This document shows positions 1-64,000 of a stretch of 64,000 nucleotides of DNA, in pieces. Each line of letters opens with the position of its first letter. Positions within the stretch are counted from its first letter, which is position 1. The position numbers and the translations under genes were made by a program. The notes under the pieces are model-generated. The model had not been told where the DNA came from and did not search any database. It saw only the letters and a program-made list of their open reading frames with translations. The DNA is from Eledone cirrhosa (lineage: Eukaryota). The stretch lies in contig OZ024744.1 of the NCBI GenBank assembly GCA_964016885.1, positions 131,130,001 to 131,194,000 on the forward strand, given 5' to 3'.

Positions 1-850
1 CGTTAAGTTAAGTTGGGGTTAAGTTAAGTTGGGGTTAAGTTAAGTTGGTGTTAAGTTAAGTTGGGGCTGAGTTAAGTTGGGGCTGAGTTAAGTTGGGGCT
101 GAGTTAAGTTGGGGTTCAGTCAAGTTGGGGTTAAGTTAAGTTGGGGTTATTTTAAGTTGGGGTTTAGTTAAGTTGGGGTTCATTTAAGTTGGGGTTAAGT
201 TAAGTTTGGGTTAAGTTGGGGTTAAATTAATTTGGGGTTAAATGAAGTTGGGGTTAAGTTAAGTTGGGGTTAAGTTAAGTTGGGGTTAATTTAAGTTGGG
301 GTTAAGTTAAGTTGCGGGTAATTTAAGTTGGGGTTAAGTTAAGTTGGGGTTAAGTTAAGTTGGGGTTAAGTTAAGTTTGGGTTAAGTTAAGTTGGGGTTA
401 AGTTAATTTGGGGTTAAGTTGGGGTTAAGTTAAGTTGGGGTTTATTTAAGTTGGGGTTAAGTTAAGTTGGGGTTCAGTTAAGTTGGGGTTCAGTTAAGTT
501 GGGGTTAAGTTAAGCTGGGGTTAAGATGGGGTTAAATTAAGTTGGGGTTAAGTTAAGTTGGTTAGTTAAGTTGAGGTTAAGTTAAGTTGGGCTTAAGTTA
601 AGTTGGGGTTAATTTAAGTTGGGGTTAAGTTAAGTTGGGGTTAAGTTAAGTTGGGGTTAAGTCAAGTTGGGGTTAAGTTAAGTTGGGGTTGAGTTAAGTT
701 GGGGTTGAGTGAAGTTGGGGTTAAGTTAAGTTGGGGTTAAGTTAAGTTGGGGTTAAGTTAAGTTGGGGTCAAGTTAAGTTAGGGTTAAGTTAAGTTGGGG
801 TTAAGTTAAGTTGGCGTTAAGTTAATTTGTGGTTAAGTTAAGTTGGGGTT

Positions 851-1050
851 AACCCCAACTTAACTTAACCCCATTTTCACTCAAACCCAACTTAACTCAA
901 CCCCAACTTAACTTAACCCCAGCTTCACTCAACCCCAACTTAACTTAACCCCAACTTCACTCAACCCCAACTTAACTCAACCCCAACTTAACTTAACCCC
1001 AACTTGACTTAACCCCAACTTAACTTAACCCCAACTTAACTTAACCCCAA
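851..1050 (-). repeat. Inverted satellite cassette 1 (200 bp, subtype A1)
   Basis: Switch to AACCCCAACTTAACTT at GGGGTT|AACCCC; markers CCCATTTTCACTCAAACCC and CCCAGCTTCACTC; exit CCCCAA|AGTCGGGG. Confidence 0.97.
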
Positions 1051-2348
1051 AGTCGGGGTTAAGTTAAGTTGGGGGTAAGTTAAGTTGGGATTAAGTTGGG
1101 GTTAAGTTAAGTTAGGGTTAAGTTAAGTTGGGGTTAAGTTAAGTTGGGGTTAAGTTGGGGTTAAATTAAGTTGGGGCTAAGTTAATTTGTGGTTAAGTTA
1201 AGTTGGGGTTAAGTTAAGTTGGGGTTAAGTTAAGTTGCGTTTAAGTTGGGGTTAAGTTAAGTTAGGGTTAAGTTAAGTTGGGGTTAAGTTAAGTTGGGGT
1301 TAATTTAAATTGGGGTTAAGTTAACTTTGTGGTTAAGTTAAGTTGGGGTTAAGTTAAGTTGGGGTTAAGTTGGGGTTAATTTAAGTTGGGGCTAAGTTAA
1401 TTTGTGGTTAAGTTAAGTTGGGGTTAAGTTAAGTTGGGGTTAAGTTAAGTTGGGGTTGAGTTAAGTTGGGGTTGAGATAATTTGGGGTTAATTTAAGTTG
1501 GGGTTAAGTTAAGTTGGGTTTTAGTTAAGTTGGGGTTAAATTAAGTTGGGGTTAAATTAAGTTGGGGTTAAGTTAAGTTGGGGGTAAGTTAAGTTGGGGG
1601 CAAGTTAAGTTGGGGCTAAGTTAAGTTGGGGTTAAATTAAGTTGGGGTTACGTTAAGTTGGTGTTAAGTTAAGTTGGGGTTAATTTAAGTTGGGGTTAAT
1701 TAAGTTGGGGTTAAGTTAAGTTGGGGTTAAGTTAAGTTGGGGTTTATTTAAGTTGGGGTTAAGTTAAGTTGGGGTTAATTAAGTTGGGGTTAATTTAAGT
1801 TGGGGTTAAGTTAAGTTGGGGTTAATTTAAGTTGGGGTTGAGTTAAGTTGGGGTTAAGTTAAGTTGGGGTTATATTAAGTTGGGGTTAGGTTAAGTTGGG
1901 GTTAAGTTAAGTTGGGGTTAAGTTAAGTTGGGGTTTATTTAAGTTGGGGTTAAGTTAAGTTGGGGTTAATTTAAGTTGGGGTTGAGTTAAGTTGGTGTTG
2001 AGTTAAGTTGCGGTTATGTTAAGTTGGGGTTAAGTTAAGTTGGGGTTAAGTTAAGTTGGGGCTGAGTTAAGTTGGGGCTGAGTTAAGTTGGGGTTAAGTT
2101 AAGTTGGGGTTAAGTTAAGTCGGGGTTAAGTTAAGTTGGGGTTAAGTTAAGTTGGGGTTAAGTTAAGTTGGGGTTAAGTTAAGTTGGGGTTAAGTTAAGT
2201 TGGGTTTAAGTTAAGTTGGGGTTAAGTTAAGTTGGGGTCAAGTTAAGTTGGGGTTAAGTTAAGTTGGTTAGTTAAGTTGAGTTTAAGTTAAGTTGGGGTT
2301 AATTTATGTTGGGGTTAAGTTAAGTTGGGGTTAAGTTAAGTTGGGGTT

Positions 2349-2548
2349 AACCCCAACTTAACTTAACCCCAACTTCACTCAACGCCAACGTAACTCAACC
2401 CCAACTTAACTTAACCCCAACTTCACTCAACCCCAACTTAACTTAACCCCAACTTCACTCAACCCCAACTTAAGTCAACCCCAACTTAACTTAACCCCAA
2501 CTTGACTTAACCCCAACTTAACTTAGCACGAACTTAACTTAAGCCCAA
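2349..2548 (-). repeat. Inverted satellite cassette 2 (200 bp, subtype B)
   Basis: Markers AACGTAACTC, AAGTCAACC, TAGCAC, exit AAGCCCAA|AGTCGGGG; private variants AACGCC and GCACGA. Confidence 0.97.
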
Positions 2549-3753
2549 AGTCGGGGTTAAGTTAAGTTGGCGTTAAGTTAAGTTAGGCTTAACTTAAGTT
2601 GGGGTTCAGTTAAGTTGGGGGTAAGTTAAGTTGGGGGTAAGTTAAGTTGGGGTTAAGTTAAGTTGCGTTTAAGTTGGGGTTAAGTTAAGTTAGGGTTAAG
2701 TTAAGTTGGGATTAAGTTAAGTTGGGGATAATTTAAGTTGGGGTTAAGTTGGGGTTAATTTAACTTGGGGCTAAGTTAATTTGTGGTTAAGTTAAGTTGG
2801 GGTTAAGTTAAGTTGGGGTTAAGTTAAGTTGGGGTTGAGTTAAGTTGGGGTTGAGTTAATTTGGGGTTAATTTAAGTTGGGGTTAAGTTAAGTTGGGTTT
2901 AAGTTAAGTTGGGGTTAAGTTAAGTTGGGGTTAAATTAAGTTGGGGTTAAGTTAAGTTGGGGGTAAGTTAAGTTGGGGGCAAGTTAAGTTGGGGCTAAGT
3001 TAAGTTGGGGTTAAATTAAGTTGGGGTTACGTTAAGTTGGTGTTAAGTTAAGTTGGGGTTAATTTAAGTTGGGGTTAATTAAGTTGGGGTTAAGTTAAGT
3101 TGGGGTTAAGTTAAGTTGGGGTTTATTTAAGTTGGGGTTAAGTTAAGTTGGGGTTCAGTTAAGTTGGGGTTCAGTTAAGTTGGGGTTAAGTTAAGTTGGG
3201 GTTAAGATGGGGTTAAATTAAGTTGGGGTTAAGTTAAGTTGGGGTTAAGTTAAGTTGGGGTTAAGTTAAGTTGGGGTTAAGTTAAGTCGGGGTTAAGTTA
3301 AGTCGGGGTTAAGTTAAGTTAGGGTTCAGTTAAGTTGGGGTTAAGTTAAGTTGGGGTTGAGTTAAGTTGGGGTTGAGTTAAATTGGGGTTGAGTTAAGTT
3401 GGGGTTGAGTTAAGTTGGTGTTGAGTTAAGTTGCGGTTATGTTAAGTTGGGGTAAGTTAAGTTGGGGTTAAGTTAAGTTGGGGCTAAGTTAAGTTGGGGT
3501 TAAGTTAAGTTGGGGTTAATTAAGTTGGGGTTAAGTTAAGTTGGGGTTAAGTTTAGTTGGGTTTAAGTTAAGTTGGGGTTAAGTTAAGTTGGGGTCAAGT
3601 TAAGTTGGGGTTAAGTTAAGTTGGTTAGTTAAGTTGAGTTTAAGTTAAGTTGGGGTTAATTTATGTTGGGGTTAAGTTAAGTTGGGGTTAAGTTAAGTTG
3701 GGGTTAAGTTAAGTTGGGGTTAAGTTAAGTTGGGGTTAAGTTAAGTTGGGGTT

Positions 3754-3953
3754 AACCCCAACTTAACTTAACCCCAACGTAACTCAACCCCAACGTAACT
3801 CAACCCCAACTTAACTTAACCCCAACTTCACTCAACCCCAACTTAACTTAACTCCAACTTCACTCAATCCCAACTTAAGTCAACCCCAACTTAACTTAAC
3901 CCCAACTTGACTTAACCCCAACTTAACTTAGCACCAACTTAACTTAAGCCCAA
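3754..3953 (-). repeat. Inverted satellite cassette 3 (200 bp, subtype B)
   Basis: Same junctions; two AACGTAACTC monomers, private ACTCC and AATCCC. Confidence 0.97.
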
Positions 3954-5782
3954 AGTCGGGGTTAAGTTAAGTTGGCGTTAAGTTAAGTTAGGCTTAACTT
4001 AAGTTGGGGTTCAGTTAAGTTGGGGGTAAGTTAAGTTGGGGGTAAGTTAAGTTGTGGTTAAGTTAAGTTGCGTTTAAGTTGGGGTTAAGTTAAGTTAGGG
4101 TTAAGTTAAGTTGGGGTTAAGTTAAGTTGGGGTTAATTTAAATTGGGGTTAAGTTAACTTTGTGGTTAAGTTAAGTTGGGGTTAAGTTAAGTTGGGGTTA
4201 AGTTGGGGTTAATTTAAGTTGGGGCTAAGTTAATTTGTGGTTAAGTTAAGTTGGGGTTAAGTTAAGTTGGGGTTAAGTTAAGTTGGGGTTGAGTTAAGTT
4301 GGGGTTGAGTTAATTTGGGGTTAATTTAAGTTGGGGTTAAGTTAAGTTGGGTTTAAGTTAAGTTGGGGTTAAATTAAGTTGGGGTTAAATTAAGTTGGGG
4401 TTAAGTTAAGTTGGGGGTAAGTTAAGTTGGGGGCAAGTTAAGTTGGGGCTAAGTTAAGTTGGGGTTAAATTAAGTTGGGGTTACGTTAAGTTGGTGTTAA
4501 GTTAAGTTGGGGTTAATTTAAGTTGGGGTTAATTAAGTTGGGGTTAAGTTAAGTTGGGGTTAAGTTAAGTTGGGGTTTATTTAAGTTGGGGTTAAGTTAA
4601 GTTGGGGTTCAGTTAAGTTGGGGTTCAGTTAAGTTGGGGTTAAGTTAAGTTGGGGTTAAGATGGGGTTAAATTAAGTTGGGGTTAAGTTAAGTTGGGGTT
4701 AAGTTAAGTTGGGGTTAAGTTAAGTTGGGGTTAAGTTAAGTCGGGGTTAAGTTAAGTCGGGGTTAAGTTAAGTTAGGGTTCAGTTAAGTTGGGGTTGAGT
4801 TCAGTTGGGGTTGAGTTAAGTTGGGGTTAAGTTAAGTTGGGGATAAGTTAAGTTGGGGTTAAGTTAAGTTGGGGTTTATTTAAGTTGGGGTTAATTTAAG
4901 TTGCAGTTAAGTTAAGTTGAGGTTAAGTTAAGGTGCGGTTAAGTTAAGTTGGGGTTAAGTTAAGTTGGGGCTAAGTTAAGTTGGGGCTAAGTTAAGTTGG
5001 GGCTAAGTTAAGTTGGGGTTAGGTTAAGTCGGGGTTAAGTTAAGTCGGGGTTAAGTTAAGTTGGCGTTAAGTTAAGTTGGGGTTAATTTAAGTTGGGGTT
5101 AAGTTAAGTTGGGGTTAATTTAAGTTGGGGTTAAGTTAAGTTGCGGGTAATTTAAGTTGGGGTTAAGTTAAGTTGGGGTTAAGTTAAGTTGGGGTTATGT
5201 TAAGTTGGTTAGTTAAGTTGAGTTTAAGTTAAGTTGGGGTTAATTTATGTTGGGGTTAAGTTAAGTTGGGGTTAAGTTAAGTTGGGGTTAATTTAAGTTG
5301 GGGTTAAGTTAAGTTGCGGGTAATTTAAGTTGGGGTTAAGTTAAGTTGGGGTTAAGTTAAGTTGGGGTTATGTTAAGTTGGGGTTAAGTTAAGTTGGGGT
5401 TAAGTTAAGTTGGGGCTAAGTTAAGTTGGGGCTGAGTTAAGTTGGGGTTAAGTTAAGTTGGGGTTAAGTTAAGTTGGGGATAAGTTAAGTTGGGGTTAAG
5501 TTAAGTTGGGGTTTATTTAAGTTGGGGTTAATTTAAGTTGGGGTTCATTTAAGTTGGGGTTAAGTTAAGTTGGGGTTAAGTTAAGTTGGGGTTAAGTTAA
5601 GTTGGGGTTAATTTAAGTTGGGTTTAAGTTAAGTTGGGGTTAAGTTAAGTTGGGGTCAAGTTAAGTTGGGGTTAAGTTAAGTTGGTTAGTTAATTTGAGT
5701 TTAAGTTAAGTTGGGGTTAATTTTTGTTGGGGTTAAGTTAAGTTGGGGTTAAGTTAAGTTGGGGTTAAGTTAAGTTGGGGTT

Positions 5783-5982
5783 AACCCCAACTTAACTTAA
5801 CCCCAACTTCACTCAACCCCAACGTAACTCAACCCCAACTTAACTTAACCCCAACTTCACTCAACCCCAACTTAACTTAACCCCAACTTCACTCAACCCC
5901 AACTTAAGTCAACCCCAACTTAACTTAACCCCAACTTGACTTAACCCCAACTTAACTTAGCACCAACTTAACTTAAGCCCAA
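5783..5982 (-). repeat. Inverted satellite cassette 4 (200 bp, subtype B)
   Basis: Same junctions and B markers. Confidence 0.97.
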
Positions 5983-8747
5983 AGTCGGGGTTAAGTTAAG
6001 TTGGCGTTAAGTTAAGTTAGGCTTAACTTAAGTTGGGGTTCAGTTAAGTTGGGGGTAAGTTAAGTTGGGGGTAAGTTAAGTTGGGGTTAAGTTAAGTTGC
6101 GTTTAAGTTGGGGTTAAGTTAAGTTAGGGTTAAGTTAAGTTGGGGTTAATTTAAATTGGGGTTAAGTTAACTTTGTGGTTAAGTTAAGTTGGGGTTAAGT
6201 TAAGTTGGGGTTAAGTTGGGGTTAATTTAAGTTGGGGCTAAGTTAATTTGTGGTTAAGTTAAGTTGGGGTTAAGTTAAGTTGGGGTTAAGTTAAGTTGGG
6301 GTTGAGTTAAGTTGGGGTTGAGTTAATTAGGGGTTAAATTAAGTTGGGGTTAAGTTAAGTTGGGGGTAAGTTAAGTTGGGGCTAAGTTAAGTTGGGGTTA
6401 AATTAAGTTGGGGTTACGTTAAGTTGGTGTTAAGTTAAGTTGGGGTTAATTTAAGTTGGGGTTAATTAAGTTGGGGTTAAGTTAAGTTGGGGTTAAGTTA
6501 AGTTGGGGTTTATTTAAGTTGGGGTTAAGTTAAGTTGGGGTTCAGTTAAGTTGGGGTTCAGTTAAGTTGGGGTTAATTTAAGTTGGGGTTAAGATGGGGT
6601 TAAATTAAGTTGGGGTTAAGTTAAGTTTGGGTTAAGTTAAGTTGGGGTTAAGTTAAGTTGGGGTTAAGTTAAGTCGGGGTTAAGTTAAGTCGGGGTTAAG
6701 TTAAGTTAGGGTTCAGTTAAGTTGGGGTTAAGTTAAGTTGGGGTTGAGTTAAGTTGGGGTTGAGTTAAATTGGGGTTGAGTTAAGTTGGGGTTGAGTTAA
6801 GTTGGTGTTGACTTAAGTTGGGGTTAAGTTAAGTTGGGGTTAAGTTAAGTTGCAGTTAAGTTAAGTTGAGGTTAAGTTAAGGTGCGGTTAAGTTAAGTTG
6901 GGGTTAAGTTAAGTTGGGGCTAAGTTAAGTTGGGGCTAATTTAAGTTGGGGCTAAGTTACGTTGGGGTTAGGTTAAGTTGGGGTTAAGTTAAGTCGGGGT
7001 TAAGTTAAGTTGGCGTTAAGTTAAGTTGGGGTTAATTTAAGTTGGGGTTAAGTTAAGTTGGGGTTAAGTTAAGTTGGGGTTAAGTTAAGTTGGGGTTATG
7101 TTAAGTTGGGGTTAAGTTAAGTTGGGGTTAAGTTAAGTTGGGGCTAAGTTAAGTTGGGGCTGAGTTAAGTTGGGGTTAAGTTAAGTTGGGGTTAAGTTAA
7201 GTTTGGGATAAGTTAAGTTGGGGTTAAGTTAAGTTGGGGTTTATTTAAGTTGGGGTTAATTTAAGTTGGGGTTCAGTTAAGTTGGGGTTCAGTTAAGTTG
7301 GGGTTAAGTTAAGTTGGGGTTTATTTAAGTTGGGGTTAATTTAAGTCGGGGTTAAGTTAAGTCGGGGTTCAGTTAATATAGGGTTAAGTTAAGTTGGGGT
7401 TAAGTTAAATTGGGGTTGATTTAAGTTGGGGTTGAGTTAAGTTGGTGTTCAGTTAAGTTGGGGTTAAGTTAAGTTGGGGTTGATTTAAGTTGGGGTTGAG
7501 TTAAGTTGGTGTTCAGTTAAGTTGGGGTTAAGTTAAGTTGGGGTTAATTTAAGTTGCAGTTAAGTTAAGTTGAGGTTAAGTTAAGGTGGGGTTAAGTTAA
7601 GTTGGGGTTAGTTTAAGTTGGGGCTAAGCTAAGTTGGGGCTAAGTTAAGTTGGGGCTAAGTTAAGTTGGGGTTAAGTTAAGTTGGGGTATATTAAGTTGG
7701 GGTTAAGTTAAGTTGGGGTTAAGTTAAGTTGGGGTTAAGTTAAGTTGGGGCTGAGTTAAGTTGGGGCTGAGTTAAGTTGGGGCTGAGTTAAGTTGGGGTT
7801 AAGTTAAGTTGGGGTATATTAAGTTGGGGTTAAGTTAAGTTGGGGTTAAGTTAAGTTGGGGTTAAGTTAAGTTGGGGCTGAGTTAAGTTGGGGCTTAGTT
7901 AAGGTGGGGCTGAGTTAAGTTGGGGTTAAGATAAGTTGGGGTTGAGTTAAGTTGGGGTTAAGTTAAGTTGGGGTTAAGTTAAGTTGGGGTTAAGTTGGGG
8001 TTAAGTTAAGTTAGGTTTAAGTTAAGTTGGGTTTAAGTTAAGTTGGGGTTAAGTTAAGTTGGGGTTAAGTTAAGTTGGGTTTAAGTTAAGTTGGGGTTAA
8101 TTTAAGTTGGGGATAAGTTAAGTCGGGGTTAAGTTAAGTTGGTGTTAAGTTAAGTTGGGGTTAAGTTAAGTTGGGGTTAAGTTAAGTTGGGGTTAAGTTA
8201 AGTTGGGGTTAAGTTAAGTTGAGGTTAAGTTAAGTTGGGGTTAAATTAAGTTGGGGTTAAGTTAAGTTGGGGTTAAGTTAAGTTGGGGTTAAGTTAAGTT
8301 GGGGATATGTTAAGTTGGGGATGAGTTAAATTGGGGTTAAGTTAAGTTGGGTTTAAGTTAAGTTGGGGTTAAGTTAAGTTGGGGTTAAGTTAAGTTGGGG
8401 TTAAGTTAAGTTGGTTAGTTAAGTTGAGTTTAAGTTAAGTTGGGGTTAATTTAAATCGGGGTTAAGTTAAGTTAGGGTTAAGTTAAGTTGGGGTTGAGTT
8501 AAGTTGGGGTTGAGTTAAATTGGGGTTGAGTTAAGTTGGGGTTGAGTTAAGTTGGTGTTGAGTTAAGTTGGGGTTAAGTTAAGTTGGGGTTAAGTTAAGT
8601 TGTGGTTAAGTTAAGTTGAGGTTAAGTTAAGTTGGGGTTAAGTTAAGTTGGGGTTAATTTAAGTTGGGGCTAAGTTAAGTTGGGGCTAAGTTAAGTTGGG
8701 GTTAAGTTAAGTTGGGGTCAACTTAAGTTGGGGTTAAGTTAAGTTGG

Positions 8748-10523
8748 CGTTAAGTTAAGTTGGGGTTAAGTTAAGTTGGGGTTAAGTTAAGTTGGTGTTA
8801 AGTTAAGTTGGGGCTGAGTTAAGTTGGGGCTGAGTTAAGTTGGGGCTGAGTTAAGTTGGGGTTCAGTCAAGTTGGGGTTAAGTTAAGTTGGGGTTATTTT
8901 AAGTTGGGGTTTAGTTAAGTTGGGGTTCATTTAAGTTGGGGTTAAGTTAAGTTTGGGTTAAGTTGGGGTTAAATTAATTTGGGGTTAAATGAAGTTGGGG
9001 TTAAGTTAAGTTGGGGTTAAGTTAAGTTGGGGTTAATTTAAGTTGGGGTTAAGTTAAGTTGCGGGTAATTTAAGTTGGGGTTAAGTTAAGTTGGGGTTAA
9101 GTTAAGTTGGGGTTAAGTTAAGTTTGGGTTAAGTTAAGTTGGGGTTAAGTTAATTTGGGGTTAAGTTGGGGTTAAGTTAAGTTGGGGTTTATTTAAGTTG
9201 GGGTTAAGTTAAGTTGGGGTTCAGTTAAGTTGGGGTTCAGTTAAGTTGGGGTTAAGTTAAGCTGGGGTTAAGATGGGGTTAAATTAAGTTGGGGTTAAGT
9301 TAAGTTGGTTAGTTAAGTTGAGGTTAAGTTAAGTTGGGCTTAAGTTAAGTTGGGGTTAATTTAAGTTGGGGTTAAGTTAAGTTGGGGTTAAGTTAAGTTG
9401 GGGTTAAGTCAAGTTGGGGTTAAGTTAAGTTGGGGTTGAGTTAAGTTGGGGTTGAGTGAAGTTGGGGTTAAGTTAAGTTGGGGTTAAGTTAAGTTGGGGT
9501 TAAGTTAAGTTGGGGTCAAGTTAAGTTAGGGTTAAGTTAAGTTGGGGTTAAGTTAAGTTGGCGTTAAGTTAATTTGTGGTTAAGTTAAGTTGGGGTTAAC
9601 CCCAACTTAACTTAACCCCATTTTCACTCAAACCCAACTTAACTCAACCCCAACTTAACTTAACCCCAGCTTCACTCAACCCCAACTTAACTTAACCCCA
9701 ACTTCACTCAACCCCAACTTAACTCAACCCCAACTTAACTTAACCCCAACTTGACTTAACCCCAACTTAACTTAACCCCAACTTAACTTAACCCCAAAGT
9801 CGGGGTTAAGTTAAGTTGGGGGTAAGTTAAGTTGGGATTAAGTTGGGGTTAAGTTAAGTTAGGGTTAAGTTAAGTTGGGGTTAAGTTAAGTTGGGGTTAA
9901 GTTGGGGTTAAATTAAGTTGGGGCTAAGTTAATTTGTGGTTAAGTTAAGTTGGGGTTAAGTTAAGTTGGGGTTAAGTTAAGTTGCGTTTAAGTTGGGGTT
10001 AAGTTAAGTTAGGGTTAAGTTAAGTTGGGGTTAAGTTAAGTTGGGGTTAATTTAAATTGGGGTTAAGTTAACTTTGTGGTTAAGTTAAGTTGGGGTTAAG
10101 TTAAGTTGGGGTTAAGTTGGGGTTAATTTAAGTTGGGGCTAAGTTAATTTGTGGTTAAGTTAAGTTGGGGTTAAGTTAAGTTGGGGTTAAGTTAAGTTGG
10201 GGTTGAGTTAAGTTGGGGTTGAGATAATTTGGGGTTAATTTAAGTTGGGGTTAAGTTAAGTTGGGTTTTAGTTAAGTTGGGGTTAAATTAAGTTGGGGTT
10301 AAATTAAGTTGGGGTTAAGTTAAGTTGGGGGTAAGTTAAGTTGGGGGCAAGTTAAGTTGGGGCTAAGTTAAGTTGGGGTTAAATTAAGTTGGGGTTACGT
10401 TAAGTTGGTGTTAAGTTAAGTTGGGGTTAATTTAAGTTGGGGTTAATTAAGTTGGGGTTAAGTTAAGTTGGGGTTAAGTTAAGTTGGGGTTTATTTAAGT
10501 TGGGGTTAAGTTAAGTTGGGGTT
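8748..10523 (+). repeat. Dispersed direct copy of 1-1776 (offset 8747)
   Basis: The window start CGTTAAG... recurs at 8748; cassettes 1/5 and markers GAGATAATTT and GGGTTTTAG are shared; divergence at 1777 versus 10524. Confidence 0.88.
9598..9797 (-). repeat. Inverted satellite cassette 5 (200 bp, subtype A1)
   Basis: Same markers as cassette 1, offset 8747. Confidence 0.97.
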
Positions 10524-11139
10524 CAGTTAAGTTGGGGTTCAGTTAAGTTGGGGTTAAGTTAAGTTGGGGTTAAGATGGGGTTAAATTAAGTTGGGGTTAA
10601 GTTAAGTTGGGGTTAAGTTAAGTTGGGGTTAAGTTAAGTCGGGGTTAAGTTAAGTCGGGGTTAAGTTAAGTTAGGGTTGAGTTAAGTTGGGGTTAAGTTA
10701 AGTTGGGGTTGAGTTAAGTTGGGGTTGAGTTAAATTGGGGTTGAGTTAAGTTGGGGTTGAGTTAAGTTGGTGTTGAGTTAAGTTGCGGTTATGTTAAGTT
10801 GGGGTTAAGTTAAGTTGGGGTTAAGTTAAGTTGGGGCTAAGTTAAGTTGGGGCTGAGTTAAGTTGGGGTTAAGTTAAGTTGGGGTTAAGTTAAGTCGGGG
10901 TTAAGTTAAGTTGGGGTTAAGTTAAGTTGGGGTTAAGTTAAGTTGGGGTTAAGTTAAGTTGGGGTTAAGTTAAGTTGGGTTTAAGTAAAGTTGGGGTTAA
11001 GTTAAGTTGGGGTCAAGTTAAGTTTGGGTTAAGTTAAGTTGGTTAGTTAAGTTGAGTTTAAGTTAAGTTGGGGTTAATTTATGTTGGGGTTAAGTTAAGT
11101 TGGGGTTAAGTTAAGTTGGGGTTAAGTTAAGTTGGGGTT

Positions 11140-11339
11140 AACCCCAACTTAACTTAACCCCAACTTCACTCAACCCCAACGTAACTCAACCCCAACTTAA
11201 CTTAACCCCAACTTCACTCAACCCCAACTTAACTTAACCCCAACTTCACTCAACCCCAACTTAAGTCAACCCCAACTTAACTTAACCCCAACTTGACTTA
11301 ACCCCAACTTAACTTAGCACCAACTTAACTTAAGCCCAA
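11140..11339 (-). repeat. Inverted satellite cassette 6 (200 bp, subtype B)
   Basis: Same junctions and B markers. Confidence 0.97.
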
Positions 11340-14085
11340 AGTCGGGGTTAAGTTAAGTTGGCGTTAAGTTAAGTTAGGCTTAACTTAAGTTGGGGTTCAG
11401 TTAAGTTGGGGGTAAGTTAAGTTGGGGGTAAGTTAAGTTGTGGTTAAGTTAAGTTGCGTTTAAGTTGGGGTTAAGTTAAGTTAGGGTTAAGTTAAGTTGG
11501 GGTTAAGTTAAGTTGGGGTTAATTTAAATTGGGGTTAAGTTAACTTTGTGGTTAAGTTAAGTTGGGGTTAAGTTAAGTTGGGGTTAAGTTAAGTTGGGGT
11601 TGAGTTAAGTTGGGGTTAAGTTAAGTTGGGGTTATGTTAAGTTGGGGTTAAGTTAAGTTGGGGTTAAGTTAAGTTGGGGCTAAGTTAAGTTGGGGCTGAG
11701 TTAAGTTGGGGTTAAGTTAAGTTGGGGTTAAGTTAAGTTTGGGATAAGTTAAGTTGGGGTTAAGTTAAGTTGGGGTTTATTTAAGTTGGGGTTAATTTAA
11801 GTTGGGGTTCAGTTAAGTTGGGGTTCAGTTAAGTTGGGGTTAAGTTAAGTTGGGGTTTATTTAAGTTGGGGTTAATTTAAGTCGGGGTTAAGTTAAGTCG
11901 GGGTTCAGTTAATATAGGGTTAAGTTAAGTTGGGGTTAAGTTAAATTGGGGTTGATTTAAGTTGGGGTTGAGTTAAGTTGGTGTTCAGTTAAGTTGGGGT
12001 TAAGTTAAGTTGGGGTTGATTTAAGTTGGGGTTGAGTTAAGTTGGTGTTCAGTTAAGTTGGGGTTAAGTTAAGTTGGGGTTAATTTAAGTTGCAGTTAAG
12101 TTAAGTTGAGGTTAAGTTAAGGTGGGGTTAAGTTAAGTTGGGGTTAGTTTAAGTTGGGGCTAAGCTAAGTTGGGGCTAAGTTAAGTTGGGGCTAAGTTAA
12201 GTTGGGGTTAAGTTAAGTTGGGGTATATTAAGTTGGGGTTAAGTTAAGTTGGGGTTAAGTTAAGTTGGGGTTAAGTTAAGTTGGGGCTGAGTTAAGTTGG
12301 GGCTGAGTTAAGTTGGGGCTGAGTTAAGTTGGGGTTAAGTTAAGTTGGGGTATATTAAGTTGGGGTTAAGTTAAGTTGGGGTTAAGTTAAGTTGGGGTTA
12401 AGTTAAGTTGGGGCTGAGTTAAGTTGGGGCTTAGTTAAGGTGGGGCTGAGTTAAGTTGGGGTTAAGATAAGTTGGGGTTGAGTTAAGTTGGGGTTAAGTT
12501 AAGTTGGGGTTAAGTTAAGTTGGGGTTAAGTTGGGGTTAAGTTAAGTTAGGTTTAAGTTAAGTTGGGTTTAAGTTAAGTTGGGGTTAAGTTAAGTTGGGG
12601 TTAAGTTAAGTTGGGTTTAAGTTAAGTTGGGGTTAATTTAAGTTGGGGATAAGTTAAGTCGGGGTTAAGTTAAGTTGGTGTTAAGTTAAGTTGGGGTTAA
12701 GTTAAGTTGGGGTTAAGTTAAGTTGGGGTTAAGTTAAGTTGGGGTTAAGTTAAGTTGAGGTTAAGTTAAGTTGGGGTTAAATTAAGTTGGGGTTAAGTTA
12801 AGTTGGGGTTAAGTTAAGTTGGGGTTAAGTTAAGTTGGGGATATGTTAAGTTGGGGATGAGTTAAATTGGGGTTAAGTTAAGTTGGGTTTAAGTTAAGTT
12901 GGGGTTAAGTTAAGTTGGGGTTAAGTTAAGTTGGGGTTAAGTTAAGTTGGTTAGTTAAGTTGAGTTTAAGTTAAGTTGGGGTTAATTTAAATCGGGGTTA
13001 AGTTAAGTTAGGGTTAAGTTAAGTTGGGGTTGAGTTAAGTTGGGGTTGAGTTAAATTGGGGTTGAGTTAAGTTGGGGTTGAGTTAAGTTGGTGTTGAGTT
13101 AAGTTGGGGTTAAGTTAAGTTGGGGTTAAGTTAAGTTGTGGTTAAGTTAAGTTGAGGTTAAGTTAAGTTGGGGTTAAGTTAAGTTGGGGTTAATTTAAGT
13201 TGGGGCTAAGTTAAGTTGGGGCTAAGTTAAGTTGGGGTTAAGTTAAGTTGGGGTCAACTTAAGTTGGGGTTAAGTTAAGTTGGCGTTAAGTTAAGTTGGG
13301 GTTAAGTTAAGTTGGGGTTAAGTTAAGTTGGTGTTAAGTTAAGTTGGGGCTGAGTTAAGTTGGGGCTGAGTTAAGTTGGGGCTGAGTTAAGTTGGGGTTC
13401 AGTCAAGTTGGGGTTAAGTTAAGTTGGGGTTATTTTAAGTTGGGGTTTAGTTAAGTTGGGGTTCATTTAAGTTGGGGTTAAGTTAAGTTTGGGTTAAGTT
13501 GGGGTTAAATTAATTTGGGGTTAAATGAAGTTGGGGTTAAGTTAAGTTGGGGTTAAGTTAAGTTGGGGTTAATTTAAGTTGGGGTTAAGTTAAGTTGCGG
13601 GTAATTTAAGTTGGGGTTAAGTTAAGTTGGGGTTAAGTTAATTTGGGGTTAAGTTGGGGTTAAGTTAAGTTGGGGTTTATTTAAGTTGGGGTTAAGTTAA
13701 GTTGGGGTTCAGTTAAGTTGGGGTTCAGTTAAGTTGGGGTTAAGTTAAGCTGGGGTTAAGATGGGGTTAAATTAAGTTGGGGTTAAGTTAAGTTGGTTAG
13801 TTAAGTTGAGGTTAAGTTAAGTTGGGCTTAAGTTAAGTTGGGGTTAATTTAAGTTGGGGTTAAGTTAAGTTGGGGTTAAGTTAAGTTGGGGTTAAGTCAA
13901 GTTGGGGTTAAGTTAAGTTGGGGTTGAGTTAAGTTGGGGTTGAGTGAAGTTGGGGTTAAGTTAAGTTGGGGTTAAGTTAAGTTGGGGTTAAGTTAAGTTG
14001 GGGTCAAGTTAAGTTAGGGTTAAGTTAAGTTGGGGTTAAGTTAAGTTGGCGTTAAGTTAATTTGTGGTTAAGTTAAGTTGGGGTT

Positions 14086-14285
14086 AACCCCAACTTAACT
14101 TAACCCCATTTTCACTCAAACCCAACTTAACTCAACCCCAACTTAACTTAACCCCAGCTTCACTCAACCCCAACTTAACTTAACCCCAACTTCACTCAAC
14201 CCCAACTTAACTCAACCCCAACTTAACTTAACCCCAACTTGACTTAACCCCAACTTAACTTAACCCCAACTTAACTTAACCCCAA
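14086..14285 (-). repeat. Inverted satellite cassette 7 (200 bp, subtype A1)
   Basis: A1 markers; offset 4488 from cassette 5. Confidence 0.97.
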
Positions 14286-15627
14286 AGTCGGGGTTAAGTT
14301 AAGTTGGGGGTAAGTTAAGTTGGGATTAAGTTGGGGTTAAGTTAAGTTAGGGTTAAGTTAAGTTGGGGTTAAGTTAAGTTGGGGTTAAGTTGGGGTTAAA
14401 TTAAGTTGGGGCTAAGTTAATTTGTGGTTAAGTTAAGTTGGGGTTAAGTTAAGTTGGGGTTAAGTTAAGTTGCGTTTAAGTTGGGGTTAAGTTAAGTTAG
14501 GGTTAAGTTAAGTTGGGGTTAAGTTAAGTTGGGGTTAATTTAAATTGGGGTTAAGTTAACTTTGTGGTTAAGTTAAGTTGGGGTTAAGTTAAGTTGGGGT
14601 TAAGTTGGGGTTAATTTAAGTTGGGGCTAAGTTAATTTGTGGTTAAGTTAAGTTGGGGTTAAGTTAAGTTGGGGTTAAGTTAAGTTGGGGTTGAGTTAAG
14701 TTGGGGTTGAGATAATTTGGGGTTAATTTAAGTTGGGGTTAAGTTAAGTTGGGTTTTAGTTAAGTTGGGGTTAAATTAAGTTGGGGTTAAATTAAGTTGG
14801 GGTTAAGTTAAGTTGGGGGTAAGTTAAGTTGGGGGCAAGTTAAGTTGGGGCTAAGTTAAGTTGGGGTTAAATTAAGTTGGGGTTACGTTAAGTTGGTGTT
14901 AAGTTAAGTTGGGGTTAATTTAAGTTGGGGTTAATTAAGTTGGGGTTAAGTTAAGTTGGGGTTAAGTTAAGTTGGGGTTTATTTAAGTTGGGGTTAAGTT
15001 AAGTTGGGGTTCAGTTAAGTTGGGGTTCAGTTAAGTTGGGGTTAAGTTAAGTTGGGGTTAAGATGGGGTTAAATTAAGTTGGGGTTAAGTTAAGTTGGGG
15101 TTAAGTTAAGTTGGGGTTAAGTTAAGTCGGGGTTAAGTTAAGTCGGGGTTAAGTTAAGTTAGGGTTGAGTTAAGTTGGGGTTAAGTTAAGTTGGGGTTGA
15201 GTTAAGTTGGGGTTGAGTTAAATTGGGGTTGAGTTAAGTTGGGGTTGAGTTAAGTTGGTGTTGAGTTAAGTTGCGGTTATGTTAAGTTGGGGTTAAGTTA
15301 AGTTGGGGTTAAGTTAAGTTGGGGCTAAGTTAAGTTGGGGCTGAGTTAAGTTGGGGTTAAGTTAAGTTGGGGTTAAGTTAAGTCGGGGTTAAGTTAAGTT
15401 GGGGTTAAGTTAAGTTGGGGTTAAGTTAAGTTGGGGTTAAGTTAAGTTGGGGTTAAGTTAAGTTGGGTTTAAGTAAAGTTGGGGTTAAGTTAAGTTGGGG
15501 TCAAGTTAAGTTTGGGTTAAGTTAAGTTGGTTAGTTAAGTTGAGTTTAAGTTAAGTTGGGGTTAATTTATGTTGGGGTTAAGTTAAGTTGGGGTTAAGTT
15601 AAGTTGGGGTTAAGTTAAGTTGGGGTT

Positions 15628-15827
15628 AACCCCAACTTAACTTAACCCCAACTTCACTCAACCCCAACGTAACTCAACCCCAACTTAACTTAACCCCAAC
15701 TTCACTCAACCCCAACTTAACTTAACCCCAACTTCACTCAACCCCAACTTAAGTCAACCCCAACTTAACTTAACCCCAACTTGACTTAACCCCAACTTAA
15801 CTTAGCACCAACTTAACTTAAGCCCAA
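15628..15827 (-). repeat. Inverted satellite cassette 8 (200 bp, subtype B)
   Basis: B markers; offset 4488 from cassette 6. Confidence 0.97.
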
Positions 15828-17520
15828 AGTCGGGGTTAAGTTAAGTTGGCGTTAAGTTAAGTTAGGCTTAACTTAAGTTGGGGTTCAGTTAAGTTGGGGG
15901 TAAGTTAAGTTGGGGGTAAGTTAAGTTGTGGTTAAGTTAAGTTGCGTTTAAGTTGGGGTTAAGTTAAGTTAGGGTTAAGTTAAGTTGGGGTTAAGTTAAG
16001 TTGGGGTTAATTTAAATTGGGGTTAAGTTAACTTTGTGGTTAAGTTAAGTTGGGGTTAAGTTAAGTTGGGGTTAAGTTAAGTTGGGGTTGAGTTAAGTTG
16101 AGGTTGAGTTAATTTGGGGTTAATTTAAGTTGGGGTTAAGTTAAGTTGGGTTTAAGTTAAGTTGGGGTTAAATTAAGTTGGGGTTAAATTAAGTTGGGGT
16201 TAAGTTAAGTTGGGGGTAAGTTAAGTTGGGGGCAAGTTAAGTTGGGGCTAAGTTAAGTTGGGGTTAAATTAAGTTGGGGTTACGTTAAGTTGGTGTTAAG
16301 TTAAGTTGGGGTTAATTTAAGTTGGGGTTAATTAAGTTGGGGTTAAGTTAAGTTGGGGTTAAGTTAAGTTGGGGTATATTTAAGTTGGGGTTAAGTTAAG
16401 TTGGGGTTCAGTTAAGTTGGGGTTCAGTTAAGTTGGGGTTCAGTTAAGTTGGGGTTAAGATGGGGTTAAATTAAGTTGGGGTTAAGTTAAGTTGGGGTTA
16501 AGTTAAGTTGGGGTTAAATTAAGTTGGGGTTAAGTTAAATCGGGGTTAAGTTAAGTCGGGGTTAAGTTAAGTTAGGGTTCAGTTAAGTTGGGGTTAAGTT
16601 AAGTTGGGGTTGAGTTAAGTTGGGGTTGAGTTAAATTGGGGTTGAGTTAAGTTGGGGTTGAGTTAAATTGGGGTTAAGTTAAGTTGGGGTTAAGTTAAGT
16701 TGGGGCTAAGTTAAGTTGGGGCTGAGTTAAGTTGGGGTTAAGTTAAGTTGGGGTTAAGTTAAGTTGGGGATAAGTTAAGTTGGGGTTAAGTTAAGTTGGG
16801 GTTTATTTAAGTTGGGGTTAATTTAAGTTGCAGTTAAGTTAAGTTGAGGTTAAGTTAAGGTGCGGTTAAGTTAAGTTGGGGTTAAGTTAAGTTGGGGCTA
16901 AGTTAAGTTGGGGCTAAGTTAAGTTGGGGCTAAGTTAAGTTGGGGTTAGGTTAAGTTGGGGTTAAGTTAAGTCGGGGTTAAGTTAAGTTGGCGTTAAGTT
17001 AAGTTGGGGTTAATTTAAGTTGGGGTTAAGTTAAGTTGGGGTTAATTTAAGTTGGGGTTAAGTTAAGTTGAGGGTAATTTAAGTTGGGGTTAAGTTAAGT
17101 TGGGGTTAAGTTAAGTTGGGGTTATGTTAAGTTGGGGTTAAGTTAAGTTGGGGTTGAGTAAAGTTTTGGCTAAGTTAAGTTGGGGCTGAGTTAAGTTGGG
17201 GTTAAGTTAAGTTGGGGTTAAGTTAAGTTGGGGATAAGTTAAGTTGGGGTTAAGTTAAGTTGGGGTTTATTTAAGTTGGGGTTAATTTAAGTTGGGGTTC
17301 AGTTAAGTTGGGGTTAAGTTAAGTTGGGGTTAAGTTAAGTTGGGGTTAAGTTAAGTTGGGGTTAAGTTAAGTTGGGTTTAAGTTAAGTTGGGGTTAAGTT
17401 AAGTTGGGGTCAAGTTAAGTTGGGGTTAAGTTAAGTTGGTTAGTTAAGTTGAGTTTAAGTTAAGTTGGGGTTAATTTATGTTGGGGTTAAGTTAAGTTGG
17501 GGTTAAGTTAAGTTGGGGTT

Positions 17521-17704
17521 AACCCCAACTTCACTCAACCCCAACGTAACTCAACCCCAACTTAACTTAACCCCAACTTCACTTAACCCCAACTTAACTT
17601 AACCCCAACTTCACTCAACCCCAACTTAAGTCAACCCCAACTTAACTTAACCCCAACTTGACTTAACCCCAACTTAACTTAGCACCAACTTAACTTAAGC
17701 CCAA
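17521..17704 (-). repeat. Inverted satellite cassette 9 (184 bp, subtype B, first monomer missing)
   Basis: Starts directly with AACCCCAACTTCACTC; exit variant CCCAA|AGCCGGGG. Confidence 0.96.
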
Positions 17705-20681
17705 AGCCGGGGTTAAGTTAAGTTGGCGTTAAGTTAAGTTAGGCTTAACTTAAGTTGGGGTTCAGTTAAGTTGGGGGTAAGTTAAGTTGGGGGTAAGTTA
17801 AGTTGGGGTTAAGTTAAGTTGCGTTTAAGTTGGGGTTAAGTTAAGTTAGGGTTAAGTTAAGTTGGGGTTAAGTTAAGTTGGGGTTAATTTAAATTGGGGT
17901 TAAGTTAACTTTGTGGTTAAGTTAAGTTGGGGTTAAGTTAAGTTGGGGTTAAGTTGGGGTTAATTTAAGTTGGGGCTAAGTTAATTTGTGGTTAAGTTAA
18001 GTTGGGGTTAAGTTAAGTTGGGGTTAAGTTAAGTTGGGGTTGAGTTAAGTTGGGGTTGAGTTAATTTGGGGTTAAATTAAGTTGGGGTTAAGTTAAGTTG
18101 GGGGTAAGTTAAGTTGGGGCTAAGTTAAGTTGGGGTTAAATTAAGTTGGGGTTACGTTAAGTTGGTGTTAAGTTAAGTTGGGGTTTATTTAAGTTGGGGT
18201 TAAGTTAAGTTGGGGTTCAGTTAAGTTGGGGTTAAGTTAAGTTGGGGTTAAGATGGGGTTAAATTAAGTTGGGGTTAAGTTAAGTTGGGGTTAAGTTGAG
18301 TTGGGGTTAAGTTAAGTTGGGGTTAAGTTAAGTCGGGGTTAAGTTAAGTTAGGGTTGAGTTAAGTTGGGGTTAAGTTAAGTTGGGGTTGAGTTAAGTTGG
18401 GGTTGAGTTAAATTGGTGTTGAGTTAAGTTGGGGTTAAGTTAAGTTGGGGTTAAGTTAAGTTGCAGTTAAGTTAAGTTGAGGTTAAGTTAAGGTGCGGTT
18501 AACTTAAGTTGGGGTTAAGTTAAGTTGGGGCTAAGTTAAGTTGGGGCTAAGTTAAGTTGGGGCTAAGTTACGTTGGGGTTAGGTTAAGTTGGGGTTAAGT
18601 TAAGTCGGGGTTAAGTTAAGTTGGCGTTAAGTTAAGTTGGGGTTAATTTAAGTTGGGGTTAGGTTAAGTTGGGGTTAATTTAAGTTGGGGTTAAGTTAAG
18701 TTGCGGGTAATTTAAGTTGGGGTTAAGTTAAGTTGGGGTTAAGTTAAGTTGGGGTTAAGTTAAGTTGGGGATAAGTTAAGTTGGGGTTAAGTTAAGTTGG
18801 GGTTTATTTAAGTTGGGGTTAATTTAAGTTGGGGTTCAGTTAAGTTGGGGTTCAGTTAAGTTGGGGTTAAGTTAAGTTGGGGTTTATTTAAGTTGGGGTT
18901 AATTTAAGTCGGGGTTAAGTTAAGTCGGGGTTAAGTTAAGATAGGGTTAAGTTAAGTTGGGGTTAAGTTAAGTTGGGGTTGTGTTAAGTTGGGGTTGAGT
19001 TAAATTGGGGTTGAGTTAAGTTGGGGTTGAGTTAAGTTGGTGTTGAGTTAAGTTGGGGTTAAGTTAAGTTGGGGTTAATTTAAGTTGCAGTTAAGTTAAG
19101 TTGAGGTTAAGTTAAGGTGGGGTTAAGTTAAGTTGGGGTTAATTTAAGTTGGGGCTAAGCTAAGTTGGGGCTAATTTAAGTTGGGGCTAAGTTAAGTTGG
19201 GGTTAAGTTAGGTTGGGGTATATTAAGTTGGGGTTAAGTTAAGTTGGGGTTAAGTTAAGTTGGGGTTAAATTAAGTTGGTGTTAAGTTAAGTTGGGGCTG
19301 AGTTAAGTTGGGGCTGAGTTAAGTTGGGGCTGAGTTAAGTTGGGGTTAAGATAAGTTGGGGTTGAGTTAAGTTGGGGTTAAGTTAAGTTGGGGTTAAGTT
19401 AAGTTGGGGTTAAGTTGGGGTTAAGTTAAGTTAGGTTTAAGTTAAGTTGGGTTTAAGTTAAGTTGGGGTTAAGTTAAGTTGGGGTTAAGTTAAGTTGGGT
19501 TTAAGTTAAGTTGGGGTTAAGTTAAGTTGGGGTTAAGTTAAGTCGGGGTTAAGTTAAGTTGGGTTTAAGTTAAGTTGGGGTTAAGTTAAGTTGGGGTTAA
19601 GTTAAGTTGGGGTTAAGTTAAGTTGGTTAGTTAAGTTGAGTTTAAGTTAAGTTGGGGTTAATTTAAGTCGGCGTTAAGTTAAGTTAGGGTTAAGTTAAGT
19701 TGGGGTTGAGTTAAGTTGGGGTTGAGTTAAATTGAGGTTGAGTTAAGTTGGGGTTGAGTTAAGTTGGTGTTGAGTTAAGTTGGGGTTAAGTTAAGTTGGG
19801 GTTAAGTTAAGTGGTGGTTAAGTTAAGTTGAGGTTAAGTTAAGTTGGGGTTAAGTTAAGTTGGGGTTAATTTAAGTTGGGGCTAAGTTAAGTTGGGGCTA
19901 AGTTAAGTTGGGGTTAAGTTAAGTTGGGGTCAACTTAAGTCGGGGTTAAGTTAAGTTGGTGTTAAGTTAAGTTGGGGTTGAGTTAAGTTGCGGTTAAGTT
20001 AAGTTGGGGTTAAGTTAAGTTGGGGTTATTTTAAGTTGGGGTTTAGTTAAGTTGGGGTTCATTTAAGTTGGGGTTCAGTTAAGTTTGGGTTAAGTTGGGG
20101 TTAAATTAATTTGGGGTTAAATGAAGTTGGGGTTAAGTTAAGTTGGGGTTAAGTTAAGTTGGGGTTAATTTAAGTTGGGGTTAAGTTAACTTGCGGGTAA
20201 TTTAAGTTGGGGTTAAGTTAAGTTGGGGTTAAGTTAAGTTGGGGTTAAGTTAAGTTTGGGTTAAGTTAAGTTGGGGTTGAGTTAAATTGGGGTTAAGTTA
20301 AGTTGGGGTTAAGTTAAGTTGGGGTTTATTTAAGTTGGGGTTAAGTTAAGTTGGGGTTCACTTAAGTTGGGGTTCAGTTAAGTTGGGGTTAAGTTAAGTT
20401 GGGGTTAAGATGGGGTTAAATTAAGTTGGGGTTAAGTTAAGTTGGTTAGTTAAGTTGAGGTTAAGTTAAGTTGGGCTTAAGTTAAGTTGGGGTTAATTTA
20501 AGTTGGGGTTAAGTTAAGTTGGGGTTCAGTTAAGTTGGGGTTAAGTCAAGTTGGGGTTAAGTTGGGGTTAAATTAAGTTGGGGTTAAGTTAAGTTGGGGT
20601 CAAGTTAAGTTAGGGTTAAGTTAAGTTGGGGTTAAGTTAAGTTGGGGTTAAGTTAATTTGTGGTTAAGTTAAGTTGGGGTT

Positions 20682-20881
20682 AACCCCAACTTAACTTAAC
20701 CCTAACTTCACTCAAACCCAACTTAACTCAACCCCAACTTAACTTAACCCCAGCTTCACTCAACCCCAACTTAACTTAACCCCAACTTCACTCAACCCCA
20801 ACTTAACTCAACCCCAACTTAACTTAACCCCAACTTGACTTAACCCCAACTTAACTTAACCCCAACTTAACTTAACCCCAA
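20682..20881 (-). repeat. Inverted satellite cassette 10 (200 bp, subtype A2)
   Basis: CTCAAACCC and CCCAGCTTCACTC present, no CCCATTTT; private AACCCTAAC. Confidence 0.97.
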
Positions 20882-23800
20882 AGTCGGGGTTAAGTTAAGT
20901 TGGGGGTAAGTTAAGTTGGGATTAAGTTAAGTTGCGGTTAAGTTGGGGTTAAGTTAAGTTGGGGTTAAGTTAAGTCGGGGTAAGTTAAGTCGGGGTTAAG
21001 TTAAGTTAGGGTTAAGTTAAGTTGGGGTTAAGTTAAAGTTGGGGTTGAGTTAAGTTGCGGTTGAGTTAAATTGGGGTTGAGTTAAGTTGGGGTTGAGTGA
21101 AGTTGGTGTTGAGTTAAGTTGGGGTTAAGTTAAGTTGGGGTTAAGTTATGTTGCGGTTAAGTTAAGTTGAGGTTAAGTTAAGTTGGGGTTAACTTAAGTG
21201 TGGGTTAAGTTAAGTTGGGGTTAAGTTAAGTTGGGGTTGAGTTAAGTTGGGGTTGAGTTAAATTGGGGTTGAGTTAAGTTGGGGTTGAGTTAAGTTGGGG
21301 TTAAGTTAAGTTGGGGTTAAGTTAAGTTGCGGTTAAGTTAAGTTGAGGTTAAGTTAAGTTGGGGTTAACTTAAGTGTGGGTTAAGTTAAGTTGGGGTTAA
21401 GTTAAGTTGGGGTTAAGTTAAGTTGGTGTTAAGTTAAGTTGGGGCTGAGTTAAGTTGGGGCTGAGTTAAGTTGGGGCTGAGTTAAGTTGGGGTTCAGTTA
21501 AGTTGGGGTTGAGTTAAGTTGCGGTTAAGTTAAGTTGGGGTTAAGTTAAGTTGGGGTTATGTTAAGTTGGGGTTAAGGTAGGTTGGGGTTAAGTTAAGTT
21601 GGGGTTGAGTTAAGTTGGGGTTGAGTTAAATTGGGGTTGAGTTAAGTTGGGGTTGAGTTAAGTTGGGGCTGAGTTAAGTTGGGGCTGAGTTAAGTTGGGG
21701 CTGAGTTAAGTTGGGGTTCAGTTAAGTTGGGGTTGAGTTAAGTTGCGCTTAAGTTAAGTTGGGGTTAAGTTAAGTTGGGGTTATGTTAAGTTGGGGTTTA
21801 GTTAAGTTGGGGTTCACTTAAGTTGGGGTTAAGTTAAGTTTAGGTTAAGTTGGGGTTAAATTAATTTGGGGTTAAGTTAAGTTGGGGTTAAGTTAAGTTG
21901 GGGTTAATTTAAGTTGGGGTTAATTTAAGTTGGGGTTAAGTTAAGTTGCGGGTAATTTAAGTTGGGGTTAAGTTAAGTTGGTGTTAAGTTAAGTTGGGGT
22001 TAAGTTAAGTTGGGGTTAAGTTAAGTTTGGGTTAAGTTAAGTTGGGGCTAATTTAAGTTGGGGCTGAGTTAAGTTGGGGTTAAGTTAAGTTGGGGTTAAG
22101 TTAATTTGGGGTTAAGTTGGGGTTAAGTTAAGTTGGGGTTTATTTAAGTTGGGGTTAAGTTAAGTTGGGGTTCAGTTAAGTTGGGGTTCAGTTAAGTTGG
22201 GGTTAAGTTAAGTTGGGGTTAAGTTAAGTTGGTTAGTTAAGTTGAGGTTAAGTTAAGTTGGGGTTAAGTTAAGTTGGGGTTAAGTTAAGTTGGGGTTAAT
22301 TTAAGTTAGGGTTAAGTTAAGTTGGGGTTAAGTTAAGTTGGGGTTATGTTAATTTGGGGTTAAGTTAGGTTGGGGTTAAGTTAAGTTGTGGCTAAGTTAA
22401 GTTGGGGCTGAGTTAAGTTGGGGTTAAGTTAAGTTGGGGTTAAGTTAAGTTGGGGATAAGTTAAGTTGGGGTTAAGTTAAGTTGTGGTTTATTTAAGTTG
22501 GGGTTAATTTAAGTTGGGGTTCAGTTAAGTTGGGGTTCAGTTAAGTTGGGGTTAAGTTAAGTTGGGGTTTATTTAAGTTGGGGTTAATTTAAGTCGGGGT
22601 TAAGTTAAGTCGGGGTTAAGTTAAGTTAGGGTTAAGTTAAGTTGGGGTTAAGTTAAGTTGGGGTTGTGTTAAGTTGGGGTTGAGTTAAATTGGGGTTGAG
22701 TTAAGTTGGGGTTGAGTTAAGTTGGTGTTGAGTTAAGTTGGGGTTAAGTTAAGTTGGGGTTAATTTAAGTTGCAGTTAAGTTAAGTTGAGGTTAAGTTAA
22801 GGTGGGGTTAAGTTAAGTTGGGGTTAATTTAAGTTGGGGCTAAGCTAAGTTGGGGCTAAGTTCAGTTGGGGCTAAGTTAAGTTGGGGTTAAGTTAAGTTG
22901 GGGTATATTAAGTTGGGGTTAAGTTAAGTTGGGGTTAAGTTAAGTTGGGGTTAAGTTAAGTTGGTGTTAAGTTAAGTTGGGGCTGAGTTAAGTTGGGGCT
23001 GAGTTAAGTTGGGGCTGAGTTAAGTTGGGGTTAAGATAAGTTGGGGTTGAGTTAAGTTGGGGTTAAGTTAAGTTGGGGTTAAGTTAAGTTGGGGTTAAGT
23101 TGGGGTTAAGTTAAGTTAGGTTTAAGTTAAGTTGGGTTTAAGTTAAGTTGGGGTTAAGTTAAGTTGGGGTTAAGTTAAGTTGGGTTTAAGTTAAGTTGGG
23201 GTTAAGTTAAGTTGGGGTTAAGTTAAGTCGGGGTTAAGTTAAGTTGGGGTTAAGTTAAGTTGGGGTTAAGTTAAGTTGGGGTTAAGTTAAGTTGGGGTTA
23301 AGTTAAGTTGGTGTTAAGTTAAGTTGAGGTTAAGTTAAGTTGGGGTTAAATTAAGTTGGGGTTAAGTTAAGTTGGGGTTAAGTTAAGTTGGGGTTAAGTT
23401 AAGTTGGGGATATGTTAAGTTGGGGATGAGTTAAGTTGGGGTTAAGTTAAGTTGGGTTTAAGTTAAGTTGGGGTTAAGTTAAGTTGGGGTTAAGTTAAGT
23501 TGGGGTTAAGTTAAGTTGGTTAGTTAAGTTGAGTTTAAGTTAAGTTGGGGTTAATTTAAGTCGGGGTTAAGTTAAGTTAGGGTTAAGTTGGGGTTGAGTT
23601 AAGTTGGGGTTGAGTTAAATTGGGGTTGAGTTAAGTTGGGGTTGAGTTAAGTTGGTGTTGAGTTAAGTTGGGGTTAAGTTAAGTTGGGGTTAAGTTAAGT
23701 TGTGGTTAAGTTAAGTTGAGGTTAAGCTAAGTTGGGGTTAAGTTAAGTTGGGGTTAATTTAAGTTGGGGCTAAGTTAAGTTGGGGCTAAGTTAAGTTGGG

Positions 23801-24633
23801 GTTAAGTTAAGTTGGGGTCAACTTAAGTTGGGGTTAAGTTAAGTTGGCGTTAAGTTAAGTTGGGGTTAAGTTAAGTTGGGGTTAAGTTAAGTTGGTGTTA
23901 AGTTAAGTTGGGGCTGAGTTAAGTTGGGGCTGAGTTAAGTTGGGGCTGAGTTAAGTTGGGGTTAAGTTAAGTTGGGGTTATTTTAAGTTGGGGTTTAGTT
24001 AAGTTGGGGTTCATTTAAGTTGGGGTTAAGTTAAGTTTGGGTTAAGTTGGGGTTAAATTAATTTGGGGTTAAATGAAGTTGGGGTTAAGTTAAGTTGGGG
24101 TTAAGTTAAGTTGGGGTTAATTTAAGTTGGGGTTAAGTTAAGTTGCGGGTAATTTAAGTTGGGGTTAAGTTAAGTTGGGGTTAAGTTAAGTTGGGGTTAA
24201 TTTAAGTTTGGGTTAAGTTAAGTTGGGGTTAAGTTAATTTGGGGTTAAGTTAAGTTGGGGTTAAGTTAAGTTGGGGTTTATTTAAGTTGGGGTTAAGTTA
24301 AGTTGGGGTTCAGTTAAGTTGGGGTTCAGTTAAGTTGGGGTTAAGTTAAGTTGGGGTTAAGATGGGGTTAAATTAAGTTGGGGTTAAGTTAAGTTGGTTA
24401 GTTAAGTTGAGGTTAAGTTAAGTTGGGGTTAATTTAAGTTGGGGTTAAGTTAAGTTGGGCTTAACTTAAGTTGGGGTTAATTTAAGTTGGGGTTAAGTTA
24501 AGTTGGGGTTCAGTTAAGTTGGGGTTAAGTCAAGTTGGGGTTAAGTTGGGGTTAAATTAAGTTGGGGCTAAGTTAAGTTGGGGTCAAGTTAAGTAAGGGT
24601 TAAGTTAAGTTGGGGTTAAGTTAAGTTGGGGTT

Positions 24634-24833
24634 AACCCCAACTTAACTTAACCCCAACTTCACTCAAACCCAACTTAACTCAACCCCAACTTAACTTAAC
24701 CCCAGCTTCACTCAACCCCAACTTAACTTAACCCCAACTTCACTCAACCCCAACTTAACTCAACCCCAACTTAACTTAACCCCAACTTGACTTAACCCCA
24801 ACTTAACTTAACCCCAACTTAACTTAACCCAAA
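24634..24833 (-). repeat. Inverted satellite cassette 11 (200 bp, subtype A2)
   Basis: A markers; exit variant CCCAAAAGTCGGGG. Confidence 0.97.
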
Positions 24834-26609
24834 AGTCGGGGTTAAGTTAAGTTGGGGGTAAGTTAAGTTGGGATTAAGTTAAGTTGCGGTTAAGTTGGGG
24901 TTAAGTTAAGTTGGGGTTAAGTTAAGTCGGGGTAATTTAAGTCGGGGTTAAGTTAAGTTAGGGTTAAGTTAAGTTGGGGTTAAGTTAAAGTTGGGGTTGA
25001 GTTAAGTTGCGGTTGAGTTAAATTGGGGTTGAGTTAAGTTGGGGTTGAGTGAAGTTGGTGTTGAGTTAAGTTGGGGTTAAGTTAAGTTGGGGTTAAGTTA
25101 TGTTGCGGTTAAGTTAAGTTGAGGTTAAGTTAAGTTGGGGTTAACTTAAGTGTGGGTTAAGTTCAGTCGGGGTTAAGTTAAGTTGGTGTTAAGTTAAGTT
25201 GGGGTTAAGTTAAGTTGGGGTTAAGTTAAGTTGGGGTTAAGTTAAGTTGGGGTTAAGTTAAGTTGAGGTTAAGTTAAGTTGGGGTTAAATTAAGTTGGGG
25301 TTAAGTTAAGTTGGGGTTAAGTTAAGTTGGGGTTAAGTTAAGTTGGAGATATGTTAAGTTGGGGATGAGTTAAATTGGGGTTAAGTTAAGTTGGGTTTAA
25401 GTTAAGTTGGGGTTAAGTTAAGTTGGTTAGTTAAGTTGAGTTTAAGTTAAGTTGGGGTTAATTTAAATCGGGGTTAAGTTAAGTTAGGGTTAAGTTAAGT
25501 TGGGGTTGAGTTAAGTTGGGGTTGAGTTAAATTGGGGTTGAGTTAAGTTGGGGTTGAGTTAAGTTGGTGTTGAGTTAAGTTGGGGTTAAGTTAAGTTGGG
25601 GTTAAGTTAAGTTGTGGTTAAGTTAAGTTGAGGTTAAGTTAAGTTGGGGTTAAGTTAAGTTGGGGTTAATTTAAGTTGGGGCTAAGTTAAGTTGGGGCTA
25701 AGTTAAGTTGGGGTTAAGTTAAGTTGGGGTCAACTTAAGTTGGGGTTAAGTTAAGTTGGCGTTAAGTTAAGTTGGGGTTAAGTTAAGTTGGGGTTAAGTT
25801 AAGTTGGTGTTAAGTTAAGTTGGGGCTGAGTTAAGTTGGGGCTGAGTTAAGTTGGGGCTGAGTTAAGTTGGGGTTCAGTCAAGTTGGGGTTAAGTTAAGT
25901 TGGGGTTATTTTAAGTTGGGGTTTAGTTAAGTTGGGGTTCATTTAAGTTGGGGTTAAGTTAAGTTTGGGTTAAGTTGGGGTTAAATTAATTTGGGGTTAA
26001 ATGAAGTTGGGGTTAAGTTAAGTTGGGGTTAAGTTAAGTTGGGGTTAATTTAAGTTGGGGTTAAGTTAAGTTGCGGGTAATTTAAGTTGGGGTTAAGTTA
26101 AGTTGGGGTTAAGTTAAGTTGGGGTTAAGTTAAGTTTGGGTTAAGTTAAGTTGGGGTTAAGTTAATTTGGGGTTAAGTTGGGGTTAAGTTAAGTTGGGGT
26201 TTATTTAAGTTGGGGTTAAGTTAAGTTGGGGTTCAGTTAAGTTGGGGTTCAGTTAAGTTGGGGTTAAGTTAAGCTGGGGTTAAGATGGGGTTAAATTAAG
26301 TTGGGGTTAAGTTAAGTTGGTTAGTTAAGTTGAGGTTAAGTTAAGTTGGGCTTAAGTTAAGTTGGGGTTAATTTAAGTTGGGGTTAAGTTAAGTTGGGGT
26401 TAAGTTAAGTTGGGGTTAAGTCAAGTTGGGGTTAAGTTAAGTTGGGGTTGAGTTAAGTTGGGGTTGAGTGAAGTTGGGGTTAAGTTAAGTTGGGGTTAAG
26501 TTAAGTTGGGGTTAAGTTAAGTTGGGGTCAAGTTAAGTTAGGGTTAAGTTAAGTTGGGGTTAAGTTAAGTTGGCGTTAAGTTAATTTGTGGTTAAGTTAA
26601 GTTGGGGTT

Positions 26610-26809
26610 AACCCCAACTTAACTTAACCCCATTTTCACTCAAACCCAACTTAACTCAACCCCAACTTAACTTAACCCCAGCTTCACTCAACCCCAACTT
26701 AACTTAACCCCAACTTCACTCAACCCCAACTTAACTCAACCCCAACTTAACTTAACCCCAACTTGACTTAACCCCAACTTAACTTAACCCCAACTTAACT
26801 TAACCCCAA
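26610..26809 (-). repeat. Inverted satellite cassette 12 (200 bp, A1; copy of cassette 1)
   Basis: Offset 25759 from cassette 1, same markers. Confidence 0.97.
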
Positions 26810-28107
26810 AGTCGGGGTTAAGTTAAGTTGGGGGTAAGTTAAGTTGGGATTAAGTTGGGGTTAAGTTAAGTTAGGGTTAAGTTAAGTTGGGGTTAAGTTA
26901 AGTTGGGGTTAAGTTGGGGTTAAATTAAGTTGGGGCTAAGTTAATTTGTGGTTAAGTTAAGTTGGGGTTAAGTTAAGTTGGGGTTAAGTTAAGTTGCGTT
27001 TAAGTTGGGGTTAAGTTAAGTTAGGGTTAAGTTAAGTTGGGGTTAAGTTAAGTTGGGGTTAATTTAAATTGGGGTTAAGTTAACTTTGTGGTTAAGTTAA
27101 GTTGGGGTTAAGTTAAGTTGGGGTTAAGTTGGGGTTAATTTAAGTTGGGGCTAAGTTAATTTGTGGTTAAGTTAAGTTGGGGTTAAGTTAAGTTGGGGTT
27201 AAGTTAAGTTGGGGTTGAGTTAAGTTGGGGTTGAGATAATTTGGGGTTAATTTAAGTTGGGGTTAAGTTAAGTTGGGTTTTAGTTAAGTTGGGGTTAAAT
27301 TAAGTTGGGGTTAAATTAAGTTGGGGTTAAGTTAAGTTGGGGGTAAGTTAAGTTGGGGGCAAGTTAAGTTGGGGCTAAGTTAAGTTGGGGTTAAATTAAG
27401 TTGGGGTTACGTTAAGTTGGTGTTAAGTTAAGTTGGGGTTAATTTAAGTTGGGGTTAATTAAGTTGGGGTTAAGTTAAGTTGGGGTTAAGTTAAGTTGGG
27501 GTTTATTTAAGTTGGGGTTAAGTTAAGTTGGGGTTAATTAAGTTGGGGTTAATTTAAGTTGGGGTTAAGTTAAGTTGGGGTTAATTTAAGTTGGGGTTGA
27601 GTTAAGTTGGGGTTAAGTTAAGTTGGGGTTATATTAAGTTGGGGTTAGGTTAAGTTGGGGTTAAGTTAAGTTGGGGTTAAGTTAAGTTGGGGTTTATTTA
27701 AGTTGGGGTTAAGTTAAGTTGGGGTTAATTTAAGTTGGGGTTGAGTTAAGTTGGTGTTGAGTTAAGTTGCGGTTATGTTAAGTTGGGGTTAAGTTAAGTT
27801 GGGGTTAAGTTAAGTTGGGGCTGAGTTAAGTTGGGGCTGAGTTAAGTTGGGGTTAAGTTAAGTTGGGGTTAAGTTAAGTCGGGGTTAAGTTAAGTTGGGG
27901 TTAAGTTAAGTTGGGGTTAAGTTAAGTTGGGGTTAAGTTAAGTTGGGGTTAAGTTAAGTTGGGTTTAAGTTAAGTTGGGGTTAAGTTAAGTTGGGGTCAA
28001 GTTAAGTTGGGGTTAAGTTAAGTTGGTTAGTTAAGTTGAGTTTAAGTTAAGTTGGGGTTAATTTATGTTGGGGTTAAGTTAAGTTGGGGTTAAGTTAAGT
28101 TGGGGTT

Positions 28108-28307
28108 AACCCCAACTTAACTTAACCCCAACTTCACTCAACGCCAACGTAACTCAACCCCAACTTAACTTAACCCCAACTTCACTCAACCCCAACTTAA
28201 CTTAACCCCAACTTCACTCAACCCCAACTTAAGTCAACCCCAACTTAACTTAACCCCAACTTGACTTAACCCCAACTTAACTTAGCACGAACTTAACTTA
28301 AGCCCAA
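28108..28307 (-). repeat. Inverted satellite cassette 13 (200 bp, B; copy of cassette 2)
   Basis: Offset 25759; shares private AACGCC and GCACGA. Confidence 0.97.
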
Positions 28308-29512
28308 AGTCGGGGTTAAGTTAAGTTGGCGTTAAGTTAAGTTAGGCTTAACTTAAGTTGGGGTTCAGTTAAGTTGGGGGTAAGTTAAGTTGGGGGTAAG
28401 TTAAGTTGGGGTTAAGTTAAGTTGCGTTTAAGTTGGGGTTAAGTTAAGTTAGGGTTAAGTTAAGTTGGGATTAAGTTAAGTTGGGGATAATTTAAGTTGG
28501 GGTTAAGTTGGGGTTAATTTAACTTGGGGCTAAGTTAATTTGTGGTTAAGTTAAGTTGGGGTTAAGTTAAGTTGGGGTTAAGTTAAGTTGGGGTTGAGTT
28601 AAGTTGGGGTTGAGTTAATTTGGGGTTAATTTAAGTTGGGGTTAAGTTAAGTTGGGTTTAAGTTAAGTTGGGGTTAAGTTAAGTTGGGGTTAAATTAAGT
28701 TGGGGTTAAGTTAAGTTGGGGGTAAGTTAAGTTGGGGGCAAGTTAAGTTGGGGCTAAGTTAAGTTGGGGTTAAATTAAGTTGGGGTTACGTTAAGTTGGT
28801 GTTAAGTTAAGTTGGGGTTAATTTAAGTTGGGGTTAATTAAGTTGGGGTTAAGTTAAGTTGGGGTTAAGTTAAGTTGGGGTTTATTTAAGTTGGGGTTAA
28901 GTTAAGTTGGGGTTCAGTTAAGTTGGGGTTCAGTTAAGTTGGGGTTAAGTTAAGTTGGGGTTAAGATGGGGTTAAATTAAGTTGGGGTTAAGTTAAGTTG
29001 GGGTTAAGTTAAGTTGGGGTTAAGTTAAGTTGGGGTTAAGTTAAGTCGGGGTTAAGTTAAGTCGGGGTTAAGTTAAGTTAGGGTTCAGTTAAGTTGGGGT
29101 TAAGTTAAGTTGGGGTTGAGTTAAGTTGGGGTTGAGTTAAATTGGGGTTGAGTTAAGTTGGGGTTGAGTTAAGTTGGTGTTGAGTTAAGTTGCGGTTATG
29201 TTAAGTTGGGGTAAGTTAAGTTGGGGTTAAGTTAAGTTGGGGCTAAGTTAAGTTGGGGTTAAGTTAAGTTGGGGTTAATTAAGTTGGGGTTAAGTTAAGT
29301 TGGGGTTAAGTTTAGTTGGGTTTAAGTTAAGTTGGGGTTAAGTTAAGTTGGGGTCAAGTTAAGTTGGGGTTAAGTTAAGTTGGTTAGTTAAGTTGAGTTT
29401 AAGTTAAGTTGGGGTTAATTTATGTTGGGGTTAAGTTAAGTTGGGGTTAAGTTAAGTTGGGGTTAAGTTAAGTTGGGGTTAAGTTAAGTTGGGGTTAAGT
29501 TAAGTTGGGGTT

Positions 29513-29712
29513 AACCCCAACTTAACTTAACCCCAACGTAACTCAACCCCAACGTAACTCAACCCCAACTTAACTTAACCCCAACTTCACTCAACCCCAA
29601 CTTAACTTAACTCCAACTTCACTCAATCCCAACTTAAGTCAACCCCAACTTAACTTAACCCCAACTTGACTTAACCCCAACTTAACTTAGCACCAACTTA
29701 ACTTAAGCCCAA
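29513..29712 (-). repeat. Inverted satellite cassette 14 (200 bp, B; copy of cassette 3)
   Basis: Offset 25759; shares ACTCC and AATCCC. Confidence 0.97.
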
Positions 29713-31541
29713 AGTCGGGGTTAAGTTAAGTTGGCGTTAAGTTAAGTTAGGCTTAACTTAAGTTGGGGTTCAGTTAAGTTGGGGGTAAGTTAAGTTGGGG
29801 GTAAGTTAAGTTGTGGTTAAGTTAAGTTGCGTTTAAGTTGGGGTTAAGTTAAGTTAGGGTTAAGTTAAGTTGGGGTTAAGTTAAGTTGGGGTTAATTTAA
29901 ATTGGGGTTAAGTTAACTTTGTGGTTAAGTTAAGTTGGGGTTAAGTTAAGTTGGGGTTAAGTTGGGGTTAATTTAAGTTGGGGCTAAGTTAATTTGTGGT
30001 TAAGTTAAGTTGGGGTTAAGTTAAGTTGGGGTTAAGTTAAGTTGGGGTTGAGTTAAGTTGGGGTTGAGTTAATTTGGGGTTAATTTAAGTTGGGGTTAAG
30101 TTAAGTTGGGTTTAAGTTAAGTTGGGGTTAAATTAAGTTGGGGTTAAATTAAGTTGGGGTTAAGTTAAGTTGGGGGTAAGTTAAGTTGGGGGCAAGTTAA
30201 GTTGGGGCTAAGTTAAGTTGGGGTTAAATTAAGTTGGGGTTACGTTAAGTTGGTGTTAAGTTAAGTTGGGGTTAATTTAAGTTGGGGTTAATTAAGTTGG
30301 GGTTAAGTTAAGTTGGGGTTAAGTTAAGTTGGGGTTTATTTAAGTTGGGGTTAAGTTAAGTTGGGGTTCAGTTAAGTTGGGGTTCAGTTAAGTTGGGGTT
30401 AAGTTAAGTTGGGGTTAAGATGGGGTTAAATTAAGTTGGGGTTAAGTTAAGTTGGGGTTAAGTTAAGTTGGGGTTAAGTTAAGTTGGGGTTAAGTTAAGT
30501 CGGGGTTAAGTTAAGTCGGGGTTAAGTTAAGTTAGGGTTCAGTTAAGTTGGGGTTGAGTTCAGTTGGGGTTGAGTTAAGTTGGGGTTAAGTTAAGTTGGG
30601 GATAAGTTAAGTTGGGGTTAAGTTAAGTTGGGGTTTATTTAAGTTGGGGTTAATTTAAGTTGCAGTTAAGTTAAGTTGAGGTTAAGTTAAGGTGCGGTTA
30701 AGTTAAGTTGGGGTTAAGTTAAGTTGGGGCTAAGTTAAGTTGGGGCTAAGTTAAGTTGGGGCTAAGTTAAGTTGGGGTTAGGTTAAGTCGGGGTTAAGTT
30801 AAGTCGGGGTTAAGTTAAGTTGGCGTTAAGTTAAGTTGGGGTTAATTTAAGTTGGGGTTAAGTTAAGTTGGGGTTAATTTAAGTTGGGGTTAAGTTAAGT
30901 TGCGGGTAATTTAAGTTGGGGTTAAGTTAAGTTGGGGTTAAGTTAAGTTGGGGTTATGTTAAGTTGGTTAGTTAAGTTGAGTTTAAGTTAAGTTGGGGTT
31001 AATTTATGTTGGGGTTAAGTTAAGTTGGGGTTAAGTTAAGTTGGGGTTAATTTAAGTTGGGGTTAAGTTAAGTTGCGGGTAATTTAAGTTGGGGTTAAGT
31101 TAAGTTGGGGTTAAGTTAAGTTGGGGTTATGTTAAGTTGGGGTTAAGTTAAGTTGGGGTTAAGTTAAGTTGGGGCTAAGTTAAGTTGGGGCTGAGTTAAG
31201 TTGGGGTTAAGTTAAGTTGGGGTTAAGTTAAGTTGGGGATAAGTTAAGTTGGGGTTAAGTTAAGTTGGGGTTTATTTAAGTTGGGGTTAATTTAAGTTGG
31301 GGTTCATTTAAGTTGGGGTTAAGTTAAGTTGGGGTTAAGTTAAGTTGGGGTTAAGTTAAGTTGGGGTTAATTTAAGTTGGGTTTAAGTTAAGTTGGGGTT
31401 AAGTTAAGTTGGGGTCAAGTTAAGTTGGGGTTAAGTTAAGTTGGTTAGTTAATTTGAGTTTAAGTTAAGTTGGGGTTAATTTTTGTTGGGGTTAAGTTAA
31501 GTTGGGGTTAAGTTAAGTTGGGGTTAAGTTAAGTTGGGGTT

Positions 31542-31741
31542 AACCCCAACTTAACTTAACCCCAACTTCACTCAACCCCAACGTAACTCAACCCCAACTT
31601 AACTTAACCCCAACTTCACTCAACCCCAACTTAACTTAACCCCAACTTCACTCAACCCCAACTTAAGTCAACCCCAACTTAACTTAACCCCAACTTGACT
31701 TAACCCCAACTTAACTTAGCACCAACTTAACTTAAGCCCAA
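31542..31741 (-). repeat. Inverted satellite cassette 15 (200 bp, B; copy of cassette 4)
   Basis: Offset 25759. Confidence 0.97.
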
Positions 31742-34700
31742 AGTCGGGGTTAAGTTAAGTTGGCGTTAAGTTAAGTTAGGCTTAACTTAAGTTGGGGTTC
31801 AGTTAAGTTGGGGGTAAGTTAAGTTGGGGGTAAGTTAAGTTGGGGTTAAGTTAAGTTGCGTTTAAGTTGGGGTTAAGTTAAGTTAGGGTTAAGTTAAGTT
31901 GGGGTTAATTTAAATTGGGGTTAAGTTAACTTTGTGGTTAAGTTAAGTTGGGGTTAAGTTAAGTTGGGGTTAAGTTGGGGTTAATTTAAGTTGGGGCTAA
32001 GTTAATTTGTGGTTAAGTTAAGTTGGGGTTAAGTTAAGTTGGGGTTAAGTTAAGTTGGGGTTGAGTTAAGTTGGGGTTGAGTTAATTAGGGGTTAAATTA
32101 AGTTGGGGTTAAGTTAAGTTGGGGGTAAGTTAAGTTGGGGCTAAGTTAAGTTGGGGTTAAATTAAGTTGGGGTTACGTTAAGTTGGTGTTAAGTTAAGTT
32201 GGGGTTAATTTAAGTTGGGGTTAATTAAGTTGGGGTTAAGTTAAGTTGGGGTTAAGTTAAGTTGGGGTTTATTTAAGTTGGGGTTAAGTTAAGTTGGGGT
32301 TCAGTTAAGTTGGGGTTCAGTTAAGTTGGGGTTAATTTAAGTTGGGGTTAAGATGGGGTTAAATTAAGTTGGGGTTAAGTTAAGTTTGGGTTAAGTTAAG
32401 TTGGGGTTAAGTTAAGTTGGGGTTAAGTTAAGTCGGGGTTAAGTTAAGTCGGGGTTAAGTTAAGTTAGGGTTCAGTTAAGTTGGGGTTAAGTTAAGTTGG
32501 GGTTGAGTTAAGTTGGGGTTGAGTTAAATTGGGGTTGAGTTAAGTTGGGGTTGAGTTAAGTTGGTGTTGACTTAAGTTGGGGTTAAGTTAAGTTGGGGTT
32601 AAGTTAAGTTGCAGTTAAGTTAAGTTGAGGTTAAGTTAAGGTGCGGTTAAGTTAAGTTGGGGTTAAGTTAAGTTGGGGCTAAGTTAAGTTGGGGCTAATT
32701 TAAGTTGGGGCTAAGTTACGTTGGGGTTAGGTTAAGTTGGGGTTAAGTTAAGTCGGGGTTAAGTTAAGTTGGCGTTAAGTTAAGTTGGGGTTAATTTAAG
32801 TTGGGGTTAAGTTAAGTTGGGGTTAAGTTAAGTTGGGGTTAAGTTAAGTTGGGGTTATGTTAAGTTGGGGTTAAGTTAAGTTGGGGTTAAGTTAAGTTGG
32901 GGCTAAGTTAAGTTGGGGCTGAGTTAAGTTGGGGTTAAGTTAAGTTGGGGTTAAGTTAAGTTTGGGATAAGTTAAGTTGGGGTTAAGTTAAGTTGGGGTT
33001 TATTTAAGTTGGGGTTAATTTAAGTTGGGGTTCAGTTAAGTTGGGGTTCAGTTAAGTTGGGGTTAAGTTAAGTTGGGGTTTATTTAAGTTGGGGTTAATT
33101 TAAGTCGGGGTTAAGTTAAGTCGGGGTTCAGTTAATATAGGGTTAAGTTAAGTTGGGGTTAAGTTAAATTGGGGTTGATTTAAGTTGGGGTTGAGTTAAG
33201 TTGGTGTTCAGTTAAGTTGGGGTTAAGTTAAGTTGGGGTTGATTTAAGTTGGGGTTGAGTTAAGTTGGTGTTCAGTTAAGTTGGGGTTAAGTTAAGTTGG
33301 GGTTAATTTAAGTTGCAGTTAAGTTAAGTTGAGGTTAAGTTAAGGTGGGGTTAAGTTAAGTTGGGGTTAGTTTAAGTTGGGGCTAAGCTAAGTTGGGGCT
33401 AAGTTAAGTTGGGGCTAAGTTAAGTTGGGGTTAAGTTAAGTTGGGGTATATTAAGTTGGGGTTAAGTTAAGTTGGGGTTAAGTTAAGTTGGGGTTAAGTT
33501 AAGTTGGGGCTGAGTTAAGTTGGGGCTGAGTTAAGTTGGGGCTGAGTTAAGTTGGGGTTAAGTTAAGTTGGGGTATATTAAGTTGGGGTTAAGTTAAGTT
33601 GGGGTTAAGTTAAGTTGGGGTTAAGTTAAGTTGGGGCTGAGTTAAGTTGGGGCTTAGTTAAGGTGGGGCTGAGTTAAGTTGGGGTTAAGATAAGTTGGGG
33701 TTGAGTTAAGTTGGGGTTAAGTTAAGTTGGGGTTAAGTTAAGTTGGGGTTAAGTTGGGGTTAAGTTAAGTTAGGTTTAAGTTAAGTTGGGTTTAAGTTAA
33801 GTTGGGGTTAAGTTAAGTTGGGGTTAAGTTAAGTTGGGTTTAAGTTAAGTTGGGGTTAATTTAAGTTGGGGATAAGTTAAGTCGGGGTTAAGTTAAGTTG
33901 GTGTTAAGTTAAGTTGGGGTTAAGTTAAGTTGGGGTTAAGTTAAGTTGGGGTTAAGTTAAGTTGGGGTTAAGTTAAGTTGAGGTTAAGTTAAGTTGGGGT
34001 TAAATTAAGTTGGGGTTAAGTTAAGTTGGGGTTAAGTTAAGTTGGGGTTAAGTTAAGTTGGGGATATGTTAAGTTGGGGATGAGTTAAATTGGGGTTAAG
34101 TTAAGTTGGGTTTAAGTTAAGTTGGGGTTAAGTTAAGTTGGGGTTAAGTTAAGTTGGGGTTAAGTTAAGTTGGTTAGTTAAGTTGAGTTTAAGTTAAGTT
34201 GGGGTTAATTTAAATCGGGGTTAAGTTAAGTTAGGGTTAAGTTAAGTTGGGGTTGAGTTAAGTTGGGGTTGAGTTAAATTGGGGTTGAGTTAAGTTGGGG
34301 TTGAGTTAAGTTGGTGTTGAGTTAAGTTGGGGTTAAGTTAAGTTGGGGTTAAGTTAAGTTGTGGTTAAGTTAAGTTGAGGTTAAGTTAAGTTGGGGTTAA
34401 GTTAAGTTGGGGTTAATTTAAGTTGGGGCTAAGTTAAGTTGGGGCTAAGTTAAGTTGGGGTTAAGTTAAGTTGGGGTCAACTTAAGTTGGGGTTAAGTTA
34501 AGTTGGCGTTAAGTTAAGTTGGGGTTAAGTTAAGTTGGGGTTAAGTTAAGTTGGTGTTAAGTTAAGTTGGGGCTGAGTTAAGTTGGGGCTGAGTTAAGTT
34601 GGGGCTGAGTTAAGTTGGGGTTCAGTCAAGTTGGGGTTAAGTTAAGTTGGGGTTATTTTAAGTTGGGGTTTAGTTAAGTTGGGGTTCATTTAAGTTGGGG

Positions 34701-35356
34701 TTAAGTTAAGTTTGGGTTAAGTTGGGGTTAAATTAATTTGGGGTTAAATGAAGTTGGGGTTAAGTTAAGTTGGGGTTAAGTTAAGTTGGGGTTAATTTAA
34801 GTTGGGGTTAAGTTAAGTTGCGGGTAATTTAAGTTGGGGTTAAGTTAAGTTGGGGTTAAGTTAAGTTGGGGTTAAGTTAAGTTTGGGTTAAGTTAAGTTG
34901 GGGTTAAGTTAATTTGGGGTTAAGTTGGGGTTAAGTTAAGTTGGGGTTTATTTAAGTTGGGGTTAAGTTAAGTTGGGGTTCAGTTAAGTTGGGGTTCAGT
35001 TAAGTTGGGGTTAAGTTAAGCTGGGGTTAAGATGGGGTTAAATTAAGTTGGGGTTAAGTTAAGTTGGTTAGTTAAGTTGAGGTTAAGTTAAGTTGGGCTT
35101 AAGTTAAGTTGGGGTTAATTTAAGTTGGGGTTAAGTTAAGTTGGGGTTAAGTTAAGTTGGGGTTAAGTCAAGTTGGGGTTAAGTTAAGTTGGGGTTGAGT
35201 TAAGTTGGGGTTGAGTGAAGTTGGGGTTAAGTTAAGTTGGGGTTAAGTTAAGTTGGGGTTAAGTTAAGTTGGGGTCAAGTTAAGTTAGGGTTAAGTTAAG
35301 TTGGGGTTAAGTTAAGTTGGCGTTAAGTTAATTTGTGGTTAAGTTAAGTTGGGGTT

Positions 35357-35556
35357 AACCCCAACTTAACTTAACCCCATTTTCACTCAAACCCAACTTA
35401 ACTCAACCCCAACTTAACTTAACCCCAGCTTCACTCAACCCCAACTTAACTTAACCCCAACTTCACTCAACCCCAACTTAACTCAACCCCAACTTAACTT
35501 AACCCCAACTTGACTTAACCCCAACTTAACTTAACCCCAACTTAACTTAACCCCAA
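35357..35556 (-). repeat. Inverted satellite cassette 16 (200 bp, A1; copy of cassette 5)
   Basis: Offset 25759. Confidence 0.97.
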
Positions 35557-36898
35557 AGTCGGGGTTAAGTTAAGTTGGGGGTAAGTTAAGTTGGGATTAA
35601 GTTGGGGTTAAGTTAAGTTAGGGTTAAGTTAAGTTGGGGTTAAGTTAAGTTGGGGTTAAGTTGGGGTTAAATTAAGTTGGGGCTAAGTTAATTTGTGGTT
35701 AAGTTAAGTTGGGGTTAAGTTAAGTTGGGGTTAAGTTAAGTTGCGTTTAAGTTGGGGTTAAGTTAAGTTAGGGTTAAGTTAAGTTGGGGTTAAGTTAAGT
35801 TGGGGTTAATTTAAATTGGGGTTAAGTTAACTTTGTGGTTAAGTTAAGTTGGGGTTAAGTTAAGTTGGGGTTAAGTTGGGGTTAATTTAAGTTGGGGCTA
35901 AGTTAATTTGTGGTTAAGTTAAGTTGGGGTTAAGTTAAGTTGGGGTTAAGTTAAGTTGGGGTTGAGTTAAGTTGGGGTTGAGATAATTTGGGGTTAATTT
36001 AAGTTGGGGTTAAGTTAAGTTGGGTTTTAGTTAAGTTGGGGTTAAATTAAGTTGGGGTTAAATTAAGTTGGGGTTAAGTTAAGTTGGGGGTAAGTTAAGT
36101 TGGGGGCAAGTTAAGTTGGGGCTAAGTTAAGTTGGGGTTAAATTAAGTTGGGGTTACGTTAAGTTGGTGTTAAGTTAAGTTGGGGTTAATTTAAGTTGGG
36201 GTTAATTAAGTTGGGGTTAAGTTAAGTTGGGGTTAAGTTAAGTTGGGGTTTATTTAAGTTGGGGTTAAGTTAAGTTGGGGTTCAGTTAAGTTGGGGTTCA
36301 GTTAAGTTGGGGTTAAGTTAAGTTGGGGTTAAGATGGGGTTAAATTAAGTTGGGGTTAAGTTAAGTTGGGGTTAAGTTAAGTTGGGGTTAAGTTAAGTCG
36401 GGGTTAAGTTAAGTCGGGGTTAAGTTAAGTTAGGGTTGAGTTAAGTTGGGGTTAAGTTAAGTTGGGGTTGAGTTAAGTTGGGGTTGAGTTAAATTGGGGT
36501 TGAGTTAAGTTGGGGTTGAGTTAAGTTGGTGTTGAGTTAAGTTGCGGTTATGTTAAGTTGGGGTTAAGTTAAGTTGGGGTTAAGTTAAGTTGGGGCTAAG
36601 TTAAGTTGGGGCTGAGTTAAGTTGGGGTTAAGTTAAGTTGGGGTTAAGTTAAGTCGGGGTTAAGTTAAGTTGGGGTTAAGTTAAGTTGGGGTTAAGTTAA
36701 GTTGGGGTTAAGTTAAGTTGGGGTTAAGTTAAGTTGGGTTTAAGTAAAGTTGGGGTTAAGTTAAGTTGGGGTCAAGTTAAGTTTGGGTTAAGTTAAGTTG
36801 GTTAGTTAAGTTGAGTTTAAGTTAAGTTGGGGTTAATTTATGTTGGGGTTAAGTTAAGTTGGGGTTAAGTTAAGTTGGGGTTAAGTTAAGTTGGGGTT

Positions 36899-37098
36899 AA
36901 CCCCAACTTAACTTAACCCCAACTTCACTCAACCCCAACGTAACTCAACCCCAACTTAACTTAACCCCAACTTCACTCAACCCCAACTTAACTTAACCCC
37001 AACTTCACTCAACCCCAACTTAAGTCAACCCCAACTTAACTTAACCCCAACTTGACTTAACCCCAACTTAACTTAGCACCAACTTAACTTAAGCCCAA
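36899..37098 (-). repeat. Inverted satellite cassette 17 (200 bp, B; copy of cassette 6)
   Basis: Offset 25759. Confidence 0.97.
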
Positions 37099-39844
37099 AG
37101 TCGGGGTTAAGTTAAGTTGGCGTTAAGTTAAGTTAGGCTTAACTTAAGTTGGGGTTCAGTTAAGTTGGGGGTAAGTTAAGTTGGGGGTAAGTTAAGTTGT
37201 GGTTAAGTTAAGTTGCGTTTAAGTTGGGGTTAAGTTAAGTTAGGGTTAAGTTAAGTTGGGGTTAAGTTAAGTTGGGGTTAATTTAAATTGGGGTTAAGTT
37301 AACTTTGTGGTTAAGTTAAGTTGGGGTTAAGTTAAGTTGGGGTTAAGTTAAGTTGGGGTTGAGTTAAGTTGGGGTTAAGTTAAGTTGGGGTTATGTTAAG
37401 TTGGGGTTAAGTTAAGTTGGGGTTAAGTTAAGTTGGGGCTAAGTTAAGTTGGGGCTGAGTTAAGTTGGGGTTAAGTTAAGTTGGGGTTAAGTTAAGTTTG
37501 GGATAAGTTAAGTTGGGGTTAAGTTAAGTTGGGGTTTATTTAAGTTGGGGTTAATTTAAGTTGGGGTTCAGTTAAGTTGGGGTTCAGTTAAGTTGGGGTT
37601 AAGTTAAGTTGGGGTTTATTTAAGTTGGGGTTAATTTAAGTCGGGGTTAAGTTAAGTCGGGGTTCAGTTAATATAGGGTTAAGTTAAGTTGGGGTTAAGT
37701 TAAATTGGGGTTGATTTAAGTTGGGGTTGAGTTAAGTTGGTGTTCAGTTAAGTTGGGGTTAAGTTAAGTTGGGGTTGATTTAAGTTGGGGTTGAGTTAAG
37801 TTGGTGTTCAGTTAAGTTGGGGTTAAGTTAAGTTGGGGTTAATTTAAGTTGCAGTTAAGTTAAGTTGAGGTTAAGTTAAGGTGGGGTTAAGTTAAGTTGG
37901 GGTTAGTTTAAGTTGGGGCTAAGCTAAGTTGGGGCTAAGTTAAGTTGGGGCTAAGTTAAGTTGGGGTTAAGTTAAGTTGGGGTATATTAAGTTGGGGTTA
38001 AGTTAAGTTGGGGTTAAGTTAAGTTGGGGTTAAGTTAAGTTGGGGCTGAGTTAAGTTGGGGCTGAGTTAAGTTGGGGCTGAGTTAAGTTGGGGTTAAGTT
38101 AAGTTGGGGTATATTAAGTTGGGGTTAAGTTAAGTTGGGGTTAAGTTAAGTTGGGGTTAAGTTAAGTTGGGGCTGAGTTAAGTTGGGGCTTAGTTAAGGT
38201 GGGGCTGAGTTAAGTTGGGGTTAAGATAAGTTGGGGTTGAGTTAAGTTGGGGTTAAGTTAAGTTGGGGTTAAGTTAAGTTGGGGTTAAGTTGGGGTTAAG
38301 TTAAGTTAGGTTTAAGTTAAGTTGGGTTTAAGTTAAGTTGGGGTTAAGTTAAGTTGGGGTTAAGTTAAGTTGGGTTTAAGTTAAGTTGGGGTTAATTTAA
38401 GTTGGGGATAAGTTAAGTCGGGGTTAAGTTAAGTTGGTGTTAAGTTAAGTTGGGGTTAAGTTAAGTTGGGGTTAAGTTAAGTTGGGGTTAAGTTAAGTTG
38501 GGGTTAAGTTAAGTTGAGGTTAAGTTAAGTTGGGGTTAAATTAAGTTGGGGTTAAGTTAAGTTGGGGTTAAGTTAAGTTGGGGTTAAGTTAAGTTGGGGA
38601 TATGTTAAGTTGGGGATGAGTTAAATTGGGGTTAAGTTAAGTTGGGTTTAAGTTAAGTTGGGGTTAAGTTAAGTTGGGGTTAAGTTAAGTTGGGGTTAAG
38701 TTAAGTTGGTTAGTTAAGTTGAGTTTAAGTTAAGTTGGGGTTAATTTAAATCGGGGTTAAGTTAAGTTAGGGTTAAGTTAAGTTGGGGTTGAGTTAAGTT
38801 GGGGTTGAGTTAAATTGGGGTTGAGTTAAGTTGGGGTTGAGTTAAGTTGGTGTTGAGTTAAGTTGGGGTTAAGTTAAGTTGGGGTTAAGTTAAGTTGTGG
38901 TTAAGTTAAGTTGAGGTTAAGTTAAGTTGGGGTTAAGTTAAGTTGGGGTTAATTTAAGTTGGGGCTAAGTTAAGTTGGGGCTAAGTTAAGTTGGGGTTAA
39001 GTTAAGTTGGGGTCAACTTAAGTTGGGGTTAAGTTAAGTTGGCGTTAAGTTAAGTTGGGGTTAAGTTAAGTTGGGGTTAAGTTAAGTTGGTGTTAAGTTA
39101 AGTTGGGGCTGAGTTAAGTTGGGGCTGAGTTAAGTTGGGGCTGAGTTAAGTTGGGGTTCAGTCAAGTTGGGGTTAAGTTAAGTTGGGGTTATTTTAAGTT
39201 GGGGTTTAGTTAAGTTGGGGTTCATTTAAGTTGGGGTTAAGTTAAGTTTGGGTTAAGTTGGGGTTAAATTAATTTGGGGTTAAATGAAGTTGGGGTTAAG
39301 TTAAGTTGGGGTTAAGTTAAGTTGGGGTTAATTTAAGTTGGGGTTAAGTTAAGTTGCGGGTAATTTAAGTTGGGGTTAAGTTAAGTTGGGGTTAAGTTAA
39401 TTTGGGGTTAAGTTGGGGTTAAGTTAAGTTGGGGTTTATTTAAGTTGGGGTTAAGTTAAGTTGGGGTTCAGTTAAGTTGGGGTTCAGTTAAGTTGGGGTT
39501 AAGTTAAGCTGGGGTTAAGATGGGGTTAAATTAAGTTGGGGTTAAGTTAAGTTGGTTAGTTAAGTTGAGGTTAAGTTAAGTTGGGCTTAAGTTAAGTTGG
39601 GGTTAATTTAAGTTGGGGTTAAGTTAAGTTGGGGTTAAGTTAAGTTGGGGTTAAGTCAAGTTGGGGTTAAGTTAAGTTGGGGTTGAGTTAAGTTGGGGTT
39701 GAGTGAAGTTGGGGTTAAGTTAAGTTGGGGTTAAGTTAAGTTGGGGTTAAGTTAAGTTGGGGTCAAGTTAAGTTAGGGTTAAGTTAAGTTGGGGTTAAGT
39801 TAAGTTGGCGTTAAGTTAATTTGTGGTTAAGTTAAGTTGGGGTT

Positions 39845-40044
39845 AACCCCAACTTAACTTAACCCCATTTTCACTCAAACCCAACTTAACTCAACCCCAA
39901 CTTAACTTAACCCCAGCTTCACTCAACCCCAACTTAACTTAACCCCAACTTCACTCAACCCCAACTTAACTCAACCCCAACTTAACTTAACCCCAACTTG
40001 ACTTAACCCCAACTTAACTTAACCCCAACTTAACTTAACCCCAA
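39845..40044 (-). repeat. Inverted satellite cassette 18 (200 bp, A1; copy of cassette 7)
   Basis: Offset 25759. Confidence 0.97.
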
Positions 40045-41386
40045 AGTCGGGGTTAAGTTAAGTTGGGGGTAAGTTAAGTTGGGATTAAGTTGGGGTTAAG
40101 TTAAGTTAGGGTTAAGTTAAGTTGGGGTTAAGTTAAGTTGGGGTTAAGTTGGGGTTAAATTAAGTTGGGGCTAAGTTAATTTGTGGTTAAGTTAAGTTGG
40201 GGTTAAGTTAAGTTGGGGTTAAGTTAAGTTGCGTTTAAGTTGGGGTTAAGTTAAGTTAGGGTTAAGTTAAGTTGGGGTTAAGTTAAGTTGGGGTTAATTT
40301 AAATTGGGGTTAAGTTAACTTTGTGGTTAAGTTAAGTTGGGGTTAAGTTAAGTTGGGGTTAAGTTGGGGTTAATTTAAGTTGGGGCTAAGTTAATTTGTG
40401 GTTAAGTTAAGTTGGGGTTAAGTTAAGTTGGGGTTAAGTTAAGTTGGGGTTGAGTTAAGTTGGGGTTGAGATAATTTGGGGTTAATTTAAGTTGGGGTTA
40501 AGTTAAGTTGGGTTTTAGTTAAGTTGGGGTTAAATTAAGTTGGGGTTAAATTAAGTTGGGGTTAAGTTAAGTTGGGGGTAAGTTAAGTTGGGGGCAAGTT
40601 AAGTTGGGGCTAAGTTAAGTTGGGGTTAAATTAAGTTGGGGTTACGTTAAGTTGGTGTTAAGTTAAGTTGGGGTTAATTTAAGTTGGGGTTAATTAAGTT
40701 GGGGTTAAGTTAAGTTGGGGTTAAGTTAAGTTGGGGTTTATTTAAGTTGGGGTTAAGTTAAGTTGGGGTTCAGTTAAGTTGGGGTTCAGTTAAGTTGGGG
40801 TTAAGTTAAGTTGGGGTTAAGATGGGGTTAAATTAAGTTGGGGTTAAGTTAAGTTGGGGTTAAGTTAAGTTGGGGTTAAGTTAAGTCGGGGTTAAGTTAA
40901 GTCGGGGTTAAGTTAAGTTAGGGTTGAGTTAAGTTGGGGTTAAGTTAAGTTGGGGTTGAGTTAAGTTGGGGTTGAGTTAAATTGGGGTTGAGTTAAGTTG
41001 GGGTTGAGTTAAGTTGGTGTTGAGTTAAGTTGCGGTTATGTTAAGTTGGGGTTAAGTTAAGTTGGGGTTAAGTTAAGTTGGGGCTAAGTTAAGTTGGGGC
41101 TGAGTTAAGTTGGGGTTAAGTTAAGTTGGGGTTAAGTTAAGTCGGGGTTAAGTTAAGTTGGGGTTAAGTTAAGTTGGGGTTAAGTTAAGTTGGGGTTAAG
41201 TTAAGTTGGGGTTAAGTTAAGTTGGGTTTAAGTAAAGTTGGGGTTAAGTTAAGTTGGGGTCAAGTTAAGTTTGGGTTAAGTTAAGTTGGTTAGTTAAGTT
41301 GAGTTTAAGTTAAGTTGGGGTTAATTTATGTTGGGGTTAAGTTAAGTTGGGGTTAAGTTAAGTTGGGGTTAAGTTAAGTTGGGGTT

Positions 41387-41586
41387 AACCCCAACTTAAC
41401 TTAACCCCAACTTCACTCAACCCCAACGTAACTCAACCCCAACTTAACTTAACCCCAACTTCACTCAACCCCAACTTAACTTAACCCCAACTTCACTCAA
41501 CCCCAACTTAAGTCAACCCCAACTTAACTTAACCCCAACTTGACTTAACCCCAACTTAACTTAGCACCAACTTAACTTAAGCCCAA
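41387..41586 (-). repeat. Inverted satellite cassette 19 (200 bp, B; copy of cassette 8)
   Basis: Offset 25759. Confidence 0.97.
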
Positions 41587-43279
41587 AGTCGGGGTTAAGT
41601 TAAGTTGGCGTTAAGTTAAGTTAGGCTTAACTTAAGTTGGGGTTCAGTTAAGTTGGGGGTAAGTTAAGTTGGGGGTAAGTTAAGTTGTGGTTAAGTTAAG
41701 TTGCGTTTAAGTTGGGGTTAAGTTAAGTTAGGGTTAAGTTAAGTTGGGGTTAAGTTAAGTTGGGGTTAATTTAAATTGGGGTTAAGTTAACTTTGTGGTT
41801 AAGTTAAGTTGGGGTTAAGTTAAGTTGGGGTTAAGTTAAGTTGGGGTTGAGTTAAGTTGAGGTTGAGTTAATTTGGGGTTAATTTAAGTTGGGGTTAAGT
41901 TAAGTTGGGTTTAAGTTAAGTTGGGGTTAAATTAAGTTGGGGTTAAATTAAGTTGGGGTTAAGTTAAGTTGGGGGTAAGTTAAGTTGGGGGCAAGTTAAG
42001 TTGGGGCTAAGTTAAGTTGGGGTTAAATTAAGTTGGGGTTACGTTAAGTTGGTGTTAAGTTAAGTTGGGGTTAATTTAAGTTGGGGTTAATTAAGTTGGG
42101 GTTAAGTTAAGTTGGGGTTAAGTTAAGTTGGGGTATATTTAAGTTGGGGTTAAGTTAAGTTGGGGTTCAGTTAAGTTGGGGTTCAGTTAAGTTGGGGTTC
42201 AGTTAAGTTGGGGTTAAGATGGGGTTAAATTAAGTTGGGGTTAAGTTAAGTTGGGGTTAAGTTAAGTTGGGGTTAAATTAAGTTGGGGTTAAGTTAAATC
42301 GGGGTTAAGTTAAGTCGGGGTTAAGTTAAGTTAGGGTTCAGTTAAGTTGGGGTTAAGTTAAGTTGGGGTTGAGTTAAGTTGGGGTTGAGTTAAATTGGGG
42401 TTGAGTTAAGTTGGGGTTGAGTTAAATTGGGGTTAAGTTAAGTTGGGGTTAAGTTAAGTTGGGGCTAAGTTAAGTTGGGGCTGAGTTAAGTTGGGGTTAA
42501 GTTAAGTTGGGGTTAAGTTAAGTTGGGGATAAGTTAAGTTGGGGTTAAGTTAAGTTGGGGTTTATTTAAGTTGGGGTTAATTTAAGTTGCAGTTAAGTTA
42601 AGTTGAGGTTAAGTTAAGGTGCGGTTAAGTTAAGTTGGGGTTAAGTTAAGTTGGGGCTAAGTTAAGTTGGGGCTAAGTTAAGTTGGGGCTAAGTTAAGTT
42701 GGGGTTAGGTTAAGTTGGGGTTAAGTTAAGTCGGGGTTAAGTTAAGTTGGCGTTAAGTTAAGTTGGGGTTAATTTAAGTTGGGGTTAAGTTAAGTTGGGG
42801 TTAATTTAAGTTGGGGTTAAGTTAAGTTGAGGGTAATTTAAGTTGGGGTTAAGTTAAGTTGGGGTTAAGTTAAGTTGGGGTTATGTTAAGTTGGGGTTAA
42901 GTTAAGTTGGGGTTGAGTAAAGTTTTGGCTAAGTTAAGTTGGGGCTGAGTTAAGTTGGGGTTAAGTTAAGTTGGGGTTAAGTTAAGTTGGGGATAAGTTA
43001 AGTTGGGGTTAAGTTAAGTTGGGGTTTATTTAAGTTGGGGTTAATTTAAGTTGGGGTTCAGTTAAGTTGGGGTTAAGTTAAGTTGGGGTTAAGTTAAGTT
43101 GGGGTTAAGTTAAGTTGGGGTTAAGTTAAGTTGGGTTTAAGTTAAGTTGGGGTTAAGTTAAGTTGGGGTCAAGTTAAGTTGGGGTTAAGTTAAGTTGGTT
43201 AGTTAAGTTGAGTTTAAGTTAAGTTGGGGTTAATTTATGTTGGGGTTAAGTTAAGTTGGGGTTAAGTTAAGTTGGGGTT

Positions 43280-43463
43280 AACCCCAACTTCACTCAACCC
43301 CAACGTAACTCAACCCCAACTTAACTTAACCCCAACTTCACTTAACCCCAACTTAACTTAACCCCAACTTCACTCAACCCCAACTTAAGTCAACCCCAAC
43401 TTAACTTAACCCCAACTTGACTTAACCCCAACTTAACTTAGCACCAACTTAACTTAAGCCCAA
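43280..43463 (-). repeat. Inverted satellite cassette 20 (184 bp, B; copy of cassette 9)
   Basis: Offset 25759; shares AAAGCCGGGG exit. Confidence 0.96.
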
Positions 43464-46440
43464 AGCCGGGGTTAAGTTAAGTTGGCGTTAAGTTAAGTTA
43501 GGCTTAACTTAAGTTGGGGTTCAGTTAAGTTGGGGGTAAGTTAAGTTGGGGGTAAGTTAAGTTGGGGTTAAGTTAAGTTGCGTTTAAGTTGGGGTTAAGT
43601 TAAGTTAGGGTTAAGTTAAGTTGGGGTTAAGTTAAGTTGGGGTTAATTTAAATTGGGGTTAAGTTAACTTTGTGGTTAAGTTAAGTTGGGGTTAAGTTAA
43701 GTTGGGGTTAAGTTGGGGTTAATTTAAGTTGGGGCTAAGTTAATTTGTGGTTAAGTTAAGTTGGGGTTAAGTTAAGTTGGGGTTAAGTTAAGTTGGGGTT
43801 GAGTTAAGTTGGGGTTGAGTTAATTTGGGGTTAAATTAAGTTGGGGTTAAGTTAAGTTGGGGGTAAGTTAAGTTGGGGCTAAGTTAAGTTGGGGTTAAAT
43901 TAAGTTGGGGTTACGTTAAGTTGGTGTTAAGTTAAGTTGGGGTTTATTTAAGTTGGGGTTAAGTTAAGTTGGGGTTCAGTTAAGTTGGGGTTAAGTTAAG
44001 TTGGGGTTAAGATGGGGTTAAATTAAGTTGGGGTTAAGTTAAGTTGGGGTTAAGTTGAGTTGGGGTTAAGTTAAGTTGGGGTTAAGTTAAGTCGGGGTTA
44101 AGTTAAGTTAGGGTTGAGTTAAGTTGGGGTTAAGTTAAGTTGGGGTTGAGTTAAGTTGGGGTTGAGTTAAATTGGTGTTGAGTTAAGTTGGGGTTAAGTT
44201 AAGTTGGGGTTAAGTTAAGTTGCAGTTAAGTTAAGTTGAGGTTAAGTTAAGGTGCGGTTAACTTAAGTTGGGGTTAAGTTAAGTTGGGGCTAAGTTAAGT
44301 TGGGGCTAAGTTAAGTTGGGGCTAAGTTACGTTGGGGTTAGGTTAAGTTGGGGTTAAGTTAAGTCGGGGTTAAGTTAAGTTGGCGTTAAGTTAAGTTGGG
44401 GTTAATTTAAGTTGGGGTTAGGTTAAGTTGGGGTTAATTTAAGTTGGGGTTAAGTTAAGTTGCGGGTAATTTAAGTTGGGGTTAAGTTAAGTTGGGGTTA
44501 AGTTAAGTTGGGGTTAAGTTAAGTTGGGGATAAGTTAAGTTGGGGTTAAGTTAAGTTGGGGTTTATTTAAGTTGGGGTTAATTTAAGTTGGGGTTCAGTT
44601 AAGTTGGGGTTCAGTTAAGTTGGGGTTAAGTTAAGTTGGGGTTTATTTAAGTTGGGGTTAATTTAAGTCGGGGTTAAGTTAAGTCGGGGTTAAGTTAAGA
44701 TAGGGTTAAGTTAAGTTGGGGTTAAGTTAAGTTGGGGTTGTGTTAAGTTGGGGTTGAGTTAAATTGGGGTTGAGTTAAGTTGGGGTTGAGTTAAGTTGGT
44801 GTTGAGTTAAGTTGGGGTTAAGTTAAGTTGGGGTTAATTTAAGTTGCAGTTAAGTTAAGTTGAGGTTAAGTTAAGGTGGGGTTAAGTTAAGTTGGGGTTA
44901 ATTTAAGTTGGGGCTAAGCTAAGTTGGGGCTAATTTAAGTTGGGGCTAAGTTAAGTTGGGGTTAAGTTAGGTTGGGGTATATTAAGTTGGGGTTAAGTTA
45001 AGTTGGGGTTAAGTTAAGTTGGGGTTAAATTAAGTTGGTGTTAAGTTAAGTTGGGGCTGAGTTAAGTTGGGGCTGAGTTAAGTTGGGGCTGAGTTAAGTT
45101 GGGGTTAAGATAAGTTGGGGTTGAGTTAAGTTGGGGTTAAGTTAAGTTGGGGTTAAGTTAAGTTGGGGTTAAGTTGGGGTTAAGTTAAGTTAGGTTTAAG
45201 TTAAGTTGGGTTTAAGTTAAGTTGGGGTTAAGTTAAGTTGGGGTTAAGTTAAGTTGGGTTTAAGTTAAGTTGGGGTTAAGTTAAGTTGGGGTTAAGTTAA
45301 GTCGGGGTTAAGTTAAGTTGGGTTTAAGTTAAGTTGGGGTTAAGTTAAGTTGGGGTTAAGTTAAGTTGGGGTTAAGTTAAGTTGGTTAGTTAAGTTGAGT
45401 TTAAGTTAAGTTGGGGTTAATTTAAGTCGGCGTTAAGTTAAGTTAGGGTTAAGTTAAGTTGGGGTTGAGTTAAGTTGGGGTTGAGTTAAATTGAGGTTGA
45501 GTTAAGTTGGGGTTGAGTTAAGTTGGTGTTGAGTTAAGTTGGGGTTAAGTTAAGTTGGGGTTAAGTTAAGTGGTGGTTAAGTTAAGTTGAGGTTAAGTTA
45601 AGTTGGGGTTAAGTTAAGTTGGGGTTAATTTAAGTTGGGGCTAAGTTAAGTTGGGGCTAAGTTAAGTTGGGGTTAAGTTAAGTTGGGGTCAACTTAAGTC
45701 GGGGTTAAGTTAAGTTGGTGTTAAGTTAAGTTGGGGTTGAGTTAAGTTGCGGTTAAGTTAAGTTGGGGTTAAGTTAAGTTGGGGTTATTTTAAGTTGGGG
45801 TTTAGTTAAGTTGGGGTTCATTTAAGTTGGGGTTCAGTTAAGTTTGGGTTAAGTTGGGGTTAAATTAATTTGGGGTTAAATGAAGTTGGGGTTAAGTTAA
45901 GTTGGGGTTAAGTTAAGTTGGGGTTAATTTAAGTTGGGGTTAAGTTAACTTGCGGGTAATTTAAGTTGGGGTTAAGTTAAGTTGGGGTTAAGTTAAGTTG
46001 GGGTTAAGTTAAGTTTGGGTTAAGTTAAGTTGGGGTTGAGTTAAATTGGGGTTAAGTTAAGTTGGGGTTAAGTTAAGTTGGGGTTTATTTAAGTTGGGGT
46101 TAAGTTAAGTTGGGGTTCACTTAAGTTGGGGTTCAGTTAAGTTGGGGTTAAGTTAAGTTGGGGTTAAGATGGGGTTAAATTAAGTTGGGGTTAAGTTAAG
46201 TTGGTTAGTTAAGTTGAGGTTAAGTTAAGTTGGGCTTAAGTTAAGTTGGGGTTAATTTAAGTTGGGGTTAAGTTAAGTTGGGGTTCAGTTAAGTTGGGGT
46301 TAAGTCAAGTTGGGGTTAAGTTGGGGTTAAATTAAGTTGGGGTTAAGTTAAGTTGGGGTCAAGTTAAGTTAGGGTTAAGTTAAGTTGGGGTTAAGTTAAG
46401 TTGGGGTTAAGTTAATTTGTGGTTAAGTTAAGTTGGGGTT

Positions 46441-46640
46441 AACCCCAACTTAACTTAACCCTAACTTCACTCAAACCCAACTTAACTCAACCCCAACTTA
46501 ACTTAACCCCAGCTTCACTCAACCCCAACTTAACTTAACCCCAACTTCACTCAACCCCAACTTAACTCAACCCCAACTTAACTTAACCCCAACTTGACTT
46601 AACCCCAACTTAACTTAACCCCAACTTAACTTAACCCCAA
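46441..46640 (-). repeat. Inverted satellite cassette 21 (200 bp, A2; copy of cassette 10)
   Basis: Offset 25759; shares AACCCTAAC. Confidence 0.97.
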
Positions 46641-49600
46641 AGTCGGGGTTAAGTTAAGTTGGGGGTAAGTTAAGTTGGGATTAAGTTAAGTTGCGGTTAA
46701 GTTGGGGTTAAGTTAAGTTGGGGTTAAGTTAAGTCGGGGTAAGTTAAGTCGGGGTTAAGTTAAGTTAGGGTTAAGTTAAGTTGGGGTTAAGTTAAAGTTG
46801 GGGTTGAGTTAAGTTGCGGTTGAGTTAAATTGGGGTTGAGTTAAGTTGGGGTTGAGTGAAGTTGGTGTTGAGTTAAGTTGGGGTTAAGTTAAGTTGGGGT
46901 TAAGTTATGTTGCGGTTAAGTTAAGTTGAGGTTAAGTTAAGTTGGGGTTAACTTAAGTGTGGGTTAAGTTAAGTTGGGGTTAAGTTAAGTTGGGGTTGAG
47001 TTAAGTTGGGGTTGAGTTAAATTGGGGTTGAGTTAAGTTGGGGTTGAGTTAAGTTGGGGTTAAGTTAAGTTGGGGTTAAGTTAAGTTGCGGTTAAGTTAA
47101 GTTGAGGTTAAGTTAAGTTGGGGTTAACTTAAGTGTGGGTTAAGTTAAGTTGGGGTTAAGTTAAGTTGGGGTTAAGTTAAGTTGGTGTTAAGTTAAGTTG
47201 GGGCTGAGTTAAGTTGGGGCTGAGTTAAGTTGGGGCTGAGTTAAGTTGGGGTTCAGTTAAGTTGGGGTTGAGTTAAGTTGCGGTTAAGTTAAGTTGGGGT
47301 TAAGTTAAGTTGGGGTTATGTTAAGTTGGGGTTAAGGTAGGTTGGGGTTAAGTTAAGTTGGGGTTGAGTTAAGTTGGGGTTGAGTTAAATTGGGGTTGAG
47401 TTAAGTTGGGGTTGAGTTAAGTTGGGGCTGAGTTAAGTTGGGGCTGAGTTAAGTTGGGGCTGAGTTAAGTTGGGGTTCAGTTAAGTTGGGGTTGAGTTAA
47501 GTTGCGCTTAAGTTAAGTTGGGGTTAAGTTAAGTTGGGGTTATGTTAAGTTGGGGTTTAGTTAAGTTGGGGTTCACTTAAGTTGGGGTTAAGTTAAGTTT
47601 AGGTTAAGTTGGGGTTAAATTAATTTGGGGTTAAGTTAAGTTGGGGTTAAGTTAAGTTGGGGTTAATTTAAGTTGGGGTTAATTTAAGTTGGGGTTAAGT
47701 TAAGTTGCGGGTAATTTAAGTTGGGGTTAAGTTAAGTTGGTGTTAAGTTAAGTTGGGGTTAAGTTAAGTTGGGGTTAAGTTAAGTTTGGGTTAAGTTAAG
47801 TTGGGGCTAATTTAAGTTGGGGCTGAGTTAAGTTGGGGTTAAGTTAAGTTGGGGTTAAGTTAATTTGGGGTTAAGTTGGGGTTAAGTTAAGTTGGGGTTT
47901 ATTTAAGTTGGGGTTAAGTTAAGTTGGGGTTCAGTTAAGTTGGGGTTCAGTTAAGTTGGGGTTAAGTTAAGTTGGGGTTAAGTTAAGTTGGTTAGTTAAG
48001 TTGAGGTTAAGTTAAGTTGGGGTTAAGTTAAGTTGGGGTTAAGTTAAGTTGGGGTTAATTTAAGTTAGGGTTAAGTTAAGTTGGGGTTAAGTTAAGTTGG
48101 GGTTATGTTAATTTGGGGTTAAGTTAGGTTGGGGTTAAGTTAAGTTGTGGCTAAGTTAAGTTGGGGCTGAGTTAAGTTGGGGTTAAGTTAAGTTGGGGTT
48201 AAGTTAAGTTGGGGATAAGTTAAGTTGGGGTTAAGTTAAGTTGTGGTTTATTTAAGTTGGGGTTAATTTAAGTTGGGGTTCAGTTAAGTTGGGGTTCAGT
48301 TAAGTTGGGGTTAAGTTAAGTTGGGGTTTATTTAAGTTGGGGTTAATTTAAGTCGGGGTTAAGTTAAGTCGGGGTTAAGTTAAGTTAGGGTTAAGTTAAG
48401 TTGGGGTTAAGTTAAGTTGGGGTTGTGTTAAGTTGGGGTTGAGTTAAATTGGGGTTGAGTTAAGTTGGGGTTGAGTTAAGTTGGTGTTGAGTTAAGTTGG
48501 GGTTAAGTTAAGTTGGGGTTAATTTAAGTTGCAGTTAAGTTAAGTTGAGGTTAAGTTAAGGTGGGGTTAAGTTAAGTTGGGGTTAATTTAAGTTGGGGCT
48601 AAGCTAAGTTGGGGCTAAGTTCAGTTGGGGCTAAGTTAAGTTGGGGTTAAGTTAAGTTGGGGTATATTAAGTTGGGGTTAAGTTAAGTTGGGGTTAAGTT
48701 AAGTTGGGGTTAAGTTAAGTTGGTGTTAAGTTAAGTTGGGGCTGAGTTAAGTTGGGGCTGAGTTAAGTTGGGGCTGAGTTAAGTTGGGGTTAAGATAAGT
48801 TGGGGTTGAGTTAAGTTGGGGTTAAGTTAAGTTGGGGTTAAGTTAAGTTGGGGTTAAGTTGGGGTTAAGTTAAGTTAGGTTTAAGTTAAGTTGGGTTTAA
48901 GTTAAGTTGGGGTTAAGTTAAGTTGGGGTTAAGTTAAGTTGGGTTTAAGTTAAGTTGGGGTTAAGTTAAGTTGGGGTTAAGTTAAGTCGGGGTTAAGTTA
49001 AGTTGGGGTTAAGTTAAGTTGGGGTTAAGTTAAGTTGGGGTTAAGTTAAGTTGGGGTTAAGTTAAGTTGGTGTTAAGTTAAGTTGAGGTTAAGTTAAGTT
49101 GGGGTTAAATTAAGTTGGGGTTAAGTTAAGTTGGGGTTAAGTTAAGTTGGGGTTAAGTTAAGTTGGGGATATGTTAAGTTGGGGATGAGTTAAGTTGGGG
49201 TTAAGTTAAGTTGGGTTTAAGTTAAGTTGGGGTTAAGTTAAGTTGGGGTTAAGTTAAGTTGGGGTTAAGTTAAGTTGGTTAGTTAAGTTGAGTTTAAGTT
49301 AAGTTGGGGTTAATTTAAGTCGGGGTTAAGTTAAGTTAGGGTTAAGTTGGGGTTGAGTTAAGTTGGGGTTGAGTTAAATTGGGGTTGAGTTAAGTTGGGG
49401 TTGAGTTAAGTTGGTGTTGAGTTAAGTTGGGGTTAAGTTAAGTTGGGGTTAAGTTAAGTTGTGGTTAAGTTAAGTTGAGGTTAAGCTAAGTTGGGGTTAA
49501 GTTAAGTTGGGGTTAATTTAAGTTGGGGCTAAGTTAAGTTGGGGCTAAGTTAAGTTGGGGTTAAGTTAAGTTGGGGTCAACTTAAGTTGGGGTTAAGTTA

Positions 49601-50392
49601 AGTTGGCGTTAAGTTAAGTTGGGGTTAAGTTAAGTTGGGGTTAAGTTAAGTTGGTGTTAAGTTAAGTTGGGGCTGAGTTAAGTTGGGGCTGAGTTAAGTT
49701 GGGGCTGAGTTAAGTTGGGGTTAAGTTAAGTTGGGGTTATTTTAAGTTGGGGTTTAGTTAAGTTGGGGTTCATTTAAGTTGGGGTTAAGTTAAGTTTGGG
49801 TTAAGTTGGGGTTAAATTAATTTGGGGTTAAATGAAGTTGGGGTTAAGTTAAGTTGGGGTTAAGTTAAGTTGGGGTTAATTTAAGTTGGGGTTAAGTTAA
49901 GTTGCGGGTAATTTAAGTTGGGGTTAAGTTAAGTTGGGGTTAAGTTAAGTTGGGGTTAATTTAAGTTTGGGTTAAGTTAAGTTGGGGTTAAGTTAATTTG
50001 GGGTTAAGTTAAGTTGGGGTTAAGTTAAGTTGGGGTTTATTTAAGTTGGGGTTAAGTTAAGTTGGGGTTCAGTTAAGTTGGGGTTCAGTTAAGTTGGGGT
50101 TAAGTTAAGTTGGGGTTAAGATGGGGTTAAATTAAGTTGGGGTTAAGTTAAGTTGGTTAGTTAAGTTGAGGTTAAGTTAAGTTGGGGTTAATTTAAGTTG
50201 GGGTTAAGTTAAGTTGGGCTTAACTTAAGTTGGGGTTAATTTAAGTTGGGGTTAAGTTAAGTTGGGGTTCAGTTAAGTTGGGGTTAAGTCAAGTTGGGGT
50301 TAAGTTGGGGTTAAATTAAGTTGGGGCTAAGTTAAGTTGGGGTCAAGTTAAGTAAGGGTTAAGTTAAGTTGGGGTTAAGTTAAGTTGGGGTT

Positions 50393-50592
50393 AACCCCAA
50401 CTTAACTTAACCCCAACTTCACTCAAACCCAACTTAACTCAACCCCAACTTAACTTAACCCCAGCTTCACTCAACCCCAACTTAACTTAACCCCAACTTC
50501 ACTCAACCCCAACTTAACTCAACCCCAACTTAACTTAACCCCAACTTGACTTAACCCCAACTTAACTTAACCCCAACTTAACTTAACCCAAA
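50393..50592 (-). repeat. Inverted satellite cassette 22 (200 bp, A2; copy of cassette 11)
   Basis: Offset 25759; shares CCCAAAAGTC exit. Confidence 0.97.
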
Positions 50593-51928
50593 AGTCGGGG
50601 TTAAGTTAAGTTGGGGGTAAGTTAAGTTGGGATTAAGTTAAGTTGCGGTTAAGTTGGGGTTAAGTTAAGTTGGGGTTAAGTTAAGTCGGGGTAATTTAAG
50701 TCGGGGTTAAGTTAAGTTAGGGTTAAGTTAAGTTGGGGTTAAGTTAAAGTTGGGGTTGAGTTAAGTTGCGGTTGAGTTAAATTGGGGTTGAGTTAAGTTG
50801 GGGTTGAGTGAAGTTGGTGTTGAGTTAAGTTGGGGTTAAGTTAAGTTGGGGTTAAGTTATGTTGCGGTTAAGTTAAGTTGAGGTTAAGTTAAGTTGGGGT
50901 TAACTTAAGTGTGGGTTAAGTTCAGTTGGGGTTAAGTTAAGTTGGCGTTGAGTTAAGTTGGGGTTGAGTTAAATTGGGGTTGAGTTAAGTTGGGGTTGAG
51001 TTAAGTTGGTGTTGAGTTAAGTTGGGGTTAAGTTAAGTTGGGGTTAAGTTAAGTTGCGGTTAAGTTAAGTTGAGGTTAAGTTAAGTTGGGGTTAACTTAA
51101 GTGTGGGTTAAGTTAAGTTGGGGTTAAGTTAAGTTGGGGTTAAGTTAAGTTGGTGTTAAGTTAAGTTGGGGCTGAGTTAAGTTGGGGCTGAGTTAAGTTG
51201 GGGCTGAGTTAAGTTGGGGTTCAGTTAAGTTGGGGTTGAGTTAAGTTGCGGTTAAGTTAAGTTGGGGTTAAGTTAAGTTGGAGTTATGTTAAGTTGGGGT
51301 TAAGGTAGGTTGGGGTTAAGTTAAGTTGGGGTTGAGTTAAGTTGGGGTTGAGTTAAATTGGGGTTGAGTTAAGTTGGGGTTGAGTTAAGTTGGTGTTGAG
51401 TTAAGTTGGGGTTAAGTTAAGTTGGGGTTAAGTTAAGTTGCGGGTAATTTAAGTTGGGGTTAAGTTAAGTTGGGGTTAAGTTAAGTTGGGGTTAATTTAA
51501 GTTTGGGTTAAGTTAAGTTGGGGTTAAGTTAATTTGGGGTTAAGTTAAGTTGGGGTTAAGTTAAGTTGGGGTTTATTTAAGTTGGGGTTAAGTTAAGTTG
51601 GGGTTCAGTTAAGTTGGGGTTCAGTTAAGTTGGGGTTAAGTTAAGTTGGGGTTAAGATGGGGTTAAATTAAGTTGGGGTTAAGTTAAGTTGGTTAGTTAA
51701 GTTGAGGTTAAGTTAAGTTGGGGTTAATTTAAGTTGGGGTTAAGTTAAGTTGGGCTTAACTTAAGTTGGGGTTAATTTAAGTTGGGGTTAAGTTAAGTTG
51801 GGGTTCAGTTAAGTTGGGGTTAAGTCAAGTTGGGGTTAAGTTGGGGTTAAATTAAGTTGGGGTTAAGTTAAGTTGGGGTCAAGTTAAGTTAGGGCTAAGT
51901 TAAGTTGGGGTTAAGTTAAGTTGGGGTT

Positions 51929-52128
51929 AACCCCAACTTAACTTAACCCCAACTTCACTCAAACCCAACTTAACTCAACCCCAACTTAACTTAACCCCAG
52001 CTTCACTCAACCCCAACTTAACTTAACCCCAACTTCACTCAACCCCAACTTAACTCAACCCCAACTTAACTTAACCCCAACTTGACTTAACCCCAACTTA
52101 ACTTAACCCCAACTTAACTTAACCCCAA
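51929..52128 (-). repeat. Inverted satellite cassette 23 (200 bp, A2)
   Basis: A markers; offset 1536 from cassette 22. Confidence 0.97.
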
Positions 52129-53910
52129 AGTCGGGGTTAAGTTAAGTTGGGGGTAAGTTAAGTTGGGATTAAGTTAAGTTGCGGTTAAGTTGGGGTTAAG
52201 TTAAGTTGGGGTTAAGTTAAGTCGGGGTAATTTAAGTCGGGGTTAAGTTAAGTTAGGGTTAAGTTAAGTTGGGGTTAAGTTAAAGTTGGGGTTGAGTTAA
52301 GTTGCGGTTGAGTTAAATTGGGGTTGAGTTAAGTTGGGGTTGAGTGAAGTTGGTGTTGAGTTAAGTTGGGGTTAAGTTAAGTTGGGGTTAAGTTATGTTG
52401 CGGTTAAGTTAAGTTGAGGTTAAGTTAAGTTGGGGTTAACTTAAGTGTGGGTTAAGTTCAGTTGGGGTTAAGTTAAGTTGGGGTTGAGTTAAGTTGGGGT
52501 TGAGTTAAATTGGGGTTGAGTTAAGTTGGGGTTGAGTTAAGTTGGTGTTGAGTTAAGTTGGGGTTAAGTTAAGTTGGGGTTAAGTTAAGTTGCGGTTAAG
52601 TTAAGTTGAGGTTAAGTTAAGTTGGGGTTAACTTAAGTGTGGGTTAAGTTAAGTTGGGGTTAAGTTAAGTTGGGGTTAAGTTAAGTTGGTGTTAAGTTAA
52701 GTTGGGGCTGAGTTAAGTTGGGGCTGAGTTAAGTTGGGGCTGAGTTAAGTTGGGGTTCAGTTAAGTTGGGGTTGAGTTAAGTTGCGGTTAAGTTAAGTTG
52801 GGGTTAAGTTAAGTTGGGGTTATGTTAAGTTGGGGTTAAGGTAGGTTGGGGTTAAGTTAAGTTGGGGTTGAGTTAAGTTGGGGTTGAGTTAAATTGGGGT
52901 TGAGTTAAGTTGGGGTTGAGTTAAGTTGGTGTTGAGTTAAGTTGGGGTTAAGTTAAGTTGGGGTTAAGTTAAGTTGCGATTAAGTTAAGTTGAGGTTAAG
53001 TTAAGTTGGGGTTAACTTAAGTGTGGGTTAAGTTAAGTTAAGGTTAAGTTAAGTTGGGGTTAAGTTAAGTTGGGGTTAAGTTAAGTTGGGGTTAAGTTAA
53101 GTTGGTGTTAAGTTAAGTTGGGGCTGAGTTAAGTTGGGGCTGAGTTAAGTTGGGGCTGAGTTAAGTTGGGGTTCAGTTAAGTTGGGGTTGAGTTAAGTTG
53201 CGGTTAAGTTAAGTTGGGGTTAAGTTAAGTTGGGGTTATGTTAAGTTGGGGTTTAGTTAAGTTGGGGTTCATTTAAGTTGGGGTTAAGTTAAGTTTAGGT
53301 TAAGTTGGGGTTAAATTAATTTGGGGTTAAGTTAAGTTGGGGTTAAGTTAAGTTGGGGTTAATTTAAGTTGGGGTTAATTTAAGTTGGGGTTAAGTTAAG
53401 TTGCGGGTAATTTAAGTTGGGGTTAAGTTAAGTTGGGGTTAAGTTAAGTTGGGGTTAAGTTAAGTTGGGGTTAAGTTAAGTTAAGTTGGGGCTAATTTAA
53501 GTTGGGGCTGAGTTAAGTTGGGGTTAAGTTAAGTTGGGGTTAAGTTAATTTGGGGTTAAGTTGGGGTTAAGTTAAGTTGGGGTTTATTTAAGTTGGGGTT
53601 AAGTTAAGTTGGGGTTCAGTTAAGTTGGGGTTCAGTTAAGTTGGGGTTAAGTTAAGTTGGGGTTAAGATGGGGTTAAATTAAGTTGGGGTTAAGTTAAGT
53701 TGGGCTTAAGTTAAGTTGGGGTTAATTTAAGTTGGGGTTAAGTTAAGTTGGGGTTCAGTTAAGTTGGGGTTAAGTCAAGTTGGGGTTAAGTTGGGGTTAA
53801 ATTAAGTTGGGGTTAAGTTAAGTTGGGGTCAAGTTAAGTTAGGGTTAAGTTAAGTTGGGGTTAAGTTAAGTTGGGGTTAAGTTAATTTGTGGTTAAGTTA
53901 AGTTGGGGTT

Positions 53911-54110
53911 AACCCCAACTTAACTTAACCCCAACTTCACTCAAACCCAACTTAACTCAACCCCAACTTAACTTAACCCCAGCTTCACTCAACCCCAACT
54001 TAACTTAACCCCAACTTCACTCAACCCCAACTTAACTCCACCGCAACTTAACTTAACCCCAACTTGACTTAGCCCCAACTTAACTTAACCCCAACTTAAC
54101 TTAACCCCAA
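53911..54110 (-). repeat. Inverted satellite cassette 24 (200 bp, A2)
   Basis: A markers plus private CTCCACCGC and TAGCCCC; offset 1982 from cassette 23. Confidence 0.97.
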
Positions 54111-56828
54111 AGTCGGGGTTAAGTTAAGTTGGGGGTAAGTTAAGTTGGGATTAAGTTAAGTTGCGGTTAAGTTGGGGTTAAGTTAAGTTGGGGTTAAGTT
54201 AAGTCGGGGTAAGTTAAGTCGGGGTTAAGTTAAGTTAGGGTTAAGTTAAGTTGGGGTTAAGTTAAAGTTGGGGTTGAGTTAAGTTGCGGTTGAGTTAAAT
54301 TGGGGTTGAGTTAAGTTGGGGTTGAGTGAAGTTGGTGTTGAGTTAAGTTGGGGTTAAGTTAAGTTGGGGTTAAGTTATGTTGCGGTTAAGTTAAGTTGAG
54401 TTTAAGTTAAGTTGGGGTTAACTTAAGTGTGGGTTAAGTTCAGTTGGGGTTAAGTTAAGTTGGGGTTGAGTTAAGTTGGGGTTGAGTTAAATTGGGGTTG
54501 AGTTAAGTTGGGGTTGAGTTAAGTTGGTGTTGAATTAAGTTGGGGTTAGGTTAAGTTGGGGTTAAGTTAAGTTGCGGTTAAGTTAAGTTGAGGTTAAGTT
54601 AAGTTGGGGTTAACTTAAGTGTGGGTTAAGTTAAGTTGGGGTTAAGTTAAGTTGGGGTTAATTTAAGTTGGTGTTAAGTTAAGTTGGGGCTGAGTTAAGT
54701 TGGGGCTGAGTTAAGTTGGGGCTGAGTTAAGTTGGGGTTCAGTTAAGTTGGGGTTGAGTTAAGTTGCGGTTAAGTTAAGTTGGGGTTAAGTTAAGTTGGG
54801 GTTATGTTAAGTTGGGGTTAAGGTAGGTTGGGGTTAAGTTAAGTTGGGGTTGAGTTAAGTTGGGGTTGAGTTAAATTGGGGTTGAGTTAAGTTGGGGTTG
54901 AGTTAAGTTGGTGTTGAGTTAAGTTGGGGTTAAGTTAAGTTGGGGTTAAGTTAAGTTGCGATTAAGTTAAGTTGAGGTTAAGTTAAGTTGGGGTTAACTT
55001 AAGTGTGGGTTAAGTTAAGTTAAGGTTAAGTTAAGTTGGGGTTAAGTTAAGTTGGGGTTAAGTTAAGTTGGGGTTAAGTTAAGTTGGTGTTAAGTTAAGT
55101 TGGGGCTGAGTTAAGTTGGGGCTGAGTTAAGTTGGGGCTGAGTTAAGTTGGGGTTCAGTTAAGTTGGGGTTGAGTTAAGTTGCGGTTAAGTTAAGTTGGG
55201 GTTAAGTTAAGTTGGGGTTATGTTAAGTTGGGGTTTAGTTAAGTTGGGGTTCATTTAAGTTGGGGTTAAGTTAAGTTTAGGTTAAGTTGGGGTTAAATTA
55301 ATTTGGGGTTAAGTTAAGTTGGGGTTAAGTTAAGTTGGGGTTAATTTAAGTTGGGGTTAATTTAAGTTGGGGTTAAGTTAAGTTGCGGGTAATTTAAGTT
55401 GGGGTTAAGTTAAGTTGGGGTTAAGTTAAGTTGGGGTTAAGTTAAGTTGGGGTTAAGTTAAGTTTGGGTTAAGTTAAGTTGGGGCTAATTTAAGTTGGGG
55501 CTGAGTTAAGTTGGGGTTAAGTTAAGTTGGGGTTAAGTTAATTTGGGGTTAAGTTGGGGTTAAGTTAAGTTGCGGTTTATTTAAGTTGGGGTTAAGTTAA
55601 GTTGGGGTTCAGTTAAGTTGGGGTTCAGTTAAGTTGGGGTTAAGTTAAGTTGGGGTTAAGTTAAGTTGGTTAGTTAAGTTGAGGTTAAGTTAAGTTGGGG
55701 TTAAGTTAAGTTGGGGTTAAGTTAAGTTGGGGTTAATTTAAGTTGGGGCTAAGTTAAGTTGGGGCTAAGTTAAGTTGGAGCTAAGTTAAGTTGGGTTTAA
55801 GTTAAGGTGGGGTTAAGTTAAGTTGAGGTTAAGTTAAGTTGGGGTTAAGTTAAGTTGGTGTTAAGTTAAGTTGGGGCTGAGTTAAGTTGGGGCTGAGTTA
55901 AGTTGGGGCTGAGTTAAGTTGGGGTTGAGTTAAGTTGGGGTTGAGTTACGTTGCGGTTAAGTTAAGTTGGGGTTAAGTTAAGTTGGGGTTATGTTAAGTT
56001 GGGGTTAAGTTAAGTTGGGGTTGAGTTAAGTTGGGGTTGAGTTAAATTGGGGTTGAGTTAAGTTGGGGTTGAGTTAAGTTGGTGTTGAGTTAAGTTGGGA
56101 TTAAGTTAAGTTGGGGTTAAGTTAAGTTGCGGTTAAGTTAAGGTGAGGTTAAGTTAAGTTGGGGTTAACTTAAGTTGGGGTTAAGTTAAGTTGGGGTTAA
56201 GTTAAGTTGGGGTTAAGTTAAGTTGGTGTTAAGTTAAGTTGGGGCTGAGTTAAGTTGGGGCTGAGTTAAGTTGGGGCTGAGTTAAGTTGGGGTTCAGTTA
56301 AGTTGGGGTTGAGTTAAGTTGCGGTTAATTTAAGTTGGGGTTAAGTTAAGTTGGGGTTCATTTAAGTTGGGGTTAAGTTAAGTTTGGGTTAAGTTGGGGT
56401 TAAATTAATTTGGGGTTAAGTTAAGTTGGGGTTAAGTTAAGTTGGGGTTAAGTTAAGTTGGGGTTAATTTAAGTTGGGGTTAATTTAAGTTGCGGGTAAT
56501 TTAAGTTGGGGTTAAGTTAAGTTGGGGTTAAGTTAAGTTGGGGTTAAGTTAAGTTGGGGTTAAGTTAAGTTGGGTTTAAGTTAAGTTGGGGCTGAGTTAA
56601 GTTGGGGTTAATTTAAGTTGGGGTTAAGTTAAGTTGGGGTTAAGTTAAGTTGGGGTTTATTTAAGTTGGGGTTAAGTTAAGTTGGGGTTCAGTTAAGTTG
56701 GGGTTCAGTTAAGTTGGGGTTAAGTTAAGTTGGGGTTAAGATGGGGTTAAATTAAGTTGGGGTTAAGTTAAGTTGGGGTTAAGTTAAGTTGGGGTTAAGT
56801 TAAGTTGGGGTTAAGTTAAGTTGGGGTT

Positions 56829-56971
56829 AACCCCAACTTAACTTAACCGCAACTTCACTCAACCCCAACGTAACTCAGCCCCAACTTAACTTAACCCCAA
56901 CTTCACTCAACCCCAACTTCCAACTTGACTTAACCCCAACTTAACTTAGCCCCAACTTAACTTAAGCCCAA
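56829..56971 (-). repeat. Inverted satellite cassette 25 (143 bp, B with internal 57-bp deletion)
   Basis: B markers AACGTAACTC and AAGCCCAAAGTC; out-of-register join CCCCAACTTC/CAACTTGACT near 56920. Confidence 0.95.
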
Positions 56972-59900
56972 AGTCGGGGTTAAGTTAAGTTGGCGTTAAG
57001 TTAAGTTAGGCTTAACTTAAGTTGGGGTTCAGTTAAGTTGGGGGTAAGTTAAGTTGGGGGTAAGTTAAGTTGGGGTTAAGTTAAGTTGCGGTTAAGTTGG
57101 GGTTAAGTTAAGTTAGGGTTAAGTTAAGTTGGGGTTGAGTTAAGTTGGGGTTAATTAAGTGGTGGTTATGTTAAGTTGGGGTTAAGTTAAGTTGGGGTTA
57201 ATTTAAATTGGGGTTAAGTTAACTTTGTGGTTAAGTTAAGTTGGGGTTAAGTTAAGTTGGGGTAAAGTTGGGGTTGAGTTAAGTTGGGGTTGAGTGAAGT
57301 TGGGGTTAAGTTAAGTTGGGGTTAAGTTAAGTTGGGGTTAAGATAAGTCGGGGTTAAATTAAGTTGTGGTTGAGTTAAGTTGGGGTTAATTTAAGTTGGG
57401 GCTAAGTTAATTTGTGGTTAAGTTAAGTTGGGGTTAAGTTAAGTTGGGGTTAAGTTAAGTCGGGGTAAGTTAAGTCGGGGTTAAGTTAAGTTAGGGTTAA
57501 GTTAAGTTGGGGTTAAGTTAAGTTGGGGTTGAGTTAAGTTGGGGTTGAGTTAAATTGGGGTTGAGTTAAGTTGGTGTTGAGTTAAGTTGGTGTTGAGTTA
57601 AGTTGGGGTTAAGTTAAGTTGGGGTTAAGTTAAGTTGCGGTTAAGTTAAGTTGAGGTTAAGTTAAGTTGGGGTTAACTTAAGTGTGGGTTAAGTTAAGTT
57701 GGGGTTAAGTTAAGTTGGGGTTAAGTTAAGTTGGTGTTAAGTTAAATTGGGGTTGAGTTAAGTTGGGGCTGAGTTAAGTTGGGGCTGAGTTAAGTTGTGG
57801 TTCAGTTAAGTTGGGGTTGAGTTAAGTTGCGGTTAAGTTAAGTTGGGGTTAAGTTAAGTTGGGGTTATGTTAAGTTGGGGTTGAGGTAGGTTGGGGTTAA
57901 GTTAAGTTGGGGTTGAGTTAAGTTGGGGTTGAGTTAAATTGGGGTTGAGTTAAGTTGGGGTTGAGTTAAGTTGGTGTTGAGTTAAGTTGGGGTTAAGTTA
58001 AGTTGGGGTTAAGTTAAGTTGCGGTTAAGTTAAGTTGGGGTTAAGTTAAGTTGGGGTTAAGTTAAGTTGGGGTTAAGTTAAGTTGGGGTTAAGTTAAGTT
58101 GGTGTTAAGTTAAGTTGGGGCTGAGTTAAGTTGGGGCTGAGTTAAGTTGGGGCTGAGTTAAGTTGGGGTTCAGTTAAGTTGGGGTTAAGTTAAGTTGGGG
58201 TTATGTTAAGTTGGGGTTTAGTTAAGTTGGGGTTCATTTAAGTTGGGGTTAAGTTAAGTTTAGGTTAAGTTGGGGTTAAATTAATTTGGGGTTAAGTTAA
58301 GTTGGGGTTAAGTTAAGTTGGGGTTAATTTAAGTTGGGGTTAATTTAAGTTGGGGTTAAGTTAAGTTGCGGGTAATTTAAGTTGGGGTTAAGTTAAGTTG
58401 GGGTTAAGTTAAGTTGGGGTTAAGTTAAGTTGGGGTTAAGTTAAGTTTGGGTTAAGTTAAGTTGGGGCTAATTTAAGTTGGGGCTGAGTTAAGTTGGGGT
58501 TAAGTTAAGTTGGGGTTAAGTTAATTTGGGGTTAAGTTGGGGTTAAGTTAAGTTGGGGTTTATTTAAGTTGGGGTTAAGTTAAGTTGGGGTTCAGTTAAG
58601 TTGGGGTTCAGTTAAGTTGGGGTTAAGTTAAGTTGGGGTTAAGTTAAGTTGGTTAGTTAAGTTGAGGTTAAGTTAAGTTGGGGTTAAGTTAAGTTGGGGT
58701 TAAGTTAAGTTGGGGTTAATTTAAGTTAGGGTTAAGTTAAGTTGGGGTTCAGTTAAGTTGGGGTTAAGTCAAGTTGGGGTTAAGTTGGGGTTAAATTAAG
58801 TTGGGGCTAAGTTAAGTTGGGGCTAAGTTAAGTTGGGGCTAAGTTAAGTTGGGGTTCAGTTAAGTTGGGGTTAAGTTAAGTTTGGGTTAAGTTGGGGTTA
58901 AATTAAGTTGGGGTTAAGTTAAGTTGGGGTTTAGTTAAGTTGGGGTTAATTTAAGTTGGGGTTAATTTAAGTTGCGGTTAAGTTAAGTTGGGGTTAAGTT
59001 AAGTGGTGGTTATGTTAAGTTGGGGTTAAGTTAAGTTGGGGTTAATTTAAATTGGGGTTAAGTTAACTTTGTGGTTAAGTTAAGTTGGGGTTAAGTTAAG
59101 TTGGGGTTAAGTTAAGTTGGGGTTGCGTTAAGTCGGGGTTGAGTGAAGTTGGGGTTAAGTTAAGTTGGGGTTAATTTAAGTTGGGGTTAAGTTAAGTCGG
59201 GCTTAAGTTAAGTTGGGGTTAAGTTAATTTGGGGTTAAGTTAAGTTGGGGTTAAGTTAAGTTGGGGTTGAGTTAAGTTGGGGTTGAGTTAATTTAGGGTT
59301 AAGTTAAGTTGGGGTTAAGTTAAGTTGGGTTTAAGTTAAGTTGGGGTTAAATTAAGTTGGGGTTAAATTAAGTTGGGGTTAAGTTAAGTTGGGGGTAAGT
59401 TAAGTTGGGGGCAAGTTAAGTTGGGGTTAAGTTAAGTTGGGGTTAAATTAAGTTGGGGTTAAGTTTAGTTGGTGTTAAGTTAAGTTGGGGTTTATTTAAG
59501 TTGGGGTTAATTAAGTTGGGGCTGAGTTAAGTTGGGGCTGAATTAAGTTGGGGTTAAGTTAAGTTGGGGTTGAGTTAAGTTGGGGTTAAGTTAAGTTGGG
59601 GTTAAGTTAAGTTGGGGTTCAGTTAAGTTGGGGTTAAGTTGGGGTTAAATTAATTTGGGGTTAAGTTAAGTTGGGGTTTAGTTTAGTTGGGGTTAAATTA
59701 AGTTGGGGTTAATTTAAGTTGGGGTTAAGTTAAGTTGCGGGTAATTTAAGTTGGGGTTAAGTTAAGTTGGGGTTAAGTTAAGTTGGGGTTAAGTTAAGTT
59801 GGGGTTAAGTTAAGTTGGGGGTAAGTTAAGTTGGGGGTAAGTTAAGTTGGGGTTAAGTTAAGTTGGGGTTAAGTTAAGTTAGGGTTAAGTTAAGTTGGGG

Positions 59901-60186
59901 TTGAGTTAAGTTGGGGTTAAGTTAAGTTGGGGTTATGTTAAGTTGGGGTTAAGTTAAGTTGGTTCGTTAAGTTGAGTTTAAGTTAAGTGGGGTTAATTTA
60001 AGTTGGGGTTAAGTTAAGTTGGGGTTAAGTTAAGTTGGGGTTAAGTTAAGTTGGGGTTAAGTTAAGTTGGGGTTCAGTTAAGTTGGGGTTAAGTCAAGTT
60101 GGGGTTAAGTTAAGTTGGGGTTATGTTAAGTTGGGGTTAAGTTAAGTTGGGGTTAAGTTAATTTGTGGTTAAGTTAAGTTGTGGTT

Positions 60187-60578
60187 AACCCCAACTTCAC
60201 TCAACCCCACCTTAACTCAACCCCAACTTAACTTAAGCCCAACTTCACTCAACCCCAACTTAACTTAACCCCAACTTCACTCAACCCCAACTTAACTCAA
60301 CCCCAACTTAACTTAACCCCAACTTAACTTAACCCTAACTTAACTTAACCCCAACTTAACTTAACTTCGACTTAACTTAACCCCAACTTAACTTAACCCC
60401 AACTTAACTTAACCCCAACTTAACTTAACCACAAATTAACTTAACCCCAACTTAAATTAACCCCAACTTAAATTAACCCCAACTTAACTTAACCCCAACT
60501 TAACTTAACCCCAACTTAAATTAACCCCAACTTGACTTAACCCCAAATTAACTTAACCCCAACTTAACTTAACCCCAA
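60187..60578 (-). repeat. Inverted satellite cassette 26 (392 bp, long form)
   Basis: Entry GTGGTT|AACCCC, exit CCCCAA|ATTCGGGG; extra middle monomers with CCCTA, TTCGAC, ACCACAAA. Confidence 0.96.
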
Positions 60579-61567
60579 ATTCGGGGTTAAGTTAAGTTGG
60601 GGTTAAATTAAGTTAGGCTTAACTTAAGTTGGGGTTAAGTTAATTTGGGGTTAAGTTCGGGTTAAGTTAAGTTAGGGTTAAGTTAAGTTGGGGTTGAGTT
60701 AAGTTGGGGTTAAGTTAAGTTGGGGTTAAGTTAAGTTGGGGTCAAGTTAAGTTGGGGTTAAAATTAAGTTGGGGTTAAATCAAGTTGGGGTTAAGTTAAA
60801 GTGGGGTTAATTTAGTTGGGGTTAAGTTAAGTTGGGGCTAAGTTAAGTTGGGGCTAAGTTAAGTTGGGACTAAGTTAAGTTGGGGTTAAGTTAAGTTGGG
60901 GTTAAGTTAAGTTGGGGTTAATTTAAGTTGGGATTGAGTTAAGTTGGGGTTAAGTTAAGTTGGGGTTATATTAAGTTGAGGTTAAGTTAAGTTGGGGTTA
61001 AGTTAAGTTGGGGTTCAGTTAAGTTGCGGTTAAGTTAAGTTGGGGTTAAGTTAAGTTGGGGTTAAGTTAAGTTGGGGTTAAGTTAAGTTGGGGTCAAGTT
61101 AAGTTGGGGTTAAGTTAAGTTGGGGTTAAATTAAGTTGGGGTTAATTTAAGTTGGGGTTAATTTAAGCTGGGGTTAAGTTAAGTTGGGGATAATTTAAGT
61201 TGGGGATAAGTTAAGTTGGGGTTAAGTTAAGTTGGGTTTAAGTTAAGTTGGGGTTAAGTTAAGTTGCGGTTAAGTTAAGTTGGTTAGTTAAGTTGAGTTT
61301 AAGTTAAGTTGGGGTTAATTTAAGTTGGGGTTAAGTTACGTTGGGGTTAAGTTAAGTTGGGGCTAAGTTAAGTTGGGGTTCAGTTAAGTTGGGGTTAAAT
61401 CAATTTGGGGTTAAGTTGGGGTTAAATTAATTTGGGGTTAAGTTAAGTTGGGGTTAAGTTAAGTTGGGGTTAAGTTAAGTTGGGGTTAAGTTAAGTTGGG
61501 GTTAAGTTAAGTTGGAGTTAAGTTAAGTTTGGGTTGAGTTAAGTTGGGGTTGAGTTAAATTGGGGTT

Positions 61568-62055
61568 AACTCCAACTTAAGTTAACCCCAACTTAACTTA
61601 ACCCCAACTTCACTCAACCCCAACTTAACTTAACCCCAACTTCACTCAACCCCAACTTAACTCAACCCCAACCTAACTTAACCCCAACTTCACTCAACCC
61701 CAACTTATCTTAACCCCAACTTCACTCAACCCCAACTTAACTCAACCCCAACTTAACTTAACCCCAACTTAACTTAACCCTAACTTAACTTAACCCCGAC
61801 TTAACTTAACCTCGACTTAACTTAACCCCAACTTAATTTAACCCCAACTTAACTTAACCCCAACTTAACTTAACCACAAATTAACTTAACCCCAACTTCA
61901 ATTAACCCCAACTTAACTTAACCCCAACTTAACTTAACCCCAACTTAACTTAACCCCAACTTAACTCACACCCAACTTACCTTACCCCCAACTTAACTTA
62001 ACCCCAACTTGACTTAACCCCAACTTAACTTAACCCCAACTTAACTTAACCCCAA
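61568..62055 (-). repeat. Inverted satellite cassette 27 (488 bp, long form)
   Basis: Entry GGGGTT|AACTCC, exit CCCCAA|ATTCGGGG; middle monomers CCCTA, CCCCGAC, CCTCGAC, ACCACAAA. Confidence 0.96.
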
Positions 62056-64000
62056 ATTCGGGGTTAAGTTATGTTGGGGTTAAGTTAAGTTAGGCCTAAC
62101 TTAAGTTGGAGTTAAGTTAAGTTGGGGGTAAGTTAAGTTGGGGGTAAGTTAAGTTGGGGTTAAGTTAAGTTGGGGTTAAGTTGGGGTTAAGTTAAGTTAG
62201 GGTTAAGTTAAGTTGGGGTTGAGTTAAGTTGGGGTTAAGTTAAGTGGTGGTTATGTTAAGTTGGGGTGAAGTTAACTGGGGTTAATTTAAATTGGTGTTA
62301 AGTTAACTTTGTGGTTAAGTTAAGTTGGGGTTAAGTTAAGTTGGGGTTAAGTTAAGTTGGGGTTGAGTTAAGTTGGGGTTGAGTGAAGTTGGGGTTAAGT
62401 TAAGTTGGGGTTAATTTAAGTTGGGGTTAAGTTAAATCGGAGTTAAGTTAAGTTGGGGTTGAGTTAAGTTGGCGTTAATTTAAGTTGGGGCTAAGTTAAG
62501 TTGGGGTTAAGTTAAGTTGAGGTTAAGTTAAGTTGGGGTTGAGTTAAGTTGGGGTTGAGTTAATTTGGGGTTAAGTTAAGTTGGGGTTAAGTTAAGTTGG
62601 GTTTAAGTTAAGTTGGGGTTAAATTAAGTTGGGGTTAAATTAAGTTGGGGTTAAGTTAAGTTGGGGGTAAGATAAGTTGGGAGCAAGTTAAGTTGGGGTT
62701 AAGTTAAGTTGGGGTTAAATTAAGTTGGGGTTAAGTTAAGTTGGGGTTATATTAAGTTGGGGTTAAGTTAAGTTGGGGTTAAGTTAAGTTGGGGTTCAGT
62801 TAAGTTGCGGTTAAGTTAAGTTGGGGTTAAGTTAAGTTGGGGTTAAGTTAAGTTGGGGTCAAGTTAAGTTGGGGTTATGTTAAGTTGGGGTTTAGTTAAG
62901 TTGGTGTTCATTTAAGTTGGGGTTAAGTTAAGTTTGGGTTAAGTTGGGGTTAAATTAAGTTGGGGTTAAGTTAAGTTGGGGTTACGTTAAGTTGGGGTTA
63001 AGTTAAGTTGGGGTTAAGTTAAGTTGGGGTTAATTTAAGTTGGGGTTAAGTTAAGTTGCGGGTAATTTAAGTTGGGGTTAAGTTAAGTTGGGGTTAAGTT
63101 AAGTTGGGGTTAAGTTAAGTTGGGGTTAAGGTAAGTTGGGGTTAAGTTAAATTGGGGCTAAGTTAAGTTGGGGCTGAGTTAAGTTGGGGTTAAGTTAAGT
63201 TGGGGTTAAGTTAAGTTGGGGTTAAGTTAAGTTGGGGTTAAGTTAAGTTGGGGTTGAGTTAAGTTGGGGTTAAGTTAAGTAGGGGTAAGTTAAGTTGGGG
63301 TTCAGTTAAGTTGGGGTTAAGTTAAGTTGGGGTTAAGTTAAGTTGGGGTTAAGTTAAGTCGGGGTTAAGTTAAGTCGGGGTTAAGTTAAGTTAGGGTTAA
63401 GTTAAGTTGGAGTTAAGTTAAGTTGGGGTTGAGTTAAGTTGGGGTTGAGTTAAATTGGGGTTGAGTTAAGTTGGGGTTGAGTTAAGTTGGTGTTGAGTTA
63501 AGTTGGGGTTAAATTGAGTTGGGGTTAAATTAAGTTGGGGTTAAGTAAATTTGGGGGTAAGTTAAGTTGGGGGCAAGTTAAGTTGGGGCTAATTTAAGTT
63601 GGGGTTAAATTAAGTTGGGGTTACGTTAAGTTGGTGTTAAGTTAAGTTGGGGTTAATTTAAGTTGGGGTTAATTAAGTTAGGGTTAAGTTAAGTTGGGGT
63701 TAAGTTAAGTTGGGGTTAATTTAAGTTGGGGTTGAGTTAAGTTAGGGTTAAGTTAAGTTGGGGTTATATTAAGTTGGGGTTAAGTTAAGTTGGGGTTAAG
63801 TTAAGTTGGGGTTCAGTTAAGTTGCGGTTAAGTTAAGTTGGGGTTAAGTTAAGTTGGGGTTAAGTTAAGTTGGGGTTAAGTTAAGTTGGAGTCAAGTTAA
63901 GTTGGGGTTAAGTTAAGTTGGGGTTAAGTTAAGTTGGTTAGTTAAGTTGAGTTTAAGTTAAGTTGGGGTTAATTTAAGTTGGGGTTAAGTTAAGTTGGGG

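Follow-up and report, generated by a model that had tools for sequence, protein, structure and literature searches.

The window analysed here, 64,000 nucleotides of Eledone cirrhosa DNA, is part of an array of about 8.4 Mb of a 16-bp satellite, which extends from about 126.9 to 135.35 Mb on contig C28. Reverse-oriented blocks, referred to as cassettes, interrupt the forward monomers 27 times between positions 851 and 62053 (Table 1), as the initial annotation had reported. When cassette length is taken from TT/AACCCC (the slash marks the junction) to the last base ahead of the 6-nt exit loop, 22 of the 27 cassettes are 198 bp long, the 200 bp given earlier being the same blocks plus two A's, and the other five measure 182, 182, 141, 390, and 486 bp. 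The common internal marker order and the start-to-start spacing of 1381-3952 bp were likewise confirmed across the window, in which the 27 cassettes comprise 12 distinct sequences.

Table 1. Positions of the satellite, its duplications, and the reverse-oriented cassettes in the window.
Feature	Positions	Strand	Description
16-bp satellite	1..64000	+	commonest monomer GGGGTTAAGTTAAGTT; part of the C28 array
Tandem duplication, first copy	1..25167	+	exact, 25,759 bp; cassettes 1-11; starts 594 bp before the window
Tandem duplication, second copy	25165..50926	+	exact; cassettes 12-22
Entry junction (example)	845..856	.	GGGGTT/AACCCC; palindrome centre without spacer, at the TTAA of the monomer
Exit junction (example)	1045..1058	.	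CCCC-AAAGTC-GGGG; loop of 6 nt; lacks 14 bp relative to a clean TT/AA inversion junction
Post-exit forward monomers (example)	1055..1215	+	about 10 keep their order across Mb in most subfamilies
Cassette 1	851..1048	-	198 bp
Cassette 2	2349..2546	-	198 bp
Cassette 3	3754..3951	-	198 bp
Cassette 4	5783..5980	-	198 bp
Cassette 5	9598..9795	-	198 bp
Cassette 6	11140..11337	-	198 bp
Cassette 7	14086..14283	-	198 bp
Cassette 8	15628..15825	-	198 bp
Cassette 9	17521..17702	-	182 bp
Cassette 10	20682..20879	-	198 bp
Cassette 11	24634..24831	-	198 bp
Cassette 12	26610..26807	-	exact copy of cassette 1
Cassette 13	28108..28305	-	copy of cassette 2
Cassette 14	29513..29710	-	copy of cassette 3
Cassette 15	31542..31739	-	copy of cassette 4
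Cassette 16	35357..35554	-	copy of cassette 5
Cassette 17	36899..37096	-	copy of cassette 6
Cassette 18	39845..40042	-	copy of cassette 7
Cassette 19	41387..41584	-	copy of cassette 8
Cassette 20	43280..43461	-	182 bp, copy of cassette 9
Cassette 21	46441..46638	-	copy of cassette 10
Cassette 22	50393..50590	-	copy of cassette 11
Cassette 23	51929..52126	-	198 bp
Cassette 24	53911..54108	-	198 bp
Cassette 25	56829..56969	-	141 bp, internal deletion
Cassette 26	60187..60576	-	390 bp, long subfamily, exit loop AAATTC
Cassette 27	61568..62053	-	486 bp, long subfamily, entry GGGGTTAACTCC

Junctions and duplications

The entry junction that the cassettes had been said to share is exactly GGGGTTAACCCC in the first 25 of the 27 cassettes, and the final two deviate and read GTGGTTAACCCC and GGGGTTAACTCC. 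The shared exit pattern also holds at 25 of 27 exits, and the remaining two are CCCAAAAGTCGGGG. In 1.08 Mb of satellite-rich DNA, the orientation switches amount to 260 entries and 268 exits, and all 528 lie within two mismatches of the window's junctions, while 35 of 256 possible joins of plain monomers match the entry and 9 of 256 match the exit. The sharing of junctions is far beyond chance. As in Tribolium, the junction types are few and strongly conserved among copies, and both junctions consist of truncated monomers only, without foreign sequence. Of the 260 entries, 217 match the spacer-less form exactly. A set of 166 cassettes, which leaves out six exits without a detected entry, comprises 79 distinct sequences; perfect palindrome arms are mostly 20-27 bp at the entry and 3 bp in 81 of the 166 exits, and 115 of the 166 cassettes have a phase shift of +2.

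The two copies of the 25,759-bp tandem duplication are identical across 25,762 bp, with zero mismatches, and the next longest exact repeat is 4,353 bp (25 commonest offsets, 280 kb). Since cassettes 1-11 and 12-22 are copies in one duplication, only 16 cassettes are independent, 12 of them 198 bp long. The duplication supports recent ancestry as a source of the local uniformity, one of the possibilities raised in the initial annotation. Spacings recur within duplicated blocks, at offsets of 4,488, 11,710, 25,759, and 66,644 bp, and ordered sets of variant monomers are duplicated as blocks, as in a variable-length higher-order repeat. The description of the forward monomers as heavily shuffled fails for about 10 monomers past the exit, which keep their order across several Mb.

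Distribution along the array

At least 862 exit junctions were found in the array by a junction search of the assembly. The first 100 matches, which are those listed and reach over contigs C1-C28, all fall on C28, and contigs C1-C27 are without a junction match among them. Cassettes were absent from three of three satellite samples of the sister array on contig C3 and, within the same array, from all eleven 10-kb samples between 127.0 and 130.24 Mb (about 3.2 Mb); in the cassette-bearing span, 10 of 43 samples contain none. Match counts suggest that long arrays of the 16-bp satellite occur almost only on C28 and C3, which makes a shared centromeric repeat improbable. Three sequencing runs of one sample, with 0.58-0.66 of the searched words, may be those from which the assembly was made; RNA runs were absent from the sequencing-run matches listed. 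Four motifs of the satellite gave no match in literature text, and a search for octopus with satellite terms returned nothing relevant.

The regularity of the window is local. A conserved cassette length was not borne out array-wide, where cassettes range from 102 to 486 bp, differ mostly in monomer steps, and have modes that vary by domain, the common marker order spanning forms of 125-486 bp. None of these blocks approaches a kb-scale, near-symmetric inverted subarray. The proposed ceiling of about 4 kb on the gaps is exceeded elsewhere by gaps of up to 8.1, 13.5, and 33.5 kb, and the coefficient of variation (CV) of spacing in three contiguous stretches is 0.43, 0.63, and 1.25, the forward spacers having a mean of about 2 kb. 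Within the 280 kb surrounding the window, cassettes are more evenly spaced than all 76 overlapping forward 20-mer markers, and the maximum gap is unusually low (max/mean 1.97), which still speaks for the initial annotation.

Origin and spread of the cassettes

The cassettes are one family with a single junction pair, which likely arose by one micro-inversion at the TTAA palindrome of the monomer and probably spread passively via tandem duplications. Descent from one inversion, amplified inside a variable-length higher-order repeat, had been proposed before and is supported by this junction pair and by the marker order common to the copies. If both breaks of the inversion fell at TT/AA, the result would be exactly the observed entry and, at the exit, an A/T-rich perfect palindrome, from which 14 central bases would then have been lost with a phase shift of +2 bp; alternatively, direct end-joining at 1 bp of microhomology would leave the same letters. 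Such junctions would have no homologue among forward monomers, and the inverted block would mispair only with itself or another cassette; therefore unequal exchange would copy or delete the block whole, and its length would change more slowly than the flanks. The un-inverted ancestral allele was not found in 25 cassette-free loci, three of which carry the post-exit marker without cassette-like monomers before it. A mirror (fold-back) origin was looked for but not seen, with 128 of 1142 (11%) and 96 of 1126 (9%) flank variants mirrored vs about 6% by chance. An old mirror of the flanks could have been erased by later shuffling.

The comparison of rates inside and outside cassettes that had been proposed in the initial annotation revealed no lower substitution inside them, relative to either flanks or controls. 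Substitutions per kb were 4.7 inside vs 3.7 outside in entry-to-entry units, and 3.5 vs 5.9 in the cassette-centred alignment, a ratio that falls inside the spread of 11 forward-marker controls; these counts skip aligned blocks shorter than 24 bp or more than 5% mismatched. The approximate values for variant sharing, as a simple tokeniser mis-splits some short monomers, are 0.19-0.22 in cassettes, which does not exceed the 0.24 of the post-exit monomers or the 0.08-0.47 around 39 forward markers. Sequence constraint relative to the flanks, of the kind known from the CENP-B box, is thus not seen in the cassette, and indels are lower. A deficit of indels did emerge, a point in favour of the initial annotation, and it is about threefold: 10 were observed inside cassettes vs 17.7-22.4 expected from geometry alone (P 0.003-0.036), and the ratio of 0.30-0.32 is below all 11 controls (0.39-1.4), which derive from 12 control motifs, one having too few sites. 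In these comparisons, identical units were merged and tree edges were retained only up to a k-mer distance of 0.6, which left 99 of 104 for entry-to-entry units.

A neutral simulation of the spacing, also suggested earlier, reproduced the CV and the modal length, and it rarely reached the low maximum gap. With 2-monomer pairing, the median CV was 0.41 and the modal-length share 0.58, compared with 0.43 and 0.53 observed, and the indel deficit is approximately accounted for when about 32 bp must pair in the same orientation. Only 0-12% of neutral runs had a max/mean gap of 1.97 or less, in a model that starts from a uniform array and favours evenness. When the pairing requirement was removed, no more than 0-19% of runs attained the modal-length share, and the fit therefore rests on a tuned parameter.

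As a side effect, a cassette would provide inverted homology to the bulk monomers and could seed large inversions. A reversed domain of 0.56 Mb ends two monomers into a cassette; therefore cassettes likely act as inverted homology for large inversions, in this one case. The left end of the domain is a 200-N gap, and the reciprocal breakpoint was not found there. A tiny inverted block would in this likely case have given rise to an inversion of half a megabase, which would be one concrete way for large strand switches to enter unidirectional arrays. A giant palindrome centred at 133.355 Mb was rejected, the right side (5 of 5 samples, 133.4-133.6 Mb) being without the cassettes of the mirror side. 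Degraded sequence adjoins an N gap at 132.79 Mb.

It is distinctly unlikely that the cassettes are a functional landmark, in which selection keeps a hairpin or cruciform arm of about 200 bp, or a swap of the G-rich strand, at kb intervals to mark a chromatin, pairing, or centromere sub-domain of the array. The indel deficit, the even spacing near the window, and the many exact spacer-less entries agree with such a role, which the Tribolium authors have put forward as putative for conserved inversion sites (PMC13081366, PMC12581902). A cassette with its upstream flank is also predicted to fold into a stem of about 200 bp (-218 kcal/mol for 600 nt), but any inverted block in a satellite folds likewise. 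Along the array, however, cassettes differ in length, in spacing, and in whether they occur at all, substitutions are not reduced, contigs C1-C27 lack a junction match among those listed, and the match counts speak against a shared centromeric repeat. The fold z-score merely restates the presence of an inverted repeat.

A self-promoting fragile site, whose palindromic junctions would block replication forks or be cleaved, with repair then beginning close to cassettes, favouring duplication of the segments that bear them, and driving their spread with no host benefit, also seems unlikely. Every entry has a spacer-less palindrome, the large inversion breaks inside a cassette, the cassette domain contains very young duplications, and palindrome centres are reported as prone to breakage in human PATRRs (PMC3197554). 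In contrast, the perfect arms are short, the entry centre is G/C-rich, and indels inside cassettes are fewer, not more; moreover, the flanks are not mirrored in the cassettes, and therefore fold-back does not appear to be ongoing. The same lack of mirroring is unlike fold-back chimeras, and it is highly improbable that such chimeras, or false expansion during assembly, made the cassettes, since the exits, at least 862 of them, belong to subfamilies that cluster along the array, share substitutions and deletions in a nested pattern, and include many distinct sequences. The length of the zero-mismatch duplication relative to the next longest exact repeat and the degraded sequence beside the N gap would fit an artefact, and the single exact 25,759-bp duplication may be false.

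A more speculative and rather doubtful extension of the single micro-inversion is that it turned about 4.8 Mb of unidirectional satellite into hairpin-punctuated, inversion-prone DNA, where cassettes are seeds of breakage and recombination that promote their own duplication, flip Mb-scale segments, and lend this sub-array a distinct chromatin state. If so, the neighbouring 3.2 Mb of cassette-free array with the same monomer would be a built-in control for the idea that satellite function is marked by dyad structure rather than by sequence. Cassette-rich and cassette-free halves in one array allow a simple chromatin test.

Comparison with known systems

Microinversions at flanking inverted repeats, attributed to template switching or MMBIR (PMC8755829, PMC5453318), are likewise short inversions between short inverted repeats, TTAA in this case. 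As described there they are single-copy and 17-33 nt long, whereas the cassettes reach 0.1-0.5 kb and exist in hundreds of copies. Inverted subunits also occur in complex satellite monomers, such as those of the 1061-bp satellite of T. brevicornis, TmSat2 of T. madens, and the 385-bp satellite of Trichogramma (cited in PMC13081366, PMC12581902), where an inversion was likewise fixed in the repeating unit and amplified along with it. Their unit length is fixed according to these sources, whereas the unit of the present array ranges from 0.4 to >30 kb and has been rearranged by nested duplications. In human, HSat3B5 on chromosome 9 and beta-satellite arrays are inversion-rich, and a 1.7-Mb inversion lies in the chromosome 1 alpha-satellite HOR array (bioRxiv 10.1101/2021.07.12.452052). 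The many strand switches in simple-sequence satellites and the Mb-scale inversions within arrays resemble the present case; however, the available text of that study describes no short fixed-junction block and no large inversion ending in one.

Inversion junctions that are both conserved and amplified are already known from Tribolium satellites. Conserved inversion sites and macro-dyad symmetries were reported for TmSat1 and TmSat2 of Tribolium madens (PMC13081366) and for TfSat01 and TfSat03 of T. freemani (PMC12581902), and such symmetries are, according to PMC13081366, documented so far only in Tribolium. In both systems, orientation switches occur at few junction types, repeated near-identically (in thousands of copies in Tribolium) and without foreign sequence, and the framed blocks, some of which the Tribolium authors name cassettes, vary in monomer number; the hairpin function is a putative proposal of these authors. 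Tribolium arms are described as kb to tens of kb long and roughly symmetric, whereas the inverted block here is 0.1-0.5 kb, strongly asymmetric, and about 9% of the DNA. The reported Tribolium satellites, with several junction types and monomers of 110-700 bp, occupy putative (peri)centromeres of several or all chromosomes, but here one junction pair in a 16-bp simple satellite is found in one array only among the matches listed, and the same junctions were not seen on several non-homologous chromosomes, either in those matches or in the three C3 samples. Satellite inversion junctions, when conserved, had been taken as a sign of function. With passive spread as the probable explanation, this array indicates that hundreds of near-identical junctions can come from one event and duplication without substitution constraint, and it may therefore serve as a neutral yardstick for functional claims on satellite inversion junctions.

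Cassette family and junctions

The whole window consists of the 16-bp satellite, and the 27 reverse-oriented blocks of monomers (cassettes) counted in it agree with the initial annotation, as do the order of their markers and their spacing of 1381-3952 bp. The equal length claimed for 22 of 27 cassettes (200 bp) is also recovered, as 198 bp by the boundaries used here, and the other five measure 182, 182, 141, 390, and 486 bp. The junctions described earlier, the head-to-head entry (GGGGTT/AACCCC) and the tail-to-tail exit (CCCC, 6-nt loop, GGGG), hold generally, except that two entries and two exits are variant. Since window -594..25167 recurs at +25,759 without any mismatch along 25,762 bp, 11 of the cassettes are exact copies; 16 are independent, including 12 of 198 bp. 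Either this duplication happened extremely recently or the assembly has duplicated the segment falsely.

In a survey of 103 sequences (1.08 Mb), all 260 head-to-head and all 268 tail-to-tail switches lie within two mismatches of the window junctions, as would only 35/256 and 9/256 possible joins, respectively. Searched with a degenerate form of the exit, the assembly gives 788 + 74 matches; every one of the first 100 listed falls on C28, the contig of the window. Among 166 cassettes, 79 are distinct, and these share one common order when coded as monomer variants. A middle block is present in long cassettes and missing from the 198-bp and 173-bp forms; since two separate subfamilies have it in common, the ancestral cassette was probably long.

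TTAA is part of the monomer, and an inversion broken at TT/AA on both sides would produce the entry exactly and a perfect A/T-centred palindrome at the exit, which, after loss of 14 central bases and with a common T-to-C variant, would become the observed exit. The +2 phase shift in 115/166 cassettes fits this loss. According to PMC3197554, human palindromic AT-rich repeats undergo central deletions, and the fragile ones among them are AT-rich at the centre; the G/C-rich entry would have stayed intact for that reason. End-joining at 1 bp of microhomology would leave the same letters at the exit and is an alternative candidate for this step. Cassettes as mirror images of their flanks were rejected, the flanks not being mirrored.

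Length, spacing and neutral expectation

A fixed cassette length is not upheld along the array, as the modal length differs by domain (see table). Nor is there a gap ceiling near 4 kb: it is exceeded by 4/123 gaps across the 280 kb surrounding the window (124 cassettes, spacing CV 0.43), and the maximum is 8,060 bp in a second stretch (CV 0.63; 48 rows, including two spurious 7-bp calls) and 33,535 bp in a third (CV 1.25). Cassettes appeared in 0/11 samples at 127.0-130.24 Mb and were missing from 10/43 samples inside the cassette-bearing span; entry and exit searches gave no match between 124.69 and 130.247 Mb, among the matches listed.

Compared with their nearest paralogues, entry-to-entry units carry 4.7 substitutions per kb inside cassettes and 3.7 outside, and cassette-centred units 3.5 and 5.9, the centred ratio falling within the range of 11 forward-marker controls; reduced substitution is not seen. 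Indels were 0.46 per kb inside against 1.46 outside, a ratio lower than in 11/11 controls. Since geometry alone predicts 17.7-22.4 indels inside cassettes and 10 were observed, a twofold residual is left. Local spacing was evener than that of 76/76 overlapping forward markers, but the neutral simulations, too, spaced the cassette more evenly than a point marker of equal age in 83-100% of cases.

When halted at the cassette divergence seen here, 3.8%, a neutral model of duplication and deletion matched the CV, but just 0-19% of its runs attained the modal-length share. With two-monomer same-orientation pairing required on each side, 40 runs gave a CV of 0.41 and a modal share of 0.58, the observed values being 0.43 and 0.53. 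A max/mean gap as low as the local 1.97 (3.6 and 5.1 in the other two stretches) remained uncommon, at 0-12% of neutral runs, with or without the pairing. As a toy with a tuned parameter, the model makes neutrality plausible rather than proven.

Array setting and the reversed domain

The array spans about 126.9 to 135.35 Mb of the 136.5-Mb C28, as judged from samples, in an assembly of 3.0 Gb; the window occupies C28:131,130,001-131,194,000 within it. The monomer also forms a second long array near the middle of the 379-Mb contig C3, where 0/3 samples had cassettes, and part of a composite unit of about 0.5 kb, likewise mid-contig, on C2, with about 14 copies alternating with about 250 bp of unrelated sequence. 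Relatives of the composite with a short 16-mer tract lie on C28, and the monomer may have been spread by way of the composite. By scaling sample counts to the genome total, little room is estimated to be left for other long arrays.

Features along the satellite arrays (C28, contig of the window in assembly G000; C2 and C3, other contigs; L numbers, sequence samples along them)
Feature	Coordinates	Samples
Exact 25,759-bp tandem duplication	window -594..50926 (G000:C28:131,129,406-131,180,926)	
Modal length 173 and 214	130.25-130.36 Mb	
Modal length 173	130.52-130.63 Mb	
Modal length 198	near window	
Modal length about 420	131.4-131.8 Mb	
Modal length 230-343	132.0-132.7 Mb	
A/T-rich blocks	C28:132.2-132.8 Mb	L018, L019, L029, L061, L062, L081
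Reversed domain	C28, ~132.795 to 133.355 Mb	L081 (left end)
Its right end	C28:133,355,37x	L070:5375
Reversed island	C28:124.60-124.69 Mb	L084-L087
Three other satellites	C28:120, 124, 126 Mb	L021, L022, L023
Interstitial tract	C28:126.5 Mb	L080:7600-8700
Relatives of C2 composite	C28, 124.69 and 126.0 Mb	L087, L023
Second 16-mer array	C3:184.75-185.2+ Mb	L039, L040, L099
Composite satellite	C2:209.2-209.75 Mb	L037, L038

Ahead of the array come three more satellites, all unrelated, which makes the distal 16 Mb or so of C28 largely tandem repeat. Roughly 0.4 Mb separates a degenerate TTAGGG-type tract from the edge of the array, and the monomer itself resembles a telomere-like G/T repeat. G4 tracts at 12-nt spacing on one strand of the forward monomers in the window would fit the motif rule for long-loop G-quadruplexes; within cassettes, the G-rich strand switches sides. 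A SINE in the vicinity may be octopod-like. The array is broken by A/T-rich blocks, 0.7-3 kb long, that carry repeats of their own of about 28 bp; several copies are fused to a cassette's exit half with nothing in between, the entry being replaced. A reversed island of cassette-bearing satellite (about 90 kb) ends at an N gap on one side, and on the other a truncated cassette adjoins another G/T-rich satellite, a related one. The island is perhaps a misplaced contig, perhaps the true edge of the array.

At the right end of a reversed domain of about 0.56 Mb, an exit junction leads into the first two monomers of a cassette and from there into ordinary forward monomers, as would be expected had a cassette undergone exchange with bulk repeats. 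Since cassettes make up about 2% of the domain by our arithmetic, chance placement of the breakpoint in one is unlikely. A chimeric join is possible, and on the left the domain meets an N gap, after which the sequence is degraded. In this single case, a cassette probably seeded the large inversion.

Comparison with known satellites

The cassette pattern is real and tidy, but the cassette is most likely a passenger; the array is of value for its built-in cassette-free control and its large-inversion breakpoint. No description of the 16-bp satellite was found in the literature searched. In Tribolium satellites, inversion sites are conserved and amplified and cassettes vary, with function proposed only (PMC13081366, PMC12581902), arrays of mixed orientation are described in Chionographis (PMC10264360) and in the human HSat3 and beta satellites (10.1101/2021.07.12.452052), and microinversions flanked by inverted repeats are known (PMC8755829). 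Compared with these accounts, the E. cirrhosa cassette differs in being short, asymmetric, probably of single origin, and, in the samples and listed matches, confined to one array.
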